A stretch of DNA of 64,000 nucleotides, taken from an uncultured Pseudomonadota bacterium (lineage in GTDB: Bacteria; Pseudomonadota; Gammaproteobacteria; Steroidobacterales; Steroidobacteraceae). Shown here piece by piece: positions 1-64,000 of the stretch. How positions within the stretch are numbered: position 1 is the first letter of the stretch; each line of letters begins with the position of its first letter. The position numbers and the translations under genes are program-made. The stretch is taken from assembly GCA_903839465.1 (NCBI GenBank), contig CAIMCI010000366.1, positions 15,514-79,513 of the forward strand, written 5' to 3'. Under the pieces are notes generated by a model, which was given only the letters and a program-made list of their open reading frames with translations, was not told the origin of the DNA and did not search any database.

Positions 1-168
1 CAGGTCGTAGGAGGGGAACACCGTGGGCACGGCCTCGACGTCGAGCAGCACCTCGGCCTGCGGCCGCCAGCCCTTCATCTCACCCGCCACCTCCTGCATA
101 GCGGCGGCCTGGACCCGCTGCTCCTTGAGCGAGCCCATCAGCCCACCCGACCTCGCAGTGCGTGCCAT
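1..168 (-). CDS. Hypothetical protein, 5' end only (cut by window start); N-terminus looks like the leader of a RecA/Sak4-type ATPase
   Basis: ATG at 168 preceded by GGAGGTAGG. My translation is MARTARSGGLMGSLKEQRVQAAAMQEVAGEMKGWRPQAEVLLDVEAVPTVFPSYDL. The VPTxFPSxD segment typically precedes the Walker A loop in RecA-like proteins, but Walker A itself lies off-window. Confidence 0.35.
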   Translation of the reverse strand, partial: MARTARSGGLMGSLKEQRVQAAAMQEVAGEMKGWRPQAEVLLDVEAVPTVFPSYDL

Positions 169-172
169 CGGC

Positions 173-1558
173 CTACCTCCGCCTCATGGTGCGGCGCGCT
201 GGCGCCGGCGCGTCCTTCGGCTTAGCCGTCTGCTTGGGCTCGGGCTTCGGTTCCGGCTCGGGCTTGCCCTTGGCGGAGTAGCTAGCCGGGAAGTCGTCCT
301 CCGGCTTTGCGGGCTCCGCGTCCTTGCGGAACTTGTCCTTCATGCGCTTCAGCCCCTCCTCGACCATCACGCCGTTGTCGTCGTACTCGGCGTGACACTC
401 GGGGCACTTACTGTCGGTCGCGGGGAAGGCCACGCCGCACCAGTCGCATTCGACCGGACCGTTGTCTTCCTCCTCGTCCTGCGCCTCGCTCTGGTCGCCA
501 TCCTCCGCCGGTGCGTTGGCACCGAACGGGAACTGCTCACGCTCCGGCTCTCCGTCGCTGCGGTTGTTCTCTCGCTGCTGCTCCTCGACGGGCCCGAATA
601 GCTCGTCCCACGGCGGCACGAGCTTGCGGTGGCACCACCACTTCTCCATGCCCATCCGGAGCTCGCGCACGTTACCCGGGCGTGTGAGCGTGCCCATATC
701 GGGCGGCTCCTCGCCGAGCACCGACAGGATCTCCGGCCCGATCTCGAGCGAGAGCATCGCCTTGGCGTCGTACTTATCGCTGTACTCGCCGTGCTCGTCG
801 TAGCTCCAGCGCATCACGTAGGGGTGCCGCCACGGGTCGCCCTCGCCGTTCCACGGCTGCTTGCGCTGCTTGGCCCCGTCGCGGCAGTCCTCGATGCGCT
901 CGCCGATGACCTTCTGAATGGCCATGCCGAGCGTTTTCTTCTCCACCGTGATGAGCGCGCCGTCGGCGGGGCGGTTGTACTGCACCACCACGAACACGAA
1001 ATTGAGCTGCGGCGTGCAGTCCTCCATCCACGATGTCTTCAGGCTGATGCCCACCTCCTTGAGCTGGTCCTTCTCCTCGTCGGTGAGGTTCTTCTGGATG
1101 CTCTTCAGGTGGCCGCAGAACGGGCTGGCGTGCAGGACCTTCCGGTCGCGGCCGATGCGCATGTCGAAGATCGGGTCGAGCCAGCCGAGCTGGTCGGTCT
1201 CGATCATCTCGCGCACCCACTCGATGAGCAGCGCGAACGGGTCGATCTCGGGCGGAACCTTCAGCACGCCGTCGTCGTTGCGGCTGCGGCTGCCCTTGCA
1301 GTTTTGGTAGAACTCGTCACCCTCCAGGCCGTTGTAGCGCATGACGCGCAGAATCTTCTGCTCCTTGTCCTCCTTGTCGCGGCCCTCGCGCCACCAGTTA
1401 TTGAACCAGAGCGCCACGGGCTTCACACCAGGGTGCAGGACCACGTCGATCTTGCCGCGGTCCTTCCACCGCTCGAGGTAGCCGCCGCCCTCTCGCCCTC
1501 CGCCGCTGCCCCCGTAGCTCAGGAAGTCGTCCACGTCGGTCATTACTTTTCTTGCCAT
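173..1558 (-). CDS. Hypothetical early protein with C-terminal zinc ribbon and Lys/Pro-rich tail
   Basis: 461-aa ORF. AAGGAGCAATCGAGCA precedes ATG 1558. It has a CDWC-x9-CPEC four-Cys motif, an acidic linker and a KPEPEPKPEPK tail. No family recognised. Confidence 0.7.
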   Translation of the reverse strand: MARKVMTDVDDFLSYGGSGGGREGGGYLERWKDRGKIDVVLHPGVKPVALWFNNWWREGRDKEDKEQKILRVMRYNGLEGDEFYQNCKGSRSRNDDGVLKVPPEIDPFALLIEWVREMIETDQLGWLDPIFDMRIGRDRKVLHASPFCGHLKSIQKNLTDEEKDQLKEVGISLKTSWMEDCTPQLNFVFVVVQYNRPADGALITVEKKTLGMAIQKVIGERIEDCRDGAKQRKQPWNGEGDPWRHPYVMRWSYDEHGEYSDKYDAKAMLSLEIGPEILSVLGEEPPDMGTLTRPGNVRELRMGMEKWWCHRKLVPPWDELFGPVEEQQRENNRSDGEPEREQFPFGANAPAEDGDQSEAQDEEEDNGPVECDWCGVAFPATDSKCPECHAEYDDNGVMVEEGLKRMKDKFRKDAEPAKPEDDFPASYSAKGKPEPEPKPEPKQTAKPKDAPAPARRTMRRR

Positions 1559-1612
1559 TGCTCGATTGCTCCTTGCTTGTCCTCAGTTGTCGTTACGTAG
1601 GAAACCCCGCTG

Positions 1613-2248
1613 CTAGACCGAGCGGGAGGTGCTGACTATCGCGCGCACGTCGCGGGCTCGCTCGCTCGCCGCCTGGCGCAGGTCCTCGAGCACCGCCACC
1701 ATGTGCTTGAGCTTGTTGCGGTTCTGCTCGATCTCGAGGAATTGGTCCGGGTAGAGCGTCGCCATACGGTGCTCGATGTCGTCGTTGGTGATGGCCTTCT
1801 TGCGCGTGCCCTTCGCCTTCTCGTCCTCGAGCTCGGAGCTGGCCGCGTCACGCATGGGGCCGAGCACGAGCTTGGCCTCGATCTCGTAGTTGGCCACGGA
1901 CATCTTGGCGTTGGCCAAGAGCTGGCTCGCCTCGACGAAGTTCTCCTGCGCAAGGTCGAGCTTGTCGCAGAGCTCGCCGTGCTGGAGCCGGCTCGGCTTG
2001 ATGGGGCGGATGGCGTTGCGTAGCTTGTCGCACGCGTCAGCCGGGTCCGGCAGGTCGAACACCCAGCTACAAATGCGGGAGTAGCCACGCGGCAGGACCG
2101 GCGGCTCGAACGCGTGCGGTGGGTGGGGGGGCCGCTCGGTGTCGGCGTGTTTGGCGTCGAGCTCGCTCTGCTCGACCAACGACGGCACACCCGGGATGGG
2201 CGCGGTGGGGAATAGCTCGGGAGGTTTGACTTCGGATCGTCTTCTCAT
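1613..2248 (-). CDS. Hypothetical early protein
   Basis: 211-aa ORF. ATG 2248 lies exactly 10 nt downstream of a CGCGCCAT box. No domain recognised. Confidence 0.65.
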   Translation of the reverse strand: MRRRSEVKPPELFPTAPIPGVPSLVEQSELDAKHADTERPPHPPHAFEPPVLPRGYSRICSWVFDLPDPADACDKLRNAIRPIKPSRLQHGELCDKLDLAQENFVEASQLLANAKMSVANYEIEAKLVLGPMRDAASSELEDEKAKGTRKKAITNDDIEHRMATLYPDQFLEIEQNRNKLKHMVAVLEDLRQAASERARDVRAIVSTSRSV

Positions 2249-2258
2249 GCCCGGGATG

Positions 2259-2266
2259 ATGGCGCG
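2259..2266 (-). promoter_or_regulatory. CGCGCCAT box, 10 nt upstream of ATG 2248
   Basis: Coding strand reads TAGCGCGCCATCATCCCGGGCATG. The box starts right after the polymerase TAG stop. No SD in the spacer. Confidence 0.55.
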
Positions 2267-4729
2267 CTAGCCCATGCCCGGGAGCTGCGACTGACCTGCC
2301 GGCTTCTTGCGTCCCGCCCCTCGCTTAGGGCGGGCTAGCACCTGCTCGCTAAACAGCGTGCCCGTCATGCTCTTGGCCGTCTGCTTGCGCGGCCTGGTCT
2401 TGCCAATCTCCCGCCAGCCCTGGTGCGGGAAGCACGCCTCGAGCACGCGCTCTGTCGCCGGGTAGACCATGCTCTCCCAAAGGTGGTGCCGGTCGACGTC
2501 GTCGTTGTAGTCCTCGGCGGGTGCGACCTTCTGAGGACTCACACTCCCGTCCGTCACGTAGTACTCAACCTTGCTCCCCTCGCCTACGTCACGACCTCGC
2601 TTGGCTAGCACCTTGGCCACCTCGACGTGCGCCGGCTGCTGCATCTCGGTGCCGTCCTTCTTCAGCCGGACCTTGTAGGCGCGGATGTTCTGCGTGAGCG
2701 TCTTCGACGTGCGCACATCCTCGATCGCGAGCGGCCCCTCGAGCACCTCGCCCCGGCGCCGGAGGACTATCTCCCGGCACGCCTCCGCCCCCTCGAGCTT
2801 GAGCAGCGCACCGATCACCTCGGCCTGCATCTCCCGAGCGATACGCACCGTGTCGCCGCGCTTGTACTCGAGCCCCTTGATCTCCGGCTTGCTGTCGGCC
2901 GTGGCGCGTGTGCCCTTGTAATGGGCAAACACGGCTGCGTACCTCTTCTTGCTCACCATCGCCAGGACGCTGAACTCCTTCTCGTAGGCGAGGCTGATCT
3001 CGTTACGCACGCAGCCAAGCTCGGCAAGCACCCGCGGGAACAGGTCCTTGTTGCACCACTCGGCGAACTCCCGGAACTGGCTCTCTGTGCACCCCGTGAC
3101 GAAGCTCGAGTCGGTGTCGCAGTAAAAGGCGCACCAGCCCTTCCGCTCCGCCTCCTTGATGACCAGCTTGATGAGCCAGACGCCAGCCTGCGTCACGCTC
3201 TCGGCCACGTCGCGCACGAAAAAGCGGGACAACGGAGAGCCAACCACCCCGTAGAACGTGTTGGCAACAATCTTGAAGCCCGTCGCCTGCCGGTCCGCCT
3301 CCTTCCACTCCTTGGTACCCGGCGGCAGGCTGGCCTTGAGCTTGTTCCACTTGGCGCGTAGCTCCCGAATGCGCGTCACCGCCTTCGGCAGGAAGCCCTC
3401 CGGCTCCGCCCTAAACGCCCAGCCGAGGTCCGGCACCTCGGAGCACCCAGGCGGGCGAGGCGTGCCCTTGTAGTAGCGCTGATCGAAGTGCATCATCCCG
3501 GCACTCGCCTGCTTACCCACGCGCATCCCCGTCTGCGTCTCGGGCGACAGGTTCCACGTCTGGATAATGCTTGGGTACAGGGCGGCGAAGTCGCACACGT
3601 GTACGTCCCGCACGATGCCGAGCCTTGTTGGCTCCATCACGTAGGCTCCCTCGAACGGAGCAGCCACCGGGATGTGCCACTTGGTCGGGAAGCGGATGCC
3701 GCTGCCACGAGCGAGCTTCAGGAGGAACCCCTCGACGAAGTGCGTGCCGTGGCTGCCGTGCGTGTCGGGGAACGTGTTGCACGCCTCGCACACCGTGCAG
3801 ACCAAGTCGAGGTAGCCAGTCTTCTCCTCGATGCGCCGCAAGAGGTCGGAGTCCTTCAGGTTGTACTTAGGCAGCGCCGGGTCCTTCCGCTCCCATGCCT
3901 CGTAGCTGTGGGCCGAGTCGAACTCGTCCTTGCCCTCGCCGAGCACCTGCTGCGCGATGGCCTCGAGCTTGTAGCTCTGCTTCTCCTCGCCGGACTCGCT
4001 CGCGGTGACGTTCATCCGACGGAAGATCTCCAGGTGGTCGACCCACAGCCAGCCGTCCCACGATGCCTGGATACCGCACTCCGCCGCCCTAGCCTTGAGC
4101 ACCGGCAGGTCGAACCGATCGAGGTTCCACGCCGCCACCTGGTCGAACTGGTCGAGCAGGGCGAGCAGCTCCTCGATGAGCTCGCGCTCGGCATCCAGTG
4201 TCCACTCGCGCAGGACGCGCACTACGCGCACCGTGTTGTCGTCGGACACCACCGCCCAGGAGAGGATCCGCATCTCCTCCTTCTTGCTGAACGGCAGGCG
4301 GCTGTCCGTCTCGAGGTCGAGGTAGCAGCGGCGAGGACGCTGGAACTCCAGCTCGTCGGCATGGTCAGTGAGCCAGCGGCGCACCGGCAGAACGTCGGCC
4401 TCGAACACTTCCTTCACGCCCCACCGCTCCATGTAGCAGTCGCGCGTCCCGTCCGGACGCGGTCGGTCCGGAGTCTCGGTGGCGCGGCGGAGCATCTCCC
4501 GGGAGCGGAAGCTCACCCGGTAGTGGCCGTCCTTCTCATCCCGGATGCCGAGCACGGCGCTGCTCTTGCGCAGCATCGTCACGAGCTCTGGCGTTGCGTC
4601 CTTCTTGCGCATGAACATGCAGTGGTCGGCCCGCTCCCGGCGCTGCACGCGGCGGCCCGTGGCGTCGCGGCTCACCACCACGACGCCCGAGCTGCCGTCC
4701 CAGTACGCGTTGACCGCCTTGATGGTCAT
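2267..4729 (-). CDS. Family B DNA polymerase with 3'-5' exonuclease domain
   Basis: 820 aa. Exo I DLETD, Exo II WNLDRFDLP, Exo III YNLKDSDLL. Pol motif A DFAALYPSII, motif B KIVANTFYGVVG, motif C YCDTDS. Confidence 0.95.
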   Translation of the reverse strand: MTIKAVNAYWDGSSGVVVVSRDATGRRVQRRERADHCMFMRKKDATPELVTMLRKSSAVLGIRDEKDGHYRVSFRSREMLRRATETPDRPRPDGTRDCYMERWGVKEVFEADVLPVRRWLTDHADELEFQRPRRCYLDLETDSRLPFSKKEEMRILSWAVVSDDNTVRVVRVLREWTLDAERELIEELLALLDQFDQVAAWNLDRFDLPVLKARAAECGIQASWDGWLWVDHLEIFRRMNVTASESGEEKQSYKLEAIAQQVLGEGKDEFDSAHSYEAWERKDPALPKYNLKDSDLLRRIEEKTGYLDLVCTVCEACNTFPDTHGSHGTHFVEGFLLKLARGSGIRFPTKWHIPVAAPFEGAYVMEPTRLGIVRDVHVCDFAALYPSIIQTWNLSPETQTGMRVGKQASAGMMHFDQRYYKGTPRPPGCSEVPDLGWAFRAEPEGFLPKAVTRIRELRAKWNKLKASLPPGTKEWKEADRQATGFKIVANTFYGVVGSPLSRFFVRDVAESVTQAGVWLIKLVIKEAERKGWCAFYCDTDSSFVTGCTESQFREFAEWCNKDLFPRVLAELGCVRNEISLAYEKEFSVLAMVSKKRYAAVFAHYKGTRATADSKPEIKGLEYKRGDTVRIAREMQAEVIGALLKLEGAEACREIVLRRRGEVLEGPLAIEDVRTSKTLTQNIRAYKVRLKKDGTEMQQPAHVEVAKVLAKRGRDVGEGSKVEYYVTDGSVSPQKVAPAEDYNDDVDRHHLWESMVYPATERVLEACFPHQGWREIGKTRPRKQTAKSMTGTLFSEQVLARPKRGAGRKKPAGQSQLPGMG

Positions 4730-4791
4730 GGCAAATGCACCACGAGCCGCAAGACCTCGAATCCTGCGGCTCGTCTGTCTGGGGACTTCAT
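4726..4791 (-). CDS. Possible 21-codon upstream ORF translationally coupled to the polymerase (MKSPDRRAAGFEVLRLVVHLP)
   Basis: ATG 4791 lies exactly 10 nt downstream of a CGCGCCAT box. Its TGA (4728..4726) overlaps the polymerase ATG (4729..4727) as ATGA. Too short to judge coding potential. Confidence 0.25.
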   Translation of the reverse strand: MKSPDRRAAGFEVLRLVVHLP

Positions 4792-4801
4792 GCCCCCAAT
4801 G

Positions 4802-4809
4802 ATGGCGCG
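4802..4809 (-). promoter_or_regulatory. CGCGCCAT box, 10 nt upstream of ATG 4791
   Basis: Coding strand reads GGCCGCGCCATCATTGGGGGCATG. Confidence 0.5.
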
Positions 4810-4811
4810 GC

Positions 4812-6191
4812 CTACTTCTTCGATGTCTTCTTGGCCTTCTTCGCCGCCTTGACGGGCTTCGGCTTCTTCGTGGCCTTTGCCTTGGGTGCCGGCTTCTCCT
4901 TGTCGGCCTTGGTCTGCGTGTGCACGGCGGGCTCCTCGGCAGCCGTGCCGCGCGAGCGGTCGACCACCAATACGAGGCCCTTCGCCGTCTGGCCCAGGCG
5001 GTAGCGGACCACCACGCCGTTCACCATGTCCTCGGTACCCACCGGCTCGTCGCCGATGCGCTGCGCACGGACCTTGCTCTTGTCCTGCCCCTTGCCGTGC
5101 GCCCCGCAGAAGAGCGGGATGGTGATGCGGCCGAGCAGGCTGGCCACCGTGACGCGGCCGGCATCCTCCTGCTTCTTGGCGGCAGCTTTGATCGCTTCTC
5201 GCTGTGCGGCCCTCGTCTCTTGTCCTCGCTTACCAGCCTCCCCCATTTTCGCCCTGCTACCACCCAACGATTGTGCAACCGTCTTCGGCGGAACCTTGCC
5301 TTCGAGCTTGTTCTTGACCAGCTGCTGCTTGACGTCCATTGCGATCTGGCTGCTCGTGTAGTCGCCATCCTCTGCCATCTTCTCGATGAGCCGTTGCCGG
5401 TCCTCCTCCGGAATCTTGGTCGCGAGCAAAAGCTTCGTGACGCCGAACTTCGCTACCTGGTCCCGCGTGAACGCCAGCGCCACGTCCATGAAGTTGCGTG
5501 CGTGCTGCCCGCTGATACCGAGCTCCACGTCCGAGAACTTGTCGAATGACTTGTAGCGCGCCTTACATTCGTCATCCACACGAACCTTGTAGAGCTGGTT
5601 CACGTAGATTTCGTAAACGGCCTTGCCAATATCCCAGTAGCAGATCACCGCAGCTGTCTTCAGGTCGTGGACCCGCTTGACCTTCTCATTCAGCTCGGCG
5701 ATCTTCTCCTTGAAATTCGCCAGCTCAGCTGGCTTAGCCGGCACGATGGCCTTGCTCCCATTCGACCCCGCCTCAGGTTCAACTTTCTGCTCGGGCTCCT
5801 TTGAGTCGTCCTCTTCCCCGACTCCGCAGTACGGACACTCGGGTAATTCGGTGGCGCTGATACCGTGGCAGTTGTCGCAGTCGGCGAGGTCGTCCTCATC
5901 GTGCATCTTCAATTGGTAGTCGAGCGCCGTCTCGACCAGCTGCGCGGGCGTCGCCCCCGTCGGCACCACCAGGCTCCACTTGACGAGCCAACGCTTCACA
6001 ACCTCGGGCTTCACCTTACCCATCTTGACGGCTGCAAGTGCCTCCTTGAGCGCCGGCTTGCCCTCCTCCATGTCGGCCGGCAAGAGTTCCGTCTGCTCCG
6101 CCGCCGTCGGCTTGCCCCTCGCCTTCCTCGGTTCCTTCGCGGTCGTCGGGTTCTCTTTGGTAGTCATGTTCATTCGGCTCCTGCCTTTCAC
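4812..6191 (-). CDS. Putative DNA-binding protein (zinc ribbon, DUF3102-like HTH segment, histone-H1-like Lys-rich tail)
   Basis: 459-aa ORF with CDNC-x12-CPYC. The segment CYWDIGKAVYEI...ELGISGQHARNFMDVALAF resembles DUF3102-type HTH proteins. The C-terminus is KPAPKAKATKKPKPVKAAKKAKKTSKK. The start is uncertain (GTG 6191, or ATG 6173/6167 after AGGAG). Confidence 0.65.
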   Translation of the reverse strand: MKGRSRMNMTTKENPTTAKEPRKARGKPTAAEQTELLPADMEEGKPALKEALAAVKMGKVKPEVVKRWLVKWSLVVPTGATPAQLVETALDYQLKMHDEDDLADCDNCHGISATELPECPYCGVGEEDDSKEPEQKVEPEAGSNGSKAIVPAKPAELANFKEKIAELNEKVKRVHDLKTAAVICYWDIGKAVYEIYVNQLYKVRVDDECKARYKSFDKFSDVELGISGQHARNFMDVALAFTRDQVAKFGVTKLLLATKIPEEDRQRLIEKMAEDGDYTSSQIAMDVKQQLVKNKLEGKVPPKTVAQSLGGSRAKMGEAGKRGQETRAAQREAIKAAAKKQEDAGRVTVASLLGRITIPLFCGAHGKGQDKSKVRAQRIGDEPVGTEDMVNGVVVRYRLGQTAKGLVLVVDRSRGTAAEEPAVHTQTKADKEKPAPKAKATKKPKPVKAAKKAKKTSKK

Positions 6192-6203
6192 GGTTTCCTA
6201 TCA

Positions 6204-6211
6204 ATGGCGCG
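6204..6211 (-). promoter_or_regulatory. CGCGCCAT box, 12 nt upstream of GTG 6191
   Basis: Coding strand reads CCGCGCCATTGATAGGAAACCGTGAAAGGCAGGAGCCGAATG. Here a short leader with AGGAG follows the box. Confidence 0.45.
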
Positions 6212-6217
6212 GTCTTA

Positions 6218-6252
6218 GGTGAAAAACTTAAAATCATTTTAAGCTTTTCACC
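6218..6252. promoter_or_regulatory. AT-rich 35-bp near-perfect palindrome (17-nt arms, 1 mismatch)
   Basis: GGTGAAAAACTTAAAAT-C-ATTTTAAGCTTTTCACC. It lies between the sigma gene stop (6267) and the CGCGCCAT box at 6204..6211. An extra TTCACC follows at 6253..6258. Confidence 0.5.
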
Positions 6253-6266
6253 TTCACCCCGGCCCG

Positions 6267-6905
6267 TCAGCCTGCCTCACTAGTCCGCCGCCCTAGTCCG
6301 CGCAGAACCTGCTCCGCCTCGGCAATGAGGCCCGTCAGCTCCCGCCTCCTCATCGTCGGCGGCAGCCGAAGCTCGAGTCGATCGGCAGCAGTACGGGCGT
6401 CACCCACCTCGAGCAGGGCCAGCGCGGCCCTCATCATCGGCAGCGACATCTCGCCGATCATCTGCACGAGCTCCGTCTCCTCGCCGGCCGTGCCCGCCTC
6501 CTCGGTCCACCGGCGGTGCGCCTCCTCGTCGAAGGCCCACTGCCCGCCGTCCCCCTCCTCGAGCTCGCGCAGGCAGCAGGCGGCAACGTCGTGGCGGCTC
6601 TGCGCCCGGTCGCTCCGCCGTAGCGCACCCCGCTGCTCGTTGATCCACCGCTTGGTGTCCGTGACTGCGGACCAGAAGACGAACGCCTTGACCGGCACGC
6701 CACGGGTTGGGTCGTAGAAGCCGACGGCCCGCCACGCGGCGAGCAGCAGCTGCTGCACCAGATCCTCATCCTCCACGGCCAGCGGCACCGGCCAGCGGCG
6801 GTGCAGCCACCGGGCCACCTTCTGCCACTCGGCCCGGGTGGCTCGCTCGAACTCGGCGAACGTCACGCGCCCCGCGTAGAGCGCTTCAATGTGCGGCTTC
6901 AGCAA
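6267..6905 (-). CDS. Phage-encoded sigma-70 family (ECF-like) sigma factor
   Basis: 212 aa. A region-2-like segment reads EDEDLVQQLLLAAWRAVGFYDPTRGVPVKAFVFWSAVTDTKRWINEQ, and there is a C-terminal helical region-4-like segment. TTG start 8 nt after GAGAGGAG. Confidence 0.7.
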   Translation of the reverse strand: MLKPHIEALYAGRVTFAEFERATRAEWQKVARWLHRRWPVPLAVEDEDLVQQLLLAAWRAVGFYDPTRGVPVKAFVFWSAVTDTKRWINEQRGALRRSDRAQSRHDVAACCLRELEEGDGGQWAFDEEAHRRWTEEAGTAGEETELVQMIGEMSLPMMRAALALLEVGDARTAADRLELRLPPTMRRRELTGLIAEAEQVLRGLGRRTSEAG

Positions 6906-6920
6906 TGTGACGGCTCCTCT

Positions 6921-6959
6921 CGAAAAGAAAGGGGGAGGCCCGGCGTCCCAGGCCTCCCC
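6921..6959 (-). terminator. Intrinsic terminator-like hairpin between the DUF932-like gene and the sigma gene
   Basis: Minus strand reads GGGGAGGCC-TGGGACGCCG-GGCCTCCCC (9-bp perfect stem) followed by CTTTCTTTTCG. It starts 20 nt after the stop at 6980. Confidence 0.6.
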
Positions 6960-6979
6960 GGCTGGCTACTCCCGAAAAC

Positions 6980-8098
6980 TCAGGCCGCCCTGGAGATGAC
7001 CGACCACTCCTTGGGCGACAGCGTGATGACCTCTCCGCCCGCGCGCTCGAACGCGGTGGCGTCCTCGTAGTCGGCGAGCGCCGTCGATGCGGCCGTGATC
7101 GCGCTCGACAATCCCCACTGCGAAAGGTCCCCGCCCTGGGCGAGGTAGGTGAGGATCGACCCGGAGCTCGACGGAGGCAGGGAGAGCTGCACGACCGCGG
7201 CGTCCACCACCTTGGCCAGCTCCTTGCTCTCGATAGGCCGCTCCGCCGCCATGTGGATGTCCTTGACGGCTGCCTCGAACAGCTTGCGGTCGAACGCAGC
7301 GGCCGTCACGTCGGCTACCTTCATGAAGAACGCCCGGTCGTCCGCCTGGCGCGTCTCGTCACGGAACACCTCCAGGTGCGCGTCGGCCTCGAAGGAGCGG
7401 CCGATGTGGTACTTGCGCATCGCCCTCTCCTTCAAGATGGCGAGGTTGGTGCACCAGGTGGTGAAGACCGACGGCTCGACCCGGAGCGTGCCGGCGCCGA
7501 CCTCGCTGTTGCTGACGACGATTGCCGCCACCACCTTACCCGCCGCGTTGCCCCGGTACTCGGCCACCGCGTTGTGCCCGTTGCCCCAGGTCATGCCGGG
7601 GGGCAGGTCGTCCGAGAGCGCCGGCAGAATTGCCTTCACATACATCCGGGTCTCGGTCAGCTCGGCCGAGACGATCTGGGCATTGAGCTCGATGAGCTTC
7701 GGTAGCACCACCTGGGCGAGGTCGAAGTTGTCGAGCGGACGGTACTTGGGGCTGAGCACGGCCCGCACCTCGCCGTCGAGCGTGCGGATCATCCGCTTGT
7801 TCTCCGGATCAGCGCGGAGCCACGTGTTGACGTTGTGCGCGAGCAGGTCGGGCTGCTCCTCGGCCATGCGCTGGTAGTACCGGGTCGGGATGCCGAGCAG
7901 GTCGGAGAGCTGCTTATGCCCGTGCGGGCGCACCGGCATGTCGCCGCCGTTCACCCCGCCAATGCGAATGCCGCCTCCCTCGGCGACGGACACGGGCACC
8001 GCCTCGATCCTCGCCTGCGGTGCGATGAAGTCACGCCGCGTCTTCGTCTGCCTGTCGAGCTCCGTCGCCAACTCCTGAAGGGTCTTGCCAGTTTTCAT
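6980..8098 (-). CDS. DUF932-like phage/plasmid protein
   Basis: 372 aa. The N-terminus (KTLQELATELDRQ) and the LSPKYRPLDNFD segment resemble DUF932-family proteins of ICEs and phages, judged from memory only. Confidence 0.5.
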   Translation of the reverse strand: MKTGKTLQELATELDRQTKTRRDFIAPQARIEAVPVSVAEGGGIRIGGVNGGDMPVRPHGHKQLSDLLGIPTRYYQRMAEEQPDLLAHNVNTWLRADPENKRMIRTLDGEVRAVLSPKYRPLDNFDLAQVVLPKLIELNAQIVSAELTETRMYVKAILPALSDDLPPGMTWGNGHNAVAEYRGNAAGKVVAAIVVSNSEVGAGTLRVEPSVFTTWCTNLAILKERAMRKYHIGRSFEADAHLEVFRDETRQADDRAFFMKVADVTAAAFDRKLFEAAVKDIHMAAERPIESKELAKVVDAAVVQLSLPPSSSGSILTYLAQGGDLSQWGLSSAITAASTALADYEDATAFERAGGEVITLSPKEWSVISRAA

Positions 8099-8247
8099 CG
8101 TTCGGTTCCTTCTTCTGGCGATGCCTTCCGGCGTGATTGCCGGCCCGGCTCGCCGGGTTGCCGCCCGGGTGGCGGCCTAGGACCCAAACCTAGCCTGAAA
8201 CTATCCCCTAGCCTAGCCTTTTTTGAGGGCCAACTTTCCCGCTGGAA

Positions 8248-8571
8248 TCAGGCCCGGCCGCGGAGAACAGGGCCGCTCGGATAGGCCCGGCGGTACCCCT
8301 TAGGGAAGCCGGTGAACGGGCCGCCCAGCTCCCGCACCACCCGGTTCACCATCGCATTGAAGGCCGGGTCTTCGCGGCGCAGGACATGCAGCGCCTTCAC
8401 GCTGATGCCGAGCTGCCGGCAAGCCTCGGCGAACCTGCCCCCCGCGTTACGCAGCGCCTGCTCGATTTGAGTCTTCGCGCCGGGCTGGTCGAACCGGAGA
8501 TCGATCAACAGCTGCCGCCCGCTCTTGGTGGTGACGGGCAGCGCGAGGGGCTTGGGCTTACGAGTGCTCAT
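8248..8571 (-). CDS. Fis-type HTH DNA-binding protein
   Basis: Trimmed to the ATG at 8571, which lies 10 nt after a CGCGCCAT box. IEQALRNAGGRFAEACRQLGISVKALHVLRRE matches the Fis-family HTH pattern. Confidence 0.6.
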   Translation of the reverse strand: MSTRKPKPLALPVTTKSGRQLLIDLRFDQPGAKTQIEQALRNAGGRFAEACRQLGISVKALHVLRREDPAFNAMVNRVVRELGGPFTGFPKGYRRAYPSGPVLRGRA

Positions 8572-8581
8572 GCCCAGGATG

Positions 8582-8589
8582 ATGGCGCG
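8582..8589 (-). promoter_or_regulatory. CGCGCCAT box, 10 nt upstream of ATG 8571
   Basis: Coding strand reads GGCGCGCGCCATCATCCTGGGCATG. Confidence 0.55.
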
Positions 8590-8674
8590 CGCCGCAGCCT
8601 TCGGTGCATCGCAGCAAGAGCACGCCGCTCGTGTCGGTTCGTCCTCAGAGGTAGCGGCTCGCCGACTTCCGCCA

Positions 8675-8833
8675 TCACTCGCCCGGAGCGCCGCAGAGCT
8701 CGAAGATGTAGTCGGCCAGCCCTTCGAGGTCGGTAAGCTTGCCGGCGGCCTCACTGGTCTGGAGCTCCTCGAGGATCTCCTCCTTGCTCATGCCGGCACA
8801 CAGGTCCTTCAGGTTCTCGAGTACTTCGTCCAT
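8675..8833 (-). CDS. Small acidic hypothetical protein (52 aa)
   Basis: My translation is MDEVLENLKDLCAGMSKEEILEELQTSEAAGKLTDLEGLADYIFELCGAPGE. High GC3. The ATG lies 3 nt after the upstream stop. Below the ORF-track length cutoff. Confidence 0.45.
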   Translation of the reverse strand: MDEVLENLKDLCAGMSKEEILEELQTSEAAGKLTDLEGLADYIFELCGAPGE

Positions 8834-8836
8834 GGG

Positions 8837-9112
8837 TCAATCCCTATCACACGGCGCGGCCAATAACTCGAGCGCCCGCTCCACCTCGGGCGGCTTGGCG
8901 AGCTTGGCCGCACGAGCCACGTCGACCAACGGCCAGAGATCGTTCCAGGTGACCAGCTTGTAGACGTAGCGGCGGCAGATGCCGAGGTCGGCGGCGATGC
9001 GCACTAGGTTGCCGTGCTGCCGCTCGATGGTCTGCTTCAGTTCCTCGAGTGCGGCCTCCAGGTCGCGTTCCCGGAGCTCACCGAGGCCGGTCGAGTGGCG
9101 GGTCACCGCCAA
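8837..9112 (-). CDS. Fis-type HTH DNA-binding protein
   Basis: 91 aa. LEELKQTIERQHGNLVRIAADLGICRRYVYKLV matches the Fis-like HTH pattern. Confidence 0.6.
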   Translation of the reverse strand: MAVTRHSTGLGELRERDLEAALEELKQTIERQHGNLVRIAADLGICRRYVYKLVTWNDLWPLVDVARAAKLAKPPEVERALELLAAPCDRD

Positions 9113-9663
9113 ACTATTCCAGGTAGCATCCCAACTCCGCTCTCTTCCCTGACAATAGCAACCGACTCAGCCTCGTCTCGACGAACAACTACCACTCCCT
9201 CCGGAAAATCCCTCCAATCGAACGCGAGGAACTCGCTAGAACCATCTTCGTTTTCATGGTGTTCGCAGGGAAGTTTCCCTCGCTTTTCGCTCGGCATTCT
9301 GATCCATTGCCGAAATATCTCTAAGTCCAACACTGTCCAACAAGTGAGTCGGATGTTCTCTCGAGCAGCGATCCCATACAGAAACAAGTCTCCCCACCCG
9401 TCGATGATCTTGCGAAATTCCGTCTTGGTTCCCCCTGGCCGATTGAGTCGAATGGTGATGTCATTTCTGTAGTCCCTCACATATTCCGGCCTCCTGATCC
9501 GCACCGCGATTCGCTTCGTCGCAGCCATGAGAACGATCAGATCAGTGTTTCTCAGTTGGTCTTCAGCCATCGACGCCTCCACGATGAGAAGTTGACCCAA
9601 AATCGCTTTGACGTGCTGCATGTACAGGTCGGACCACTTCTTGTCTTTCGTCCAGTTGTTCAT
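9103..9663 (-). CDS. Hypothetical protein translationally coupled to the MT-A70 methyltransferase; low-GC
   Basis: 186 aa starting at MNNWTKDKKW. ATG 9663..9661 overlaps the methyltransferase TGA 9662..9660. Sampled lines are 45-50 % GC versus about 67 % nearby. No motif recognised. Confidence 0.6.
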   Translation of the reverse strand: MNNWTKDKKWSDLYMQHVKAILGQLLIVEASMAEDQLRNTDLIVLMAATKRIAVRIRRPEYVRDYRNDITIRLNRPGGTKTEFRKIIDGWGDLFLYGIAARENIRLTCWTVLDLEIFRQWIRMPSEKRGKLPCEHHENEDGSSEFLAFDWRDFPEGVVVVRRDEAESVAIVREESGVGMLPGIVWR

Positions 9664-10679
9664 TTTGATTCCTTTCCCCACCCGTCGAACCCTTCAATCA
9701 CACGGCGGTTGTACATGTCCAACCTCCTTCCCGCCGTGACTCTGCACAACATCTCGTAAAATTCCCCCGGCTTCTCGCTGTGCTTGCCACGAGATGCCTC
9801 GAAGCACGTGAAAAACTCCTTCGTGTCGATGAACTTCGGGGATCCACGGCGTGCATACAACGAAAACTCACAGTTGAATTGCGGTAGCCCAACCACCTGG
9901 AAACCACCCGGCTTGTGCCAAACGAACGTACAGCAATAGGCGAGGTTCCATCGCATGAGCAGTCGAAACGCCATCGGCAAGAACGCGTGTGTGGTCCATA
10001 AGAAAACGTGGCAGTCAGGCCCAGCAGGCAACTCAATCTTCCCCAGCTCTTCCTCCGTCATGACTGAGTAGTCCAATTCCCGTGCCTGATTCGGACGACT
10101 TTCCCGTTCGACTTTTTGCATCGGCCACGGCGGGTCAACCACGATCACCTGGTAAAGCCCAATCGGCACGGATGCAGCCAGTTGCTCGACTTGTTCGCGT
10201 TTCTGCGCGGTCGTCCTCTTCTTGATGTCGGCGATCATCAGCCGCTCCGTCGCCACCTTGCCGACCTTAGCTAGCTCGTCCACCTTCGCCAGCGCCTCCT
10301 CCATGGTCAGGCTCTCGAAGATCAGCCGAGCCTCCGACAGCCGCTGGCGCGGGACAATAGAGCTGACCCGCCCCGGGACAGCTCTATCGCCTTTCGGTCT
10401 ACCGCGGCCTGCAATAGGGCCGCCCGCCTTCCCGCCCTTGGCTCCCCGCTCCTGCGCCGTCTGCGCCGGGCTCGTCTCGCCCATCTTGTGGAACGACGCG
10501 ATTCGCACCTTGGCGATCCTAACCTGCTGCGGTTGACCAAGCTTGGTCGCCTTCGCCCACGCCGCCATCGCCACCGAGCTGGCATGAATTCTCGATATCT
10601 CTTTGAGATCGGTCGTCCTCGACAGGATTCTCTCAGTTTCCGAAAGCTGAACCAACTGTACTTCTTCATTCTTCGCCAT
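9660..10679 (-). CDS. MT-A70 family DNA N6-adenine methyltransferase
   Basis: Trimmed to MAKNEEV (ATG 10679), which follows GGAGGATCGAG. Catalytic DPPW motif (VIVVDPPWPMQ) and MT-A70-like C-terminal half. Confidence 0.85.
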   Translation of the reverse strand: MAKNEEVQLVQLSETERILSRTTDLKEISRIHASSVAMAAWAKATKLGQPQQVRIAKVRIASFHKMGETSPAQTAQERGAKGGKAGGPIAGRGRPKGDRAVPGRVSSIVPRQRLSEARLIFESLTMEEALAKVDELAKVGKVATERLMIADIKKRTTAQKREQVEQLAASVPIGLYQVIVVDPPWPMQKVERESRPNQARELDYSVMTEEELGKIELPAGPDCHVFLWTTHAFLPMAFRLLMRWNLAYCCTFVWHKPGGFQVVGLPQFNCEFSLYARRGSPKFIDTKEFFTCFEASRGKHSEKPGEFYEMLCRVTAGRRLDMYNRRVIEGFDGWGKESK

Positions 10680-10692
10680 CTCGATCCTCCAA

Positions 10693-11202
10693 TCATGGCG
10701 CGGGGAACCGGTACCACTGCGCCTTCCATTCACCCTCCGGCAGATCGTCCCCTGACATCCACCGAGCGCCGTCATTCTTGGCCTGCTTGTAGATCCACCG
10801 CCTCGAGCCATCGAACCCCGCGAAGCAGATCGCAGGCTCCCGCACGATCATCCGCTCCCCTTCCGGCACGCGAGCCAGCATCTCTCCGGCATCGAACGTC
10901 GCCATGAACATCTCGCGTGCGAACTCGATTCGTCCGCCCTCCAAGTCCGTCCCTAAGCAACTCTGATTCCACTTGCAATTCCGAGCCCTCACCATGCGCG
11001 GCATCCAGTTCTCGTCTTGCAAGTATCGATCGAACTCGAACATCTCGTCCTGCTTCAGCTGCTTGAATGCACGCAGGCAGCGCATCAGGTAGTCGGCGAG
11101 CACGAACGCCTGAGTCCCACGCGCCACCCGTGCCCGCTTCAACGCGAACTCGAGGATGCTCCGCAGCTCCCCGTCACATGCATCTTCAGTCCAGTCATTC
11201 AC
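10693..11202 (-). CDS. Hypothetical protein
   Basis: 169 aa from GTG 11202, which forms a GTGA overlap with the primase stop and lies 8 nt after GAAGGAG. GC is lower than the surroundings. Confidence 0.55.
   Translation of the reverse strand: MNDWTEDACDGELRSILEFALKRARVARGTQAFVLADYLMRCLRAFKQLKQDEMFEFDRYLQDENWMPRMVRARNCKWNQSCLGTDLEGGRIEFAREMFMATFDAGEMLARVPEGERMIVREPAICFAGFDGSRRWIYKQAKNDGARWMSGDDLPEGEWKAQWYRFPAP
10695..10702 (-). promoter_or_regulatory. CGCGCCAT box, 15 nt upstream of ATG 10679
   Basis: Coding strand reads CCCGCGCCATGATTGGAGGATCGAGATG. This is the only copy whose spacer contains a clear SD. The box overlaps the stop of the upstream gene. Confidence 0.45.
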
Positions 11203-12134
11203 AGTCTCAACTCCTTCACCAACAATCGCTTGAGAGCGCCGTCCTCGTGGAGCTTCGCCGGGTCTCGCCCCTCGGGATCCCGCACGCGCATCACCCTCGA
11301 CCACCGCGCGATGCCACCGAACTGCTCGGCCACTCTGTCGCCCGCCTTGTCCGGGTCGGTGAGCAGCACCACGCAGCTGAACCGCGGCGACGCAGCGAGT
11401 GCCAACACGCTGTCGTCCGGATTGCTGCCCTGGAGTACCAGCACCGGAGTGTGCACATCAGCGTCCACCGCAATGCCGTCGAACGGTCCCTCCACTACGA
11501 CGAGTGGCTCAGGCTTCGACTCCGTGGAAGGCCAGAGGTGCATCCCCATCGGCACCTGCATCCCGGTCTTGGGCGGGGTCATCATCTTGCGGCGTCGTCC
11601 GAGGAAGTCACGCGCCGCATAGCCGACCAGGTCGCCCTGCGCGTCGAGCGCGGGGATCACCACACGCCCGGCAAGGTCTCCGTCCACCGCGTAGCCGATG
11701 CTCCAGCGGTCCACGCTCTCGGCCGAGAGGCATCGCTCCCTTGCGTAGTTGCGTGGAGCGCCGGGCCACTCGTCAAGCGGGGCGAACCTCACACCCTCCG
11801 GCACCACCACCGGGCTGCGTCCGAACCCGTGCTTGACGAGCTCCACCTCGGCACTGAGGAACGACACCTCGAGATCACCCGTGCGGAGCATCTCGAGCGC
11901 GGCCTGCGCGTCCACCCCGCGGGCGGCCATCACCAGCTCGACCGGGCCGCCGCGCAGGCCGCAGCCGTAGCATCGGTGTCGGCCGTGCCGGCGGCTGCCC
12001 GGGTCGTCCCAGACCATCCAGCTCGGTACCGGGTCGTCGTGGTCGGGGTTCGGGCAGCGCGCCCAGAGCCGGTCTCCGCGGCGCTTGTAGTGGACCTCGA
12101 GCGCGTCGAGCAGCCGCTGGACGTCGACGATCAT
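11199..12134 (-). CDS. DnaG-like DNA primase (CHC2 zinc finger + TOPRIM)
   Basis: CPNPDH...CYGCG zinc finger. TOPRIM signatures VVVEGPFDGIAV and LLTDPDKAGDRVAE. Confidence 0.85.
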   Translation of the reverse strand: MIVDVQRLLDALEVHYKRRGDRLWARCPNPDHDDPVPSWMVWDDPGSRRHGRHRCYGCGLRGGPVELVMAARGVDAQAALEMLRTGDLEVSFLSAEVELVKHGFGRSPVVVPEGVRFAPLDEWPGAPRNYARERCLSAESVDRWSIGYAVDGDLAGRVVIPALDAQGDLVGYAARDFLGRRRKMMTPPKTGMQVPMGMHLWPSTESKPEPLVVVEGPFDGIAVDADVHTPVLVLQGSNPDDSVLALAASPRFSCVVLLTDPDKAGDRVAEQFGGIARWSRVMRVRDPEGRDPAKLHEDGALKRLLVKELRL

Positions 12135-12138
12135 CTGC

Positions 12139-12492
12139 TCAGCGCTTGACGGGCAGAACCCTGCCGGTGATGGTCATATCCTTGGCGATGTTCAGCTCAA
12201 GCCGCGCATACTCGTCCCACTCGAAGTATTGCTTCCGCTCCTCGTCCGTCAGCCCGAGCTCCTGAATCACCCGCCTGAGCTCGTCAGGTTCCTTGATCTG
12301 CACTTCGATCGGTGCCCGCTTCATTTCGTACTTCGCAAGCTCAGCGAGACACTCCCCACAGTTCGCAGCCTTCTTCAGACTAGGAGGGACCCACAAGTTC
12401 CCAGGAGGCCAAGCGGCAGGCACCTCCGCCGTGAATCCACACAGCGGAAACCCCCGATCGACTATGTGCACCATTGCGATTCGCTCGTTCAT
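12139..12492 (-). CDS. Hypothetical protein
   Basis: 117-aa ORF. ATG lies 10 nt after a CGCGCCAT box. Confidence 0.6.
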   Translation of the reverse strand: MNERIAMVHIVDRGFPLCGFTAEVPAAWPPGNLWVPPSLKKAANCGECLAELAKYEMKRAPIEVQIKEPDELRRVIQELGLTDEERKQYFEWDEYARLELNIAKDMTITGRVLPVKR

Positions 12493-12502
12493 ACCCCGGA
12501 TG

Positions 12503-12510
12503 ATGGCGCG
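12503..12510 (-). promoter_or_regulatory. CGCGCCAT box, 10 nt upstream of ATG 12492
   Basis: Coding strand reads TAGCGCGCCATCATCCGGGGTATG. The box abuts the TAG stop of the upstream gene, the same context as at 2259. Confidence 0.55.
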
Positions 12511-12756
12511 CTAGCGCTTCACGCTTCCATCATCAGGACGGAGCTCGGCCGAAGTGCGCGGCCGCGTCAATCTGCGCGAAAGCCTGATGCCTCGGATGAT
12601 CGGGACTCCTTCACCAACGCGCGCGCAGTTCCAGCGCACCACGTTCGAGCCGCCCTTCATACTCCAAGCGTATTGAGACACGACCTCTATGACCGCGAGC
12701 TGCCCGCCCACGTGGCAGAGGTATCGCTCGCCAACCTTCACCTCGTCATCCCTCAT
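12511..12756 (-). CDS. Hypothetical protein
   Basis: 81-aa ORF whose start overlaps the helicase stop by 4 nt. Confidence 0.5.
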   Translation of the reverse strand: MRDDEVKVGERYLCHVGGQLAVIEVVSQYAWSMKGGSNVVRWNCARVGEGVPIIRGIRLSRRLTRPRTSAELRPDDGSVKR

Positions 12757-14372
12757 GACTTCCTTCTCCTGGTTCCTCGGCGCTGCACTAGCGAGTCGCG
12801 CAACAATGCGTCCTCAGCAGTGTCCGCCGCATCGACGTGCGCGTTCTCCACGGTGCGCCCGGGCCCAACCCGGCCGAGGTCCGGGTCCCACTCGTGCTCG
12901 ACAATGAGCGGCCACTTCCCGTCGCGCTGCTTCATCACCAGGATCTCGAGCTGGTCGTCAGGCACCGCCTTGAAGAGCGCCTCGCGGTGCACGCCGATGA
13001 CCAGGTCCGGGTTCTCGAACCAGTTGGCGCTCCCCTTGATGGCCTCGCGCGTCGGCCGCTTGTCGCGCCGCTGCTCCACGTCCTTAGCCCGGAGCTGCTG
13101 CACCAGCAGCATCGCGCAGCCGTAGGTCTCCGCAATCTGCTGCACCCGGTTGATGGCGAGCTCCTCCTCGTCCGGGTCGATGGAGCTCATGCACCGGCGG
13201 AAGAGGTCGGCCACGAACACCTCAGGCGCGACGTCGCTCACGTACTGCTCAATGGCGTCGAGCGCGGCTTCGTTGTTGCGCTGCCTCCGGTCTCGCTGCC
13301 TCGGGTCGAACCCCAGGCTCCACGCCGGCCTCTTGAAGAACCGAACCTTGCCCGCCACCTCGTCCATCGCGCCCTCGAGTACCCGTTGCGCTTCTTCGGT
13401 GTACTGCCCCGTGATGACCGCCGTGCGGCTCCAGCCAAGGTGGAGCGTGGCGAGCAGCTGGAGCATCCGACCGGCGCCAATCTCCCACGCCCCGCACATC
13501 ACCCGACGGTTGTAAGCCATCGCCTGCGCCAGCACGATGCGTGCCGTCACCGTGGTCTTGGCGCTGCCCGGCACGCCGCAGACAACCGTGAGCGTGCCCG
13601 GGGCGAGCCCGGGGACGATGCGCCAGCTGCCGTCCTCGTACCGGTCGAACCCGTCGAGCCCGAACGGGTAGACGGCGATGCCGGTGCGGCGCCGAGTCAA
13701 CTCAGAGGACTGGTCGCGCACCAGCGTGGACGGGTCGTGCAGAAGGTGGAGCGCACCCTCCCGCTCGAGCAAGGTCTTCAACCGGTTAGCAGCGGCACGC
13801 ACCGCCTCGGGGCGGGAGGCGGGTGAGCGGAGCAGCTCGTGCAGGTCGCCGAGCGGGCCGCGTACCGCCTCGATGCGGGCCCGGTCCCACGCGAGCATAT
13901 CCGCGTGGTGGCGGAGATTCGGTGGTGCCTCGGGGCGCATGTGCACGTACCGGTCGAGCTGCTCGGCCACCTCGGGACTCGTCAGCTGCCGCACCGTCGC
14001 AGGGTCGTAGCCGAGCGACTGCCGGCCGAGCTCCTGCAACGCACGCCACGCCTCCGCATGCCCCTGGCCGAAGAACGCGTCCGGGGGAAAAGCCTTGGCA
14101 TAGCGGGCCAGAGCCTCGGGGTCGGTGGCGCAGGCAGCCAGCATCACGATCTCGTTCACCGGGTCGTGCGGCACGCGGAGCTGCTGCCCCCCGGCGAGCC
14201 TGGGGGTAAGGCTCTGGCCCTGGCCGGCGGCAGTCGACTCTTCCACGGACGTCCACCCGTTGGAGCTCGTTTTCCCTGCCGCAGCCGGCGCCTGGGGCGC
14301 GCTGGCGCGTTTCTGGGTCTGCCCCGCTAGGGGGGTAGCGGCCCCCCTCCTGACCTCGCTCCTGCGCCGCAC
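12753..14372 (-). CDS. DnaB-like replicative DNA helicase
   Basis: Walker A GVPGSAKTT. A DnaB-type segment reads QQLRAKDVEQRRDKRPTREAIKGSANWFENPDLVIGVHRE, and the N-terminal domain has PHDPVNEIVMLAAC. The start could lie further downstream. Confidence 0.9.
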   Translation of the reverse strand: MRRRSEVRRGAATPLAGQTQKRASAPQAPAAAGKTSSNGWTSVEESTAAGQGQSLTPRLAGGQQLRVPHDPVNEIVMLAACATDPEALARYAKAFPPDAFFGQGHAEAWRALQELGRQSLGYDPATVRQLTSPEVAEQLDRYVHMRPEAPPNLRHHADMLAWDRARIEAVRGPLGDLHELLRSPASRPEAVRAAANRLKTLLEREGALHLLHDPSTLVRDQSSELTRRRTGIAVYPFGLDGFDRYEDGSWRIVPGLAPGTLTVVCGVPGSAKTTVTARIVLAQAMAYNRRVMCGAWEIGAGRMLQLLATLHLGWSRTAVITGQYTEEAQRVLEGAMDEVAGKVRFFKRPAWSLGFDPRQRDRRQRNNEAALDAIEQYVSDVAPEVFVADLFRRCMSSIDPDEEELAINRVQQIAETYGCAMLLVQQLRAKDVEQRRDKRPTREAIKGSANWFENPDLVIGVHREALFKAVPDDQLEILVMKQRDGKWPLIVEHEWDPDLGRVGPGRTVENAHVDAADTAEDALLRDSLVQRRGTRRRKS

Positions 14373-14376
14373 TGGC

Positions 14377-14886
14377 TTACCTAGCCCGGGCGTGGCGGGC
14401 GACGGCCACCCGGTAGTCGACCACCAGGCCGGAGCAGCCGAACTGGAGGCGCCAGCCGAGCCGGCTGGTGCGCCCCTCCTTGTTCCGCTCCTCGAGGTAC
14501 TTCTCGCGCCGCCACACCCACCGGAGGAACTCGACGGCTTGCTTCATCGACCCGCCGAACTGGTCGCGCACGAGCCTGGTCGCCATGCCGCACGCGGCGA
14601 GGAACGCCTTGCCGTCGAGCAGGTCGTCCGGGGCCACGCCGTAGACCTTCGTGTGCAGGAGCACGTACACGCCGATCAACACGCTCGGGCGGGCAGCATC
14701 GAAGGCGGTGGCGTCGTTCTCCTTGGCGTAGCGGGCGCTCAGCTCCTGCGCCTCGCGGCAGGCGGAGTCGAACATCTGCCGGGGCGAAGGCTTACGAGGG
14801 CGGGCGGAAGCCTTGCGCTCGCGGCGCACCATCGCCTGCGCGACGAACTCGTTACTCGGCTTGGCCAGCTTGAGCGGAGTCCTCAC
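14377..14886 (-). CDS. Hypothetical protein
   Basis: 169-aa ORF, tightly packed; no motif recognised. Confidence 0.55.
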   Translation of the reverse strand: MRTPLKLAKPSNEFVAQAMVRRERKASARPRKPSPRQMFDSACREAQELSARYAKENDATAFDAARPSVLIGVYVLLHTKVYGVAPDDLLDGKAFLAACGMATRLVRDQFGGSMKQAVEFLRWVWRREKYLEERNKEGRTSRLGWRLQFGCSGLVVDYRVAVARHARAR

Positions 14887-15248
14887 CGGCTGCTCCTCGA
14901 CTTGACACGGAAGCCAGTGGGCGGCGGGCGGTTCGGGTCAGGCATGTCGGGAAACGGATTCTTCACCACACTTTCTTTGAAACCCTCGAGCAGCTTGCGT
15001 GCGTCATGGCAGGTCGGCGCCTCCGCGTGCTCGACCAGCTCAGTCAGGTGCTCACGAATCGCTTCGTCGATCAGAACCCCACGCACTCCCTTGAACATCT
15101 CGATGAAGGACTGCACCGCCTCCACCGGGTCCTCGCCCTCCTCGACCAGGACCGTGACCGACATGATGGGCGTCTCGACCGAGTTGTAGCGGACGAGTGC
15201 CAGCTTGTGTACCGTAGCGGTAACCGTGACCTGCGTGACTCTTGCCAT
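14883..15248 (-). CDS. Hypothetical protein
   Basis: 121-aa ORF. ATG lies 10 nt after a CGCGCCAT box. Confidence 0.6.
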   Translation of the reverse strand: MARVTQVTVTATVHKLALVRYNSVETPIMSVTVLVEEGEDPVEAVQSFIEMFKGVRGVLIDEAIREHLTELVEHAEAPTCHDARKLLEGFKESVVKNPFPDMPDPNRPPPTGFRVKSRSSR

Positions 15249-15258
15249 GCCCGGGATG

Positions 15259-15266
15259 ATGGCGCG
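15259..15266 (-). promoter_or_regulatory. CGCGCCAT box, 10 nt upstream of ATG 15248
   Basis: Coding strand reads CCCCGCGCCATCATCCCGGGCATG. Confidence 0.55.
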
Positions 15267-15270
15267 GGGC

Positions 15271-15666
15271 TTAGTCGTTCTTCTTCGCCAACTCGATTAG
15301 GTCTGGGAACGCACTTTGCAGGTCCTGCAACTCCTCGTAGCTGCGACGAATCGACTCGAGTGAAGTCGCTACTTTCCGCAGCTGCTCGTTCCCCTTCTGC
15401 CACTTCTTCGCCACGCCCACCTCGACCGCGTGAATTCCGCCGGCCTCACGAACTACGAAGGTCCGCTGGTCTTCATCATCCGGAGGGGGAGAAACCCCAC
15501 CCACGTCCTTGTAGTCGCGCCACCGCTTCTCGAACTCTGCCGACCACTGCCCCCGGTAGACCTCGTCCAGGTCCACGGAACCCCGGGGTTCCGTGCCGGG
15601 CTCCACCCCGAGGAAGCGGAGGATCCTGGAGCGCAGCTGGTCGTGCACCCAGCGACCTCGGCTCAC
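15271..15666 (-). CDS. Hypothetical protein (contains one copy of the 20-bp palindrome)
   Basis: 131-aa ORF with a GTG start overlapping the upstream stop. The palindrome at 15575..15594 encodes GTEPRGSV. Confidence 0.5.
   Translation of the reverse strand: MSRGRWVHDQLRSRILRFLGVEPGTEPRGSVDLDEVYRGQWSAEFEKRWRDYKDVGGVSPPPDDEDQRTFVVREAGGIHAVEVGVAKKWQKGNEQLRKVATSLESIRRSYEELQDLQSAFPDLIELAKKND
15575..15594. promoter_or_regulatory. 20-bp perfect palindrome ACGGAACCCCGGGGTTCCGT (copy 1, intragenic)
   Basis: Exact copy. It extends to 22 bp with the flanking C/G. No CGCGCCAT box is adjacent. Confidence 0.45.
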
Positions 15667-15881
15667 GGCTTGTCCCCGATGAGCTCGCGCAGCTCGGCGA
15701 CGGCCACCAGCAGGCCGTTCATCGCGCCTCGCTTGTAAGCCTTCACGATCCGCGGTTCCCCAGGAGTGTTCCCGCTCAGGTCGGCCGCGATCTCGTCCAA
15801 GTGGTTGGCGAGGGCACGCAGCCGCTCCCGCTTGATGGCCCGACGTTGCCCCTTCACGCCGACCTCTGCTTGCGCCGCCAA
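15663..15881 (-). CDS. Hypothetical protein
   Basis: 72-aa ORF in operon context. Confidence 0.45.
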   Translation of the reverse strand: MAAQAEVGVKGQRRAIKRERLRALANHLDEIAADLSGNTPGEPRIVKAYKRGAMNGLLVAVAELRELIGDKP

Positions 15882-16060
15882 GCCTTCAGCGCGTTGCGCT
15901 CCTCGGGCGTCATGCCCGCCACCAGGTGCTTCGGCTTGCGCTTGCTCGTCACCGGGAGGCGAACCTTACGGGGCGGTGGAGGGGTTCCCTCGTCCGCTGC
16001 CTTCGCGGCTCCCACCCGCACCATCTGACCGGCGACGAGGATGACTGGCCCGAGTCTCAT
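15854..16060 (-). CDS. Hypothetical protein
   Basis: 68 aa from MRLGPVILVAG. ATG 16060 shares one nucleotide with the helicase TGA (TGATG). Confidence 0.45.
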   Translation of the reverse strand: MRLGPVILVAGQMVRVGAAKAADEGTPPPPRKVRLPVTSKRKPKHLVAGMTPEERNALKAWRRKQRSA

Positions 16061-17544
16061 CACTTGCTCCTTCGTAGCTCTCGCATGTACTCGCCCGCGG
16101 GCAACCACTTGCCAGCATGGCGCACGACCACGCTCCCCGGGAACCAGCGCCGCAGGTTCTGCAACGGCCCGGGCCCGCTGAGCTCCTTGTCCCAGAGGTA
16201 GTAAACGGCCGCGTCCTTCTTCCCGCTCGACGTCCGGCTGAACCGCCCAACGAACTGCCGCAGCTGCTTGTCGGCGTCCCTGCTGTTCGCCGCCGGTGCC
16301 GCGATGATGCCCCGGCTCGCCGCCGGCAGGTCGAACCCGACGCCTACCGCCTGGAGCGTACCGACCCCGACCTTGACATCGCCCCGCACGAACCCATCCC
16401 GCGTCTCGCAGAACTGCTGACGGTAGTCATCCCCGCCGATGAGCAGCCCGCTCCGGAGCCCGGCCGACACCAGCATCCGGTCGACGGCGTGGCAGTGCTC
16501 GCGGCGCATCGTCAGCACGATGGCCTGCCCGGCCTCGCGTACGCACTCGGCGGCGCACTGAACCACCACGTCGTTCCGAGAAGAGCTCGAGAACATCTGC
16601 TCGAGCATCCGGTCCCGCTCCTTGATGCGCCCGGAGTAGCTGAGCCGCTTCCACCAGTCGGCCCGGAACGTGGTCGGCACTACGCGGAGCTCCACCTGGT
16701 GCACCAGGTCACGCGCCACGAGCTCCTCCCGCTTGACCTCGCACGCTACTTGGCCGAACTGCTCGTAGATCAAGAACTCCCGGCCGTCCGCGCGGCGCTC
16801 GTCCGCGCTGATTCCAACCACCCGCTTCGCGTCCATGTACGCCACCACGTCCTGGAACGAGCTCGCGGCAAACCCCTGCACCTCGTCACAGACCACGAGC
16901 CCGAACTTCCCCACGAGCTCGTCCAAGTGGCGCACTGCCGACTGCGTGGTGGCAATCGTCACGTCCCGCCCGAGCCACCGCTTGGCTCCCTGGAAGATTC
17001 CGAAGTCGACCGGGCCAGCTAGGTCCTCCTTCAGCCGGCGCACCCACTGCGTCACGAGCTCCGTCATGTGGACGAGCACCAGAGCCCGACGGCACACCAC
17101 CTGGATCAACCCGATGGCAGCCGTCGTCTTGCCGCTTCCCGGAGGAGCGCGCCAGAGGCACACCGGTTGCTCGACCCCGGAGCGAATGAGCCGCAGTTGG
17201 TAATCACGCTGCTGCCGCTCGGGCCTGTTCGGAGGCAGGACGATCCGCTCGCCCTCCACCCGAAAGTCGTCGAGCCTCGGCGGGTAGCCGTGCTTGACGA
17301 GCGTGCTCAGCGTCCACTCGAGGCTGGCCCGCGGCAGGGTCAGCACCTTGCCCCCCTCGCTCCACCGAGCCGAGATGAAGTTCGCCGGCTCGTCCCACCA
17401 GCCCGGGGTCTTCAGCTTCCTCGCCCGGGCGTACCTGGGGTTCGGGTGGGTGTGGGCGGAGACCAGCTCGTCGACGCAGGCAGCCGAAAGGTTCTTGGCG
17501 TCGAGCGTGACGGCGCTGGCGATCCGGACGGGTACGAGGCTCAT
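16060..17544 (-). CDS. SF2 DEAD/DEAH-box helicase
   Basis: 494 aa. Walker A APPGSGKTTAAI and motif II VVCDEVQ. Confidence 0.85.
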   Translation of the reverse strand: MSLVPVRIASAVTLDAKNLSAACVDELVSAHTHPNPRYARARKLKTPGWWDEPANFISARWSEGGKVLTLPRASLEWTLSTLVKHGYPPRLDDFRVEGERIVLPPNRPERQQRDYQLRLIRSGVEQPVCLWRAPPGSGKTTAAIGLIQVVCRRALVLVHMTELVTQWVRRLKEDLAGPVDFGIFQGAKRWLGRDVTIATTQSAVRHLDELVGKFGLVVCDEVQGFAASSFQDVVAYMDAKRVVGISADERRADGREFLIYEQFGQVACEVKREELVARDLVHQVELRVVPTTFRADWWKRLSYSGRIKERDRMLEQMFSSSSRNDVVVQCAAECVREAGQAIVLTMRREHCHAVDRMLVSAGLRSGLLIGGDDYRQQFCETRDGFVRGDVKVGVGTLQAVGVGFDLPAASRGIIAAPAANSRDADKQLRQFVGRFSRTSSGKKDAAVYYLWDKELSGPGPLQNLRRWFPGSVVVRHAGKWLPAGEYMRELRRSK

Positions 17545-18053
17545 CGGCCGCTCCTTCCGGACAGCAATGCGAGTGGCTTGCCCGTGGCGTAGGCTTCGGA
17601 GATCTGCGGCTCGATCAACTCGCCTACCGTTCGCCCGTCGGGCAGCATCATGTCGGCGAGGAACTCCCGCTCGACCGACGAACCGCCTTCGGCAACGAGC
17701 TCGAGCTTAGCCTTGACCACCAAGAGCAAGCGCCGCCACACCTCGCGGGCCCCCTGCTCGACGCGGCCGGCAACCCACCTCTGGCGCTCAGACACCGCCC
17801 ATCCCTGCCACCCTTTGGGGGTGTCGGCGTTCGCCGGCTTGTACGGGTCCGGTAACTTCTCATGTTTGTTGGCGAGCTGCATTCGGTAGAACCGCTCGCC
17901 AAACCGAAACGTCACGCTCGCCGTCTCGGTCAGGTAGTCCGAAACAACTGCGGTCCCGGTTGCCCCGTGCCTGGTGAGCAGCGTCTCGATCTCGGCCTTG
18001 CTCTTGGCCACTTCGACCGTCGTGCCTTCGGCGAACCGCCTGGTCTTGTTCAT
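17541..18053 (-). CDS. Hypothetical protein, first gene of the leftward early operon
   Basis: 170-aa ORF. ATG 18053 lies 10 nt after a CGCGCCAT box that directly abuts a palindrome copy. Confidence 0.65.
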   Translation of the reverse strand: MNKTRRFAEGTTVEVAKSKAEIETLLTRHGATGTAVVSDYLTETASVTFRFGERFYRMQLANKHEKLPDPYKPANADTPKGWQGWAVSERQRWVAGRVEQGAREVWRRLLLVVKAKLELVAEGGSSVEREFLADMMLPDGRTVGELIEPQISEAYATGKPLALLSGRSGR

Positions 18054-18063
18054 GCCCTATAGG

Positions 18064-18071
18064 ATGGCGCG
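18064..18071 (-). promoter_or_regulatory. CGCGCCAT box, 10 nt upstream of ATG 18053
   Basis: Coding strand reads ACGGAACCCCGGGGTTCCGT-G-CGCGCCATCCTATAGGGCATG. Confidence 0.55.
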
Positions 18072-18072
18072 C

Positions 18073-18092
18073 ACGGAACCCCGGGGTTCCGT
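18073..18092. promoter_or_regulatory. 20-bp perfect palindrome ACGGAACCCCGGGGTTCCGT (copy 2)
   Basis: Exact copy, 1 nt from the CGCGCCAT box of the early operon. Confidence 0.55.
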
Positions 18093-18140
18093 TGGAGGGG
18101 GGGTCCCCTCGCGCGCGGCGCGCGTACGCGCGTCACTGGT

Positions 18141-18190
18141 GATCATTGATCTGATCTCTTCTCTCTTGTTTGTATTTAAGATCTGATCTG
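18141..18190. promoter_or_regulatory. AT-rich block with five GATC sites and two GATCTGATCT direct repeats; candidate origin / divergent control region
   Basis: GATC at 18141, 18148, 18153, 18180 and 18185. GATCTGATCT at 18148..18157 and 18180..18189 (32-bp spacing). Flanked by imperfect inverted repeats TACGCGCGTCA / TGACGCGCGCGTA and by CG-alternating palindromes (CACGCGTG, GTGCGCAC). Confidence 0.35.
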
Positions 18191-18289
18191 ACGCGCGCGT
18201 AATAGAACCACACGCGTGCGCACGCGCGGAGCGCGTGCATGCCGGGCCAAGCCCGGCGGCACGGGGATAGTTCGATCTCCAGAACGGAA

Positions 18290-18297
18290 CGCGCCAT
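18290..18297 (+). promoter_or_regulatory. CGCGCCAT box, 11 nt upstream of ATG 18309
   Basis: Reads ACGGAACGCGCCATCATCCCTAGGCATG. A palindrome half-site, ACGGAAC, overlaps the first base of the box. Confidence 0.45.
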
Positions 18298-18308
18298 CAT
18301 CCCTAGGC

Positions 18309-18485
18309 ATGAGGCTCCGATCCCAAGTCACCCGACGCCAAGCCATCCCACCCGAACCATCGGGGGAGCCACCGCTGCCGTTGAAAGCACCGGAGGACGG
18401 TGCAGCCCGTACCCGCAGATACGAAGCCGAGCTGGCAGAAGGGTTCAGGATAGCCATGGAGAAGGACGATCGATGCCACTCGTAA
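18309..18485 (+). CDS. Possible small protein (58 aa)
   Basis: Internal ATG of ORF 18216..18485, placed 11 nt after a CGCGCCAT box. Sequence MRLRSQVTRRQAIPPEPSGE... has low complexity. Confidence 0.3.
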   Translation: MRLRSQVTRRQAIPPEPSGEPPLPLKAPEDGAARTRRYEAELAEGFRIAMEKDDRCHS

Positions 18486-18790
18486 TGACGGGCAACCTGT
18501 TCGGCCTCTACGGACGCTTCGACGTCATCGTACAGGCCAGGGACGAGTCCACCTACTGCGCCAAGCAACCCGTCTCAATCGAGCAGCTCCACCTAGCTCT
18601 CGAACGGCTCGAGGCGGAGAACCTTCCGCCGTTCTCGAGTGGGTACTACCGGGCAGCAGTGGGCAGCTACGTCGAAGGGCACCCGGGGGTGAGACGGGTC
18701 GACCTGTTCGGCAAGCTCCAGGTCAAGGTGTTCGTGCCGTATCTGCACGCCAGCGACGAGCTCATGCAGTGGCTCCAGGGAAAGGACTGA
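18473..18790 (+). CDS. Hypothetical protein
   Basis: 105 aa from MPLVMTGNLFG, preceded by GGAGAAGGA. Confidence 0.5.
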   Translation: MPLVMTGNLFGLYGRFDVIVQARDESTYCAKQPVSIEQLHLALERLEAENLPPFSSGYYRAAVGSYVEGHPGVRRVDLFGKLQVKVFVPYLHASDELMQWLQGKD

Positions 18791-18794
18791 GCCG

Positions 18795-19256
18795 TTGGCT
18801 TCCTCCGGGAAAGCCCACCTCCTACCGTTCTTCCTGGTGGCCCTACGGTCCATCGCAGACCGAGCTCCAAGGCTCCTACGCGTGGACCGGTGGCCTGCCG
18901 CCAAACCACCCGATGTCGAGCTGCCACCGAACCACGTCGACACCCGGGTCCACGGCAGGAAGTCACTGCGGCTCACGTTGCTCAACAATGCGTTGACCCC
19001 GAGCTTCGTCAGTGCCTACCAGACCATGTCGAACCTGCTCACCGACCTGCAGTTCCGGCGCTGCCGAGAAGGGGCTTGGCGGGCATACGACCGCTTCGTG
19101 GTGCTCTGGACCAACGAGACGGACTACCCGCTAGGCGAGATCCAGCACGCCGTGTTCAGGGGGATGCGCAGCGAGTGCCGGGACTGGACCGCCTTCTACG
19201 TCGTGGCGTTCGCTCCGCTCGAGCACGCCCGGGATGCAGGCGATCCGGCGAATTAG
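18795..19256 (+). CDS. Hypothetical protein
   Basis: 153-aa ORF with GC3 high throughout. The start is uncertain. Confidence 0.45.
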   Translation: MASSGKAHLLPFFLVALRSIADRAPRLLRVDRWPAAKPPDVELPPNHVDTRVHGRKSLRLTLLNNALTPSFVSAYQTMSNLLTDLQFRRCREGAWRAYDRFVVLWTNETDYPLGEIQHAVFRGMRSECRDWTAFYVVAFAPLEHARDAGDPAN

Positions 19257-19304
19257 GGCCGCCGGTCGAATTCCCTCGACGCAGAAAGGCTCGCCGGTCA
19301 TTCT

Positions 19305-19598
19305 GTGGACATGGCGACCACAGCACGACGACGAGCCCTTGACGACGATAGCCCAGTCCCGTTCGAGTCCCGCGAGCCCGTGAGCAAGCTCCGGAGCGTC
19401 CCACCCCCACCGCCCGAGCCGGAGGTGGACCCCATCACCGAGGCGAGGTTGAACCCGCTCGACATGCGAGCCGCGGTGAAGGCCAAGTGCTGGGACTGCG
19501 CCTCGCCGTGCAACAGCGCCGAGGCAATGGAGTCGATCGGCAACTGCGGAGTGGGCAGCTGTCCGCTTCATCCGCACCGCCCGTTCCAGCGGCTCTAG
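19305..19598 (+). CDS. Small Cys-rich phage protein
   Basis: 97 aa. The C-terminal KCWDCASPC...IGNCGVGSCPLHPHRP resembles a small Cys-rich family I recall from prophages. Function unknown. Confidence 0.55.
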   Translation: MDMATTARRRALDDDSPVPFESREPVSKLRSVPPPPPEPEVDPITEARLNPLDMRAAVKAKCWDCASPCNSAEAMESIGNCGVGSCPLHPHRPFQRL

Positions 19599-20413
19599 CC
19601 GAAGAGTGCCGGGTCGGCCTTCAGCGGCCAGCTCAGCATGTCCTCGAGATCCCGCTCGAGGATGTCGGCATCCCGTTCCCTGATCATGGCGGCTTGCAGG
19701 TCCTCATCGGCCATGGCCGCAACCGCCATCACGTTGCCGGCCTCGTAGTCGTTCAGCACCGGCAGGGAGTTCCAGTCGACCTGGTCAGCGGCGGCCTTCA
19801 CTCGGGGCATGCAGCCGACCAGCAGCGCCGAGTACTTGGCCTCCATCGCCGTGTAGTAGCCGCCGAGCTTGAGCGCATGCGCATAGGCAGCCGGACTGCC
19901 CGACCAGAGCGCCTCGAACGCGGCAGGGAACCTCCGCTCGAGCAGGCTCACGTGGTCGGTGACGCCGGCGAGCAGGTCTGAGAACGCGCGGAAGCAGCAC
20001 CCCGAGTGCTTGGGACTGATGCGCACGCTGGCCATGGCCCGGCCGTTCATCGTGTACTGGCCAACGACCTGCACGAGCGGGCTGCCGGCGCAGAGCTGCT
20101 CGGCGTAGGCGAGGGTGAGCTCCTCGCCACAGGTGAAGAACGTCCAGTCGTAGGCGCCTCCGGACACCGCCTTGGCGTTGCCCACGTTGTAGTCGTGGCA
20201 CTTCTCGCCCCAAGCCACCTCACCTGCCCACTGCGCAGTCATCAGCTCGACGGCCGAGCGCGGCGGTGCCGCCCCACGCAGGTGTAGCCATGCCCGGTAG
20301 AAGGCCGGGAGTATCTGCTCTAGGGCCACCGGGGTCAGCTGGTCGGGAAACTCGTGGGTGGCGGCCAGTGCAAGTGGGGTGTCCGGTGCGGTGGGGATGT
20401 TGTCGTTCGACAT
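19595..20413 (-). CDS. Putative endolysin, N-acetylglucosaminidase (FlgJ/LytD-like) type
   Basis: 272 aa. AQWAGEVAWGEKCHDYNVGNAKA ... CFRAFSDLLAGVTDHVSLL ... ALKLGGYYTAMEAKY follows the glucosaminidase-domain pattern (WG..N.GN.K, FRAF, GY.T...Y). Confidence 0.55.
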   Translation of the reverse strand: MSNDNIPTAPDTPLALAATHEFPDQLTPVALEQILPAFYRAWLHLRGAAPPRSAVELMTAQWAGEVAWGEKCHDYNVGNAKAVSGGAYDWTFFTCGEELTLAYAEQLCAGSPLVQVVGQYTMNGRAMASVRISPKHSGCCFRAFSDLLAGVTDHVSLLERRFPAAFEALWSGSPAAYAHALKLGGYYTAMEAKYSALLVGCMPRVKAAADQVDWNSLPVLNDYEAGNVMAVAAMADEDLQAAMIRERDADILERDLEDMLSWPLKADPALFG

Positions 20414-20430
20414 GGGCTCGAGGGTAGCGC

Positions 20431-20450
20431 ACGGAACCCCGGGGTTCCGT
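20431..20450. promoter_or_regulatory. 20-bp perfect palindrome (copy 3) at a divergent junction
   Basis: Lies 17 nt from ATG 20413 (minus gene) and 22 nt from ATG 20473 (plus gene). Confidence 0.55.
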
Positions 20451-20454
20451 GGCC

Positions 20455-20462
20455 CGCGCCAT
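20455..20462 (+). promoter_or_regulatory. CGCGCCAT box, 10 nt upstream of ATG 20473
   Basis: Reads GGCCCGCGCCATCATCCGCTCCATG. Confidence 0.55.
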
Positions 20463-20472
20463 CATCCGCTCC

Positions 20473-21252
20473 ATGCGATTCCACGTGATCACCTGCTGGC
20501 GCAAGAACCTCGGCGACACCTACCTGCTGCGCACCCTCGCGCAGCTGCGCCGTCAAGTGGCGGCGCTGAACGAAGAGGGGGTCGACAACCACTGCATCTA
20601 CGTGCGCGTCGATGGAGACTCGTCCGCGGTGAAGCGCATCCGGGATGACGTCGAGCAGCAGGTCAACCTCTGCCCTCTACCCGTCCACACGCAAGTGGTC
20701 CCGCTCGGCCAGTGCGGCGGCCACACGAGAGCCTGGAGAACGCTGCTCGACCAGGCGAGCCGCCACCTCGGCTCCGCCGTCTTCCTCGAGGATGACCTAC
20801 TGCTCGACTCACGTGCCGCACGGGAGATGGTCGCCCTGGTCCCGGGTTCGAGCTGCGGGTTTCTGACCTTCTACGACGGCAACCGACTACCCGAGAAACA
20901 CCCCGACGGTGTCGTCGTCCAGCCGATACGCGGAGAGAACGGGCACGGAGTTTGGGGCCTGATCGCCATCAAGATGCCGTGCGAGGTGGTGCGCTACTTG
21001 GTGGATGCCGACTGGGACAGTGACGATGTGAAGACCTTCCCAGGCTACCTGCTACACCTCGCGAACTGGGGCAACGCGCTCAACGCAGCCGACGTATTCA
21101 CTTCGTCGCTGCTGAGCCGTAGCCCGTGGCCGAACTACTCCATCCACGTGCCGAGCCTGGTGCAGCACGTGGGAGCTAGCAGCGAGTGCTTCGGGCCCGG
21201 CGTCGGTCTGCGTGGCAGGACCGCGCGTAACTGGCGACCCTCCGCGCCATGA
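20473..21252 (+). CDS. GT-A fold glycosyltransferase-like protein
   Basis: Starts at MRFHVITCWRKN. The N-terminal beta-strand/helix pattern is typical of GT-A enzymes, and the acidic VFLEDDLLLD sits at the DXD position. Confidence 0.55.
   Translation: MRFHVITCWRKNLGDTYLLRTLAQLRRQVAALNEEGVDNHCIYVRVDGDSSAVKRIRDDVEQQVNLCPLPVHTQVVPLGQCGGHTRAWRTLLDQASRHLGSAVFLEDDLLLDSRAAREMVALVPGSSCGFLTFYDGNRLPEKHPDGVVVQPIRGENGHGVWGLIAIKMPCEVVRYLVDADWDSDDVKTFPGYLLHLANWGNALNAADVFTSSLLSRSPWPNYSIHVPSLVQHVGASSECFGPGVGLRGRTARNWRPSAP
21243..21250 (+). promoter_or_regulatory. CGCGCCAT box, 9 nt upstream of ATG 21260
   Basis: Reads CCTCCGCGCCATGACTGGGGCATG. It overlaps the glycosyltransferase stop. Confidence 0.5.
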
Positions 21253-21259
21253 CTGGGGC

Positions 21260-21964
21260 ATGAGCTCCACATCGCGTCTCGTCGACGACCCAACCCACAA
21301 ACCCCTGGACCAGTACTGGACGCCGGATGCGTTGGCTAGCGCCAGCATCGCTCGGCTCCACATCCACCGCGGGATGGGTTGGTGGAGCAAGTGCTACGCG
21401 CTCGAGCCGCACTGCGGGCAAGGTGCGTGGTTGCGAGCAATGGACAAGTGCGTGACCGCAATCGACGTGTGCGACATTGACGCTCAGTGGACCGCCGTCG
21501 CACACAATTCAAGCAGCCACATTGGCCGGAAGATCCTGGGCGACTTTCTCACGGTCGACTTCGAGCCGACCAACGCAAAGGGAACTGGGTGGGGTGGTTA
21601 CGACCTCATCTGCGGCAACCCACCGTTCTCGCGCATCGCGCGGGACGCGCACGGCAAGCCGCTACTCACGAAGAAGGGCAAGGAGAAGTTCGAGACCGTG
21701 GCCCATCTGCACGTCGAACGGGCACTTCAGTTGCTGAACCCAAGCGGCTTGCTGGCGTTCGTTCTGCGTCTAGGGTTGCTCGGGTCGAACGATCGAGCCG
21801 CGTTCTGGGACCGCTACCCGCCGAGCTGCGTCTACGTGCTGCGCCCGCGGCCGTCATTCACGGGTGGGGGTAGTGACTCGGCCGACTACGGGTTGTTCGT
21901 CTGGGACAAACGCAAAGAAGCCCAGGGCAACGTGACCGCCCTGGGCTTCCTCGACTGGGCTTAG
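21260..21964 (+). CDS. N6-adenine DNA methyltransferase (NPPF type)
   Basis: DQYWTPDALA, motif I LEPHCGQGAW, motif IV LICGNPPFSR. Confidence 0.85.
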   Translation: MSSTSRLVDDPTHKPLDQYWTPDALASASIARLHIHRGMGWWSKCYALEPHCGQGAWLRAMDKCVTAIDVCDIDAQWTAVAHNSSSHIGRKILGDFLTVDFEPTNAKGTGWGGYDLICGNPPFSRIARDAHGKPLLTKKGKEKFETVAHLHVERALQLLNPSGLLAFVLRLGLLGSNDRAAFWDRYPPSCVYVLRPRPSFTGGGSDSADYGLFVWDKRKEAQGNVTALGFLDWA

Positions 21965-21968
21965 CCGG

Positions 21969-22526
21969 CTACGGACACTTCGAGACGAACTTCATCGACG
22001 ACACGCCAGGAGACGCATCTCCCATGCGAGTCGTTGCCGTGACGGTCGTGCCAATCGGCACATCGTAGATGCACGGGTGGTAGCAGGTGCACGCCCCGGA
22101 AACGTCGAGCGAGAGGATGCAGCAGTCAGTTCCTCCGTCCGGAGTTGCCGACGTGCCACCTGTCGATGTGGAGACCGGCGTCCCGGCAGTTCCTCCGTCC
22201 GGAGTTGTCGCCGTCCCACCCGAGCCCTGCCCGCCGGCAGCCTGCTCCTCGCTATGCACTCCTGCATCTAGCTCGAGCACGTCAACGCCCCTAACCGATT
22301 CAGATGCGGGGCTGCACCCGATGAGGACAAAGAACAGAACTCCGGTACCGATCGCCCAGACGAGAGCCGCCATGATGGACGTCGCCAGCACGTGCTCGCC
22401 GAGCTTCCGCATCCGTTCACCCGGCTTGGTCATGTAGGCAATACCGAGCACGATGCCGACCGGCGGCATGAGGACTGCTGTCGACGTGAGCCCGCGATAT
22501 GAGGGGTGGGTCTTGATTGGTTTCAT
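21969..22526 (-). CDS. Membrane protein with Thr/Gly-rich repeat and Cys-rich C-terminus
   Basis: 185 aa with two hydrophobic helices, GGTATTPDGGTAGTPVSTSTGGTSATPDGGT, then CCILSLDVSGACTCYHPC. Confidence 0.55.
   Translation of the reverse strand: MKPIKTHPSYRGLTSTAVLMPPVGIVLGIAYMTKPGERMRKLGEHVLATSIMAALVWAIGTGVLFFVLIGCSPASESVRGVDVLELDAGVHSEEQAAGGQGSGGTATTPDGGTAGTPVSTSTGGTSATPDGGTDCCILSLDVSGACTCYHPCIYDVPIGTTVTATTRMGDASPGVSSMKFVSKCP
22127..22207. repeat. Direct repeat at 60-bp spacing inside the membrane-protein gene
   Basis: cagttcctccgtccggagttg occurs at 22127..22147 and again at 22187..22207. Confidence 0.7.
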
Positions 22527-22538
22527 GGTCTTCCTCCT

Positions 22539-22922
22539 TCAGTACCAACAGATGACGGTGGCGCCGAGCTCAGCCACGTACTCCACGAACCGGGCGAACT
22601 GCTCCACCCGGTAGCGAATCCCTGACTCGTCGAGCCCGAACGAGATCGCCCGGAGCGGCTTGAGCTCGACCGTGCCGTCTTCGTTCTTGCGAGGTGCGCC
22701 ATGCACCTCCTCCTCAGAACGCACGAACGGCACGAGCGTCCCTCGGTTGCGTGCTCGGATGACGGCCTGCCGCGCAGTGCCGATGCTGCACTCGCCCATC
22801 TGCCACTCGCCCGGCAGGCCAAGCACACGGTGCATTGCCTGAGCGTTGCCGATGTTCCAGTTCACCTCGGGCCAGCCGTCACGGGACTTGCCCTTGGCGT
22901 TGCTGTCGAACGAGACGCTCAC
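22539..22922 (-). CDS. Hypothetical protein
   Basis: 127 aa from GTG 22922 (GTGA overlap with the upstream stop). The longer N-terminal extension in the ORF track is R/P/A-rich and overlaps the neighbouring gene. Confidence 0.45.
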   Translation of the reverse strand: MSVSFDSNAKGKSRDGWPEVNWNIGNAQAMHRVLGLPGEWQMGECSIGTARQAVIRARNRGTLVPFVRSEEEVHGAPRKNEDGTVELKPLRAISFGLDESGIRYRVEQFARFVEYVAELGATVICWY

Positions 22923-23182
22923 GGGATAGTCTTCCGAGTGGCGGACTTGTAGATGTTCCGCAGCACGGCGAGCCAGATGGAGTCCTGCGGCAGCGAGTCG
23001 ATGGATCGGTTCAGGCACCGGAGGAACCCGCGCTCGGTGAGGCACCGCTCCGCAACGCCGAGCTCCATGTAGGCAGAGCGGAGACGCGGCTGGAGCGCAA
23101 CTTGCTGGCCGATGCCGCGCCGGGCACTCATCACCCGGACGCGGAACGGGTTGTCGGCCAGCTTGACCACTTGCGCGCTCAT
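22919..23182 (-). CDS. Hypothetical protein
   Basis: 87 aa from MSAQVVKLAD. ATGA overlap with the upstream stop. Confidence 0.45.
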   Translation of the reverse strand: MSAQVVKLADNPFRVRVMSARRGIGQQVALQPRLRSAYMELGVAERCLTERGFLRCLNRSIDSLPQDSIWLAVLRNIYKSATRKTIP

Positions 23183-23637
23183 GCCTTCCTCGGCGGGTTG
23201 CACACGCGCTCACACGCGCCGAGGCTGAGCTGCGCTGCCCGGCGGTCGAGCTCGGCCAGGCCCACGTAGCCGGCGGCCCTCACATGGGCAGCCAACTCGA
23301 GCAGCTCCGGGTCATCCGCGGGGCGGGTCTCCCTACACCGGTCGAGGAATGAGAAGGCCTCCTTCAGGTTCTTGGGGCACTGCTCAAGTAGGGTGGGCCG
23401 CGGCCGGCGCTCGGTCGCGGGTGGGAACTCCTCCGGATCACGCCCCGCGTTCTGCACCAGATCAGCGAACCGTCGCTCGTCGATAGGAGGCGGCTCGGTG
23501 CCGAAGCGCCCCGCCATGCAGGCGTCGAGCTCATCGCCGGTCGCCTTGCCCGCGATCAGGTCGTCGAAGCCGTCCTCCAGCTTGGCCAGCTCCGCCGTCT
23601 GGCGGTTCTGTTCCTCGAGCAGCTCGCGCGGGCTCAC
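23179..23637 (-). CDS. Hypothetical protein
   Basis: 152-aa ORF in operon context. Confidence 0.55.
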   Translation of the reverse strand: MSPRELLEEQNRQTAELAKLEDGFDDLIAGKATGDELDACMAGRFGTEPPPIDERRFADLVQNAGRDPEEFPPATERRPRPTLLEQCPKNLKEAFSFLDRCRETRPADDPELLELAAHVRAAGYVGLAELDRRAAQLSLGACERVCNPPRKA

Positions 23638-23864
23638 GACACCACCTCGCCGTCGACGGGGACGATCTCGATCTTGGCGAAGCGGCGCGGGTCGTCCACC
23701 AGGCGGGCGGCTGCGTCCTCAGCCCGGGCGTGTGAAGAGAACGGCCCCACCTCTCGAGTGTCGCTCGCGTTGTAGAAGCCGCATGTCGGCTCGCTCGCCT
23801 TTACCATCCACTGCACAGCGACGAGTTCGATCTTGCCTTTGAACTGCTGCGTTTCGTTGGACAT
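23634..23864 (-). CDS. Hypothetical protein
   Basis: 76-aa ORF preceded by GAGAAAGAAGAAACTACAAG. Confidence 0.55.
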   Translation of the reverse strand: MSNETQQFKGKIELVAVQWMVKASEPTCGFYNASDTREVGPFSSHARAEDAAARLVDDPRRFAKIEIVPVDGEVVS

Positions 23865-23958
23865 CTTGTAGTTTCTTCTTTCTCCCCGGAGAGAGCCGGG
23901 GGCTCGGGCCCCTCGCTGCGATCGAACGCCACGGCCTAGCCGTCGAGGGGCAGCTGCT

Positions 23959-24279
23959 TCAGTAGACGCGGCACCTGCCGTGCAGCACGGCCTCGTCCTC
24001 GCGCACGCCGAACAGCGTGCTCACTTCGACCCGGAGGATGCCCACGTGCTTGCCGCAAGAGGCGCACGCCGCATCGGCCTCATAGGCCTGGTCGTCGGCG
24101 GAGAAGCGCCGGTTGTATCCGCGGATCCAGAACGCGTAGGTGCAACCAGGATCCGGGGCGTGTTCACCGGCGTGCGGGCACTGTTGCCCGGTCACCTCGA
24201 CGAACAAGCCGCGCGCCGCAGGTGGCTCCGTACATTCGTAGCGCTTGTCGTCAACTAGCAGGAAGATCTTCCTTGCCAT
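23959..24279 (-). CDS. Hypothetical Cys-rich protein
   Basis: 106-aa ORF with eight Cys. Confidence 0.55.
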   Translation of the reverse strand: MARKIFLLVDDKRYECTEPPAARGLFVEVTGQQCPHAGEHAPDPGCTYAFWIRGYNRRFSADDQAYEADAACASCGKHVGILRVEVSTLFGVREDEAVLHGRCRVY

Positions 24280-24280
24280 G

Positions 24281-24721
24281 TCACTCCTCCTTCATCAGTC
24301 CTCGATCGAACAGCGAGACGTGCTTGTCATCGGTGACGATGACGTGGTCGAGCAGCTGGATGCCGAGCATCTTCCCGGCCTGCTGGACCTCGCGCGTCAT
24401 CTTGACGTCCGCGTAGCTCGGCTCCGGGTCGCCGCTCGGGTGGTTATGGGCGAGGGCGATCGCCGCCGCGCGATGCAGCAGGGCTCCTCGGAACACGTCC
24501 GCCGGGAGTATCGCTGCGCCGTGTAGCCCGCCCTGCGACACGACCTCGACGCCCGTCAGCTTGTTGCACCCGTCCAGGTAGAAGACCAGGACCTTCTCCC
24601 CGACCGAGTCGGAGAGAAACTCGCGCGCCACCACGGCCACGGACTGGTCGTTGCCGACGGTCCGCTGGTAGCGCACGGTGCCGCACCTGACCAGCTTGAC
24701 GCTGTAGACCGGTGTGAACAT
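24281..24721 (-). CDS. RadC-like JAB/JAMM domain protein (DUF2466 family)
   Basis: 146 aa from MFTPVYSVK. Signature ALAHNHPSGDPEPSYADVKMT. Confidence 0.8.
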   Translation of the reverse strand: MFTPVYSVKLVRCGTVRYQRTVGNDQSVAVVAREFLSDSVGEKVLVFYLDGCNKLTGVEVVSQGGLHGAAILPADVFRGALLHRAAAIALAHNHPSGDPEPSYADVKMTREVQQAGKMLGIQLLDHVIVTDDKHVSLFDRGLMKEE

Positions 24722-24846
24722 CAGCGTGCCTCCCCGAGCTCGGCCAAGAGCCTGCGTGCGTCGTCCCCACGTCGCCCGTCCCATCCCTTCATCCCTGCGG
24801 TCGCCATCGCGAGCGCCGCTTCCGGTGCCATCTTCTGCTTCGCCAT
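24721..24846 (-). CDS. Possible 41-aa leader protein of the RadC operon
   Basis: MAKQKMAPEAALAMATAGMKGWDGRRGDDARRLLAELGEAR, preceded by AGAAAGAAGGAAGAC. Its TGA shares one nucleotide with the RadC ATG. Confidence 0.35.
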   Translation of the reverse strand: MAKQKMAPEAALAMATAGMKGWDGRRGDDARRLLAELGEAR

Positions 24847-24952
24847 GTCTTCCTTCTTTCTCGCCGGATAGTTTCGAGAGCCGCCGGCTGCCGGCTCACC
24901 CTTCAAACCTAGCCCTAATGGCCGCCCTGGGCTAGTTCTTTTGTGGCCCCCC

Positions 24953-24972
24953 ACGGAACCCCGGGGTTCCGT
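24953..24972. promoter_or_regulatory. 20-bp perfect palindrome (copy 4) at a divergent junction
   Basis: Lies between the RadC operon (leftward) and ATG 25002 (rightward). Confidence 0.55.
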
Positions 24973-24983
24973 CCCGGCCGGCC

Positions 24984-24991
24984 CGCGCCAT
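24984..24991 (+). promoter_or_regulatory. CGCGCCAT box, 10 nt upstream of ATG 25002
   Basis: Reads GGCCCGCGCCATCCTCCCCCCTATG. Confidence 0.5.
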
Positions 24992-25001
24992 CCTCCCCCC
25001 T

Positions 25002-25421
25002 ATGCGCACCCCCCGCCGCCCGGCCCCTAGCTCCAAACCCGAACCGGACCCTGACGGCCGGGGCCTAAAAAGGCTACCCACCGGAACTGTTCGGCCCCTA
25101 GAAAGCGTTTCTGGCCCCCTCCCCGGGGGGTTGCCTAGGCGGGCCCGCCAGCCCCGGTTCACGGGCGTTGGCTGGCCAGAGATCATCGCCGCCCTGGGTA
25201 TCGACGACGACGCCCGGCTAGCGGCCATGGGCCGGTACCGCACCGCCGGCTGGACCCCGGAAGACTTCGCCGGTCAATGGGGCGCCCGCCGGGCCATGGC
25301 CGAGTCACTCACCTACGCCGAAGATCAAATCGAGAAGAAAGTCGACTGCCCGCGGCTGCGTGCTGCCCGCTCCGCTCTACGTGACGTGAGACGACGGCTC
25401 GAGCTCGAGCTCTGGCCCTAG
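25002..25421 (+). CDS. Hypothetical protein (N-terminal third may be non-coding)
   Basis: 139-aa ORF. The first ~50 codons are P/R/G-rich and CTAG-rich with hairpins. The C-terminal part (GWPEIIAALGIDDDARLAAMGRY...) looks coding. Confidence 0.4.
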   Translation: MRTPRRPAPSSKPEPDPDGRGLKRLPTGTVRPLESVSGPLPGGLPRRARQPRFTGVGWPEIIAALGIDDDARLAAMGRYRTAGWTPEDFAGQWGARRAMAESLTYAEDQIEKKVDCPRLRAARSALRDVRRRLELELWP

Positions 25422-26002
25422 CTGCGCACGCTGTGCAAGACCAGGTTGCTCGCCCAGCCGAGCAGCTTCACGGACGAGACGCACGCGTTCGGCATGCCGG
25501 CCTTCACCGCCAACCGCTCGAGCCCGGCCGTCCCTAATAGCCGCAGATTCTCATCCCTCGAGTAGAACTCGTGCCCGAGCCTCCGCGCACACGCGCTCCA
25601 TGCCTTCTGCGGCAGCCAGTGTAGGAGCGGCAGCCCCGTGTGAAACTCCACCGGCGCCCACCGGTTCGGCGTCGTCACGTAGAGCACTCGCCGGCAAACC
25701 CGCCAGAGCTCGCCGAGGAACCGCCACTGCGCACGCTTGCCGCCCACGTGCTCGAGCACCGCGCTCGAGTGCACCACGTCGAAGGCGCGGTCCTCGAACG
25801 GGAGCCGCGAGTCGGTGATCTGCACGTACCGCAGGGAGCTGAAGAGCTGAGGATGGAACGGGCTCTCCGCCATCAGCCCAGCCGCCGTGACGCGGTGCGG
25901 GTAGCGGTACGACCATTCCAAGTAGTTCGCATCCGGGCTGTCCTGGTCCGTCACCCCGACGTCGAGCAGCTCGTCCCGCTCGGTCGGGTTGCAGCGCTTC
26001 AA
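25418..26002 (-). CDS. Class-I SAM-dependent methyltransferase-like protein, possibly truncated
   Basis: FDVVHSSAVLEHVGGKRAQWRFLGELWRVCRRVLYVTTPN matches the Methyltransf_11-like core. Motif I is degenerate (LLDVGVTDQ). TTG start. Confidence 0.45.
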   Translation of the reverse strand: MKRCNPTERDELLDVGVTDQDSPDANYLEWSYRYPHRVTAAGLMAESPFHPQLFSSLRYVQITDSRLPFEDRAFDVVHSSAVLEHVGGKRAQWRFLGELWRVCRRVLYVTTPNRWAPVEFHTGLPLLHWLPQKAWSACARRLGHEFYSRDENLRLLGTAGLERLAVKAGMPNACVSSVKLLGWASNLVLHSVRS

Positions 26003-26085
26003 GAAGTCGTCGAACAGCAGGCGCCGCTGCCGGTGCCCAATCCTCGCAGCGAATCCTCCCGCCGCGACCTGGTGATAGCCCTCGG

Positions 26086-26637
26086 TCAGAACAGACCCCA
26101 GTGGTGCGCCAGCACGGTGAACGCCGCCCCGGCCGCGGTCAACAGCAAGGTCACCGCGATCTCGATGTTCAGCTTGGTCATCAGCTTGTGGTGCGGCTTG
26201 TCGAGCTCACGCTCCTTCTGCTCGACCACGGCCTCCTGCACAATCACCTTGGCTTCTCGGGCCCGGAGGGATGCCCTCTTGGTTCGCTCTCCGAGCTCCT
26301 CGAGTTCAGTCGCGCTCTTGCGTTCGACTACCCCGAGGTGTTCACCAATCGCACGCACATCCTCCGCGAGCTCACCAAACTGCTGCTGCATTGTCTCCTG
26401 GTTGTGCAGAAACTGCGCCTGGCCGTGGAGGAACTCCTTGTACTGAGCGAACGTCTTGGTGCCCCACTCCTGCATCCCCTCGCTGTAACGGTCTAGCCGC
26501 CTGTCCTGGTGTTGCGCGGTTTCTTTGAGCTCCACTTGGGATCTCATGAGACCGCCCACCACTTCGGCAAGCTCTAAAACGGCAGGGCAGGGCTTGCCAT
26601 TGCCGCCCCTCTCGCAATCGGCTTGTGCGTCGGCCAT
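26086..26637 (-). CDS. Coiled-coil protein with C-terminal transmembrane anchor
   Basis: 183 aa. Long heptad-like central region and C-terminal IEIAVTLLLTAAGAAFTVLAHHW. Confidence 0.55.
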   Translation of the reverse strand: MADAQADCERGGNGKPCPAVLELAEVVGGLMRSQVELKETAQHQDRRLDRYSEGMQEWGTKTFAQYKEFLHGQAQFLHNQETMQQQFGELAEDVRAIGEHLGVVERKSATELEELGERTKRASLRAREAKVIVQEAVVEQKERELDKPHHKLMTKLNIEIAVTLLLTAAGAAFTVLAHHWGLF

Positions 26638-26652
26638 GTCTACTCGGTCAGG

Positions 26653-27081
26653 CTAGCGAGAATCCTTGGAGATGCTGTGCGAGGAGGCCCGCAGCCTGCC
26701 TACCTCAGCTTCCACCTTGGATGCGATGATTGGCCTCAAGTCGCTCACGCCGAACTCCGCCTGCGCTATCACTCGCCACTTGGCCGGAATGTTGGCAAAC
26801 GCCTTCTCCACCGCGCCGTTGCGCACCCGGTCTGCTTCCTCGGAGCTGAGCTTTCCGTCAGCCGACGTGTCTTTCAGCGAGCCCACTACGGTCTGCTCGA
26901 TCTCGGCTACGGCATCACTTACCACGTCGTTGATGATCTGGAGCACCGCCGCTATTCGTGATCCGTTCGCGCTGGTGACTACCGCGGCCTGGAGCCGCTT
27001 GATACCTGCCAAGAGAAGCGACAGGATGATGACGGCGGCAATTGAGACGAGCAGCTGCTTCCAGTCGGTGGGGATCGTCAT
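26653..27081 (-). CDS. Holin-like protein (single N-terminal TM, LL-H-like architecture)
   Basis: 142 aa with N-terminal LLVSIAAVIILSLLLAGI followed by a soluble helical domain. The call rests on architecture only. Confidence 0.4.
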   Translation of the reverse strand: MTIPTDWKQLLVSIAAVIILSLLLAGIKRLQAAVVTSANGSRIAAVLQIINDVVSDAVAEIEQTVVGSLKDTSADGKLSSEEADRVRNGAVEKAFANIPAKWRVIAQAEFGVSDLRPIIASKVEAEVGRLRASSHSISKDSR

Positions 27082-27106
27082 TCCCCGAGGATAGCGTAGG
27101 CCTGGC

Positions 27107-28729
27107 TCAGGGACCCGTCACCCAGCCACGCACGATGGCGTAGACGACGCTATTGCCCCAGCCGTTGGTATTTACCGTGACGACGAACGGCGTAGCCGTA
27201 TTGCCTGCATCGGTCGCACTCACCGGAGCGGGTAGCTGCACGTCGATGCCGAACTCAGCCCAGTCTTGCGTGTCGAGTACGGACGGCACCACCAAGCCTT
27301 GTAGCTCCAGGTCAGTCGACACGACGATTCGTGCACCCGCTGCATCATCCCCATTGAGCCAGAGCTCGAGCCGCACTTCCTTCGATCCAGGCGGATAGTC
27401 GAACGAGGGGCGCAAGCTCACCGTGAAGATACCGGAACCGGGGGAAGTCTCGGCAATCCGTGTCGTCGAAACGAACCCCGCATGATTGCCGCGCATCTTG
27501 TTCCCGCGACAGCTCCCCTGTGGCACGCCGCTGCCATCGCATCCGAATCCAGCGAGAATCACTCCCATGCACGGAATCGAAAGCCCGAGAACGGCAGGGA
27601 GTTGCGTCACCACGACGAACCCGTTGTTGTGCGTCGAGGCCAGGCCGTTGTAGTCCATCACCACCAAAAGACCTCGCGGTCCACGTGGCACACGCCCGAC
27701 GCTCGAGATGTTGCTCTGTGAGTAGCGCACCCATCGAGGCAGCATCAGCGGGAAGAGTGCCGCCACCCAGTAGGTCGCCGTCACCGAGGTCGAACCAGAG
27801 CGATAGCTGAGGCCAAGCTGCTTGTTGTCGGTTCTGGCGAGCGAGAGGTGATTCTGGTCTGCCTTCGCGGCACCAAAGTCGGCGATTGCCGAGGGCATCG
27901 ACTGCCGAAGCTCACCCCCCGCCAAGTAACCGCCGAATACGGCTTCTGCATGACCAGCCATCACACGGTCGGACGTATCGGGGTCATCCATGACTTGCCA
28001 GTCGCCGCCGAGGTGACTGTAGAGGTTCGCTCCAACTTGCCCCTGAGACCCGTCGCCGTTGAATTGTGCCGGCCTCATCATGTCGTCGGCCAAGGGCCGC
28101 ACGTCGTAGAAGTCACACTCGTCGAAGCTCGCGGCGCTCGCCGGTACGTGAATCGCGGCCAGCGGTAACCAGTCGCTCTGCAATGCAGGTAGTGCTTCTG
28201 GGCTGGTGCCAGTACGAATCCTGTACTGAAGCCGCACCGTGCACCGCTTGGGAACAAGCGTCGGTATGTAGGCGCGCGAAACTTCATCCCAGATGTCGCG
28301 ACTTTCCTGGAGTTGCTCGAGGTAGGGCCGGGCCTCCACTAAATCCCACCGTACCGAGCCGGTCCCGTTGGCCGTGTATTCAAGGATCCCCGCGGTTTGC
28401 TGTCCGGCGTCATCTATGACGACCACAGGAGAATCGTCCCCGCCCTGAAGCGCAGCAAACAACATCGCCACTACACCCGGCTGTATGAGCAGGCTGCTCG
28501 TTCCCGGCTGCACCATCAGCCCAGAAAACACCACGCTCGTCTGGTAGATGGGTAGCGTTGCGTCTTGAATGACAACGCCTGGATACTGCATCCCCGAACG
28601 ACGTGGGTCGATGAGCCACCGCTCCACTAGCTGCGCACGAGCCTTGTCTTGCAGGTTCTGCCGGGAGTTGTCGTCGGAGGAGATGTACTTCTCGAGATTG
28701 TTTTGGAAGATCCTGCTCTTGGTGGACAT
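27107..28729 (-). CDS. Tail fibre / distal baseplate protein
   Basis: 540 aa from MSTKSRIFQNN (GAGGAG 9 nt upstream). Its position is immediately downstream of the baseplate genes. Confidence 0.55.
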   Translation of the reverse strand: MSTKSRIFQNNLEKYISSDDNSRQNLQDKARAQLVERWLIDPRRSGMQYPGVVIQDATLPIYQTSVVFSGLMVQPGTSSLLIQPGVVAMLFAALQGGDDSPVVVIDDAGQQTAGILEYTANGTGSVRWDLVEARPYLEQLQESRDIWDEVSRAYIPTLVPKRCTVRLQYRIRTGTSPEALPALQSDWLPLAAIHVPASAASFDECDFYDVRPLADDMMRPAQFNGDGSQGQVGANLYSHLGGDWQVMDDPDTSDRVMAGHAEAVFGGYLAGGELRQSMPSAIADFGAAKADQNHLSLARTDNKQLGLSYRSGSTSVTATYWVAALFPLMLPRWVRYSQSNISSVGRVPRGPRGLLVVMDYNGLASTHNNGFVVVTQLPAVLGLSIPCMGVILAGFGCDGSGVPQGSCRGNKMRGNHAGFVSTTRIAETSPGSGIFTVSLRPSFDYPPGSKEVRLELWLNGDDAAGARIVVSTDLELQGLVVPSVLDTQDWAEFGIDVQLPAPVSATDAGNTATPFVVTVNTNGWGNSVVYAIVRGWVTGP

Positions 28730-28743
28730 TGTCGGTTGCTCCT

Positions 28744-30258
28744 CTATGGGGCGAAGACCACTCGGAATCCTACGCCACCCGCCACTATGCGAGCGACCTC
28801 GTTCTCGATAAGCTTGTACAAGTCTTCGTCGAGAATGGTCGCTCCGTCTGCGCAGCACTTCCCCGCCGCGCACGGGCCGCTCAGCATCACGTCACGGGTG
28901 TCCGACGCAGCGCCGAACGAGCCGATCACCACCTTCGGCACCTGGACGAAGAAGAACGCGCGGTGATCCAGGAGGTCGAACGAGACTCGCCAGCACGCGT
29001 CCGAGCTCGGGTCGTCCGAGCAGTAGTGCTGCCCCGAACTGTTCGGCACGTCGGCATAGCAACCCGGGAACACAGCTGAGCCAGCCTGCCGGTAGACGCA
29101 GGTCAGCCCGTAGGGCTCAAGAATCTTGTTCACCCGGCGGCGCACCGCGTTGGGGCACACCGTGTCGGCCACCTCGGCCACCCGGTATCGGTAGGAGTCG
29201 TCCTCCTCACCGGAAGAGCGGAATACCTGCCGTTCGGCCCCGATCTCGTCAAGCGTCGCCGAACGGCCTCCGGTGGGGCTCAATGCGTTGGTCGCGACTA
29301 GCCCGAGATCGCCATCGAACGTGAGCAGCCGCCACGCCGTTGCCGAGTCGTCCGAAAGCAGCGGGTCGCGCATGACCGCGGTCACCGTCATCGCGACACC
29401 CGCGATAGTTGCCGCGCCGGCCGTGAACGAGCCGACCACTTCGTCCACCAGGAGGACGACCTGCATCGTCGTCGCATCAGGCCCGGTTGACGCACCGATC
29501 ACCCGCGCGTTGTTCGTCCCCTGCTCGAGCAAGTCACCCGCCGCGACTACCGTCCCGGCTGCCACCTGCCCGATGAGCAGGCACTCCCGGTCGAGCATCA
29601 CCACCCGACTCGACATTGCCATGACGATGCGACGCACCTCGCCCTGGTTCGTGCCGCTCATCAGTTCCACGTACATGCCGGCATGCAGGGGCGAGACGGC
29701 CTCGGCTCCCTCGGCAAACGTGAACAAGTTCTGCCCACTCACTACCGAGCACGTCGCACCCGTGCCGGATACCCGCGAGAGAGGCTGCTCGATCAGGGTG
29801 ATGGTTCCAGCCGCCGGCTCGTCGTATGCGTCACCCGGGTTCTCTGCCTGCGCGAGCACCGATTGGCCTGTGCCGTCGCCTGGCATCATGACGAGCCGCT
29901 CGGCCACCAGGTAGCGGCGCCAGCCGGCGTCCTCCACCGGACCCGAGTCCGTCTGGTCGTGCCTGACCACCAGGCCCGGGTCGATGACCAGTGCGAGGTC
30001 GAACCGCTTGTTGCGGCTCAGCGTCAAGGTCACCTCGGATCGCGCTGCGCCCGAGGCCGGGTCCCCTGCCTGCCCCGACCAGGGCAGCACGTAGCAGGCC
30101 TCGAAGTTCCGCTCCGTGGCCGAGGCCACCCGTGCGAACTGCGCTGCCGCCTGCTCGACCGTGGCCAACCCCTCCTCTCGCTTGAGCAGATTGGTGGCGT
30201 AGTCGTCATCGACGACGCTGCGCCACACTACCTGGAGCTTGGTTGCGTCGAGCACCAT
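28744..30258 (-). CDS. Baseplate/tail protein at the Mu gp48 / P2 gpI position
   Basis: 504 aa from MVLDATKLQV. The ATG shares one nucleotide with the stop of the J-like gene. The call rests on synteny. Confidence 0.5.
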   Translation of the reverse strand: MVLDATKLQVVWRSVVDDDYATNLLKREEGLATVEQAAAQFARVASATERNFEACYVLPWSGQAGDPASGAARSEVTLTLSRNKRFDLALVIDPGLVVRHDQTDSGPVEDAGWRRYLVAERLVMMPGDGTGQSVLAQAENPGDAYDEPAAGTITLIEQPLSRVSGTGATCSVVSGQNLFTFAEGAEAVSPLHAGMYVELMSGTNQGEVRRIVMAMSSRVVMLDRECLLIGQVAAGTVVAAGDLLEQGTNNARVIGASTGPDATTMQVVLLVDEVVGSFTAGAATIAGVAMTVTAVMRDPLLSDDSATAWRLLTFDGDLGLVATNALSPTGGRSATLDEIGAERQVFRSSGEEDDSYRYRVAEVADTVCPNAVRRRVNKILEPYGLTCVYRQAGSAVFPGCYADVPNSSGQHYCSDDPSSDACWRVSFDLLDHRAFFFVQVPKVVIGSFGAASDTRDVMLSGPCAAGKCCADGATILDEDLYKLIENEVARIVAGGVGFRVVFAP

Positions 30259-31373
30259 CAGTAGGTCAACCCCACGTTCTCGGCCCGAATCCGGAACGTG
30301 TGCCCGGGCTCCGGGTAGAGGTCGCCTGCGGGAGCGACAATCGTGTCGTCGGTGGCAATCAGTCCGACTGACTTGTAGCGGGTCAGCACGGCCATCAGCT
30401 CGCCGTGGAGCATTGGCATGTCGACGCCGAGGCTGTTGACGAACCCGACCATCGCGCCACGTATCTGCTCGGCGATACCCCGGGTGTCGACGTTGCCCTT
30501 GAACGCGAGCCGCAGCACCAGGCTCGGGATCTCCGGCTGCCCGGTGATAACCGCCACGTAGATGCCCGCGGCCGCCCACTCGTCGAGCTGCACACGCACC
30601 AGGTCGATCAGCGCGGAGTTCGACACGCCGGACGAGTCAGCGATGTAGTCGACCACGGCTCGAGCCGGGTAGCCCTCCACCGTGGTTGACGTGAACGCGT
30701 GCGCGCTGTCCACCCCGGGTACCAGCTTGGATGCGTACTCGATTGCAGGCAGGACGCCCCGCCGCGCGCTCTCCCAGAAGTGCTCCATCCGAGCCTTGAA
30801 CTGGTCGTTCGTCTCGCGCGGCTCGCCCCCCGCCGCGGGGTCCGGATTGTCCACCGTGATGGTCGTGTCGAACAGGCCGCTCCGGTCGCTGAAGCCGTTG
30901 ATGGCGTGCCGCCCAACCTGGAACTCCTTGCCCGCCTGCGTCGCCTTGGCGTTGCAGCTGGCCAGCAAGTCACCGGACCCGAACACTGCTGGAGTCGTCG
31001 CGTAGTAATCGACGCCCGTTGCCGTGCTGAACTTCCTGCCGATGGCGATAGTGCCGGCACCGGCGTCCGAGTTCGGGCGAGTGAGCACCACCGCCGCCAC
31101 TGCCGCCGAAGCTCCCTTGCGCAGTTCCCGGTACCGGTCGAAGTAGAGCCGGTCGAGCTTCTCGTCGTCATCGCAGCTGTCGCCGAACAGGTTGGTGAGC
31201 CCCTCGACGTGGGCACGCAGTACCGCGTGCGCCATGTAGCTGGTCGACCCGACGAACAGGTTGGCATCGCTGCCCGCCACGTCAACGATGGTCGGCTCGA
31301 TGCGCCGGGCCCGGCCGATGAAGACTCGGCGGCCCGACTCGTAAAGGTCCAGGCGAGAGGGAAGGTCAGGCAC
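30258..31373 (-). CDS. Baseplate J-like protein (Mu gp47 / P2 gpJ position)
   Basis: 371 aa. Size and position fit (after a gp25-like gene, before the gpI-position gene), with general resemblance to Baseplate_J proteins. Confidence 0.65.
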   Translation of the reverse strand: MPDLPSRLDLYESGRRVFIGRARRIEPTIVDVAGSDANLFVGSTSYMAHAVLRAHVEGLTNLFGDSCDDDEKLDRLYFDRYRELRKGASAAVAAVVLTRPNSDAGAGTIAIGRKFSTATGVDYYATTPAVFGSGDLLASCNAKATQAGKEFQVGRHAINGFSDRSGLFDTTITVDNPDPAAGGEPRETNDQFKARMEHFWESARRGVLPAIEYASKLVPGVDSAHAFTSTTVEGYPARAVVDYIADSSGVSNSALIDLVRVQLDEWAAAGIYVAVITGQPEIPSLVLRLAFKGNVDTRGIAEQIRGAMVGFVNSLGVDMPMLHGELMAVLTRYKSVGLIATDDTIVAPAGDLYPEPGHTFRIRAENVGLTY

Positions 31374-32247
31374 TGAGGTCCTCCGTGATCCCGACCGGTG
31401 CGTTCACCGGCACGGCGTTGCCGAAGCGGGTCTTGGCCCGCACCTGGAACCAGAATACGTTCCGCGAGTCCTGCACCAGGCGCACCGAGCAGTCGACCGT
31501 CTCGGGCTCCTGGCGCACCTGCTGCTCGGCATCGGCACAAAGCGCCTGCGCCACGCCACGCCGAGCGAGAGTCTGCACGCTCTGCACAAACTTGGTCCCG
31601 TACCCACGTAGGTGCGCAAAGCTGTCCTTGCGCGTGGTCAGCCGGCGGAACACCCGCTTCTTGTAGCTGGCGAGCCCCTCGTCCCGGGCGATGTCACCGG
31701 TGTGGTCTGCGGAGTACGAGCCGAGCAGTCGGTCGTCCGTTACGCTCGCCATCGGGTCGAGCAGAGCGGAGCCCACCTGCGGGTTGGCGATGTCGCGCGT
31801 GCTCGCCGCCTGGTCGAGTAGCGACACGGCCATGCCCATCTGCATGCCGTTCACGATCACGCTCTGGTCTCCACCCGCGAGCCAGTGCCCAGCCTCGCTC
31901 CGGATGCCCGTGACGCCCACCAGATAGAACGTCCCGAACGCGGAGAGCGCCCGGTCGGTCCAGAGGTCTACAGAGTACGGACTGCCCTCGGCCGCCAGCA
32001 CCTTGGCCGGCGCCACCGTGCGCGCTAGCTGCCCGTCGATGCCGATGGACCAGTGCACCTTCAGAATGCTGTAGCGAGCGACGACCGAGGCATCGCCTGG
32101 GTCGTGCCAGAGCGAGTAGTGCGGAGGTTCGCTGAACGTGAGCCGCACCATGTTCTCCCGGATCGTCTCGCCGCTGACCAGGAAGAACGAGCCGACGACC
32201 CCGTCGCCCCAGGGTCCCGCGCCGAACTCTTCCGATCCCCAGGGCAT
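31366..32247 (-). CDS. Baseplate wedge protein with C-terminal gp25/GPW-like domain
   Basis: 293 aa. The C-terminal YKKRVFRRLTTRKDSFAHLRGYGTKF...QEPETVDCSVRLVQD follows the gp25-like pattern. Confidence 0.55.
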   Translation of the reverse strand: MPWGSEEFGAGPWGDGVVGSFFLVSGETIRENMVRLTFSEPPHYSLWHDPGDASVVARYSILKVHWSIGIDGQLARTVAPAKVLAAEGSPYSVDLWTDRALSAFGTFYLVGVTGIRSEAGHWLAGGDQSVIVNGMQMGMAVSLLDQAASTRDIANPQVGSALLDPMASVTDDRLLGSYSADHTGDIARDEGLASYKKRVFRRLTTRKDSFAHLRGYGTKFVQSVQTLARRGVAQALCADAEQQVRQEPETVDCSVRLVQDSRNVFWFQVRAKTRFGNAVPVNAPVGITEDLSA

Positions 32248-32250
32248 GGC

Positions 32251-33198
32251 TCAGCTCGGGTAGCCGACGATGGTGACGTGGGCGAAGATCGTCCAGTCGG
32301 TGACGTCGTTCGTGCCGGCGCCGAAGTTGAGTACCACGGTGTGCGTCCTCGATCCTCCGCTGGCCGCGGTGAACTGGCCGGGCCTATACGTGTGCGCCCC
32401 GGCGTCGACGTCGACCAAGGAAGACTCCCCGATCAGCTGCAGGTAGTTGGTGATGTCGGTCTTCTCGAACGTGCTCGAGCGCTTCCAACAGCCGACCCCG
32501 TACCGGGCACCGCCGCCGGGCGTCAGCACGGCATGGACCACCCAGTCGACCAACACGTTCGCCGGGCGGTCGTCGGGCAGGTTGGCGATGCCGAGGTCGA
32601 GCGTGTGGCCCGCGTAGCCGGCGGACGAGGTTTGGAAGCTGAACGGCGGCAGGTCGAACGAAGCGATGACTAGGCCGGCGTCCGCGCCGCTCTCGAGCGT
32701 CGGGGTCGGCGCGAGGATGCCACGCATCCACGTCCAAATTCCAGTGACCACCTTGAGCCAGCGGCGCAGCTCGCGCGCCCACCCAACAGTGTTTCCGCTC
32801 ACGTCGATCGCGTCGGGCGCGTTGTGCTCGGTCGTCTCGAGGTAGCTCGGCATCCGGCGCGGACACGAGGCGGGATCGGTCGCGAGGGTTGCTCCCGCGT
32901 AGAAGGTGATCTCCACCGTGCTTATCACCCCGGCGAGCGAAGCGGCCACGCGCAGGAGGTACGTGCCGTCGTTGTCCGGCGTCACGTCCGTCACCTGCGC
33001 GCTTGGAGCCGAGAGCGTTGCTGCGCTCGGCGCCGTCATCGCGTCGTTCGGCGGGGCGTCGAGCAGCGTCCAGGCATAGGTGTCATAGCCACCCGTTGCC
33101 GTCGCCGTCACGGCCGAAGCCAGGTCCAGGTCCTCACGGGCCTGCCCGGCCGTGCCTGCCGTCTTGCCCGTCTGGTCGAGCGTTATCTGGAGGGTCAT
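32251..33198 (-). CDS. Hypothetical baseplate-module structural protein
   Basis: 315-aa ORF in the baseplate operon. Confidence 0.5.
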   Translation of the reverse strand: MTLQITLDQTGKTAGTAGQAREDLDLASAVTATATGGYDTYAWTLLDAPPNDAMTAPSAATLSAPSAQVTDVTPDNDGTYLLRVAASLAGVISTVEITFYAGATLATDPASCPRRMPSYLETTEHNAPDAIDVSGNTVGWARELRRWLKVVTGIWTWMRGILAPTPTLESGADAGLVIASFDLPPFSFQTSSAGYAGHTLDLGIANLPDDRPANVLVDWVVHAVLTPGGGARYGVGCWKRSSTFEKTDITNYLQLIGESSLVDVDAGAHTYRPGQFTAASGGSRTHTVVLNFGAGTNDVTDWTIFAHVTIVGYPS

Positions 33199-33218
33199 CT
33201 CCCCCGGAGTCTACAGCG

Positions 33219-33515
33219 TCAGCCGAACTCCTCGTCGACGTCCGGGTCGGAGTTCGACACCCGTCCGCCGCCCACCTTGAGCCCACCCCCGAACGGGTTG
33301 GTGAGTGAGCAGCGGATGGAGAGCCAGAAGCTCAGGCTGGGCGGGAAGTCCCATGGCGGGAACTTCGGGATGCGGAAGCTCAAACCGTAGCCGAACGGAG
33401 GGATCGACAAGCCGCACGGCAGCGCACCCACCGGCACCCCCTGGAAGCCGACCTTCAGCCCGATCGTCTGCTGCGCAGCGGGAGATGGGTAGTCAGGCGG
33501 CGGCGGGAAGCCCAT
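33219..33515 (-). CDS. Small Pro/Gly/Phe-rich baseplate-module protein
   Basis: 98-aa ORF. ATG lies 15 nt from a palindrome copy. Confidence 0.45.
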   Translation of the reverse strand: MGFPPPPDYPSPAAQQTIGLKVGFQGVPVGALPCGLSIPPFGYGLSFRIPKFPPWDFPPSLSFWLSIRCSLTNPFGGGLKVGGGRVSNSDPDVDEEFG

Positions 33516-33530
33516 GTCCTGGATAATCCC

Positions 33531-33550
33531 ACGGAACCCCGGGGTTCCGT
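33531..33550. promoter_or_regulatory. 20-bp perfect palindrome (copy 5) at a divergent junction inside the baseplate module
   Basis: Lies 15 nt from ATG 33515 (minus gene) and 21 nt from ATG 33572 (plus gene). Confidence 0.55.
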
Positions 33551-33553
33551 CGC

Positions 33554-33561
33554 CGCGCCAT
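33554..33561 (+). promoter_or_regulatory. CGCGCCAT box, 10 nt upstream of ATG 33572
   Basis: Reads GTCGCCGCGCCATTGATAGGGGCATG. Confidence 0.55.
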
Positions 33562-33571
33562 TGATAGGGGC

Positions 33572-34177
33572 ATGAGTAGCAACGACGAACCCACCTCGCT
33601 CGGCAAGGTGCTCGTGACGCGCGGCACCGATGCCGCGATCCTGGTGCGCTACCTGGACCGACACAGTCTGAAGTCCTTGTGGGTGCCGCGAGCCGTTGTC
33701 TGCGATGACGGCGGCATTGCCAAGGACTCGGTGCGCGGTGAGGAGGGGGAGCTGTTCGTGCCCCAGTGGTTCGCCGACAAGGACGAGGTCGAGGCGTGGA
33801 TGGCCAAGTCGACGCCCGAGCAAGATGCCTCTTGGGAGCTAGGCCGCCAGTCGAAGGAGAAGCTGCTCGAGCTCGAGGCTGCTGCGAAAGAAGCCACCGC
33901 GATCCCCATCGACCGACGAGGCTCGAAGATGCTCGTCAAGGACCGCAAGGTGGTCGGCTTCGTCTGCTCCCGCGAGAAGCCCGTGCCGTGCTCCGCCAAG
34001 TGCGGCCGCGACGCCGAGGTCGAGTGCGAATACCCACTTGGCGGCAAGAAAGCCGGGGAGCTCTGCGGCCGAAAGCTCTGCCGACGCTGCGCCGTGAAGC
34101 TCGGCGGCAAGGTGCGCTGCCCGCCGCACGTCGAGCTAGCCCGCGAGCAGCCCGGCGCAGCCGAGCCCCGGCGCTGA
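33572..34177 (+). CDS. Opposite-strand moron: hypothetical protein with Cys-rich C-terminal domain
   Basis: 201 aa. It is the only plus-strand gene between 26 and 64 kb. The C-terminal region has ten Cys (CSREKPVPCSAKCGRDAEVECEYP...CGRKLCRRCAVKLGGKVRCPPH). Its 3' end overlaps the spike gene by 42 nt. Confidence 0.6.
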   Translation: MSSNDEPTSLGKVLVTRGTDAAILVRYLDRHSLKSLWVPRAVVCDDGGIAKDSVRGEEGELFVPQWFADKDEVEAWMAKSTPEQDASWELGRQSKEKLLELEAAAKEATAIPIDRRGSKMLVKDRKVVGFVCSREKPVPCSAKCGRDAEVECEYPLGGKKAGELCGRKLCRRCAVKLGGKVRCPPHVELAREQPGAAEPRR

Positions 34178-35185
34178 CTGCGGCAGACCTGCCGGTGCAG
34201 CACTCTTCTGCGTCGCCGCTGCAAACGCCGCAACCAGCGCCGCTTGAGTGAGAGGGAACGTGCTCCACAGCGAACTTGTTCCGGCTGCCGTCACCAACGC
34301 GGCCATTGCCGGATCCATCGTCATCGCGGGCAACGCGGTTGGAGGGGTGCCCACTACGGCCGGTGCCATCAGCCCGACCATGCCCTGAAGCACCGTCACC
34401 AGGATGTTGAGCACTGCCTCGGTCGTCGCTACATGCTCCTGCGGTGCGTTGGTCGCCGTACCGATCGCCATCGGCCCGGGCACCGTGATGAGGTTCACCT
34501 CGTGTGTGGCCCTGCTGCCGCTGAGCTGCATGTAGGCGTCGCCCGCCTGGAGCAGGAACGTGTCCTCGCTGTGCAGGAGCTGGAGCACGTGCCGCGGTGG
34601 GCTGCCCGGGCCGCTCGGCCCTTGGTACATGAGCGCGTCGGCACTGAGCTGGAGCATCTCCCCGTCGGCACCGCGCAGCGACACGTTGCCCACGTCGTCG
34701 AGTCCGATCATCGCGTAGCTCAGCCCGACTACCGTGCGGATGTAGTACGGCCCCTGGTGCTCCTCGACCACCGGCGTGACGCGCCGCCGGAACGCGAATC
34801 CGTTCTTGGTCGAGTCCTGCCCGAGCACGTCCTTGGGGAACTTGTCCTTGCTGTTGTTCAGACGCGGACCGATCACCCCGCCGCCCCGCGGGTTGCCGCT
34901 CGGGATGAACACCAATACCTCATCCCCCTCGACTAGCGGGCTCCACTCCCCTTCGCCGTCTCCGGCAAACGCGCCGCCGACCCGACAGCGGATCGGGATC
35001 TGGCTCGGCATCAGCTCGACGTTGACCATCATCTGGCAGCCCTCGTCGTCGTACTCGACGGGCTGGTCGTCGCCGCGCATCACCAGGCCGTAGCTATTCC
35101 AGATGCGAGTGTCGCTTCCGGGCCGGGCTAGCGCCTGGGCAAACGATGCGAGGTCAAGTGGCGGGGTCGCGGTGTGCCTTCTCAC
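34136..35185 (-). CDS. Baseplate central spike (P2 gpV / Mu gp45-like)
   Basis: 349 aa. The OB-fold region GEWSPLVEGDEVLVFIPSGNPRGGGVIGPRLNN matches the gpV pattern, and the C-terminus is Ala-rich. Confidence 0.65.
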   Translation of the reverse strand: MRRHTATPPLDLASFAQALARPGSDTRIWNSYGLVMRGDDQPVEYDDEGCQMMVNVELMPSQIPIRCRVGGAFAGDGEGEWSPLVEGDEVLVFIPSGNPRGGGVIGPRLNNSKDKFPKDVLGQDSTKNGFAFRRRVTPVVEEHQGPYYIRTVVGLSYAMIGLDDVGNVSLRGADGEMLQLSADALMYQGPSGPGSPPRHVLQLLHSEDTFLLQAGDAYMQLSGSRATHEVNLITVPGPMAIGTATNAPQEHVATTEAVLNILVTVLQGMVGLMAPAVVGTPPTALPAMTMDPAMAALVTAAGTSSLWSTFPLTQAALVAAFAAATQKSAAPAGLPQSAPGLGCAGLLAG

Positions 35186-35213
35186 GTATCGATTCTCTCA
35201 TGACGGCAACGAT

Positions 35214-36056
35214 TCATTCAGGGTCCTGATCACGGAACGTCTGCACGATGTCGAACTTCACCGGGCTGGCCAATAGTTGGTCGACCTTCTCGTGCAATGC
35301 CTTCAGGTCTTGAGCGATCTGTTCTCCGTGTAGCTCGTCCTTCAGGTCGAGCTCGTAGTTGGCGTCGGCCTGGGCGCGGTCCTTGGCCGCCTGCCGGTTC
35401 TGCGACATCACGATGAGCGGCCCTTGCAGGTAAACCCAGATGCCGAGCACGATGTTCAGGAACTGGTACGGGTACGGGTCGAATGACTTGGCGAACAAGA
35501 ACCACGCCGTGATGATGACCGATGACCCAATGATGAACCGCCAGCTGCCATTGAACTCGGCAACGGAGTCGGCCAGGCGCTGACCGAACCCGCGCGTGCC
35601 CTCATGCTCGCGTACCGCGTTGCGCACCACTCGCTTGGTCAGGATCTCATCAGTGCTCCGCACCCGCTCCACCAGCGTATTCATCATCTCGAGTGCCACC
35701 CCGTAGTTGTGCGCGAGGAAGTTCGCCACCACGCCGCGTGAGAACATCAGCACAATCGTTCTCGTCGTCGCGGTCACATCGGCGGAGTGCGGCTTCTGGT
35801 CGATCAATCCGAGCTCTCCGAAGAAGTCCCCGCGGCCGAGCCGCTTGAGCTCCACCCGCTCATCCCCCTCGCCGAGAGTCACCGCGAGTTCGCCCTCCGC
35901 CACTACCGCAAGATCACCCCCCGTGTCGCCGGCCTTCGATACCACCTCACCCGGGGAGCAGAACTTCACCGTGGCCATCCGGTCGAGTAGGTCTAGGTCC
36001 TCGGCCCGCAAGCCCGAGAACAGGGGCACCCGCCGCAGCATCTCCACGTTGGTCAT
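35214..36056 (-). CDS. Cyclic-nucleotide-binding domain fused to a DUF1003-type two-helix membrane domain
   Basis: 280 aa. The CAP_ED signature runs LRRVPLFSGL ... GDFFGELGLIDQKPHSADV. The DUF1003 signature is GSWRFIIGSSVIITAWFLF..FDPYPYQFLNIVLGIWVYLQGPLIVMSQNRQAAKDR followed by a coiled coil. Confidence 0.85.
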   Translation of the reverse strand: MTNVEMLRRVPLFSGLRAEDLDLLDRMATVKFCSPGEVVSKAGDTGGDLAVVAEGELAVTLGEGDERVELKRLGRGDFFGELGLIDQKPHSADVTATTRTIVLMFSRGVVANFLAHNYGVALEMMNTLVERVRSTDEILTKRVVRNAVREHEGTRGFGQRLADSVAEFNGSWRFIIGSSVIITAWFLFAKSFDPYPYQFLNIVLGIWVYLQGPLIVMSQNRQAAKDRAQADANYELDLKDELHGEQIAQDLKALHEKVDQLLASPVKFDIVQTFRDQDPE

Positions 36057-36182
36057 GCCCCGGAGGATAGCCCCCAGGACGCGCCGAACCCCCCGGGTGG
36101 GCTAGGGTGGCGGCCCTACCCCAGAAACCATTCCTGGGGCGGCTGGCGCGGAACGGGCAGCCAAATTAGGCCCGGCCACGGT

Positions 36183-37955
36183 TCAGTAGTCCTGCACGTT
36201 TACCTGGAGGGGGGGCCCGGCTGCATCAGCCCCGACCACGTCCGCCGGGGTCAGCTGATCCTCCGGGGACACGTCCTTGTCGGCCTGGAGCTCCAGGTAG
36301 TTGATGAACGTGCACTTCACGCTCGCCCCCTCGTCTTTCTCCCACGTGGTGGAGCTGGTCTTGGTGCGGAACGTGGTCTGCATCGCGATGCCGCTCATCA
36401 CCTTGGCGTAGGCCGAGGCGAGCTCCTGGCTGTAGCCGAGCTGGACGAGGAACTGCTCCGGGTCGTTTGCCGTGTGGGCGACAATGTCGGTAGCCGTCAC
36501 GTGCGGATCTCCGTCCTGCTCCCGCATGATGACGACGTCCATCGCGTCGCCCGGCTCAAGGTCGAGCAGGTCCGGGTCGCTGTTGTCGCCCCCGTAGCTC
36601 GCCAGCACCGTGGTCTCGAGCGAGACGGAGTTCTCCCCACGGAACTGCATCTCGTAGATGGCCTGAGCGAAGAGCTTCATCGTCTTCTTGTCGAACACCC
36701 CCTCGATCTCGTGTACGTGCCATGCCTGCTCGTTGGCGTTGCCCGGGTGAGGCCTGGTGAGCCGATCGTTCTTCTCGGGGAACCGCGCAACCACCAGGCT
36801 CTTGTGCCGCACGTCGTAACTTCTGACTTCCACGTTTCCCGGCGCGACGTCGGAGTTGTACTGCCGTCCCCACTCCATCGACTTGATGTTCTTGCCGTAG
36901 ATCATCAAGCGGCGCGTGAGCACCTTGCCAGTCGGCAGCTGTCGCCCTCGCGCAAAGGGATCCTCGGGCCTGCCGCTGAACCGCCCGTCGTACAGAGTGC
37001 GCGGCCTCTGGATCACCACCGAAGTCCCGTCCACCCGGATGATGTGCCCGATGGCCCCGCACACGTCGGTGAGGTAGTCCCACACCTTGAGCTTGCTCGA
37101 GTCGCCGCCGGCTCCGCCGGTGGGGGGCCCGAGCTTCGGTTGGAAGGAGGTCTTGGCTAGCACCTCCTTCAGCTTCGGCACCTTGTCGCGTGCCACGTGC
37201 GGGCGGTACTCCACGCTCATGCCGCGGAACTGCGGGAACTTCGCCAAGTAAGCAGCCACCGCTTCGTCGATAGGCTTGGTCGCGTCGACCGTCAGCTTGG
37301 GCGGCGCGTCCTGGTTCAGGAACAACCGGGTGTTGTCCGTGCACTCGAACGTCGTGACCGGGCCGTCCGCGTTGCTCCAGCTACCCTTCCAGTCGTCTAC
37401 CCATCCGAGAAACCGCGCGTTGCTTCGAGTTCTACCTGCCGAGTCGATGAACGTGTCCGGGACGACGTTACGCGGTATGCCCCCGGACGGGGTCGCGTCG
37501 GGCCGCACCTCACCCGCGATGCCGCGCCGGTAGTCCTCCGCATCGACGCAACCGAAGAAGTAGATCATCGCTATCGAGCGGAACGCCCGCGGGTCGAACG
37601 GGAAGTCCGCCTGGCAGACCGTCACGGTGAGCGTGTCGGCCGTGCGGGCTCCGTTGCGTTGGTGCGTGGCGTTGAGCGGGATCACCTTGTCGATGACGAA
37701 CGTGCGGTTGTCGCTCGAGTGGGTCTGCTCCTGCGGCCCCCCGGTTCTACCCGGGTCGTCGCCGGGTCCGACCAGAACCTGTGCCCCATCGACCATCACC
37801 ACCTTTAGGTCGTCGGCGCCGCGCTTGTCCTTCTTGCGCAAGTGCGGTGGAATCTTCGGCGGAGGCGGCAGGTCCTTCGCCCCGAAGTCCTCGAGCCGCA
37901 CGATGAACCTGACCCGCGCGCTCGGGTAGTACTGCTGGACCGGGTACTCGCGCAC
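36183..37955 (-). CDS. Baseplate hub protein (Mu gp44 / P2 gpD position)
   Basis: 590 aa. Position lies between a gp43-like gene and the spike gene; GTG start 1 nt after the upstream stop. Confidence 0.55.
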   Translation of the reverse strand: MREYPVQQYYPSARVRFIVRLEDFGAKDLPPPPKIPPHLRKKDKRGADDLKVVMVDGAQVLVGPGDDPGRTGGPQEQTHSSDNRTFVIDKVIPLNATHQRNGARTADTLTVTVCQADFPFDPRAFRSIAMIYFFGCVDAEDYRRGIAGEVRPDATPSGGIPRNVVPDTFIDSAGRTRSNARFLGWVDDWKGSWSNADGPVTTFECTDNTRLFLNQDAPPKLTVDATKPIDEAVAAYLAKFPQFRGMSVEYRPHVARDKVPKLKEVLAKTSFQPKLGPPTGGAGGDSSKLKVWDYLTDVCGAIGHIIRVDGTSVVIQRPRTLYDGRFSGRPEDPFARGRQLPTGKVLTRRLMIYGKNIKSMEWGRQYNSDVAPGNVEVRSYDVRHKSLVVARFPEKNDRLTRPHPGNANEQAWHVHEIEGVFDKKTMKLFAQAIYEMQFRGENSVSLETTVLASYGGDNSDPDLLDLEPGDAMDVVIMREQDGDPHVTATDIVAHTANDPEQFLVQLGYSQELASAYAKVMSGIAMQTTFRTKTSSTTWEKDEGASVKCTFINYLELQADKDVSPEDQLTPADVVGADAAGPPLQVNVQDY

Positions 37956-37956
37956 G

Positions 37957-39183
37957 CTAGATGACCACCTTCAGGAGCACGTCCTTGCGTGGGATGATGA
38001 GCGGCTTCCGGGTTGGCGGCTCCACCGTGTCGAGCGGCAGCTTGTTGGCCCGGCAGAGCTGCATCCCGAGGTCGTCGCCGTAGTACTTGATCGCGATGCT
38101 CGAGATTGTCTGCCCCTGCTTTGGCAGAACTACCGCCAAGAGGTCGGACTGCGTCGCGCTGTTGCCCGCACTATTGCCGTCCTCGGCTCGGCCGTTCGTG
38201 GTGCGGATGCGCCGCATCTTCATCGCGAACTCGTGGCACGCCCCGGCGTAGGCCTCCACCGCACTCTGCACGGCACCGTAGCCACTCGCCGCTCGGAGCA
38301 CGCTTGCGAGCCGCTGCCCTACCGTCATTCCCTCGGGGTTGAGCCGGCTGATCTCATCGCAGAACGCATCGAGCGTGCCGGCGCTGTCGTTCGCGATGTC
38401 CTGGGCTCGTGCGGCGATTGTCTCCGGCAGCTCGCGCACCGTCTGCAAGATGCCCGTCACCTGCTGGATCTTGCTCGTGATGCCCACCTCCACCCGGGCC
38501 AGCTGGTCCATCATTGTGTTCGGTGTGTTCGCCAGCTCCTCGAGCTGCCCAAGGTTGAACGCGCTCGGACCTTTCACGAGCCCGTCCTCATCGACCATGC
38601 GCATCTTGGCCACCATCGACCGAACGTTCGAGGCCAAGTTGTTGAGCATTGACGTCATGCCGACAACGCCATCCCCGATGCCCGCTGCCGGCTGCTGCAC
38701 GTCGCCGCGGCCGAGCCACGTGAACTTGGAGCTCCAGCCGATGTCGTCCATGCGCGTCACTTTGAACTTGAAGCTCGATAGCCGGCCGATGCGCACCACC
38801 TTCCACTCACGCCCCTGTACCAGCGTCCCGGTCGAGGAGATCGTCTGCTCGATCTCGTTCGCCCAGGTCACACGGAGCAGCTGCCCCTCCTTGCGGATTG
38901 CGTCGAACAAGTCGGCCAATACGAATGCGTAGTTGATGTCGACCGAGTCGAGCACGCACTTGGCCCGCAGGAGCTGCGTCGTCCTCCAGAAGCCTTCCCA
39001 CTCACTCGGTAGCTCGATGGGGCCGAGCACCTGCTGCGCCCCCTCCGGGTTGCCTGGAAAGAACTCGGTCGGGGTGCGGTTCTCACCGCCCCACTCGGCT
39101 CCCTGCTTCGGCAGGCCGCCGCGCCTGAGCTCGAGCTTCCGCTTCTTGCCGGTTAGCTCCTCGATGACGAGGGTGGAACCCAC
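37957..39183 (-). CDS. Mu gp43-position tail protein with C-terminal LysM-like motif
   Basis: 408 aa. The C-terminal GQTISSIAIKYYGDDLGMQLCRANKL is LysM-like. Position is after the tape measure. Confidence 0.55.
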   Translation of the reverse strand: MGSTLVIEELTGKKRKLELRRGGLPKQGAEWGGENRTPTEFFPGNPEGAQQVLGPIELPSEWEGFWRTTQLLRAKCVLDSVDINYAFVLADLFDAIRKEGQLLRVTWANEIEQTISSTGTLVQGREWKVVRIGRLSSFKFKVTRMDDIGWSSKFTWLGRGDVQQPAAGIGDGVVGMTSMLNNLASNVRSMVAKMRMVDEDGLVKGPSAFNLGQLEELANTPNTMMDQLARVEVGITSKIQQVTGILQTVRELPETIAARAQDIANDSAGTLDAFCDEISRLNPEGMTVGQRLASVLRAASGYGAVQSAVEAYAGACHEFAMKMRRIRTTNGRAEDGNSAGNSATQSDLLAVVLPKQGQTISSIAIKYYGDDLGMQLCRANKLPLDTVEPPTRKPLIIPRKDVLLKVVI

Positions 39184-39199
39184 ATCGGCCGCCCGTTGC

Positions 39200-39913
39200 T
39201 CAGCCGCCTGCCGCGCGCTGCGCCCACATCTTCAACGCGGGCACCGTCTTCTTCGGAGTGGGTGGCGGCGGTGCGTTCTTGTCCGCATCCTCCGCGGCCT
39301 TCACGTCTGCATCGCTCGGCTTGTTCGCCTTGCTGTACGCCTCGGCCCGGGTCTTGATGGCGCCGAGGTGCGTCACCAGTTCCTGCGCCTTCATCGCAGC
39401 TTCGGCTGCCGCGCCCAGGTCCTCGCCGTCGATGGAGTCCGTCACCTCGTCGACCAGGTCCTCGATGTCCTTGACGAGGCCGGCGGCTTCCTTCGCCAGC
39501 TTCTGGATCTCCTTCGGCTGGCCTCCGAGCTTGGCGTTGTCCTGCGCCGTCGAAAGCAAAGCGTCGATTGCGGGGCCCACCTGCTCGGCCTCGTCCGAAG
39601 CGTCGGTCACCGCAGCGAGGATCGACTGCGCGTCGGCCTCGCCCAACTCCTGCCCCTCACCTTCCGCGGGCTCATTCGGGTCGCCCGGGTCCGGCTCATC
39701 CTCGAGCCCACCGTCGGCGTCACCCTCATCGGGTGCTTCGACCTCTTCGCCGGGCTCGGCTGCGGCTCCCCCAGCGGCCATGTCCTCCAGCTGGGAGAGC
39801 TCCTCGTCGGTCAGCGAGTCGATGAGCTCAGCCAAGGACGAGTAGCCAGCGGTGGACTGCTTGGCGGCAGGCTTGCCGGCGAGCGCGGGGATCAGGGGCA
39901 TCTTCGGGGCCAT
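39200..39913 (-). CDS. Highly acidic hypothetical protein
   Basis: 237 aa, with about 51 Asp+Glu by hand count, for example EPGEEVEAPDEGDADGGLEDEPDPGDPNEPAEGEGQELGEAD. Confidence 0.6.
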   Translation of the reverse strand: MAPKMPLIPALAGKPAAKQSTAGYSSLAELIDSLTDEELSQLEDMAAGGAAAEPGEEVEAPDEGDADGGLEDEPDPGDPNEPAEGEGQELGEADAQSILAAVTDASDEAEQVGPAIDALLSTAQDNAKLGGQPKEIQKLAKEAAGLVKDIEDLVDEVTDSIDGEDLGAAAEAAMKAQELVTHLGAIKTRAEAYSKANKPSDADVKAAEDADKNAPPPPTPKKTVPALKMWAQRAAGG

Positions 39914-39959
39914 CGATTCGATCTCCTGTGGTCTTGGGACGAGGGTACCACCGACGCCG

Positions 39960-41969
39960 CTACGTGCCGAACGGCGTGGCCGAATGGGCCTGGAGACGGC
40001 GCGTCGCCAGCTTGCCCATGTCCTGCTTGAACGTGATGATCATCCGGTCGGGGTCCTGGTCGCGGAAGTCCTGCTTGATGTTGAACGTCTGCCCGCCGCT
40101 CATGTTCACGTTGACGTGCGGACGGGCACCCCCCGCGGCTCCCTTGGCGAGCCCAAGCAGCCGCTCGGCGAACTCCTTGCTCTTGCCCTCGACGATGCCC
40201 GCGAGCTGCTCATAGGCGTCGGCGCTCATCTTCCCGCTCTTGATGAAGGCGTCTTGCATGGCTGCCGACCCGACCAGCATGTTGGCGATGTAGTTCATCG
40301 CCCCCGCATTGTGGTTGGACGCGGCTTGCTCGAATGCGCCGCCTACGTCCGTCATCGCAGCCGCCACGTAGGCCAGCGTTCCGGCACCAGCCTTGTCACC
40401 CGCGTTCGCCATCTCGCGCGACGCGACGGTCGCCGCGTCCATCGTCGCTACCACCTTCTGACTGGCGTCGAACTGCTTCCAGTACTCCTTGGTCAGCGCC
40501 GCCGCCGACTCACGCGTCATGCCCACCTGCTCGCTGTGCGTGATGAACTCGTTCGTCATAAAGGCAAGCTGGTGCTCCACCTCCTCACTCGCCTTGGAGA
40601 ACATCCCGCCCTCGGAGATGAACTTGTCGATCGCAGTCTTGCGCGCCACCTCGTCGGCGTTCTGATAGTGCGTCAGTTCGTTGTAGAGCTGCACCGCCTG
40701 CCAGCCTGCTGCCGCAAGCCCGCCGACCGCTAGAGTGAGCGCACCGGCAGCACCCGCTGCTCCGGCCATTGCCGGAATAACTGCACTCCACTTGGACAGC
40801 CCGAATGCCGCGGGCATCACTGCCCCGGCTCCCGCCAATACACCCTTCGCCGCTCCTCCCAGACCGGCACCCACCATCGGCGCGTACTGGCCGATCGCCT
40901 TGGCGCCCTTCAGCGCCGCAGGGCCACCGTAGTAGAGCGCGGTCGCCGCTGCGATGGCCTGCCGGTGCTCGAGCACGAACCCCACCGCGCTCTTGATGTG
41001 TCCGGCCCCAGCCTTGAACCCCTCCTCGATCTCCGCCTTGTGGTCGATGACGTACCGGATGCCCTCCTTCATCCACTGCTGCGCTTCCTTCATGCCGCTG
41101 GCCACGTCACGCGCAGCGAGCACTCCGAACTCGCGCAGCGCCGGCATCATCTCTTCGAGCCCACCCTTGAAATCCTTGAGGAACGGGGTTAGTGCTCGAG
41201 CGATGGGTGTGCCGATCTCCTTCTTCGCAATCTCGATCAGGTTGTGGATGCTCGCGAGGTAGCCGCCCATGCCCATCTGCTGAGCACCGAGCTTCTGAGA
41301 CAGCGTGCCCATCGCCGTATTGAGTCGCTTGACGCGCTCCTCCTCGGTGAGCTTTGCCCAGTTGGCGGCAGCGCCCTTCACCTTGTCCCCGAAGATGCCC
41401 GTTGTCATCAGAAGCTGAAACATGCGACCGCGCGTGCGCAAAAGCCCCTCGGTCATCATCGACACCTCGACCGAGGTGGTCTCCATGTTCAAACCTAGGG
41501 TCCGGCTGATGGTCGCGAGATTCTCGGTCGTCGCCACGGTGCGGCGCATCCCCTCCTCGGTCGCTCCGTTGATCTCGAGCATCCGCTCGAACCCCGGCAC
41601 GATCTGCTCGATCGCCACGCCAGACTTCACACCGATGCGCTCGATACTCTCCTCGAGCCCGACGGCTCCTTCCCGGGCTCGGTCGAACCCGACTCCTTGC
41701 ACGGCCGCGATGAGCCCGGTCATCCCGGTCTGGAACTGCATGCTCTCGCGCGCCGCATGCACGAACCCCTCGGCCGTGTGCCACACGTGCTGAGCCATCG
41801 GCACGATGACCGAACCAATCGCCATCGCCCCGGCCGTCTTGATGAACCCCATCGACGCCTGGACGTGCTGCTGCGCCTGGTGGGTCTGGTCAAACCCCTT
41901 ACGGATCTTGCCCAGAGTGCCCGACGTTTCGTCATCGAGAACAAGTCTGCCGCGGACGTCGACGGTCAT
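39960..41969 (-). CDS. Tail tape measure protein
   Basis: 669 aa, helical and Ala/Gly/Met-rich, with a glycine-zipper hydrophobic stretch (AGAAGAAGALTLAVGGLAAAGW). It follows the G/GT chaperone pair. Confidence 0.8.
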   Translation of the reverse strand: MTVDVRGRLVLDDETSGTLGKIRKGFDQTHQAQQHVQASMGFIKTAGAMAIGSVIVPMAQHVWHTAEGFVHAARESMQFQTGMTGLIAAVQGVGFDRAREGAVGLEESIERIGVKSGVAIEQIVPGFERMLEINGATEEGMRRTVATTENLATISRTLGLNMETTSVEVSMMTEGLLRTRGRMFQLLMTTGIFGDKVKGAAANWAKLTEEERVKRLNTAMGTLSQKLGAQQMGMGGYLASIHNLIEIAKKEIGTPIARALTPFLKDFKGGLEEMMPALREFGVLAARDVASGMKEAQQWMKEGIRYVIDHKAEIEEGFKAGAGHIKSAVGFVLEHRQAIAAATALYYGGPAALKGAKAIGQYAPMVGAGLGGAAKGVLAGAGAVMPAAFGLSKWSAVIPAMAGAAGAAGALTLAVGGLAAAGWQAVQLYNELTHYQNADEVARKTAIDKFISEGGMFSKASEEVEHQLAFMTNEFITHSEQVGMTRESAAALTKEYWKQFDASQKVVATMDAATVASREMANAGDKAGAGTLAYVAAAMTDVGGAFEQAASNHNAGAMNYIANMLVGSAAMQDAFIKSGKMSADAYEQLAGIVEGKSKEFAERLLGLAKGAAGGARPHVNVNMSGGQTFNIKQDFRDQDPDRMIITFKQDMGKLATRRLQAHSATPFGT

Positions 41970-41985
41970 GCCTCAGAGCGTACAG

Positions 41986-42890
41986 CTAGTCGGCGTCCTC
42001 CGGGCGCCACCTGATCCGGTTGCTCTTGGCTTCGAGCTGCATCGCGCGGGAGATCGCCCGGCCGTAGCGAGTCGCCTCCTTGAGCGTCATCTCCTCCACT
42101 TCCCGCAGCGAGCCGGGCCGGAGGTAGCGGCAGAGGTACACGATCTCGTCGTAAATGCCGTCGAGCTTCTCCTCCATGTCCTCTTCGGCGTCGATGAGCA
42201 TGGGCATGACCACGTGGCCGAGGTCGCGCACCGTGCCGCCGCAGTAACCGGCGTAGAGACAGCCGAGTCTTTCTATGGCCCGGCGCCTGGTCGCCCGGCT
42301 GCCGTCGTCCTCTATCCAGACGCTACGACCCGACGCACAGCGATGCAGCTCCCGAAAAAATCCGCGGTCATCTCCGGGTCCGCCACGTGTAGCTGTACGA
42401 AGATGCTGCCGATGAAGCCGCGGCACTTCTCGCCGATCTCGTCCCAGAACTGCTCCACGTTCGAGTTGCCCACGGTCCAGTCGGCACGAGCTCCGTCCAC
42501 CGCGCGGATCTGCTGCTGGTAAAGAGCCACCGTCAGGTTCGCCTCGGTCATGTCGGCGATGCGCGCAGCGGCGAGTTTCTTGTCCTTCACGCTGAGCGGC
42601 CAGATGATGGCCTGCCGCTCGCCCTTGCTCGGGTACGGTGTCCACTCGGCGCGAAACCGCAGGAACACGATCTCACCCTCCGGCGGGATGGGCAGGTTTG
42701 CCGGGATCTTCACCCAGTCGGGTGTGCCGGTCGTCGGCTTCGGCAGGCTGCCCTGCTGCGCTCTTCGCTTCGCATCGGCTAGCTCCTTGGCAGCCTCACG
42801 CAGCTTGGCCAGTGCGGCCTTCTCCTCTTCTGTCGTGCCCTCGTCGGGCTGCTCCACGGTCTCGTCTTGGTCGCTCACGGTATCCTCCAT
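41986..42890 (-). CDS. Tail assembly chaperone fusion (gpGT-like) made by -1 frameshift at 42354..42360
   Basis: After slippage the reading continues FFRELHRCASGRSVWIEDDG...EEDMEEKLDGIYDEIVYLCRYL... This is the coding-looking C-terminal part of ORF 41986..42645. It ends 14 nt before the tape measure ATG. Confidence 0.55.
42312..42890 (-). CDS. Tail assembly chaperone (gpG-like, zero-frame product)
   Basis: Position is between the tube and tape measure genes. It ends ...DPEMTADFFGSCIAVRRVVASG. The start is uncertain (ATG 42890 chosen). Confidence 0.6.
   Translation of the reverse strand: MEDTVSDQDETVEQPDEGTTEEEKAALAKLREAAKELADAKRRAQQGSLPKPTTGTPDWVKIPANLPIPPEGEIVFLRFRAEWTPYPSKGERQAIIWPLSVKDKKLAAARIADMTEANLTVALYQQQIRAVDGARADWTVGNSNVEQFWDEIGEKCRGFIGSIFVQLHVADPEMTADFFGSCIAVRRVVASG
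42354..42360 (-). other. Programmed -1 ribosomal frameshift slippery heptamer T_TTT_TTC
   Basis: Minus strand reads GCG GAT TTT TTC GGG. This is a T6 run in a ~67 % GC genome, at the canonical place near the end of the gpG-like ORF. Confidence 0.6.
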
Positions 42891-42981
42891 TGGGTTTGCG
42901 ACCAACCGTCGAGGCAGCGGGGAGGAGCCAAGCCGTCGCTGGGCACCGCAGCCCCGGCGGTTGATCGTTCTTGCGGCGGCG

Positions 42982-43425
42982 CTAGATGGCGTTGGGATCG
43001 TGCCCAACGTCGCTCGATGCGCCCTCCATCTTCAGCTTGACGAAGTCCTTGCGGCTGCCGGTGCTCTTGCTCCGGGGCCCCCACTTCACGTCGCCGTAGG
43101 TGGTGATCTCGGTGTCGCCAGCCGGGTAGAGGTCAGTCACCACCACGTTGAACTTCACGTTCGGAGTCCTGCGCTGCGCCCGATCCTTGATGGCCTTCCA
43201 GAGCACACGCCACTGCGCATCGCGCACCTGGAACTCCAGCGTGAACTTGTCGCCGTGATAGGCCTCGTCGTACTCGTCGACCACCTCGCCGAGGAAGCCG
43301 TCCTGTAGGAGCTCCTGATCCTCACTCTCCTCGAGGCTGCCGAACGAAGTGATCGCCTCGACCAGCTCGCCGTCGTTGACGATCCGAATCGAGACTTCCT
43401 GACCCTTGAGCCTGTTCTTCGCCAC
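42982..43425 (-). CDS. Tail tube protein
   Basis: 147 aa, immediately downstream of the sheath gene. Confidence 0.6.
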   Translation of the reverse strand: MAKNRLKGQEVSIRIVNDGELVEAITSFGSLEESEDQELLQDGFLGEVVDEYDEAYHGDKFTLEFQVRDAQWRVLWKAIKDRAQRRTPNVKFNVVVTDLYPAGDTEITTYGDVKWGPRSKSTGSRKDFVKLKMEGASSDVGHDPNAI

Positions 43426-43453
43426 TAGCCGTCTCCTGTTGGGAAGCCTCTGA

Positions 43454-45685
43454 TTACGCCGTGCCTTCGACCACGGTCACCACGTCCGGCCCGATCTCGC
43501 AGTCGAGCACGATGTCGTCCATGCTGCGCAGCGACTTGGCACGCACCTTCATGCGGAAGATGCCCGCCTCCACACTGGTCGGGGTGTTCGAGCTCTTCGC
43601 GTTGATGCTGTAGCTGTCGATGCGCTGCGCACTCGACTCGGGCCCGCCGAGCATCCCCTTCAAGAACTCCTTGGCCATGCCGTAGCAGCCGGCCTTGCGC
43701 GCGATGGTTGGCAGCTTCTTGCTGAACGGCAGGAGCCCCTCGGCCAGGCTGTCTTGGATGTAGTAGCTCAGACGCCGCAGACTGATCTCCGTCTCACCTG
43801 CCGTGAGGCTCGACGTGATGCCGCTCTGGATGCCGACTACCCCGTTGACGATGCGCCCGGCTGCAACACCCGCTGCCTTGAAGGCCTCGTAGTCGTTCAG
43901 GTCCATCGTCTGGACGTCGGTGTTTCCGACCTCGATGGCGTTCACGCCGTAGAGGTAGCTCGTCTCCTGCCCCGGGTTCTCCTCGGGCGGGAGCTGGCTC
44001 AGGAGCGACGCCATGAAGCTGTCGGCGTGCACGTCGATGAAACCGCCCACCGAGAAGCCATCGCCACCCGCGAGACCACGTAGCGCGATATTCGGAACGA
44101 AGATATTCCAGCCCGGGTAGCAGTAGATGACCCCGCGGTGCGCCGTGCCCACGGAACCAACGGTCGAGCTGGTGCGTGCGTTGAGCCTGGTCGTCTTGAG
44201 CGGCGGAGAGACACACGCCACGCGACCTCGGCAGCCACTGCTCGAAGCGAGGATCTCGTTGGCCTTGAGCGCAAGCCGGACGGCACGAGATTGCCGCGCA
44301 CTCCAGATGATGTTGATCTCGCGCGCTACCGAGTTGATGTTCACCGTGCTCGAGATGGCCGTGGCGTAGAGCGCGTCGATGGCCGCCTCGCTCAGGGCTG
44401 CCGCAGTGCTCACCGCATTCGACACCGTCCACGAGCCGAGCGCTATTGCGTTAGGCAGGGTGTTCAGGTGGCCGGCGGAGTCGGCACTGATGGTGCCGTC
44501 GTCGGTAGCGGGGCGAACCTTCACCGTGTAGGCGTCGGTGCCGACCACCACGTCGATGTGCTGCATCGTCACCCACTGGTCACCGCCACTGTTCTCCACT
44601 ACGACGCCTGAAGGAATCGTGCCCGTGCCGGTGCCGAGAACGCCGGTGACGCCCGCCGTGAACCCGAGGTCGCTCGAGGTAGTGCCCGCCGTGACGGCGA
44701 TGGTCTGGGTGCTGCCGGACTGCGTGTTGCTGAACCGAATGTTTCCGTCGGCGTCTCGGTCGACCAGGATGTTCGCGATGTCACCCTCGACCACCGTCTT
44801 GATTTCGGCCAGCGTATACGCGGTCGAGTCGACGCAGTCACCCGCTCCAGCATCGGTCGTCGCGGTGAAGCCCGTCCCCGTGGTCAGCGTTGCGTCGATG
44901 GCCGAGATGGTCATCGACCCGCCCGTGCCCAGCACGCGCCCAGTGAGAATCGTCACGTCAGTCGTGCCGGAAGCAGTCGCTGCCGTGTAGCCGAGCGCGG
45001 CGTTGATGCGCGCAATCACCGCAGCCCGGTTGGCGCAGTCGCCCACCAGGAACACGATGTCGATGGGGCCGATCTGAGACGGCTGGCCGTTGTCGACGAT
45101 GACCGTCATGATCTCGCCGCCGGACAGCGTGGTCGGGTAGGTTCCGGCACCGCTCGTGAGGACGCCCGCCGCAGCGTTGAACGTCGCCACGTCGCTCACC
45201 AGAGACCCGGCGATGCCGATGTCCGTGTTGACGTGCTGCGCGTCCGGGATATTCCACGTGAGGTTCGTGTTGCCCGTGACGCTCGGGCGCCTGGTCAGCG
45301 TCACTTCACCGACGCTCGTGTCCACGCGGCATACCACCAGCCGGCTGAACTTCTTGTTGATGAGCGAGATGTTGCCGTTGCCGTTCCAGTACTCGGGCAC
45401 CGTCGTGCCGTCGGCGAGTCGCTTGCGTGCGGCGGGGTTGCACGACTGCACCCCGGCAATCGTGAAGCCGAAGCCGCCAAACTGCTGGAGGAGGTCGGTC
45501 TCGCTCATCACCTCGAGTGGCGTCTCGAAGTCGCCGTCCTCGAACTCGCCCACCACGCAGGCCACGCCGGAGCCGGCACCCAGGATCGGTGCGGACGGAG
45601 CGTTGTCGATGATGACCACCCCCTCGATGGCCGTGATCTCGGTGATCCCTGGGTCCTGTGCGTACCTTCGAATGAATCCCGACAT
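43454..45685 (-). CDS. Contractile tail sheath protein
   Basis: 743 aa. Size and position fit, and the C-terminal region (AAGVAAGRIVNGVVGIQSGITS) resembles the conserved sheath C-domain. Confidence 0.7.
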   Translation of the reverse strand: MSGFIRRYAQDPGITEITAIEGVVIIDNAPSAPILGAGSGVACVVGEFEDGDFETPLEVMSETDLLQQFGGFGFTIAGVQSCNPAARKRLADGTTVPEYWNGNGNISLINKKFSRLVVCRVDTSVGEVTLTRRPSVTGNTNLTWNIPDAQHVNTDIGIAGSLVSDVATFNAAAGVLTSGAGTYPTTLSGGEIMTVIVDNGQPSQIGPIDIVFLVGDCANRAAVIARINAALGYTAATASGTTDVTILTGRVLGTGGSMTISAIDATLTTGTGFTATTDAGAGDCVDSTAYTLAEIKTVVEGDIANILVDRDADGNIRFSNTQSGSTQTIAVTAGTTSSDLGFTAGVTGVLGTGTGTIPSGVVVENSGGDQWVTMQHIDVVVGTDAYTVKVRPATDDGTISADSAGHLNTLPNAIALGSWTVSNAVSTAAALSEAAIDALYATAISSTVNINSVAREINIIWSARQSRAVRLALKANEILASSSGCRGRVACVSPPLKTTRLNARTSSTVGSVGTAHRGVIYCYPGWNIFVPNIALRGLAGGDGFSVGGFIDVHADSFMASLLSQLPPEENPGQETSYLYGVNAIEVGNTDVQTMDLNDYEAFKAAGVAAGRIVNGVVGIQSGITSSLTAGETEISLRRLSYYIQDSLAEGLLPFSKKLPTIARKAGCYGMAKEFLKGMLGGPESSAQRIDSYSINAKSSNTPTSVEAGIFRMKVRAKSLRSMDDIVLDCEIGPDVVTVVEGTA

Positions 45686-45810
45686 TGCTGCTCACCTGCC
45701 GCGGTTGGTCTCGTTTCGGTCGAGAGCCCGGGTTGCTTCGGTCGCCGCCTTGCTGTGGGCCGCGGGCGGGCGCGGTAGGTGTTCGCTCGTGGGCTCTTCC
45801 CGTGAAGCTA

Positions 45811-46515
45811 TCACGCCCCGGAGTCGAGCTCGACGTCTGGGCCGACTTCCACCACCTCGACCATGGGCTTGAGCGTGGTCGCATCGACCAGGAGCACCTC
45901 GGGTACCTGCAGCTCTACGTAGAGCTCGGCACGCCTTCGACCGAGGATCACCTCGGCGTCGTCGAAGTTCTCGCTCTCGTCCAGCGCGAAGCTCGCCACC
46001 CGGTCGTAGTAGGCCGGTAGCGACAGGCGAATCGCACTCGACTGCTCCTGTGCCCTGAAGAGCGCTACGAGGCCGGCCTTGATGCCCTCACGGATGGGAG
46101 GCTGGCTGGCGATGATCTCCACGCCGAGGAGCTCCACCCAATCACCTTGGTGGAGCAGCGCCGTGCCCCGGCCGTACACGTCCTTGCTCTCCTCGATCAG
46201 GTCGGGTGGGCCAAGCGGGTAGTCGTGCTGGCCGCGCGCCGGCACGAACGCGATGCTCGGCAGGAGGATCTGCTTCTCGCTCGTCGGGTATTCGACTTGG
46301 ATGCGTCTCGCCTTCAGATAGAAGCCGCGCGTCCTGCCCTCGACAGAGTCCGGGCGCTGGAACACCAGGTGAGTCAGGAGCTCCTGAAGACGAAGCAAAG
46401 CGTGAGCCCGGGCCGTCTTGGCGGGTAGCTTCTGGCCGAGCTGCTCGGGCCATACCTTGCCGAAGAGCAGCCCCGAGACCAGGTTCCTGAGCGCGTCGCT
46501 GAACGAGCCAGCCAT
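45811..46515 (-). CDS. Tail completion / neck protein (by position)
   Basis: 234-aa ORF between the connector genes and the sheath gene. Confidence 0.45.
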   Translation of the reverse strand: MAGSFSDALRNLVSGLLFGKVWPEQLGQKLPAKTARAHALLRLQELLTHLVFQRPDSVEGRTRGFYLKARRIQVEYPTSEKQILLPSIAFVPARGQHDYPLGPPDLIEESKDVYGRGTALLHQGDWVELLGVEIIASQPPIREGIKAGLVALFRAQEQSSAIRLSLPAYYDRVASFALDESENFDDAEVILGRRRAELYVELQVPEVLLVDATTLKPMVEVVEVGPDVELDSGA

Positions 46516-46520
46516 GGTCC

Positions 46521-47036
46521 CTAGCCTACCTGCTGCTTGATGGCCCGCTCTATCTCCTGCCGCACCACGCGGGGCAAGCGCTTCATCACACCCTCGAGGA
46601 TGCGGAAGCCTCCCTGCCCCTCCTGGTTGAAGATGCCCCGCTTCTTGAACGCGTGCGCCACGGCCCAGGCGAAGTCCTCCGCCTCGTCATCGGCGCAGAT
46701 GCCCTTGCGCACGCCCCACGCAGCCAGCGCGCTGATGAGCTTGCGGCCGATCTTCACGTGGTCGGCGCGCACCCCGTACTCGATGAAGATGGCTTGCAGC
46801 TCATCGTTGTAGAGCATCGCCCCGTTGGGCAGCGGCAGGATCTGCCAACCTCCGAGGTAGCCCGCCGCCCCGCGGTCTATGGGCGGCGGAGAGTGCTCGT
46901 GGATGGCGACGATGATCTGCGCCAAGCCCCAGGTAGCTGCCTTGCGCAAGCCCTTCAGCGCCGCCTCGTGAATGTCCTTGCCGATCTTCCCGTAGGCGGC
47001 GGAGGCGTCCTTTAGGCTGACGGTATAGGTGGGCAC
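46521..47036 (-). CDS. Head-tail joining protein (by position)
   Basis: 171-aa ORF in the connector block. Confidence 0.45.
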   Translation of the reverse strand: MPTYTVSLKDASAAYGKIGKDIHEAALKGLRKAATWGLAQIIVAIHEHSPPPIDRGAAGYLGGWQILPLPNGAMLYNDELQAIFIEYGVRADHVKIGRKLISALAAWGVRKGICADDEAEDFAWAVAHAFKKRGIFNQEGQGGFRILEGVMKRLPRVVRQEIERAIKQQVG

Positions 47037-47040
47037 GGCG

Positions 47041-47637
47041 TCATCCGAACACGTCGACGTCGTCGACCTTGCTCACACCGTCTCTTCGGAGGTCGTCGCT
47101 TACCGGCTGGAGCACTACCGTCCAGCTCAAGGCTCCCTCGTCGCGGTGCGGTGCACTCATCAGCCGGTACTTGCGCCGCTGTGCCTGCCCGCCGCCGCGG
47201 TCGTCCTCCACCACTTCCCAGAAGAAGCTCTTGTTGTCCGGGATCTCCGGCTCCGCCTCGGTGCCGCCCACCCTGTCTCCCTTGCTCGCCACCGTCGGAA
47301 CCGCCAGCCCCGTCAGGTGGTCCTCGGTGTAGGCGCCGCACGAGATGTTGTCGACCCGGAGCGTGCCCTGCGGCACGTGCCCGAACCGGGAAGCAGTGCG
47401 GCTCACTGACGTCAGGTCGGTCACGCGCGGTGTCGGCAGGAGCTCCACCCGGGACACCTCCACCTCATCGCCCTCGCCGCGCTGAGCCCCGGTCCACCGG
47501 GTCCAGACCAGGAACACCCGCTTGCTGTGCAGGCCGAACGTAGTCTCGAGCTGATAGAGACGATCCCGGAGGCCGGTGAACTTGTGCGCCAGCGTCTTGC
47601 CCGCGCGACCAGTCGTGAGCGGGGCAGGCTTGGGCAC
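47041..47637 (-). CDS. Head-tail connector / head closure protein (by position)
   Basis: 198-aa ORF in the connector block. Confidence 0.45.
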   Translation of the reverse strand: MPKPAPLTTGRAGKTLAHKFTGLRDRLYQLETTFGLHSKRVFLVWTRWTGAQRGEGDEVEVSRVELLPTPRVTDLTSVSRTASRFGHVPQGTLRVDNISCGAYTEDHLTGLAVPTVASKGDRVGGTEAEPEIPDNKSFFWEVVEDDRGGGQAQRRKYRLMSAPHRDEGALSWTVVLQPVSDDLRRDGVSKVDDVDVFG

Positions 47638-47640
47638 CGG

Positions 47641-48039
47641 CTACCCCTGCACCCGGGCGTTGATGCCCGCCATCTTCATGCGGTTGTCGAACGGGTTGCG
47701 CGGAACGCCGAGCAGGTTCGACAGCGCCGCCACCCATCGGTCGTACTCGCTCCTGAGCTTCTGCTGGAGCTTCGGGTCGATCTCGATCTGGCCGAGCTTC
47801 GACACGCCGAGTGCCTCGACATACTCGAGCATCTGCTGCTCCACCTGGTCGCAGGCTGCAACGATGCGCCGGAGCTCCGGCATGGACTCGTCGAGGAGGC
47901 GGTTGAGCGCCCCCTCGATCAGGAACTGAGTCTCTACCCCGGCGGGCGTCCCCATGACGAACGTGAACGCCTCGGCCACGTTCAGGTACCCCATGTGGTG
48001 CCTGACGCGGACCTTCTCCTGGGGGGTGCACGCTGCCAT
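47641..48039 (-). CDS. Head-tail connector protein (by position)
   Basis: 132-aa ORF in the connector block. Confidence 0.45.
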   Translation of the reverse strand: MAACTPQEKVRVRHHMGYLNVAEAFTFVMGTPAGVETQFLIEGALNRLLDESMPELRRIVAACDQVEQQMLEYVEALGVSKLGQIEIDPKLQQKLRSEYDRWVAALSNLLGVPRNPFDNRMKMAGINARVQG

Positions 48040-48047
48040 TCAGCGCC

Positions 48048-48422
48048 TCAGCCGAGGTCGACGCTGTTGAGGTACTCCTCGGCCTCTACCAGCGTGTCGA
48101 ATCGCTTCATGCGCACGCTCTGCTTCTGAAGCGCCAACAGGTCGTAGTTGAGCGAGTCGATGATCTTGCCGGCGTTGAGCGTGGACCGAATCCCGCTGCA
48201 CATCGCGCTGCTCTTCTTGGTGATCACGGCGTACTTGACGCCGGGCTTCTCGTCGCTCACCTCGCTGTCCGATACCCGGCCGATGACATCGTCACCCTTC
48301 ATGATGTCGGCCGGGCCCATCTCCCGTGCCTCGAGCTGCCGCGTCTCGGTGAACCCACCGTTCGGTAGCTCCTTGCGCATTCCCATCGGTGCGGCCGTCG
48401 CCGCGCTGCGTGCTTGTCTCAT
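48048..48422 (-). CDS. Hypothetical head-module protein
   Basis: 124 aa from MRQARSAATAAPMGMRKEL (GAGGAG 8 nt upstream). The long N-terminal extension in the ORF track is an R/H/G-rich alternate frame of the capsid gene. Confidence 0.5.
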   Translation of the reverse strand: MRQARSAATAAPMGMRKELPNGGFTETRQLEAREMGPADIMKGDDVIGRVSDSEVSDEKPGVKYAVITKKSSAMCSGIRSTLNAGKIIDSLNYDLLALQKQSVRMKRFDTLVEAEEYLNSVDLG

Positions 48423-48559
48423 CGGTCTGGCTCCTCGTTCTCCCGGGTCGAATCGATGCCCGTGGTCTGAACGAGATATAGCACCCCGGTAGTGGACTGA
48501 GGCGGGGCTGCCGGATTGGTGCGTAACAGCAGCCCTGCCCGGTCGGGTAGTGCTCAGGC

Positions 48560-49963
48560 TCAGCTGACCGTGCCGCCGCAGTGCTCGATGCACACGGCGC
48601 GCTTGAACATCGCGGGCAGGCCGCTCGTGATGTCGCTCGGGACGGGGAAGTCGGTCGTGATCGACCAGGCCGCGCCGACCATGTCCTGCATCCGGTTCAC
48701 CGGAGCTCGGAGGATGAGCTTCACGTTGTTGGTGGGGATCTGGATGCCCATGTTCACCACCTGGAACTCGCCGATCTTGCCGGTGATACCAGCCTCGGAC
48801 ACGTACTTCGCCTCGTCCAGGCCACGCTCGTACAGGGCGCCGCGCCCCGTGATAATGCACCGTGCGATGTCGACGCCCGTGTAGTTGGTCGTCTCGGCGC
48901 CGATGTCCTCGCTGTAGTAGGCGCTGCCGCCCGTGGAGATCCGGTTGCCCGCGGTGTGCGGGTCGGGGCTCTCGTTGTTCAGGTAGCTCACGCAGCCTGG
49001 GGCCACTCCGATGATCGCCTCTTGGAAGGCCACGTGCTCGGGGCGGGCAGTCAACATGCGCTGCACCGCGTCGTCGGCGAAGTACTGCGCGTTGGCGTCC
49101 ATGTTGGCGTGCAGGTGGTAGTAGCCATCCTCGTGGGGCGGCACGCTGTTGCGCCGGAGGTAGCTGACACCCAGGATCATCGCCTGCATGACGAACGTGT
49201 CGCTCGCCGTGAGGGCGTCCGTGGTGGCGCCGCCGCCGATGCGGATGATGCGCGGCCGGATGTCGCTGGTCACCGCAGTGCCGACAGCGATGGTGGCACC
49301 GAGCGTGCCGGCAACCACCAGGTCGCCCGGGCCGTCCGGGTCTGCCGCGTAGTCGGGAACGGTCGCGATCACGTTGTGCGCCACGGTTCCGATGTGAATC
49401 GGCAGCACGTTGACCGCGCTGAGCGGCTGGGGTCGCACGTGAGCCAAGCCTGCCGCAGTGCTCATCGAGAACGTGAAGCCGTTCAACGCGGCCACGTGGA
49501 TGCGGTCTTGCGCCGTGGTGCCCTGCGTGATGACGCGGGTGTTGCCACCGAGGTACGCCTTGAAGAGCCGGTTCCTTGCCACCCGGTTGATGCTCTGCCC
49601 CGCCTGGAGGCCGAGCTGGTGGATGCTCCGGAGGAACAGGTCGCTGTTGGCCACCGCGCTGGTCGGCATGTGGACGTCGATTGCGTCTCCGTAGCGGCCC
49701 ATCACCGCGGCCCACTGCTCCCAGGTCAGCGTCTGCGGGGTCGGGTCTTGCCCAGGGGTGAGGGGCGTAGTGTTCGGCGAGAGCAAGCCGGGCCGAGACA
49801 TGAATATCTCGGTGCCGATGTTCGCCTCCCACTCTTCCCACTGCGCCTCCTGCCGGTAGAGCAGGGCGGGGAACAGTCCGTCGTGGAATGCGCGCTCGAG
49901 CATGCCGGACTGCACCAGGTTCACGACCTGGCCGGGAACCGCAACGATCATCTCTGGAGGCAT
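48560..49963 (-). CDS. Major capsid protein
   Basis: 467 aa, immediately downstream of the scaffold gene. Composition and size are typical of HTH-free HK97-fold capsid proteins. Confidence 0.7.
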   Translation of the reverse strand: MPPEMIVAVPGQVVNLVQSGMLERAFHDGLFPALLYRQEAQWEEWEANIGTEIFMSRPGLLSPNTTPLTPGQDPTPQTLTWEQWAAVMGRYGDAIDVHMPTSAVANSDLFLRSIHQLGLQAGQSINRVARNRLFKAYLGGNTRVITQGTTAQDRIHVAALNGFTFSMSTAAGLAHVRPQPLSAVNVLPIHIGTVAHNVIATVPDYAADPDGPGDLVVAGTLGATIAVGTAVTSDIRPRIIRIGGGATTDALTASDTFVMQAMILGVSYLRRNSVPPHEDGYYHLHANMDANAQYFADDAVQRMLTARPEHVAFQEAIIGVAPGCVSYLNNESPDPHTAGNRISTGGSAYYSEDIGAETTNYTGVDIARCIITGRGALYERGLDEAKYVSEAGITGKIGEFQVVNMGIQIPTNNVKLILRAPVNRMQDMVGAAWSITTDFPVPSDITSGLPAMFKRAVCIEHCGGTVS

Positions 49964-50119
49964 GGGATCAAGTCCTTTGGTTCAGCAACGCTGCTTGGAG
50001 GGTCTTCGCTTCGACCGTCGCCAACTAGGGTTGCCGCCTGACTTGAGCCGCGAGCGGGCGCGGAGGGGTGCGTGGCTAGGTTCGCTCCCCAATTCGTACC
50101 ACAGCTCGCGGACATGGCT

Positions 50120-50148
50120 GCGGGCAGAGGCCGGTGACCCCTGCCCGC
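50120..50148 (-). promoter_or_regulatory. Perfect 8-bp-stem hairpin in the 206-nt scaffold-capsid spacer
   Basis: GCGGGCAG-13 nt-CTGCCCGC. Confidence 0.35.
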
Positions 50149-50169
50149 TCCTGCCCTGCCTCGACTAGA

Positions 50170-51105
50170 TCACGCCCAGGGCTTGATGCCCAGTTTCCTC
50201 TGGTGCTCGCGCAGCTCGGCCTTGTTCATGCTGTTGGGCTGGTTCGGGCGGGGAGTCTTTCCCTCGAGCCCGCCGCCCTTGCCCGCGTTCTCCACGGGTC
50301 CGCCCGGCCTGACGCGGCTGGTCGTGGCGAACACCTTGCGTACCACCGGGGCTGCCTTGCCAGCACCCGCGGTGCCCGCGGCAGCCGCCTTGCCCGCGTC
50401 GCCGGTGGCTCCCTCGCCGGCCTTGCCCGCCTCCGCCTTGCCGCCCTCCTTGGCGAACTCGGGGTTCTCCTCGACGAACTTCTTGAACCACTTGTCGATC
50501 TGCCGCTCGGTGAGCGCCTCTACTTGGTCGTCGGTGAGCGTCTTCAGGTAGCCGGCAAACTCGATCTGCGCGTACTTGGCCATTCGAGGCCGCACATGCA
50601 CGTCGATGATGGGCCGCAGGCGCAGGTCCTGCGACAGGTAGGCGTGCTCGCTCTCGAGCACGGCAATGCGTGCGGCCTGTGCCGTGTTCTCCGCCTTCTG
50701 CCGATCGAGGTCAGCCTGGAGCTTCTGCTGCTCGGTCATCGTCGACCGTTCGCGCTCCTCCTTCTCCGCCTTGAGACGCCGGTACTCCTCGTCCTGCGTG
50801 GCCCTTGCCGTCTCCTGCTCTTGGCGCTGCTGCTTGATCCGCGCGATAGCGAGCGGATCGTCCGTGCCCCACGCCTCCATGTTCGCACGGCGTCGCTCCC
50901 GCTCACGGATGTTGTGGGCTCGTGCCTCCTCCGGCGTCCTGAGCACACGCCGTTCGACGACGGGCTGCGCCGCCGCCGTCGCTCCCGCCGCCGGGTCGAC
51001 GTATCCCGGCGGCCTCTGCACGGGCACCGTGCCCGCTACTGCTACTCCCGCCGCGGGCGTCCCCGCTGCCGCTGCCCCTGGTTCCACTGCTACTTCTGGT
51101 GGCAT
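50170..51105 (-). CDS. Scaffolding protein
   Basis: 311 aa with a charged coiled coil (RERERRRANMEAW...QQRQEQETARATQDEEYRRLKAEKEERERS) and an Ala/Gly/Lys-rich tail. Position is upstream of the capsid gene. Confidence 0.7.
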   Translation of the reverse strand: MPPEVAVEPGAAAAGTPAAGVAVAGTVPVQRPPGYVDPAAGATAAAQPVVERRVLRTPEEARAHNIRERERRRANMEAWGTDDPLAIARIKQQRQEQETARATQDEEYRRLKAEKEERERSTMTEQQKLQADLDRQKAENTAQAARIAVLESEHAYLSQDLRLRPIIDVHVRPRMAKYAQIEFAGYLKTLTDDQVEALTERQIDKWFKKFVEENPEFAKEGGKAEAGKAGEGATGDAGKAAAAGTAGAGKAAPVVRKVFATTSRVRPGGPVENAGKGGGLEGKTPRPNQPNSMNKAELREHQRKLGIKPWA

Positions 51106-51146
51106 TCTGATCCTCCGTCAGGTCGGTTTGTTTGTCCGGGACATTG

Positions 51147-51182
51147 AAACGCCCGGGTGAGGTTCGAGCCTACACCCGGGCG
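51147..51182 (-). terminator. Terminator/attenuator-like hairpin upstream of the scaffold gene
   Basis: Minus strand reads CGCCCGGGTG-TAGGCTCGAACCT-CACCCGGGCG (10-bp perfect stem) followed by TTTCAATG. The T tract is weak. Confidence 0.4.
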
Positions 51183-51222
51183 CTTGCCGGTACTGTCCCC
51201 GGCAGGACTCTGAGACCTTCGG

Positions 51223-51921
51223 CTAGACGGTCGTCTGCTCGGCAGCGAGCTCGTCCGGCAGGTTCTTCTCGGCCGCTACTAGGAGCTTGACCCGGCAGCG
51301 GGTGCCGGCGTCGGTGGCGTGGTTGAAGAGCACGTAGGCGTGTGCCAGGTCGAGGCACGCCTTGGTCGTCGCCGGCAAGGAGGTGGTGGCCGCCTCGTCG
51401 ATGACGGTCTTGTCGCCCAACGTGGTGCCGGCGAGGATCTCGGCCTCCTCGAGCAGGAGCACGCCCCGCGCGGTGAGCTCGGTGGGAATCGTCACGATGC
51501 CGCTCGCAATCGGCAGGACCAGCTCATACACGTCACCACGGATTGGTTGGTAGAGGATGTCCATGTCGGTGACCGCGTCGGTGGTGAGGAAGCGGATGTC
51601 ACCCGCCTTGGTCACCCAATACGTGGTCGTGGCCGGCGTGTCGTTCGTGTCGGCCGTATACGAGACGCCGAACTTCCCGGTTGCGCCGGCGCGCACGAAG
51701 TTGTGAATCACCGAGACCGCCTTGGCGTTGTCGGGCAGCACCAAGTCAAGGTAGCTGGCGAGCTTGATCGTGCCACCAGTGACGATGTCCTGCTTGATCA
51801 GCTGCTGCGGCATGACGGCGCCGAGCAACGCGCCGAGCTCCAGGTTCCGGAGCTGATCGGCGAGCGTGTTGGGGTTGGCCCGGTTCAGGGCGCTGCGCTT
51901 GGTGGTGTCTACGGTGTCCAT
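51223..51921 (-). CDS. Hypothetical head-module protein
   Basis: 232-aa ORF; no motif recognised. Confidence 0.55.
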   Translation of the reverse strand: MDTVDTTKRSALNRANPNTLADQLRNLELGALLGAVMPQQLIKQDIVTGGTIKLASYLDLVLPDNAKAVSVIHNFVRAGATGKFGVSYTADTNDTPATTTYWVTKAGDIRFLTTDAVTDMDILYQPIRGDVYELVLPIASGIVTIPTELTARGVLLLEEAEILAGTTLGDKTVIDEAATTSLPATTKACLDLAHAYVLFNHATDAGTRCRVKLLVAAEKNLPDELAAEQTTV

Positions 51922-51980
51922 GATCGACCTCCTTTATGGCTCCCCCGCCGAGGGGTCGTGACCCCGGCGGGAGGAAACTT

Positions 51981-52400
51981 TCACTGAGGCCCGCTCACCC
52001 AGTACTCGAGCTTGCTCGACCCCTCGGCCTCGAGAAGGACGAGCTCCGCTCCTGACGCGAACTCCATGACGAACAAGCCCTGTACCACGACCACGGGGAC
52101 GATCGGAGTGGTCGTGTAGTCGCCCTCGTCGCCGTAGGTCAGCCGGAGCGAGAGCTTGCTGTCGCACTTGAAGTAGATGAACGTGCCGCGCGTTACCGTT
52201 TTGCCGGCACCAACGCCGTCGAGCGTGGTGTAGCTCGACGCGCTGCTCAGAGACCGCTCGATAACTCCCGTGCACGCCCCGAAGCTCGTCGGGTTGGTCT
52301 TGAGCGATACCGGGCAGTTGACGCTCGACGCCGGGAACACACCAGCCGACTGCGACGCCGGCCCGGCGCTGAGCTGTCCCTCGAACGAGAGCTGTCCCAT
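51981..52400 (-). CDS. Hypothetical head-module protein
   Basis: 139-aa ORF. Confidence 0.5.
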   Translation of the reverse strand: MGQLSFEGQLSAGPASQSAGVFPASSVNCPVSLKTNPTSFGACTGVIERSLSSASSYTTLDGVGAGKTVTRGTFIYFKCDSKLSLRLTYGDEGDYTTTPIVPVVVVQGLFVMEFASGAELVLLEAEGSSKLEYWVSGPQ

Positions 52401-52406
52401 GGCGGC

Positions 52407-52631
52407 CTAGAGCTTGAAAGGCTTGTAGCCGTTGCCGACGCTACCGGCTCCACCCGGGCGGGTTGCCGGGGCGTCCTGGTGCGGGAGCAGCGGGGAGACC
52501 GAATCCTGCGGATTGATGCGGCTCGCCGGGTTGCCCATCGGCTGCTGGAGCACCGAGCTGTCGTTCAGGTTGTTGCCGTTCTGGGGGCCGGGGAGTTTGC
52601 CGGCACTGCTGTTCTCGAGGGGGTTCGCCAT
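52407..52631 (-). CDS. Small Pro/Gly/Asn-rich protein ending in KPFKL
   Basis: 74-aa ORF, probably disordered. Confidence 0.45.
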   Translation of the reverse strand: MANPLENSSAGKLPGPQNGNNLNDSSVLQQPMGNPASRINPQDSVSPLLPHQDAPATRPGGAGSVGNGYKPFKL

Positions 52632-52646
52632 CGGTGGGTTGCTCCT

Positions 52647-52901
52647 TCAGGGCTTGGTGATTTTGAAGGGTACACCACTCCGAGGCGGTGGAGGCGGGCC
52701 GAACCGCATCGTGGTCGAGCCGGAGGGGGCCGTGCCTTGGCCGACACCCGGGTGCCATGCACCTTCCGGCAGCTTCGCCTGCATGGATTCTGCCGGCTGC
52801 GCGCCAGTCGTGGCGGGGTACTCACGGAACTTGCCGTCGACGCCCCGCGTGATGGGCAACTCGGTGTCGAGCTTGAAAGGTTTGCCGCCTGCCATGCCCA
52901 A
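52647..52901 (-). CDS. Small Pro/Gly-rich protein with N-terminal KPFKL and C-terminal VPFKI
   Basis: 84-aa ORF: MGMAGGKPFKLD...SGVPFKITKP. Confidence 0.45.
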   Translation of the reverse strand: MGMAGGKPFKLDTELPITRGVDGKFREYPATTGAQPAESMQAKLPEGAWHPGVGQGTAPSGSTTMRFGPPPPPRSGVPFKITKP

Positions 52902-52913
52902 AGGGTAGCACCG

Positions 52914-53894
52914 CTAGCGCATCTTGAAGCCGCTCGTGTTCCAGGGGGGCTTCGGCGGGGGGCCGCCCTTGCGCCCCTCCTGACGCCAGCGCTGCGCCAC
53001 GTCAGCCTGGCTCTTCGGCTTCAGGTACGCGGACACCGGCCACTCGACATCCCAGAGCACCACCACCTCGCGGTCGTTTGGGCGATTCGGCGGCGCGAGG
53101 TATTCACCTTCCCACCAGGTGAAAGGCTGGTCCACGCGTCGTACTTGTCCATGCACGGCATAGCTGTCGGAGCCCGTCCTGTCGTCGAACGTGGCGCAGA
53201 GAATTCTCACCATCCCGCCGCCCACCTGCTCGCTGATCTCCTGGTGAGCCTGAAGCGTTGACCTCGCGTGGGCGGCCGCGGTTTCCGTACGAAGTATCCG
53301 CTCAGCCCAGTACGCCGGAGCCTCCTGCAAGAAGGGTGACTGCTGGATGAGCAGGTCGCGTGCCTCGTCCCACGGCATGCTCTGCAATAAGCGCTGCTGG
53401 AGCACGTCCTCGAACTGCCCAACCACGCGCCCCGCGTAGCGCTCCATCACGCCCGGCCTGCCCGGGTGCGCCGGGTCGGCCTGGATGCGGTGCAGCACGC
53501 TCGACTCGGTGCCGACAACGGACCGCTCGAGCACCGTTGCTGCATCCAGAGCGAGCGGCTTGCCCGTGATGCCCTGGAAGTTCTTCTCGGCAGCGCGGAA
53601 TGACTTCAGCGTGCCCTCACCCGCCACCGCGGCAGCCTGCTTGGCCGTGTCGACCACCACCCCCTTCATCTCGGGCAGGAGGGTGCGGAGGACGACGCGC
53701 ACCTGCCGAAGAGAGGCCTCGAGCTGCGCCCTGGTGAAACTCCCCGCCATGCCCGGCGACAATCGCTTGAGCCTTCGCTCGAGCCCGCGCTCGGCCTTCT
53801 CGAGCGAACGGCGGAGCGGGCCGCGGCCTGCCCTGTCGGCGTAGCGCATGGCGAGCGCGTGGTTGGTGCGCACGAGCTCGACCGGGTCGGCCAT
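52914..53894 (-). CDS. Head morphogenesis protein (Mu gpF / SPP1 gp7 family)
   Basis: 326 aa. ERILRTETAAAHARS and CATFDDRTGSDSYAVHGQV fit the Phage_Mu_F pattern. Position is directly after the portal gene. Confidence 0.75.
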   Translation of the reverse strand: MADPVELVRTNHALAMRYADRAGRGPLRRSLEKAERGLERRLKRLSPGMAGSFTRAQLEASLRQVRVVLRTLLPEMKGVVVDTAKQAAAVAGEGTLKSFRAAEKNFQGITGKPLALDAATVLERSVVGTESSVLHRIQADPAHPGRPGVMERYAGRVVGQFEDVLQQRLLQSMPWDEARDLLIQQSPFLQEAPAYWAERILRTETAAAHARSTLQAHQEISEQVGGGMVRILCATFDDRTGSDSYAVHGQVRRVDQPFTWWEGEYLAPPNRPNDREVVVLWDVEWPVSAYLKPKSQADVAQRWRQEGRKGGPPPKPPWNTSGFKMR

Positions 53895-53903
53895 GCCCCG
53901 ATG

Positions 53904-56288
53904 CTACGCGGGCGGCGGTCCCGACGGAACCCCGGGGTTCCGTGGCGGAGCTCCGGGCACTGGAGGTGGTGCGGGTGGTTCCGCCGCCTTGTCCTCCTTA
54001 GCTAGCTCGTGCTTGGCCTGCTCTACCTGCACCTTGGCGCTCGCGTCGTACATGGACGCGTTCTTCGCGTCGAACGCCGACACGGTGAGCCACCCGTCCG
54101 GGTCGAGCTGGCCGTCCATCGTCATCAGCGGCCCTTGGCCAATGATCTCGCGTGCCTCATTGACCCGAAGGATCATCCCGACCGTGGTGGGCGAGAGCTC
54201 CACGCTCTTGGCCTTCACCGTGCCCACCGGGAGCACCGCCACATCAGCGGCGGGCTGCTCCTCGGGCTCGGCTGGCTCTTTGCCCGGGGGCACGGGCGGC
54301 TCGTCTTCGTCCGGCGGTGCCTCGGGGGCCGGCTGTTTTCCGCCTCCCGCTGCGCCTGTAGGCCGCTCAGAATCGTTTTCGGAACCGGCCTGGGGGGTAG
54401 CCCCCTGGTCAAGCTCGACGACCGTGTTCTCGTCCTGCTTGGGCATCCGGCCGCCGCTCGTCCCCCACTGATCCACCTCGAGCCGAGCGGCCCGCTCGGT
54501 CTCGTCCTGCACTCGCTGGTACTCCTCGGTACCGTCCAGGTCCCACTGATTGGCGGCCATCTGCACGGCGGACTGCTGCGACAAGACCGCCTTATTGCCC
54601 GCCGCGGCTGACAGCGTGCCGGTCGTCTTCTGCAGGTCGTCTGCGGTGGGCTTGAAGTACGGCCCCCACTCGAGCCAGATGCGTCCCTGACCGGGTGTCC
54701 TCTCGACCTCGACAGTCTTCGGCTCACCGGCGTCGTCGAGCACCTCCTTGCCGGCGTCGTCGAGCACCGGGTCGATGCGCGGCGGAAGGTCGAACCCGAC
54801 CGTGACTTCCACCTCGAGCTCCTCCTCCGGCTCGACAATCTCTTCCTCGTCAACAGCGCCCTCACCCCGTTGAATCGGGGAAGCCTTGGAGGCCGGCACC
54901 TCGGGCGAATCGAGTGAGACGTCATTGCCTTCGAGCAGCCAACGCGCCTCGTCGATGAGGCCCTGCACCACCCGCTCGATCCCCATCTTGCCGTGCTGGT
55001 AGCGGAGCTTGTCGCAGCGGGCCGTCATCGGCGCGTAGATGATCCGAATGGCCACGCTCGACAAGCCGGCCGCTGCCGCCTTGTCCGGGTCGACCAGGAT
55101 GCAGCTGCACACCTCCAGAATCTGGTCTCGCTTCGCGTCGCAGAGCCCCGTCGCACTGGCAATCATTTGCCCATCGAGCTGGAGGTACTTCGCGTCGCCG
55201 TCCTTGCCGACGAAGAGTGCGTTATCGCTACCCTTCTTGATGACGGCGCCTGGGCCCATCATCTCCGGGTCCATCCGCATCACGAGCGTCGGGTCGAGGT
55301 TGCGAGCCGTGCCGCAGTCGAGCACCGAGTTGATGACGTCCAATGCATTCATCGGCAAGAACGTCTCGCCGAAGTCCGGCAGGCCGTCGTAGGTGTTGTC
55401 GTCCGTGTCGGGCTCGTTCTCGACGAAGACGAAACGGCAGGCGTCGCGGCCGTGCTGGCTCGACTGCTCCTCGTCCACCACCCATTCGGGCTCTTTGCTC
55501 GTAACCTCCAGGTCCTTGTAGATGACGTCTTCGCCGACAAGCCAGTCGCGCCGCCGCCAGTGGGCAACCTTTTCCACCTTGCCGCTGGCCCTCACCACCC
55601 GCTTGTTGATGGTCTTCACCTCGACCACGTGCGCCGGCACTCGGTCGTCCTCGCCCTGCCACTCGATGACGTGGATGTTCTCAGCGAGGTGGCGCTTCAC
55701 GCGCGGCTTGCCGTTCACCCAGGCGTAGGAGTAGCCGACGCTGCCGCGACTTCCCGCCACGTCGCGGGCCATGTTGGCGATGGGCTCCAGGCTCGCAGCC
55801 TGCACGATGGCCTCGGCGAAGTCCTGCGTGTCGTGGTCGTCGCTGCGGAACTGCGGAAACCGACCGTGGCCGAAGAGCAGCTCAGTGAAGCTGATGACGA
55901 TCTTGTGGCCGATGAGGTACGGGCTGCTCGGGCGGCGCTGGTCGAGCGGTACGTAGAATTCCGGCACGTAGCCGCCGATGAGCGGCTGCGTCACGCTGAT
56001 GCCGCCCGGCTGGATCATCCGGCCGTAGAAGTCGAACATCTTCCAGTCGTGCTGCTTGCCCTGGAAGTAGCTGGCCCGGAACTTCAGCGCGCGCACCCGG
56101 TCGCTCGTCACGAGCTCCATCACGTTCACGCTGCTGCCGGAGGCACGCGTCGCCCGGTCCGGGCCGGTAGTGGTGCCAGCCGGGCCGAAGCTCGAGTAAG
56201 CCTGCGTCATCCCGCCCTGCCCTCCGCCCACTGGGAACGGGCCGCGGGATGCCCCGGGGAGCTGGTGGATCGTCGCTTCGCCGGCCAT
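53904..56288 (-). CDS. Portal protein
   Basis: 794 aa with no Walker A. It sits upstream of the Mu-F-like gene and has an acidic/Pro-rich C-terminal extension. Confidence 0.75.
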   Translation of the reverse strand: MAGEATIHQLPGASRGPFPVGGGQGGMTQAYSSFGPAGTTTGPDRATRASGSSVNVMELVTSDRVRALKFRASYFQGKQHDWKMFDFYGRMIQPGGISVTQPLIGGYVPEFYVPLDQRRPSSPYLIGHKIVISFTELLFGHGRFPQFRSDDHDTQDFAEAIVQAASLEPIANMARDVAGSRGSVGYSYAWVNGKPRVKRHLAENIHVIEWQGEDDRVPAHVVEVKTINKRVVRASGKVEKVAHWRRRDWLVGEDVIYKDLEVTSKEPEWVVDEEQSSQHGRDACRFVFVENEPDTDDNTYDGLPDFGETFLPMNALDVINSVLDCGTARNLDPTLVMRMDPEMMGPGAVIKKGSDNALFVGKDGDAKYLQLDGQMIASATGLCDAKRDQILEVCSCILVDPDKAAAAGLSSVAIRIIYAPMTARCDKLRYQHGKMGIERVVQGLIDEARWLLEGNDVSLDSPEVPASKASPIQRGEGAVDEEEIVEPEEELEVEVTVGFDLPPRIDPVLDDAGKEVLDDAGEPKTVEVERTPGQGRIWLEWGPYFKPTADDLQKTTGTLSAAAGNKAVLSQQSAVQMAANQWDLDGTEEYQRVQDETERAARLEVDQWGTSGGRMPKQDENTVVELDQGATPQAGSENDSERPTGAAGGGKQPAPEAPPDEDEPPVPPGKEPAEPEEQPAADVAVLPVGTVKAKSVELSPTTVGMILRVNEAREIIGQGPLMTMDGQLDPDGWLTVSAFDAKNASMYDASAKVQVEQAKHELAKEDKAAEPPAPPPVPGAPPRNPGVPSGPPPA
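53924..53943. promoter_or_regulatory. 20-bp perfect palindrome (copy 6), inside the last codons of the portal gene and 29 nt upstream of ATG 53894
   Basis: Exact copy. It is followed on the minus strand by CGGGACCGCCCGCGTAGCATCGGGGCATG, a degenerate box. Confidence 0.5.
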
Positions 56289-56298
56289 GCGTGTGACT

Positions 56299-56502
56299 TT
56301 ATCCCAGGCCGCGCAGTCGGCTCGCTAAGCTGCCTCTTAGCGGCAAGGCGGGAGCAAGCGGCTCCGGCGTCGGAACGGCCTGCGCGATCAGCTCTTCTCC
56401 CTCCGGGTCTAGCCCGGGGACTGCATCGACCTCGACTACCTCATCATGCTGTCGCCGGTCGAGCCAGTCAGCAGCGTAGCGAAGCAGCGAAGAGATGTTC
56501 AT
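56299..56502 (-). CDS. Possible small protein (67 aa)
   Basis: MNISSLLRYAADWLDRRQHDEVVEVDAVPGLDPEGEELIAQ... It ends 10 nt before the portal ATG. The longer ORF-track version is R-rich. Confidence 0.35.
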   Translation of the reverse strand: MNISSLLRYAADWLDRRQHDEVVEVDAVPGLDPEGEELIAQAVPTPEPLAPALPLRGSLASRLRGLG

Positions 56503-56721
56503 GCGTCCGCGACCCAAACCGCGGCTGCCTTGTACCTGCGCCCTCCCGGCACGATGCCCGGGATGGTCCGCCACTTCGGGGGCAACATGGCCGTGACGAC
56601 CGGCTGAACCTTGGGAATGACGCGCAAGAGTGCGACGCACACAGCGCCGACGGTGAGCCAGATTTGCCAAAGGGTGAGTGAGAGGGTCGTGGTGTCTCCT
56701 ATTCGGGCGAGGCGGGGAGGG

Positions 56722-57738
56722 TTAGGGCGAGCCCCAGTAAGCGGCGGACCACGCGCGATGCGTCGTGATCAATGTACGATCTACAGCGGTTCCGACCGCG
56801 TAGGTCTTCCAGCATATATCGGCTAGATCCATCTTGATCTGATACCCAGCTGCGGCTTCGCCTAGCGCCGTCGTGCCGCCGAAACTCTTGGGTGAATACA
56901 GATTGCCAAGGTTCGTCGCGACGTCGTCGCGGTACATCAAAGCCAAGTTGGATGCGCCGTCGTTGTAGAACTGCCATCCGCAAGCGTGAAGTCCAGTCAC
57001 CTGCGCCGCACAGTCCTTGAAGGCACCGTCGTAGAAGTAACAATGGTGATTTGGGGCATCTGCGAAGATCGCCAGATACCCCGTGGCGAATTCGATCAGA
57101 TGACGATACTGCGCAGCCGGGGTAGTCTGCTGATACATCACGAACGTTGCGCAAACGAGGTGGTACGTTCCAGCTTCCCATCCTGCTCCAGCGGAGATCG
57201 TTGTTGCCGTCGTTGCTCCGTCCCACAAGAGGCACGGCTTGCCGTTGGAAAGGGCTCCGATCAACGGTCGCGCTGCGCCCGCGGCGCTCACCGAATGTCC
57301 TCCCACGGCCGGAAGCCATAAGCCAACGGAATCCCCCGGCGCGCTTACTGGATTGCCGGCGCCGTCTTGAGTACCTTGGTCAGCGCGAAGCCATGTATCC
57401 CATCCGGCGGCGAACATGGCATTTTCCGCCGCACTGGCTCCGCCGGATGTCAGCGCCGCGAGTTGCGCAGCGTTGGTGACGGCAAGCGCGGATGGGTTGT
57501 TAGTCGAAGTGAGCGCCGCTAGTTGCGCAGCGTTGGTGACGGCAAGCGCGGATGGGTTGTTAGTCGAAGTGAGCGCCGCGAGTTGCGCAGCGTTGATGAC
57601 GGCAAGCGCGGATGGGTTGTTAGTCGAAGTGAATGCCGCGAGTTGCGCAGCGTTGACTGCCGACAAGAGCGACGTGCCGCCTTGCGGAATAGGAGGCGGA
57701 CCGCCACAGCCCATTGCCAGAGCGTTGCCCAGAAACAT
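56722..57738 (-). CDS. Fibre-associated protein with a 20-aa tandem-repeat stalk and a lectin/LamG-like C-terminal domain
   Basis: 338 aa from MFLGNALAMGCGG. Repeats read NAAQLAALTSTNNPSALAVT. The beta-rich C-terminal domain is called LamG-like by impression only. Confidence 0.55.
   Translation of the reverse strand: MFLGNALAMGCGGPPPIPQGGTSLLSAVNAAQLAAFTSTNNPSALAVINAAQLAALTSTNNPSALAVTNAAQLAALTSTNNPSALAVTNAAQLAALTSGGASAAENAMFAAGWDTWLRADQGTQDGAGNPVSAPGDSVGLWLPAVGGHSVSAAGAARPLIGALSNGKPCLLWDGATTATTISAGAGWEAGTYHLVCATFVMYQQTTPAAQYRHLIEFATGYLAIFADAPNHHCYFYDGAFKDCAAQVTGLHACGWQFYNDGASNLALMYRDDVATNLGNLYSPKSFGGTTALGEAAAGYQIKMDLADICWKTYAVGTAVDRTLITTHRAWSAAYWGSP
57452..57660. repeat. Tandem repeat, 60-bp unit, about 3.5 copies, in frame
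   Basis: Units align exactly with the 60-nt print lines: agcgccgcgagttgcgcagcgttggtgacggcaagcgcggatgggttgttagtcgaagtg, with 1-3 substitutions per copy. Confidence 0.9.
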
Positions 57739-58118
57739 CACGCCCCCGTCGGTTGCGTGATCGTTCCGCCGATCATGCCGGCTTCGCCCGATGCGACCGT
57801 GGTCGTCTGGCCGGCGGCGCGGGTGATTGATCCGCCGCCACCGTTGACGGTGCACGTTCCGTTTGCGAGCACCGTGCCGGTCGTGACTTGGCGAAGCTGG
57901 CACTTGGCCGCTGTCCCCGCGCTTGCTCCGGAGTATGGCACCGTGGTCAGTGTCAGCACGCCAGCCGACACGGTGCCCGCCGGACTGGCCAGCGTGGCCA
58001 CGTACAAGTCCGCCGGTGCGCTCGTCTGCACCGCCAGCGCGCCGCCGGCAATCTTCGTCAGGAATGAGCCGTCTAGAATGGCCGTTCGTCCTGCATCTGT
58101 GTAAATCCAGTCGCTCAT
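57738..58118 (-). CDS. Hypothetical fibre-module protein
   Basis: 126-aa Gly/Ala/Thr-rich ORF between the tailspike gene and the repeat protein. Confidence 0.5.
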   Translation of the reverse strand: MSDWIYTDAGRTAILDGSFLTKIAGGALAVQTSAPADLYVATLASPAGTVSAGVLTLTTVPYSGASAGTAAKCQLRQVTTGTVLANGTCTVNGGGGSITRAAGQTTTVASGEAGMIGGTITQPTGA

Positions 58119-58130
58119 GGTTCATGCTCC

Positions 58131-61100
58131 TTAGTTGGTTGAGTCGGTGATCAGCCCGAAGGCTGCGAGTTTCGTGAGCAGGTCCGCAAGTGCTGCGTTG
58201 CCTCCGCGCGACCCGGTCACGGCGATGCCCATCGCCTGAGACGGAGTCTTGTAGAATCCGAGCTTGTGATCATCCGTCACTTCGAACAGCACGTCTATCC
58301 CGTTATCCTGCAATAGCGCAAACGGGCTCGTCATGCTCAATTGTAGCGGGACGCCAAGCTCTGCAATCGTTTCTTGAAGTACCAGGATGAATTTGTCGTT
58401 CACCTTCCAAGCGTGCCGTGTGGACGCATATGAGTACGAATCGTGTGTCGCGTCGCCCCACGACAGATCGTTCACGCCAAAACCAGCGGTCCCACGCACA
58501 GCAAGCTGTATGACTCCCGTACCCGCGGCGTCGGTCAGCGCATACCCGAGATTTCCCGGCGACCTGAATCCGGTGGAAGAGTAGCGCCGGCCAGCGCGCG
58601 CGGGTGTCTCGGCCGCATCATAGGGGGCGATATCCTCCCAGTCGCTGACGTGCTGGGATTCGGTGCCCGTGATTCCCAGGATACAACGGCCGCCCATATC
58701 TCGCGCGTTTGCGTGGTTGTGGTCAAAGAAAAGGTGCTTGACGTTGATCACCCCGTACTGATCGAACGCTGCGAAAGGTCCAGCGTAACCGTCGACTGTA
58801 CAATGCGCGATGTGAGCCGATTGCAGGTAGTGGGTATACCCGGGAGCCCCGCCAAGGGCAACGAGGATGCACGCCCCATGACAGTTGGTCCACCGGCTGC
58901 CGATGGCCACGAGTGACCCAATCGAATAATCCGCAATCGAGCCTGCGGTCGACTCGGATACCAACATGACACTCGCGCCTGACGTCGCAGCGCAGTCCGT
59001 CGAAATAATCCCAGAGACGTCCAGAGTTTCTACGCGCCCCGCCGTGCTCCCGACCGTCCCGTTGATGATGGCCTCGACGTCTAGGCAGGTCTTGTTGAAG
59101 TGGGTGTTTCCGAAATTGGCACTTTTGACCCCTCTACCGGATAGGCTGTCCACTTTGCAGCCCAGTCCCTGCTGCACTAGGCACCCTCCAGTAAACGAAA
59201 TACGCTCACACGCGATCGTGTAGATGTTGTTCGAGTTGACGGTGCCCGGTCCGTCCGGGTGCAGGAATCGTGTGTTGTGTGGCGCGAATACCGGCACGGA
59301 ATCGACATAGGCAGTCGGAGCGAACCGGCCCACGCCGCGCGCCAGTGTGTTGCTGGCTAGCGTCACGTCATCCGTCGTGAATGACTCGCATTCTTTCGCG
59401 GCGGAGTTGTAGACGCCTGCCGGATTCTCAAACCCGGTCACGTTGGCGCGGCTGATCACCAAGCGAGAACCGGCCTGCACTGGAACGCCGCCACGGGCCC
59501 AGATGACCACGCCGGCATCGTTCGTCCCTACGACCTGTGGACCGTCGTCGCGCACCAGAGAGAGATCCTCAAGCACCACGGTCGCTCGCGACGAAAGCGC
59601 GTGATACCCGCGTGATACGGCGCGAATGATTGACGCTTGGCGGCCTGTACCGTCGATGTGAAACGGCTTGTCGAGGAGCAGTGCTTCCGAAACGAACGAT
59701 TCGCCGCGCGGCATCCAAACCACGCCTCCCTCGGCGGGTAGCGCGTCGTGCGCCGCCTGCCATGCAGCAGTATCGTCCGATCCGACGCGCAGGGTCATAC
59801 CGGAACCACTTGCCGTCGGGGCCGTGTGCAGTTCCACGGACGTCGCGGAGTTTATGCTGTCGATCGTCGTCAACAGGTGGTCCGGCGGACCATAGAGCGT
59901 TTGCGCATTCACCCGCACGCTCGGTGCCGGGTCTACCGTGATCTCTTGGTCCACCCGGATCGACTTGGTCGTGTAGTCCACGCCGTTCAGCGCGATCGGC
60001 TGATTGATTCCGAGCTCGGTTGTTGCCGCGCCGGCAGCGGCCCAGACGGTTGCCGGATCCTGCGCCTGCACTTCCGCCAGCGTGATTGACGTCGTGCCGT
60101 CGCCAGCCTGCGAAATGTTGCCGAATACGCCGGCCGGGTCGGTCAGGCACACAAATATCCCGCAATTGGCGCCCACCTGATCATCGCAGTACGCCACGAA
60201 CACGGGTCGATTGGACGTGTCCGTAGTCACGTACCCATGCGCGCCGCTTGTCGCACTGAGCACGGTACGCGCCGCAACGTCGAACGCTACGACATTGGTG
60301 TAGAGCGCCAACACCAGAACCGGGCTGCCCGTGTAGCCCGCGACCGGAACACGCAGCATCCACGGGTCTACGCTGCCAGCCTGCGCATAGCCGATACCGT
60401 GGTATGCCGTACCGGACTTCATGCGCAGCACGCCGGTTACCGGGTTGTATTCGTCGCCGCCGTCAGACCATGTCGACAGAGCCGGCCATGTAAGCGCGTC
60501 ACCGTCCGAGCACGACCACGATCCAGTCAAGGGGTTCAGTATCCCGCCGACGACCAGCGCAATTTTGCCGACGTCGGCTGCCGTCGCAGCCAGTGTCGCG
60601 CTCGTGACCGTCTTGTCAGACGCCGCGCACACGGCATTGGTCACCGAACGCGCGTCAAGTGCGCCCGCGAAATGTACAATGGCTGGCGGCCCCGCGAGCT
60701 GCCTCTTGCACCGCAGCCCGCCCGCCGTGACGAGGAGGGTGCCGCCGTTCGCCTGCTCGGTCGCGAGAGTCCACGAGCCGGCGGATTTGAGGTAGACGGT
60801 CGTGTTGGACGTGCGGAGGTACGAGTCGCCGTTCGAGCCGAGGCCCGCGTCGGGGACTCCGGCGCCTGAGAGGTAGGCGCCGGTTGCCAGGAGGACCGGG
60901 AAGTGGCCACCTCGAGCGGAGTCAAGAACGCGGAACTCTTTGACGTGTGTCGCTGTGACCGACTCGAGCTCAGCGATGGTTGCAACCTGCACGCAGGTGC
61001 CGTCCACGATCCAGCGACCGGCACTCGCACCGGACGGATTCGCAATCGAGATGCCGTCGGCCGTCTGCGTCGAAGCCGCGTCCCAGTGCCAGGAATTCGA

Positions 61101-61913
61101 GCAGCCGTCGCCGGGGTTCGTGTTGGCTGTGTGAACCGTCTCGGTACCGAGCACCGTTGCGGTGAGCTGGCTCAGTGAGCCGGAGGAGTCAAACGCGACG
61201 GCAAGTCGAGCCGGGCTCATCTCCTTGCTGTGACTCTGCCGGTGCAGCCTCGCCCCACCAACGGTGCGCTTGATGATGCTGTAACCGTTGTCAACACTGG
61301 TCGTGTCGCCGTCGAGCATCCAGAAGAGGCCACCTAGCCCGTCACCCTCCGTCGCCCCGGCCTTGACGTTGAACAGCTTGACGTTCGTGTTCTGGGTAGC
61401 TCGCAACGCAGCAAGAGTTGTCACGCTACCGTTCGTCGTCGTCGGGACGATGCGCCCAGGGTTCGAGACGAGCACGTCGTCCGGCTTGATGCACGTGAGC
61501 CCGTCTGCGTCAGTGTCGAAACCGGCGCCGGAGGTCGGCTCCCACACCCCATGGAACCCCGGGAACGAGACCGCGTCATTAGCTACATAGCTCGCTGAAG
61601 GGGACGCCATGCACGCGGCCAAGTCGTCGAACGTGTGCGTCCCCTCCCCGTTCACGCCCGGGTCTCCCTTCTGGGCCCCGAACTGCCGGGTCTCGAACTG
61701 GGCCGTCATGTCGAGCGTGTTGACGTCTGCCCCGGTCGCCTCGAGCTTGGCGCACAGCGCAGAGGCAGACCGCGTGATGTCGTTGTCGCTCAGGAGTACG
61801 CCACCAGCTGAGCCAATGTCCCCCAACCGAGTGGTCACGAACCGCCCGGCCTTGATCACAGTGCCGTCGCCGAGCACCACCGAGTTGCGGAGAAAGTAGC
61901 GGGCGGTCGTCAT
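58131..61913 (-). CDS. Large tail fibre / tailspike protein, probably with a right-handed beta-helix domain
   Basis: 1260 aa with a short collagen-like GDPGVNGEG. Long Gly/Thr/Ala/Val-rich repetitive beta regions are typical of pectate-lyase-fold tailspikes. Sampled lines are 53-62 % GC. Confidence 0.65.
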   Translation of the reverse strand: MTTARYFLRNSVVLGDGTVIKAGRFVTTRLGDIGSAGGVLLSDNDITRSASALCAKLEATGADVNTLDMTAQFETRQFGAQKGDPGVNGEGTHTFDDLAACMASPSASYVANDAVSFPGFHGVWEPTSGAGFDTDADGLTCIKPDDVLVSNPGRIVPTTTNGSVTTLAALRATQNTNVKLFNVKAGATEGDGLGGLFWMLDGDTTSVDNGYSIIKRTVGGARLHRQSHSKEMSPARLAVAFDSSGSLSQLTATVLGTETVHTANTNPGDGCSNSWHWDAASTQTADGISIANPSGASAGRWIVDGTCVQVATIAELESVTATHVKEFRVLDSARGGHFPVLLATGAYLSGAGVPDAGLGSNGDSYLRTSNTTVYLKSAGSWTLATEQANGGTLLVTAGGLRCKRQLAGPPAIVHFAGALDARSVTNAVCAASDKTVTSATLAATAADVGKIALVVGGILNPLTGSWSCSDGDALTWPALSTWSDGGDEYNPVTGVLRMKSGTAYHGIGYAQAGSVDPWMLRVPVAGYTGSPVLVLALYTNVVAFDVAARTVLSATSGAHGYVTTDTSNRPVFVAYCDDQVGANCGIFVCLTDPAGVFGNISQAGDGTTSITLAEVQAQDPATVWAAAGAATTELGINQPIALNGVDYTTKSIRVDQEITVDPAPSVRVNAQTLYGPPDHLLTTIDSINSATSVELHTAPTASGSGMTLRVGSDDTAAWQAAHDALPAEGGVVWMPRGESFVSEALLLDKPFHIDGTGRQASIIRAVSRGYHALSSRATVVLEDLSLVRDDGPQVVGTNDAGVVIWARGGVPVQAGSRLVISRANVTGFENPAGVYNSAAKECESFTTDDVTLASNTLARGVGRFAPTAYVDSVPVFAPHNTRFLHPDGPGTVNSNNIYTIACERISFTGGCLVQQGLGCKVDSLSGRGVKSANFGNTHFNKTCLDVEAIINGTVGSTAGRVETLDVSGIISTDCAATSGASVMLVSESTAGSIADYSIGSLVAIGSRWTNCHGACILVALGGAPGYTHYLQSAHIAHCTVDGYAGPFAAFDQYGVINVKHLFFDHNHANARDMGGRCILGITGTESQHVSDWEDIAPYDAAETPARAGRRYSSTGFRSPGNLGYALTDAAGTGVIQLAVRGTAGFGVNDLSWGDATHDSYSYASTRHAWKVNDKFILVLQETIAELGVPLQLSMTSPFALLQDNGIDVLFEVTDDHKLGFYKTPSQAMGIAVTGSRGGNAALADLLTKLAAFGLITDSTN

Positions 61914-61933
61914 GAAGACGAGTCTACACGCCC

Positions 61934-62251
61934 CTACTTGATCTGCGCCGTATCTGCCTCGATCCAGCCGAGCATGAGCATGTAAGCAGTCGACCCGCTT
62001 GCAACGATCTTCGTCACGGCTCCTGGGATTCGGTTGCCCATGGCAAGAATCAATGCAGCAGGAAACGTCACGGCGGCATCATCCGACTCGCGGTGCACCA
62101 CCAGAATCCCACCCGAGCCAACGCCAATCACGTAGCCGGATCGATTCTGTTTGCTCGGGTCAAGTGCCCTCACGTCGACGTCACTCCCGACAGAGCCCGC
62201 CCACACCACGTCGAACGCTCTCGGGAACTGAATACTTGCTTGCCTCGCCAT
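61934..62251 (-). CDS. Hypothetical protein
   Basis: 105-aa ORF. Confidence 0.45.
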   Translation of the reverse strand: MARQASIQFPRAFDVVWAGSVGSDVDVRALDPSKQNRSGYVIGVGSGGILVVHRESDDAAVTFPAALILAMGNRIPGAVTKIVASGSTAYMLMLGWIEADTAQIK

Positions 62252-62269
62252 CGGGATTAGTTCCTTTCT

Positions 62270-63091
62270 TCAGGAGGCTAGCAGCTGCACGTCGTTGGCG
62301 AGCTCGGCGTGCTTGAACAGGTTCGCCGCCTGCTCATCGGGGTGCACCCAGTTGGGGCTCAGCACGAAGTAGCAGCTGTCGCAGTACTGCTCGACAAAAG
62401 CCGGCGTCATTGCCTGCACCTGGTTCCAAGTGATGCAGTCGTACCGCTCGTCAACTCCTCGGCCGAACTGGTAGCCCTCGCCCAGCACCTCGTGGCCGCC
62501 CCAGCTGCCCTTGTCGGCGTCTCCGGTGTTAGTCTTCACCACGTCCCACGGCTCTCCCCGGTCGAGCTGCCGCTGCGCTGTGATGGGCATCTGGAAGCCC
62601 ATGCACGCCACGCCGAGTAGGTACTGCCCGGCTCGGAGATGGGCGAGGTTGCCCGGCGACGACGAGACGAACGCCTCGATGGGAGGCAGGCCGAACAGGC
62701 CGAGGCTCTTCCAGCGCTTCATCACGTCGAGTGGGTCACATCCCAGGTCGGTCTCGGGCTTGCCCGGAATGTAGCCCTGTGACTCGTACTCCTTGAGAAC
62801 CTGGGCATCGGAGACAACGATCTGCCCGGACGAGCCGGGGCGGCACGCGCTGAACAGCTCCTCAGCGTTGGCCGGTCCGGCGATCATGCAGGTGCCGAGT
62901 GTGTTGTTCAGGTGCATGCCCCACGGATTCTTCACCCGCTTGCGCCACTCGAACCACGAGGTCGGCACCATCGGCAGATGGCCGGCGACGAGATAGTTGG
63001 GGAGCAGCAGGTTCCGGTTGTCGTTCCGATGCGGCTTCTTGCCGAGCTTGAGTGACGAGGCCGGAACGTGAACACCGTCGAGGAAGATCAT
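62270..63091 (-). CDS. Papain-like (C1-type) cysteine peptidase-like protein
   Basis: 273 aa from MIFLDGVHV (ATGA overlap with the upstream stop). NNTLGTCMIAG is a candidate catalytic Cys and SWGGHEVLGEGY a candidate His motif. Confidence 0.5.
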   Translation of the reverse strand: MIFLDGVHVPASSLKLGKKPHRNDNRNLLLPNYLVAGHLPMVPTSWFEWRKRVKNPWGMHLNNTLGTCMIAGPANAEELFSACRPGSSGQIVVSDAQVLKEYESQGYIPGKPETDLGCDPLDVMKRWKSLGLFGLPPIEAFVSSSPGNLAHLRAGQYLLGVACMGFQMPITAQRQLDRGEPWDVVKTNTGDADKGSWGGHEVLGEGYQFGRGVDERYDCITWNQVQAMTPAFVEQYCDSCYFVLSPNWVHPDEQAANLFKHAELANDVQLLAS

Positions 63092-63446
63092 GGGCAGCAG
63101 GCTCCGGCGCCGCACCCGCAAGCCTCAGCCGGGGTGGCGGCGAAGATGTGGCACTCCGTGTCGAAACTCTTCGGGTCGGTGGCCAGCCAGAAGCGGCACT
63201 GCTCCACGAACTGGGCGTCCGCCTGCGGGCACTCGAGCGGGGGTGCCGCTAGATGGGCACGCACCTGCTCACACTGGTCCGCCGGGGTGGTACCCCCAGA
63301 ACCGGGCATTGCTCCGCCCAGGCTGGGCGCTGGCGAGCCGCCGGCCCCCCCGGTGTAGGTTGGACCCGGGGTAGGGTCAACGCGCTCCTGGCAAGTCGCA
63401 AAGCAGCCGCCGGCCAGCACCGCTGCAAAGAGCGCGATGGCAGGCC

Positions 63447-63450
<4 letters not shown>
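63088..63450 (-). CDS. Putative lipoprotein, Cys-rich
   Basis: 120 aa from GTG 63450 (GTGA overlap). The signal peptide ends in the lipobox-like LAGGC. Confidence 0.45.

Positions 63451-64000
<550 letters not shown>

Follow-up and report, generated by a model that had tools for sequence, protein, structure and literature searches.

A start-proximal sequence box in an uncultivated phage, most likely the core of a promoter for leaderless transcripts

Introduction

Promoters of ECF sigma factors consist of GGAAC, a spacer of 16-17 nt and CGT. The late promoters of phage T4 gp55 have a single element, TATAAATA. The promoters of phiEco32 gp36, a sigma factor without region 4 homology, comprise a single 9-bp element, tAATGTAtA, with the start site 6-8 bp downstream (PMC8948821). 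In Actinobacteria and Deinococcus-Thermus, promoters of leaderless genes have a -10 element with the consensus TAnnnT a few nt before the AUG or GUG, and leaderless mRNAs are abundant (PMC4007540, PMC4633059). The start-associated sequence (SAS) of Cluster K mycobacteriophages, GGGATAGGAGCCC, includes the Shine-Dalgarno core and is found 3-7 bp before the start codon; a translational role was proposed for it (PMC3203893).

The element analysed here, hereafter the box, is the 8-mer CGCGCCAT. It was studied in a 64-kb window, i.e. the whole stretch of DNA analysed. As for gp36 and gp55, a highly divergent sigma-70-family protein is encoded by the phage itself, and one conserved element of about 8-9 bp is found with no -35 element. 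In the 11 short-spacer copies, 7 nt (6-8) separate the 11-mer CGCGCCATNNT from the ATG, to be compared with the 6-8 bp of phiEco32. Unlike the elements of gp36 and gp55, the box is GC-rich, has C instead of T at position 1 of its hexamer (CATNNT, the last three box bases and the next three) and precedes replication and accessory genes, not late genes. The inferred start of its transcripts is the start codon itself, and the phage sigma factor, whose recognition of the box is putative, seems to keep a sigma-4-like domain.

The promoters of leaderless genes in Actinobacteria and Deinococcus-Thermus share with the box a -10-type hexamer 6-7 nt upstream, the lack of a Shine-Dalgarno site and a preference for ATG. 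Nine TANNNT sites of the window directly fit this type, whereas the box class has CATNNT with five invariant bases, CGCGC, before it, is far more conserved than -10 regions of the host type and is specific to a phage family. Like the SAS and ESAS of Cluster K, the box is a short asymmetric repeat a little upstream of start codons, restricted to non-structural genes, present in one orientation and enriched at ATG; both are kept before unrelated genes across relatives (subclusters in Cluster K), and inverted repeats precede a subset of the copies (PMC3203893). Unlike SAS, the box shows no complementarity of the Shine-Dalgarno kind. Its distance from the start is 9-11 nt, which fits the geometry of a -10 element, and it is found 24 nt upstream in some relatives. 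Two features recall ECF systems: the profile of the phage sigma factor matches ECF and FliA sigmas in the PDB, the closest being ECF sigmas, and GGAAC is found in a palindrome upstream of four boxes. However, GGAAC is missing from 9 of the 13 boxes, its spacing where present is 14, 16, 17 or 24 nt, and the box is not of the CGT type.

Distribution of the box in the window

The original prediction placed 13 copies of the box 9-15 nt upstream of start codons. An exhaustive search of both strands of the window gave exactly 13 copies at the same places, all on the coding strand, and every listed spacing was confirmed: 10 nt before the ATG at nine starts (2248, 4791, 8571, 12492, 15248, 18053, 20473, 25002 and 33572), 9 nt at 21260, 11 nt at 18309, 12 nt at 6191 and 15 nt at 10679. 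One further copy, the 14th, differs at a single base (CGCGCCGT) and precedes the ATG at 8833 by 17 nt. Away from start-proximal positions, no copies were found on either strand of the window versus about 6 expected (Poisson P ~0.002), in agreement with the positional bias that had been proposed. In 100 dinucleotide-preserving shuffles, the mean number of copies was 6.1 and the maximum 12; none reached 13. Positions 9-15 nt upstream of called starts make up about 0.5% of the window, so the placement of all 13 copies there cannot be due to chance. The upstream motif check agrees: of all 8-mers, the box shows the strongest enrichment in the 30 nt before genes that were called without regard to motifs (11 of the 13 copies, P = 2e-16). 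As had been claimed, no structural gene carries it (portal, major capsid and baseplate genes lack a box).

ATG is the sole start codon of box genes. All 21 genes with a box or a TANNNT site (see below) start with ATG versus 29 of the 59 other genes (P = 1e-5). The base at -1 is C or T in 11 of 11 short-spacer box genes. No information content was found from -45 to -19 upstream of box genes, hence there is no -35 element.

Genes headed by the box

Each box opens a group of 1-5 genes, belonging to the replication module or being a plus-strand moron, and is found only before the first gene of the group. Most genes inside a group have an AGGAG-type Shine-Dalgarno site or a 4-nt overlap with the preceding gene.

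On the minus strand, the box unit CGCGCCATCATCCCGGGCATG is found twice: at 2246-2266, directly after the PolB stop codon, it heads a 211-aa gene (1613-2248), and at 15246-15266 it heads 14883-15248 followed by the DnaB operon. The unit CGCGCCATCATTGGGGGCATG and the ORF behind it span 4726-4809. The ATG at 4791 lies 10 nt from the box, as originally listed, but opens only a 21-codon, putatively leaderless upstream ORF (4791-4726) whose TGA overlaps the PolB ATG at 4729 (ATGA); PolB is full length when read from 4729. The box of CGCGCCATTGATAGGAAACCGTGAAAGGCAGGAGCCGAATGAACATG (6165-6211) has a longer leader, in which a GTG (6191), 12 nt from the box, is followed by AGGAG and by the ATG that is the likely start of gene 4812-6167/6173 (451 aa according to the assembly's own gene call). 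The unit CGCGCCATCATCCTGGGCATG (8569-8589) heads the HTH_8 gene 8248-8571, then 6980-8098, then the sigma gene. The one-mismatch copy (CGCGCCGTGTGATAGGGATTGACCCATG, 17-nt spacer, 8831-8858) lies upstream of a 52-aa gene (8675-8833). The box with the 15-nt spacer, which holds GGAGGA (10677-10702), heads the MT-A70 methylase gene (9660-10679), and the TGA of the upstream gene lies inside CATGAT. The unit CGCGCCATCATCCGGGGTATG (12490-12510) begins directly after a TAG stop and heads 12139-12492, then the primase gene. The unit CGCGCCATCCTATAGGGCATG (18051-18071) heads 17541-18053, then the helicase gene.

On the plus strand, the unit with the 11-nt spacer (18290-18311) heads a 58-aa ORF (18309-18485). 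That with the 9-nt spacer (21243-21262) heads the Eco57I-like methylase gene (21260-21964), the TGA of the upstream gene being inside CATGAC. The units CGCGCCATCATCCGCTCCATG (20455-20475), CGCGCCATCCTCCCCCCTATG (24984-25004) and CGCGCCATTGATAGGGGCATG (33554-33574) head the morons 20473-21252, 25002-25421 and 33572-34177, respectively. Several boxes start right after the upstream stop codon with no terminator between; read-through transcripts must therefore also exist, which counts against a promoter.

A perfect palindrome, ACGGAACCCCGGGGTTCCGT (18073-18092), adjoins the box at 18071, 1 nt upstream of it. Other copies lie at 15575-15594, 20431-20450, 24953-24972, 33531-33550 and 53924-53943. 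This palindrome is an operator or a hairpin. Two divergent control regions have this palindrome at their centre. That of 59 bp (20411-20475) has TACCCT, 7 nt and ATG on the minus strand and the box, 10 nt and ATG on the plus strand; that of 56 bp (33513-33574) is arranged likewise, with GATTAT on the minus strand. In these gaps, the box is the only conserved upstream element of the plus-strand morons.

Hexamer geometry and a second class of sites

The box can be parsed as CGCGC, CATNNT, 6-7 nt and ATG, which is the geometry of a -10 element. The hexamer has A at position 2 in 13 of 13 copies. Two features count against a promoter: T is found at position 6 in only 10 of 13 copies, and position 1 is C in all 13, which is non-canonical for -10 elements.

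A second class of sites, TANNNT with an ATG 6-7 nt further on, has the same geometry and is found before nine genes with structural, lysis or accessory functions. In the window, TANNNT followed by 5-8 nt and ATG is found at 9 of 50 gene-start ATGs versus 8 of 1369 other ATGs (P = 1.6e-11). One member, TATCCTCCGGGGCATG (36054-36069, minus strand; 7-nt spacer), lies upstream of the cNMP-binding/DUF1003 gene. The original prediction had taken this site, upstream of 36056, for a degenerate copy of the box; it belongs to the separate TANNNT class. Another, TAAAGTCACACGCATG (56286-56301, minus strand), lies upstream of the portal gene. Other members are found at 27079-27093, 41967-41982, 46513-46528, 52893-52907, 53892-53906 and 61911-61926.

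Conservation in related phages

The motif GCG[C/G]CAT is common to about 100 uncultivated relatives, whose PolB proteins are 35-54% identical. These phages span 52-71% GC and probably infect different hosts. On the PolB strand, the distance from the motif to an ORF-opening ATG peaks at 9-11 nt (58 sites, where flanking offsets predict about 12). When genes are called without regard to the motif, 35 sites are found at 9-11 nt, the count dips at 14-21 nt and a tail begins at 22 nt; these long spacers often hold a Shine-Dalgarno site. The box is also found upstream of many unrelated genes.

The orthologues of gene 1613-2248 were compared by aligned N-termini. The box lies at +10 in the window and +9 in locus L124, and at +24 in L122 and L121, whose spacers hold a purine-rich Shine-Dalgarno-type stretch (GGAGG and AAAGGTG, respectively). 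The box of one orthologous gene is thus found both at a leaderless distance and at 24 nt, so it is not tied to the start codon itself: the proposed locking to the start codon holds in the window, not in the relatives.

Candidate reader of the box

No phage RNA polymerase gene was found within the window. A sigma-70-family gene (6267-6905, minus strand, 212 aa) encodes a sigma-2 domain joined by a disordered linker to a divergent C-terminal domain of four helices. Structural comparison of its AF2 model gives only sigma factors as top matches. Sigma70_r2 is matched by 38 of the 41 sigmas aligned, r4 by none. The gene is found about 2 kb upstream of PolB in 57 of the 69 loci that reach far enough upstream. 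Start-proximal boxes number 0.69 per 10 kb in sigma-positive loci versus 0.32 in loci where no sigma was detected, a weak link between sigma and box. Two observations count against this reader: the C-terminal domain of its model is sigma-4-like although no -35 motif can be seen, and its gene belongs to a unit headed by a box and has a strong intrinsic terminator (12-bp stem, then CTTTCTTTTC; 6932-6959, minus strand) immediately before it.

Discussion

The anatomy of the box, its statistics, the operon logic and its conservation throughout the family are established. Most likely, the box forms the core of a promoter specific to the phage, from which mRNAs begin directly at the start codon. A DNA-level promoter core for leaderless transcripts, as originally proposed, is supported by every computational test run, and sequence analysis makes transcripts beginning at the ATG probable. 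If the box is a promoter, its reader is rather likely to be host core RNA polymerase with the divergent phage sigma factor (6267-6905).

A variant of the promoter reading, whose probability is included in that given above, is that the box is read by a host sigma, either the primary one with an unusual extended -10 or an alternative one, possibly with the aid of a phage factor that binds CGCGC; other promoters, e.g. late ones, would then be left to the phage sigma. This is a minority possibility. In its favour, the box shares GC at -14/-13 with 5 of the 9 TANNNT sites, and one TANNNT site, TGCGC-TACCCT, is close to CGCGC-CATCAT. Replication genes are usually switched on too early for a sigma made by the phage to have built up, a box and a terminator both precede the sigma gene itself, and phage sigmas usually drive middle or late genes, as do SPO1 gp28 and gp33/34 and T4 gp55. 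Against this, eight consecutive invariant bases, including C at -12, are atypical of any set of primary-sigma promoters. The motif is moreover kept across the whole GC range of these phages, and it is the sigma gene that is conserved along with it in the phage genomes.

An element working in RNA is improbable. It could be an endoribonuclease site trimming polycistronic RNA to 5'-AUG, or a Shine-Dalgarno-free signal for initiation or re-initiation. The many boxes directly behind a stop codon without a terminator imply that the motif is present in read-through RNA, box spacers lack Shine-Dalgarno sites, and the closest look-alike described, the SAS of Cluster K, was proposed to act in translation (PMC3203893). 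However, the morons of the 56-59 bp divergent gaps are not preceded by co-directional transcription that could supply RNA for processing, and a box 24 nt from the start with its own Shine-Dalgarno-type stretch is no translation signal acting close to the start codon. The two modes of spacing (9-11 nt, or at least 22 nt) fit a fixed transcription start, no Rfam match or consistent, conserved RNA structure was found around the boxes, and the lack of the motif elsewhere on both strands of the window suggests selection at the DNA level.

Less probable still is an operator role, in which the box would be bound by a DNA-binding regulator of the phage and would overlap ordinary promoters by coincidence, without itself being what the polymerase recognises. 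Its perfect 8-bp conservation does resemble repressor sites such as the stoperators of Cluster A (PMC3203893), and a Fis-type HTH protein is encoded at 8248-8571. However, the box lacks symmetry, always points the same way as its gene and keeps its register to the start codon within 1 nt; nothing else resembling a promoter element lies alongside it (a sigma-70 consensus scan is at chance level), and the 20-bp palindrome would make a better operator. A sequence that marks module boundaries or serves recombination, or a repeat multiplied by duplication, without a role in expression would fit the location at gene boundaries and beside morons, but is very improbable given the single-nucleotide register, the constant coding-strand orientation, the unrelated sequences around the copies and the retention of the box at an orthologue in four phages and before many unrelated genes.

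As a promoter, the box would be the upstream, double-stranded part of a one-element promoter without a -35 element. With a -10-like hexamer 6-7 nt upstream of ATG, RNA polymerase would start at the A of ATG or 1 nt before, giving leaderless mRNAs, and translation would begin at the 5'-AUG with no Shine-Dalgarno site. At boxes with longer spacers, as at 6211, 8858 and 10702 and in several relatives, transcripts from this promoter would carry a short leader. The PolB copy would drive the 21-codon upstream ORF. Each box would start the transcription either of 1-5 genes of the replication module or of a plus-strand moron, and the host-type class (TANNNT, 6-7 nt, ATG) would serve structural, lysis and some accessory genes. 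The sigma gene beside PolB, conserved throughout the family, is the leading candidate for the reader of the box.

Box copies and anatomy

The box CGCGCCAT occurs exactly 13 times in the window; shuffled sequences carry a mean of 6.1 copies and a maximum of 12. All 13 copies are on the coding strand and precede a start codon by 9-15 nt (exactly 10 nt in nine cases), and none is intragenic or wrongly oriented (P about 0.002). When genes were called blind to the motif, the box was the top upstream-enriched 8-mer (P 2e-16). The observation is real and far beyond chance. The original prediction proposed the box as a phage promoter for leaderless mRNAs; an exhaustive search recovered all its copies at the right coordinates and with the same positional bias. 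Its start at 4791 has the correct ATG and box spacing, but this ATG opens just a 21-codon ORF. The site at 36056, taken for a degenerate copy, is not a box copy and belongs to the TANNNT class of starts. A 14th copy, with one mismatch, is located upstream of 8833.

The box unit can be parsed as CGCGC + CATNNT + 6-7 nt + ATG, in which the last three bases of the box begin a -10-like hexamer: CATCAT (seven copies), CATCCT (two), CATTGA (two), CATGAT and CATGAC. A at position 2 (-11) is invariant in the window (13/13) and has the highest information content across family sites. T at position 6 (-7) is found in 10 of the 13 window copies (exceptions: CATTGA, twice, and CATGAC) and reaches about 0.5 bit in family sites. 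Position 1 (-12) is C in all 13 copies, against T in the -10 consensus of the sigma-70 family. The hexamer ends 7 nt from the ATG in nine copies, and one copy each has 6 and 8 nt; in 11/13 copies the ATG is thus 6-8 nt away, where a -10 element would place the transcription start. A C or a T directly precedes the ATG in every one of the 11 short-spacer copies. No sequence is conserved upstream of the box, information content being about zero from -45 to -19. The canonical sigma-70 arrangement, a -35 about 17 bp upstream of the -10, is not found at the box, and a scan of the window for sigma-70 consensus promoters gave one site for 1.5 expected, which is chance level. The box was rejected as a Shine-Dalgarno (SD) site: GGAGG-type complementarity is absent from all 11 spacers of at most 11 nt, and the only two boxes with a nearby SD-type sequence are 10702 (GGAGGA) and 6211 (AGGAG, located downstream of the box). 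A sigma-54 promoter was rejected by inspection (no GG-N10-GC pattern, wrong distance to the start).

All available computational evidence supports the interpretation of these sites as leaderless promoters, and the box is quite probably a promoter core giving leaderless or short-leader mRNAs.

Phage and gene content

The window, with 66% GC and no tRNA gene, is a 64-kb part of a phage contig of 88,189 bp assembled from a metagenome (ENA ERZ1426852). Nearly all genes are on the minus strand; the few plus-strand genes are embedded morons (accessory genes). Domain searches place a replication module at 1-18 kb: family B DNA polymerase (PolB, 2267-4729), sigma-70-family protein (6267-6905, minus strand), primase (11199-12134), DnaB (12753-14372), helicase (16060-17544) and an MT-A70 methylase. 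Myovirus-type structural genes occupy 26-62 kb (baseplate J and V, major capsid, portal, MuF-like and tail-fibre-like proteins). The minus-strand ORF 56722-58125 (467 aa), in the tail-fibre region of lower GC, carries 3-4 tandem 60-bp repeats at 57460-57660 (20-aa units, NAAQLAALTSTNNPSALAVT-like) and was split in two by a codon-based gene caller.

Megablast with 20 kb of the window gave no match among GenBank phages, and the best tblastn match of PolB has 27% identity, indicating no close cultured relative. Single-protein scans of IMG/VR returned no close PolB relative. The nearest capsid is that of a Streptomyces phage (30%), and homologues of a 372-aa protein are mainly found in actinophages. 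The moron encoding cNMP-binding and DUF1003 domains (35214-36056, minus strand) has its best matches in Myxococcota/Polyangiales MAGs (40-42% identity), followed by Verrucomicrobia and Nevskia; these matches are a weak and ambiguous hint of the host.

No RNA polymerase domain was detected by Pfam or PHROG scans of the proteins from the 64-kb window (contig 88 kb), and no DFDGD-type motif was found. The genes flanking PolB by up to 10 kb, in this contig and in three relatives, include no RNA polymerase. The 1260-aa protein was rejected as an RNA polymerase: it has no matching domain and has a tail-fibre-like composition.

Conservation in related phages

A scan of IMG/VR with the degenerate DNA pattern CGCGCCATNNNNNNGGGCATG gave single chance-like matches per contig and was dropped for protein-anchored loci. 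The 107 non-redundant loci collected around PolB homologues (1.56 Mb in total) define a large family of uncultivated phage contigs of 60-110 kb, whose polymerases are 35-54% identical. Box forms of the closest relatives are CGCGCCATAGTAGGGGCATG, CGCGCCATAGTGGGGTGATG and CGCGCCATATTGGGGTCATG; the family core is GCG[C/G]CAT, GCGGCAT being the commoner form. Plain k-mer counts in relatives are dominated by coding repeats, so that spacing histograms were used instead. In some relatives (L140/L209, L170/L181/L217, L146/L210), very abundant short repeats occur on the coding strand near PolB: CCCCCAAGG (up to 18 times), CGGCTACGG (23 times) and CGAAGCCCG (18 times). They probably represent coding sequence of a repetitive kind.

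Measured on the PolB strand, motif-to-ATG distances peak at 9-11 nt when the ATG opens an ORF (58 sites for about 12 expected from neighbouring offsets); the opposite strand has 5 sites at this distance. Motif-blind gene calls give a bimodal distribution, which peaks at 9-11 nt (35 sites), dips at 14-21 nt and has a tail from 22 nt upwards, in which the spacer often contains an SD site. Ordinary SD sites precede about half of the family's genes, so the hosts would use both modes of initiation. The N-termini encoded by gene 1613-2248 and its orthologues in three relatives align, and a box precedes all four genes, at 10 nt in the window, 9 nt in L124 and 24 nt in L122 and L121; the 24-nt spacers hold GGAGG (L122) or AAAGGTG (L121). 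This gene offers the cleanest test: the box is a conserved upstream element whose position would be set by a point about 10 nt downstream, the presumptive start site, and is not tied to the start codon.

Candidate sigma factor

The 212-aa product of 6267-6905 matches Sigma70_r2 (E 3.9e-7). Of the 69 loci that reach far enough, 57 have a sigma gene about 2 kb upstream of PolB. Among 41 aligned family sigmas, 38 match Sigma70_r2 and none matches Sigma70_r4; conservation is confined to the N-terminal 110 residues (region 2). Searched against the PDB, the family profile has ECF sigmas and FliA as its nearest matches, and the alignment runs through sigma-4 of one ECF sigma (9isn_F). In the AF2 model (pLDDT 78), a sigma-2 domain predicted with confidence is joined by a disordered linker to a four-helix C-terminal domain (pLDDT 77-89); the model's top Foldseek matches are all sigma factors, with weak E-values (8.6e-3 or higher). 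The sigma region is within a 730-aa gene in one assembly of a relative (L122:6444-8636) and forms a separate 211-aa gene in another (L123:58-693), probably a gene-calling or assembly difference.

If the box is a promoter, the phage sigma would, on balance, be its reader. A GC-rich motif has been kept in phages whose GC content spans 52-71%, a point in favour of a reader encoded by the phage. A host sigma may read the box instead. The density of start-proximal boxes differs two-fold with the presence of the sigma gene, which is not decisive, and the 11 loci that could be classified for sigma-box covariation fall into classes that track phylogeny. The assignment to the phage sigma is kept conditional because this correlation is just two-fold and because the sigma gene belongs to a box-headed unit behind a strong intrinsic terminator (6932-6959, minus strand; 12-bp GC-rich stem followed by CTTTCTTTTC). 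The terminator is 26 nt upstream of the TTG start of the sigma gene, leaving no room for a promoter, so that the sigma would have to be expressed through read-through or antitermination.

A 35-bp inverted repeat, GGTGAAAAGCTTAAAATGATTTTAAGTTTTTCACC (6218-6252, minus strand), lies in the interval from the sigma stop codon to the box at 6211. Its AT-richness is unusual for a genome of 66% GC, and its possible roles are those of a terminator or a binding site.

Proposed transcription units

The restriction of the box to non-structural genes, as originally noted, is borne out in the window, together with a single orientation and an enrichment in ATG starts. Each box of the replication module (18071, 15266, 12510, 10702, 8858 with one mismatch, 8589, 6211, 4809 and 2266) stands at the head of a group of 1-5 genes. 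Most downstream members either carry an AGGAG-type site or share 4 nt with the gene before them, as expected if a leaderless start is open to the first gene only. The 21-codon ORF 4726-4791 (minus strand, MKSPDRRAAGFEVLRLVVHLP) begins at a box ATG and its TGA overlaps the ATG of PolB (ATGA); this layout would couple it translationally to PolB as a leaderless upstream ORF. The PolB genes of L121 and L122 instead overlap the gene upstream. The 255-bp divergent gap separating the replication module from plus-strand genes contains an AT-rich patch with many GATC sites (18138-18200, tgatcattgatctgatct...agatctgatctga), a candidate origin or early control region.

The plus-strand morons 20473 and 33572 start in divergent gaps of 59 and 56 bp. 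Each gap has a palindrome in its centre, a -10-like hexamer at leaderless distance on its minus side and a box on its plus side. These gaps bear on the alternative that the box acts as a signal at the RNA level, for processing or re-initiation: neither moron has co-directional upstream RNA on which such a signal could work, which is the best argument against this role. Across the whole window no Rfam covariance model reaches its gathering score, and the sequence around the boxes shows no consistent RNA fold (fold z-scores -2.0 to +0.4). An RNA-level role is improbable. That the box is an operator or anything else is very improbable.

Palindrome associated with both putative promoter classes

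A perfect 20-bp palindrome, ACGGAACCCCGGGGTTCCGT, is present in six identical copies (15575-15594, 18073-18092, 20431-20450, 24953-24972, 33531-33550 and 53924-53943). Four copies precede a box by 1-11 nt, and divergent promoter gaps hold three of these; the other two are intragenic, one of them 17 nt upstream of a TANNNT promoter. The centre is at -26 to -40 from the flanking ATGs, and this variable spacing indicates that the palindrome is not a -35 element. GGAAC is found upstream of only 4 of the 13 boxes, within the palindrome, at 14, 16, 17 and 24 nt; the palindrome was rejected as a fixed-spacing ECF -35, its spacing ranging from 14 to 24 nt. It lacks a T-tract, while the phage has a classic T-tailed terminator elsewhere, and it occurs at divergent promoters, whereas convergent gene ends never have it. 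It may be an operator or a hairpin; the tentative preference is for an operator bound by a dimeric, phage-specific regulator over a terminator. Downstream of the copy at 24953, a box-like GCGGCCAT with a 10-nt spacer precedes the TTG of a doubtful 61-aa ORF (24904-24930, minus strand, GGGCGGCCATTAGGGCTAGGTTTG); it may be a decayed box copy.

A perfect palindrome of its own, of at least 14 bp and in at least 3 copies, is found in 21 of the 107 related loci, and is often GGAACCCGGGTTCC-like (including L227, L195, L171, L246, L244, L204, L222, L228, L189, L198, L245 and L215). It directly abuts a GCGGCAT box in four relatives (L228, L189, L198, L244), which may reflect co-evolution with a phage-specific regulator.

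Second class of starts

Nine minus-strand genes have TANNNT, 6-7 nt and ATG, without an SD site. They include structural, lysis and moron genes (portal, MuF-like, 1260-aa fibre-like, glucosaminidase-like and cNMP-binding). The sites, all on the minus strand, are 20411-20426, 27079-27093, 36054-36069, 41967-41982, 46513-46528, 52893-52907, 53892-53906, 56286-56301 and 61911-61926. The pattern precedes 9 of 50 gene-start ATGs versus 8 of 1369 other ATGs (P 1.6e-11). GATTAT + 7 nt + ATG (33513-33528) and TAGACT + 9 nt + ATG (33196-33213) resemble this class.

Leaderless initiation prefers 5'-AUG. The start codon is ATG in all 21 genes of the box and TANNNT classes versus 29 of 59 other genes (P 1e-5), which fits this preference. 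A TAnnnT -10 before the start codon is the standard arrangement of leaderless genes (PMC4007540). The TANNNT sites, which have this layout, are likely host-type leaderless promoters, and the box would share with them the geometry of a -10 from which transcription begins at the start codon. The partition between box and TANNNT genes is shown in this window alone, since the late regions of relatives are limited to one 4.5-kb fragment.

Comparison with known systems

T4 gp55 is a phage sigma similar to gp36 of phiEco32. The latter has no region 4 homology and recognizes promoters made of a single 9-bp element, with a start site 6-8 bp downstream (PMC8948821). As in this type, the phage described here encodes a divergent sigma-70-family protein, and the box is a single conserved element, about 8-9 bp long and lacking a -35. 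Compared with gp36, its sigma has no Sigma70_r4 match, yet would carry a four-helix C-terminal domain according to the model. The box shares its -10 geometry relative to the start codon with leaderless promoters of Actinobacteria and Deinococcus. By analogy, it would work like a single-element promoter of a phage sigma combined with this leaderless geometry. Phage-specific sigma promoters and leaderless promoters are both already known, so that no new principle is involved.

The likeness to the start-associated sequences (SAS) of Cluster K phages, a 13-bp sequence (GGGATAGGAGCCC) with an SD core, 3-7 bp from the start (PMC3203893), is superficial. Both precede non-structural genes only, in one orientation, are enriched before ATG and have inverted repeats before a subset, but the box has no AGGAG and is 9-15 nt from the start. 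The box also differs from ECF promoters (GGAAC-type -35, 16-17 nt, CGT-type -10). Literature searches on the motif strings gave primer noise only; no description of this motif and no paper connecting a phage sigma with leaderless promoters were found.

Biological meaning

Tentatively, this large and wholly uncultivated family of about 90-kb phages may carry an orthogonal expression module: a minimal fast-evolving sigma and a GC-rich one-element promoter, GCG[C/G]CAT-NNT without -35, at which transcription would start on the start codon, so that replication and accessory genes would have their own private leaderless mRNAs. The structural genes would depend on leaderless promoters of the host TANNNT type, with a phage-specific palindrome gating some members of each class.

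If true, the reading of the box would provide a ready rule to locate gene starts and transcription units in a large group of phages from soil, sediment and sludge that has no cultured member, and regulation would fall into two classes, box (replication genes, morons) versus TANNNT (structural genes). It would also provide a compact sigma-promoter pair for studying how polymerase is positioned to start exactly on AUG; for this question and for the use of SD-free initiation by phages, few phage systems have been studied. A sigma needing only an 11-bp element would be a possible orthogonal expression tool for high-GC bacteria.

Follow-up and report, generated by a model that had tools for sequence, protein, structure and literature searches.

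The c repressor of the temperate phage phiC31, whose gene is defined, binds 17-bp conserved inverted repeats (CIRs) that lie beside conserved early promoters. Cluster O mycobacteriophages carry a 17-bp repeat, TGTTCGG-N3-CCGAACA, with 34 copies in Corndog (PMC4351075), and the operators and stoperators of Cluster A phages are bound by an immunity repressor of the L5 gp71 type (PMC6550527, PMC9283540). On the IncP plasmid RK2/RP4, KorA and KorB act at the global operators OA and OB, respectively (PMC11790492, PMC2665229). The palindrome described here joins this already known class of Cluster O repeats, Cluster A stoperators and KorA/KorB operators. We report its exact repetition, its phage specificity, its placement relative to promoters and its diversification across a clade.

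Copies of the palindrome and their distribution

The window (the whole stretch of DNA analysed, 64,000 nucleotides) is part of an uncultured phage of ~88 kb with genes for PolB, DnaB, a primase and an ECF-like sigma factor, and with many leaderless genes. Phage sequence beyond the window was recovered from other samples (L025 and L029). The 20-bp perfect palindrome ACGGAACCCCGGGGTTCCGT has six exact copies in the window:

15575..15594, strand not applicable: copy 1, in-frame codons 25-31 (TEPRGSV) of the minus-strand gene 15271-15666
18073..18092, divergent junction: copy 2, 19 nt upstream of the ATG at 18053
20431..20450, divergent junction: copy 3, with only 59 bp from ATG to ATG
24953..24972, divergent junction: copy 4, 29 nt upstream of the ATG at 25002
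33531..33550, divergent junction within the baseplate module: copy 5, with 56 bp from ATG to ATG
53924..53943, variable Pro/Ala-rich C-terminal tail of the portal gene: copy 6, encoding RNPGVPS

An earlier note on this DNA had held the six copies to be beyond chance, and they are: the expected count in the window is 0.01 and 0 of 100 shuffles gave six. No additional site with one to three mismatches was found in the window. Two further exact copies lie in the same phage beyond it (L025:4441 and L029:6106), so that at least eight are known, all eight perfect and identical. A G is preferred immediately outside the 20-mer (11 of 16 and 10 of 16 half-sites), which yields a weak 22- to 24-bp palindrome. 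The 40-nt flanks of the copies are mutually unrelated (28% identity, against 26% in random windows), and therefore the palindrome alone is the repeat unit. Half-sites occur overall at chance frequency.

The placement described in that note was also confirmed. Four copies occupy divergent junctions, which are all those of the window (4/4, against 0/4 for convergent junctions, a contrast weaker than it appears, since genes overlap at the convergent junctions of the window and no space is left for a site). The ATG at 18053, beside copy 2, starts a phrog_17260-like gene and the helicase operon, while the leftward RadC unit at copy 4 starts more than 100 nt away. The copy noted there as intragenic is copy 1, located downstream of the SF2 helicase operon and without an adjacent promoter. 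The copy assigned to the last portal codons, upstream of the MuF-like gene, falls within the final 13 codons, 29 nt ahead of the MuF-like ATG. The view that the copies mark boundaries between early, accessory and head genes is only loosely true.

The pattern search proposed in the same note against a host REP element found the exact 20-mer once in each of two species genomes out of 185,579, in unrelated contexts and in a collection that may lack the true host. The 20-mer had no match in IMG/VR, and megablast and blastn against 50,697 phage records gave no nucleotide matches. An exact-protein look-up with the terminase-like ORF gave no match, and no relatives of it were found in IMG/VR; the portal matches no isolate at more than 27%. 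ARAGORN found 0 tRNAs in the window and in the relatives, and Rfam gave no match in the window at the gathering threshold. The clade is abundant, uncultured and without a cultured relative.

Predicted promoters beside the palindrome

Seven promoters adjacent to the palindrome were predicted from sequence, including those at all four divergent junctions. They are listed here with one isolated half-site:

18051..18071, minus strand: promoter by copy 2, with CGCGCCAT box 18064-18071, CATCCT 18061-18066, 7 nt, then ATG 18051-18053; leaderless type
20411..20426, minus strand: left promoter of copy 3, with TACCCT 20421-20426, 7 nt, then ATG 20411-20413; 272-aa gene
20455..20475, plus strand: right promoter of copy 3, with CGCGCCAT box 20455-20462, CATCAT 20460-20465, 7 nt, then ATG 20473
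24984..25004, plus strand: right promoter of copy 4, with CGCGCCAT box 24984-24991, CATCCT 24989-24994, 7 nt, then ATG 25002
33513..33528, minus strand: left promoter of copy 5, with GATTAT 33523-33528, 7 nt, then ATG 33513-33515; 98-aa gene
33554..33574, plus strand: right promoter of copy 5, with CGCGCCAT box 33554-33561, 10 nt, then ATG 33572; 201-aa Cys-rich moron
53892..53906, minus strand: promoter of the MuF-like gene by copy 6, with TAGCAT 53901-53906, 6 nt, then ATG 53892-53894
18284..18290, plus strand: isolated half-site ACGGAAC fused to the CGCGCCAT box 18290-18297, upstream of a small leaderless ORF with ATG 18309

The half-site abuts its box just as had been described. The gene starting at 20473 encodes 259 aa and is followed by an Eco57I-like methylase, the 98-aa gene left of copy 5 is conserved in relatives, and the TAGCAT hexamer by copy 6 contains the portal stop codon TAG.

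Six of the flanks follow the pattern nAnnnT, 6-7 nt, ATG of a real gene start, where chance would give ~0.5 by a rough hand estimate from base composition; the seventh has the box. No Shine-Dalgarno sequence is present at the palindrome-flanking starts. Five of the eight copies are followed, after 2-17 bp, by a -10-like hexamer, with the ATG another 6-7 nt further on (offsets from palindrome end to hexamer of 2, 4, 6, 9, 16 and 17 bp); the palindrome therefore covers the -35/spacer region of the seven promoters. This agrees with the earlier proposal of a site in the -35 region of leaderless-looking promoters, and the distances from palindrome centre to flanking ATG, put at about 26-40 nt, measure 25.5-39.5 nt. 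Action in both directions at once, also proposed, is supported by the compact divergent junctions, which span 56-59 bp from ATG to ATG. The proposal left the choice between a repressor and a class-II-type activator; the variable register of 2-17 bp fits a repressor better.

Three of the eight copies lie at gene ends without an adjacent promoter. At least eight CGCGCCAT box promoters in the window have neither a palindrome nor a conserved -35 element, and apart from the box the non-coding DNA following copy 2 has nothing in common with that following L029:6106.

Private palindromes in relatives and a candidate binder

About two-thirds of the distant relatives, with helicases 30-48% identical, carry their own perfectly repeated 18- to 24-bp palindrome of different sequence. 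In the ~20 relatives concerned, the palindrome is the same within a genome and differs between genomes; about one-third of relatives have HTH_8 genes with no repeated palindrome detected. The copies are spread genome-wide. Among 86 sites in 20 genomes, the intergenic share is 62%, where random placement gives 13% (P = 3e-25), and 27% precede a gene start by no more than 40 nt, where random placement gives 6% (P = 3e-9); these figures use home-made gene calls (codon log-odds) that are rough, worst above 70% G+C, and that make the junction classes approximate. Copies occupy matching positions flanking the helicase module, and the portal regions of those genomes carry copies as well. Copy 1 has its counterpart in a copy just after the helicase gene, and copy 2 in one that precedes the helicase module in at least 10 relatives. 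Genome-private palindromes at matching positions are the pattern expected of a self-encoded, trans-acting specificity factor. In the nearest relatives, L004 and L005, the CGCGCCAT/-10 box is kept and the palindrome is different; palindrome and promoter are therefore separate modules.

Departures from perfect repetition take several forms. The imperfect copies of L008, L013 and L015 are changed on one arm only, and most of these changes unpair (A.A, U.U, C.A). One asymmetric variant is retained in 9/9 copies of L008, in both orientations upstream of plus-strand genes. The centre is self-complementary in every repeat-bearing genome except L040, where the arms are conserved and the 4-nt centre is variable and non-palindromic, and in L071 two palindromes differ by a symmetric change in the arms. 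Many copies in relatives follow a stop codon at a distance of 2-8 nt, and convergent stop codons enclose a few others. The tRNA-like elements of L008, located beside a hammerhead-like motif, have the palindrome as one of their arms, which hints at a role at the RNA level.

Two HTH_8 paralogues, both on the list of HTH proteins first named as possible binders, were compared with the half-sites:

8837..9112, minus strand: first HTH_8 paralogue, a 91-aa Fis-type HTH protein, candidate cognate binder
8248..8571, minus strand: second HTH_8 paralogue, with a box promoter and a recognition helix conserved across relatives

The favoured candidate is the Fis-type protein 8837-9112, on two grounds: its recognition helix and the half-site vary together (Mantel r = 0.62, P = 0.003; partial correlation controlling for helicase identity 0.66, P = 0.001; nine genomes), and in some relatives the palindrome precedes the corresponding gene. 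In a larger set of 11 genomes the co-variation drops to r = 0.30 (P = 0.085). Similarity between half-sites is unrelated to helicase phylogeny (r about 0), and the helix of the second paralogue shows no co-variation with them (r = -0.18). A GGAT-type half-site was predicted from the helix in L040 and afterwards found; L017 and L046 have a common palindrome core and dissimilar helices. The layout with an operator before its own gene is confined to L052, where the first HTH_8 paralogue has its ATG 10 nt downstream of the palindrome end, and L005, where palindrome and box stand ahead of the sole HTH_8 gene and another copy ahead of the sigma-like gene. No palindrome adjoins either HTH_8 gene in the window. 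Apart from the protein itself, a homologue search with 8837-9112 gave a single 70% relative, whose 1-kb contig has no palindrome; as only two sequences were admissible, its AlphaFold model reached a pLDDT of 56.7 and was not used.

Competing explanations and known systems

Judging from sequence features, we consider it probable (roughly 0.58) that the 20- to 22-bp palindrome is the recognition site of a phage-encoded, sequence-specific, two-fold symmetric (dimeric) DNA-binding protein. The site has two-fold symmetry, its copies are identical and they overlap the inferred core promoters of seven gene starts. A bound dimer would fill the -35/spacer region of promoters devoid of a -35 element, with transcription starting at or near the ATG. 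At compact divergent junctions, one dimer could shut two back-to-back promoters by occlusion, and at the promoter-less copies at gene ends, as well as against transcription coming from upstream, the complex may form a symmetric roadblock or insulator. The binder would be the small Fis-type HTH protein 8837-9112. The 'master switch' of the earlier note is unproven: the ~84 kb examined showed neither an integrase nor a CI/Cro-like pair nor a lysogeny module.

The post-stop location in relatives is the classic place of a terminator and counts against the operator reading. Given these copies and the three at gene ends in our phage, the palindrome may serve as a roadblock or insulator, or as a hairpin terminator. 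Is the palindrome then a nucleic-acid hairpin without a dedicated binder, that is, a bidirectional terminator or insulator lacking a U-tract, or a hairpin for the processing or stability of mRNA? Such a hairpin would stop read-through, including antisense transcription from plus-strand cassettes, just before the next leaderless promoter. Whatever the context, the RNA would fold into an 8- to 9-bp G+C-rich stem capped by a CCGG loop, and upstream transcription can reach all eight positions because convergent genes overlap without terminators. Among the four co-directional copies, three have a stop codon no more than 40 nt away; the four divergent-junction copies are upstream of inferred starts. 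The relatives' copies after stops or between convergent stops, the fixed arms and free centre of L040, the symmetric change of L071 and the tRNA-like elements of L008 point the same way. We nevertheless regard this explanation as unlikely. No T-tract follows any copy and a terminator scan flagged 0 copies, although a type without U-tract is invisible to sequence; folding energies in context are ordinary (z of -0.2 to -1.5). A terminator needs neither identical copies within a genome nor a self-complementary centre in its loop, and the one-arm variants disrupt pairing. Moreover, the inferred transcription starts of seven promoters are all downstream of the palindrome, and the half-site co-varies with an HTH recognition helix.

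Alternatively, the sites may be bound by another phage protein, for instance a ParB/KorB-like one encoded just outside the window, for silencing, partition or condensation. ParB, Noc and KorB bind dispersed 13- to 16-bp palindromes, two ParB_N-domain proteins are encoded at L025:7904-8482 and L025:9683-10471, and two relatives have consensus parS-like sites. These proteins, however, are short, with no HTH detected, and lie within a Mom/radical-SAM DNA-modification block, and the palindrome is unlike parS and NBS (KorB OB and KorA OA operator sequences are given in PMC11790492). We find this improbable, and a parS-like identity for the window palindrome was rejected. A short repeat of selfish or neutral nature (REP- or MITE-like), a recombination hotspot spread in the phage or a host REP, with no regulatory role, would account for identical copies; the asymmetric variant in all nine L008 copies suggests copying, and Cluster O repeats appear to mediate deletions (PMC4351075). 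Yet only two unrelated single copies occur in the species genomes, similarity stops at the palindrome edges, and no Y1/RAYT transposase was seen among the ~60 phage proteins scanned or with stored Pfam hits, a subset of the ORFs. Placement beside -10 hexamers is precise, and positions match across relatives despite changed sequence, which makes this origin very improbable; a host REP was rejected, the copies being neither many in the species genomes searched nor imperfect and variable. Least credible is that the palindrome represents back-to-back -35-like elements for the phage ECF-like sigma factor, hence a bidirectional promoter element and not an operator. GGAAC does resemble ECF -35 motifs, GGAAC, GAAAC or GCAAC is found within many palindromes, and the sigma-70 region-2 protein at 6267-6905 is conserved in relatives. 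But sigma factors tolerate a spacing change of about 1 bp, while the distance from palindrome to -10 or box varies by 15 bp, and the box promoters free of palindrome and -35 speak against it, as does the C-terminal region of the sigma-like protein when compared with half-sites (r = 0.00, P = 0.48, 14 genomes). The ECF-sigma element was rejected since spacing is not fixed (about 16-17 bp, +/-1, is required) and co-variation is absent. PDB sequence searches with the sigma-like protein and a 459-aa protein gave nothing informative.

A bolder version of the operator reading, which we hold as doubtful, is that in this clade of 60-107-kb phages, with leaderless promoters and an ECF-like sigma gene of their own, the fast-diversifying palindrome and the Fis-type HTH protein form a pair acting as a genome-wide, phage-private insulator and silencer. 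It would close back-to-back leaderless promoters and block two-way read-through where convergent genes overlap without terminators. Its private specificity might work like an immunity or exclusion code, though a lysogeny module is not evident. In a stranger variant the palindrome would also act in RNA, as in the tRNA-like arm by the hammerhead-like motif of L008. Should the operator model hold, the clade's entire transcription programme would become accessible through a single short site and a single small protein. Its ~20 natural site/protein specificity variants would lend themselves to a study of how a DNA-recognition code drifts, and could be used as orthogonal repressor/operator parts.

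Among known elements, REP/BIME sequences and bidirectional terminators are likewise G+C-rich intergenic palindromes, often just after stops. REPs are imperfect, have hundreds of host copies and are RAYT-linked, and intrinsic terminators vary in sequence and usually have a T-tract; neither description applies here. The likeness to phiC31 (actinophage-style) lies in a reiterated palindromic operator combined with a family of near-identical promoters that are not sigma-70-like. As proposed here, and as in Cluster A, a single repressor-type site is used genome-wide, some sites lying in promoters and others blocking elongation, and site motif and binding protein (here a candidate) diverge together between related phages. 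Cluster A stoperators, however, are 13-bp asymmetric sites, oriented with transcription and monomer-bound, with 20-30 copies in temperate phages of known immunity, whereas our sites are symmetric and no integrase was seen. A Cluster A-type stoperator was rejected because the site is a perfect palindrome and the L008 variant occurs in both orientations upstream of plus-strand genes. The KorA/KorB operators share with our palindrome the reiteration of identical short palindromes on one replicon, many at divergent promoter regions, and coordinate repression via small dimeric HTH or ParB-type proteins resembles the scheme proposed here. These are 12- to 13-bp plasmid operators, KorB being a CTP-dependent sliding clamp, and the likeness noted is one of arrangement.

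The Cluster O repeats have no sequence or phage relatedness to our palindrome. They have 7-bp arms, a 3-bp A/T spacer and more than 30 copies, most not near promoters, whereas here the element is 20-22 bp long and spacerless, with eight known copies, most of which abut -10 hexamers. Both are phage-specific and absent from hosts, with invariant arms, and dispersed mainly in short intergenic regions or near 5' ends, and binding by a dimeric regulator has been proposed for both. The present palindrome thus adds an independent case to the unexplained reiterated palindromes of the Cluster O type, and its placement at leaderless promoters without a -35 element suggests a concrete function.

Copies and setting of the palindrome

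The repetition of the 20-bp perfect palindrome ACGGAACCCCGGGGTTCCGT is real and lies far beyond chance. The six exact window copies that an earlier note had reported are all there, and we found two more in flanking DNA of the same phage from other samples (loci L025 and L029, 100% identical over the overlap with the window), which brings the total to at least eight in about 84 kb of phage:

15575, copy 1, just downstream of the helicase module
18073, copy 2, divergent gene junction upstream of the helicase module
20431, copy 3, divergent gene junction
24953, copy 4, divergent gene junction
33531, copy 5, divergent gene junction
53924, copy 6, inside the Pro/Ala-rich variable portal tail, which differs in every homologue
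L025:4441, 38 nt past the stop codon of an SbcD-like gene
L029:6106, 23 nt past the stop codon of a 559-aa gene

Dinucleotide shuffles contained 0.01 sites on average and none of 100 had six, and allowing up to three mismatches added no site in the window. The 40-nt flanks of the copies share 28% pairwise identity, against 26% in random windows, with G preferred only at the two positions adjoining the 20-mer; the repeated unit is thus the palindrome alone and not a larger duplicated block. The earlier note was also right about the half-site fused to a CGCGCCAT box at 18290, the portal-tail copy, the one read in frame as TEPRGSV and the four at divergent junctions.

The earlier note had asked whether the element might be a host REP sequence, present in hundreds of chromosomal copies. 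In 185,579 bacterial and archaeal species (one genome each), a collection that may lack the true host, the 20-mer was found twice, as unrelated single copies in one Streptomyces scaffold and one Eubacteriales MAG, neither of which has any protein in common with the window. By our rough base-composition estimate, about two chance matches are expected in that much G+C-rich DNA. IMG/VR contained no copy of ACGGAACCCCGGGGTTCCGT, and we rejected the REP identity.

The window has a G+C content of about 65% and carries nearly all its genes on the minus strand. They include structural genes (portal, MuF-like, baseplate J and spike-like proteins), replication genes (SF2 helicase, DnaB, DnaG-type primase and PolB), MT-A70 and Eco57I-type methylases, RadC, two small HTH proteins of Fis type and an ECF-sized protein with sigma-70 region 2. 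No nucleotide match was found among 50,697 phage records; the best portal match from a cultured phage is 27% identical, and the window portal protein has a counterpart with 100% identity on an ENA metagenome contig of 88,189 bp (ERZ1426852). Neither an integrase nor a CI/Cro-like pair was found in the subset of ORFs scanned or with stored Pfam hits. Several features deserve individual mention:

4812-6191, minus strand, 459-aa protein, fold not recognised, after the sigma-like gene
6267-6905, minus strand, ECF-sized sigma-like protein with sigma-70 region 2 (Pfam E=3.9e-7) and a highly divergent C-terminal half
8248-8571, minus strand, second HTH_8 paralogue
8837-9112, minus strand, first HTH_8 paralogue
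18093-18283, non-coding, separating copy 2 from the next box, ahead of the helicase/replication module; alternating GCGC G+C-rich palindromes around an A+T-rich core with two GATCTGATCT repeats, which could be a replication origin
35214-36056, minus strand, cyclic-nucleotide-binding and DUF1003 protein within the tail/baseplate region, probably a moron, with its own TATCCT-N7-ATG leaderless-type promoter
57452-57655, 60-bp tandem repeat (3.4 copies, 96% matches) within the ORF that precedes the portal gene; L029, identical elsewhere, has about 100 extra bases here, so repeat number differs between samples
63881-64000, window edge, array of 9-, 18- and 27-bp periods encoding a collagen-like Gly-X-Y repeat on the minus strand
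L025:7904-8482 and 9683-10471, pair of proteins with ParB_N domains, encoded in a Mom/radical-SAM block just beyond the window

Promoter-like motifs beside the palindrome

The CGCGCCAT box belongs to a longer motif, CGCGC-CAT(C/T/G)NN-N7-ATG, also written as the roughly 21-nt CGCGC-CATNNT-N7-ATG, most often seen as CGCGCCATCATCCNGGGCATG. The window has 13 copies, each oriented like its downstream gene, and the flanks have seven, hence at least 20 in the phage.

Positions of the boxes
Minus strand: 2259-2266, 4802-4809, 6204-6211, 8582-8589, 10695-10702, 12503-12510, 15259-15266, 18064-18071
Plus strand: 18290, 20455, 21243, 24984, 33554
Flanks: L025:423, 3683, 11998; L029:2185, 3198, 6381, 8095

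The distance from box to ATG is exactly 10 nt in 10 of the 13 and 9 or 11 nt in two, with no Shine-Dalgarno sequence seen between them, and many boxes directly abut the preceding stop codon. At two window boxes the leader is longer and includes a Shine-Dalgarno sequence; one of them, 6211, is followed by an ATG at 10 nt as well. At numerous other genes a canonical TANNNT hexamer stands 6-7 nt before the ATG, and a consensus scan of 15-34.9 kb found no sigma-70 -35/-10 pair. We infer that boxes and hexamers are -35-less promoters, from which transcription would start at or near the start codon. The nearest relatives, L004 and L005, retain the box as CGCGCCATAGT-N6-7-ATG, their palindromes being different, and another locus, L017, has CGCGC-TACTCT-N7-GTG; both forms agree with a -10 reading of the box, which the sigma-like factor encoded by the phage may recognise. 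The box at 4809 precedes a 21-codon leaderless upstream ORF (MKSPDRRAAGFEVLRLVVHLP*; 4727-4791, minus strand) whose stop overlaps the PolB start (ATGA), which suggests that PolB is translationally coupled to this mini-ORF.

Six flanks of five palindrome copies carry nAnnnT followed after 6-7 nt by the ATG of a real gene, where roughly 0.5 such flanks are expected by chance on our own estimate, and a seventh (right side of copy 5) carries a box. The hexamers start 2, 4, 6, 9, 16 and 17 bp beyond the palindrome end, so that the palindrome always covers the would-be -35 place in variable register; its centres lie 25.5-39.5 nt from the ATGs, close to the figure first proposed. The two ATGs are 59 bp apart at 20.44 kb and 56 bp apart at 33.54 kb, and one palindrome at each would serve two back-to-back promoters. 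Downstream of copy 6, the portal stop TAG forms the first bases of the putative MuF promoter hexamer, TAGCAT. No promoter-like motif adjoins copy 1, L025:4441 or L029:6106. A palindrome is present at each of the window's four divergent junctions and at none of its four convergent ones, a contrast weaker than it appears since the convergent genes overlap or lie 4 bp apart (19595-19598, 21964-21969, 25418-25421, 34136-34177) and leave no room. No terminator was found at these four junctions, so transcripts of the plus-strand cassettes must continue antisense into minus-strand genes.

Palindromes of relatives: protein site or hairpin

Aligning helicase homologues retrieved 21 IMG/VR and 57 metagenome loci, on contigs of up to 107 kb, with helicases 25-48% identical to that of the window and G+C contents from 37% to 71%. 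Gene order is kept (helicase, 169-aa gene, DnaB, primase, HTH_8 paralogues, sigma-like gene, 459-aa gene, PolB), and nearly all relatives share the sigma-like and 459-aa pair ahead of PolB. Of the loci measuring at least 10 kb, about two thirds repeat a palindrome of their own, 18-24 bp long and perfect or nearly so, with 3-9 occurrences per roughly 20 kb.

Palindromes of nine relatives
L005: GACGCCGGATCGATCCGGCGTC
L006: ACGGAAACACGTGTTTCCGT
L009: CCGCAATACGTATTGCGG
L016: GACCGAAAGTCGACTTTCGGTC
L017: GGAGATAACACCGGTGTTATCTCC
L018: CCACCGCACGGCGCCGTGCGGTGG
L023: TTGGAAACCCGGGTTTCCAA
L024: ATGGATGATCGATCATCCAT
L052: ATGGAAGACCGGTCTTCCAT

These copies lie at matching places, upstream and just downstream of the helicase module like window copies 2 and 1, and each genome's own palindrome recurs tens of kilobases away in the portal region of the same contig. 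Pooling 20 genomes gives 86 sites; 62% of them fall between genes, against 13% at random (p=3e-25), and 27% have a called gene start no more than 40 nt downstream, against 6% (p=3e-9). Two members of the window's sub-clade repeat the layout with a different palindrome, as palindrome-12 nt-TAGTAT-7 nt-ATG at L094:1778 and palindrome-12 nt-TACCCT-6 nt-ATG at L097:3154. Sameness within a genome, difference between genomes and conserved positions together point to recognition by a genome-encoded factor. A parS-like perfect core, GTTTCACGTGAAAC, occurs once each at L013:10802 and L040:9929 and is absent from the window.

Could the palindrome act instead as a protein-free hairpin or terminator? Numerous copies of the relatives' palindromes are located 2-8 nt past a stop codon, a few sit exactly between convergent stop codons (L008:9155, L016:16460), and two long L071 palindromes, GCGGGGGCATCGATGCCCCCGC at 304 and AAAGCGGGGGTATCGATACCCCCGCTTT at 4544, differ symmetrically on both arms, all of which would suit this main rival. 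So would the palindrome's use as an arm of two tRNA-like elements in L008, and the centre in L040, which is 4 nt long, variable and non-palindromic. However, in an unbiased k-mer scan the centre is self-complementary in every other repeat-bearing genome, and the imperfect copies of L008, L013 and L015 are changed on one arm only, mostly in ways that break pairing: three of four L013 copies have an A.A or U.U mispair, and one asymmetric C/T position is common to all nine L008 copies, which precede plus-strand genes in either orientation. Furthermore, no copy is followed by a T-tract, on which count a canonical intrinsic terminator failed, and seven promoters have the site ahead of their inferred transcription start. 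Centre, arm variants, T-tract absence and position favour a double-stranded protein site. Bound by protein, such a symmetric site would occlude adjacent promoters and block read-through, and so cover promoter-side and gene-end placements alike.

The L008 elements (16701-16769, 18453-18504, 18949-19017, 17873-17935) have likenesses in L007 and L043. The tRNA-like pair combines a 7-bp acceptor stem and canonical T-arm with the genome's own palindrome as arm, and a third element is a mini-helix lacking the palindrome arm. The tRNA-like pair scores 21-24 bits against tRNA-Sec, below threshold, and ARAGORN called none; a Hammerhead_II-like match nearby scores 33.3 bits (gathering score 37).

Candidate binding protein and known systems

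After the primase gene, nearly all relatives encode small Fis-type (HTH_8) proteins, mostly as two paralogues. A profile of this family matches the DNA-binding domain of RacA (E=3.6e-5) and ZraR, and gives a weak match to Fis. The second paralogue keeps its recognition helix, RT(F/I)xRWI, whatever the palindrome, and that of the first varies. GGA(A/T) occupies half-site positions -8 to -5 in six of the seven genomes with an xRRxxY(R/K) helix and a detected palindrome, and -11 to -8 in the seventh, L055; the helix pattern predicted a GGAT-type site that was afterwards found in L040. In the nine genomes with both paralogues, first-paralogue helix and half-site similarity are correlated (Mantel r=0.62, p=0.003; 0.66, p=0.001, partial on helicase identity), against r=0.30 (p=0.085) in 11 genomes. 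Against half-site similarity, r is -0.18 for the second paralogue, 0.00 for the C-terminal part of the sigma-like protein and about 0 for helicase phylogeny. The palindrome ends 10 nt before the first-paralogue ATG in L052; in L005 one copy, together with the box, precedes the sole HTH_8 gene, and a further one stands 15 nt ahead of the sigma-like gene. However, L017 and L046 run counter to the co-variation, a third of relatives have HTH_8 proteins and no detected repeat, and no copy adjoins either HTH gene of the window. The 8837-9112 protein is a tentative candidate for the binder, on suggestive rather than decisive grounds.

The best-supported reading of these patterns, with a probability of about 0.58, is that the palindrome would act, over leaderless promoters without a -35 element, as a site of repression or roadblock. 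The operator idea of the earlier note stands to that extent; its "master switch" is unsupported. What is added is a candidate protein open to testing and a set of private palindromes that spans the clade. Two more specific identities failed: an ECF -35 element, the palindrome-to-hexamer distance being variable, and a Cluster A-type stoperator, since stoperators are asymmetric and the site here is symmetric.

Among known systems, phiC31 with its CIR/early-promoter system offers one analogy in mechanism. Of the phenomena described so far, the one that comes closest is a 17-bp palindrome of Cluster O mycobacteriophages, repeated 34 times, whose function is not established; like the window palindrome it is phage-private, mostly intergenic or near gene 5' ends, and a proposed dimer binding site (PMC4351075). 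For mechanism, two systems offer the best analogies: the operator/stoperator sets of Cluster A, which diverge along with their repressor (PMC6550527, PMC9283540) and combine promoter occlusion with a block to read-through (PMC6550527), and the reiterated KorA/KorB operators of RK2 (PMC11790492, PMC2665229).
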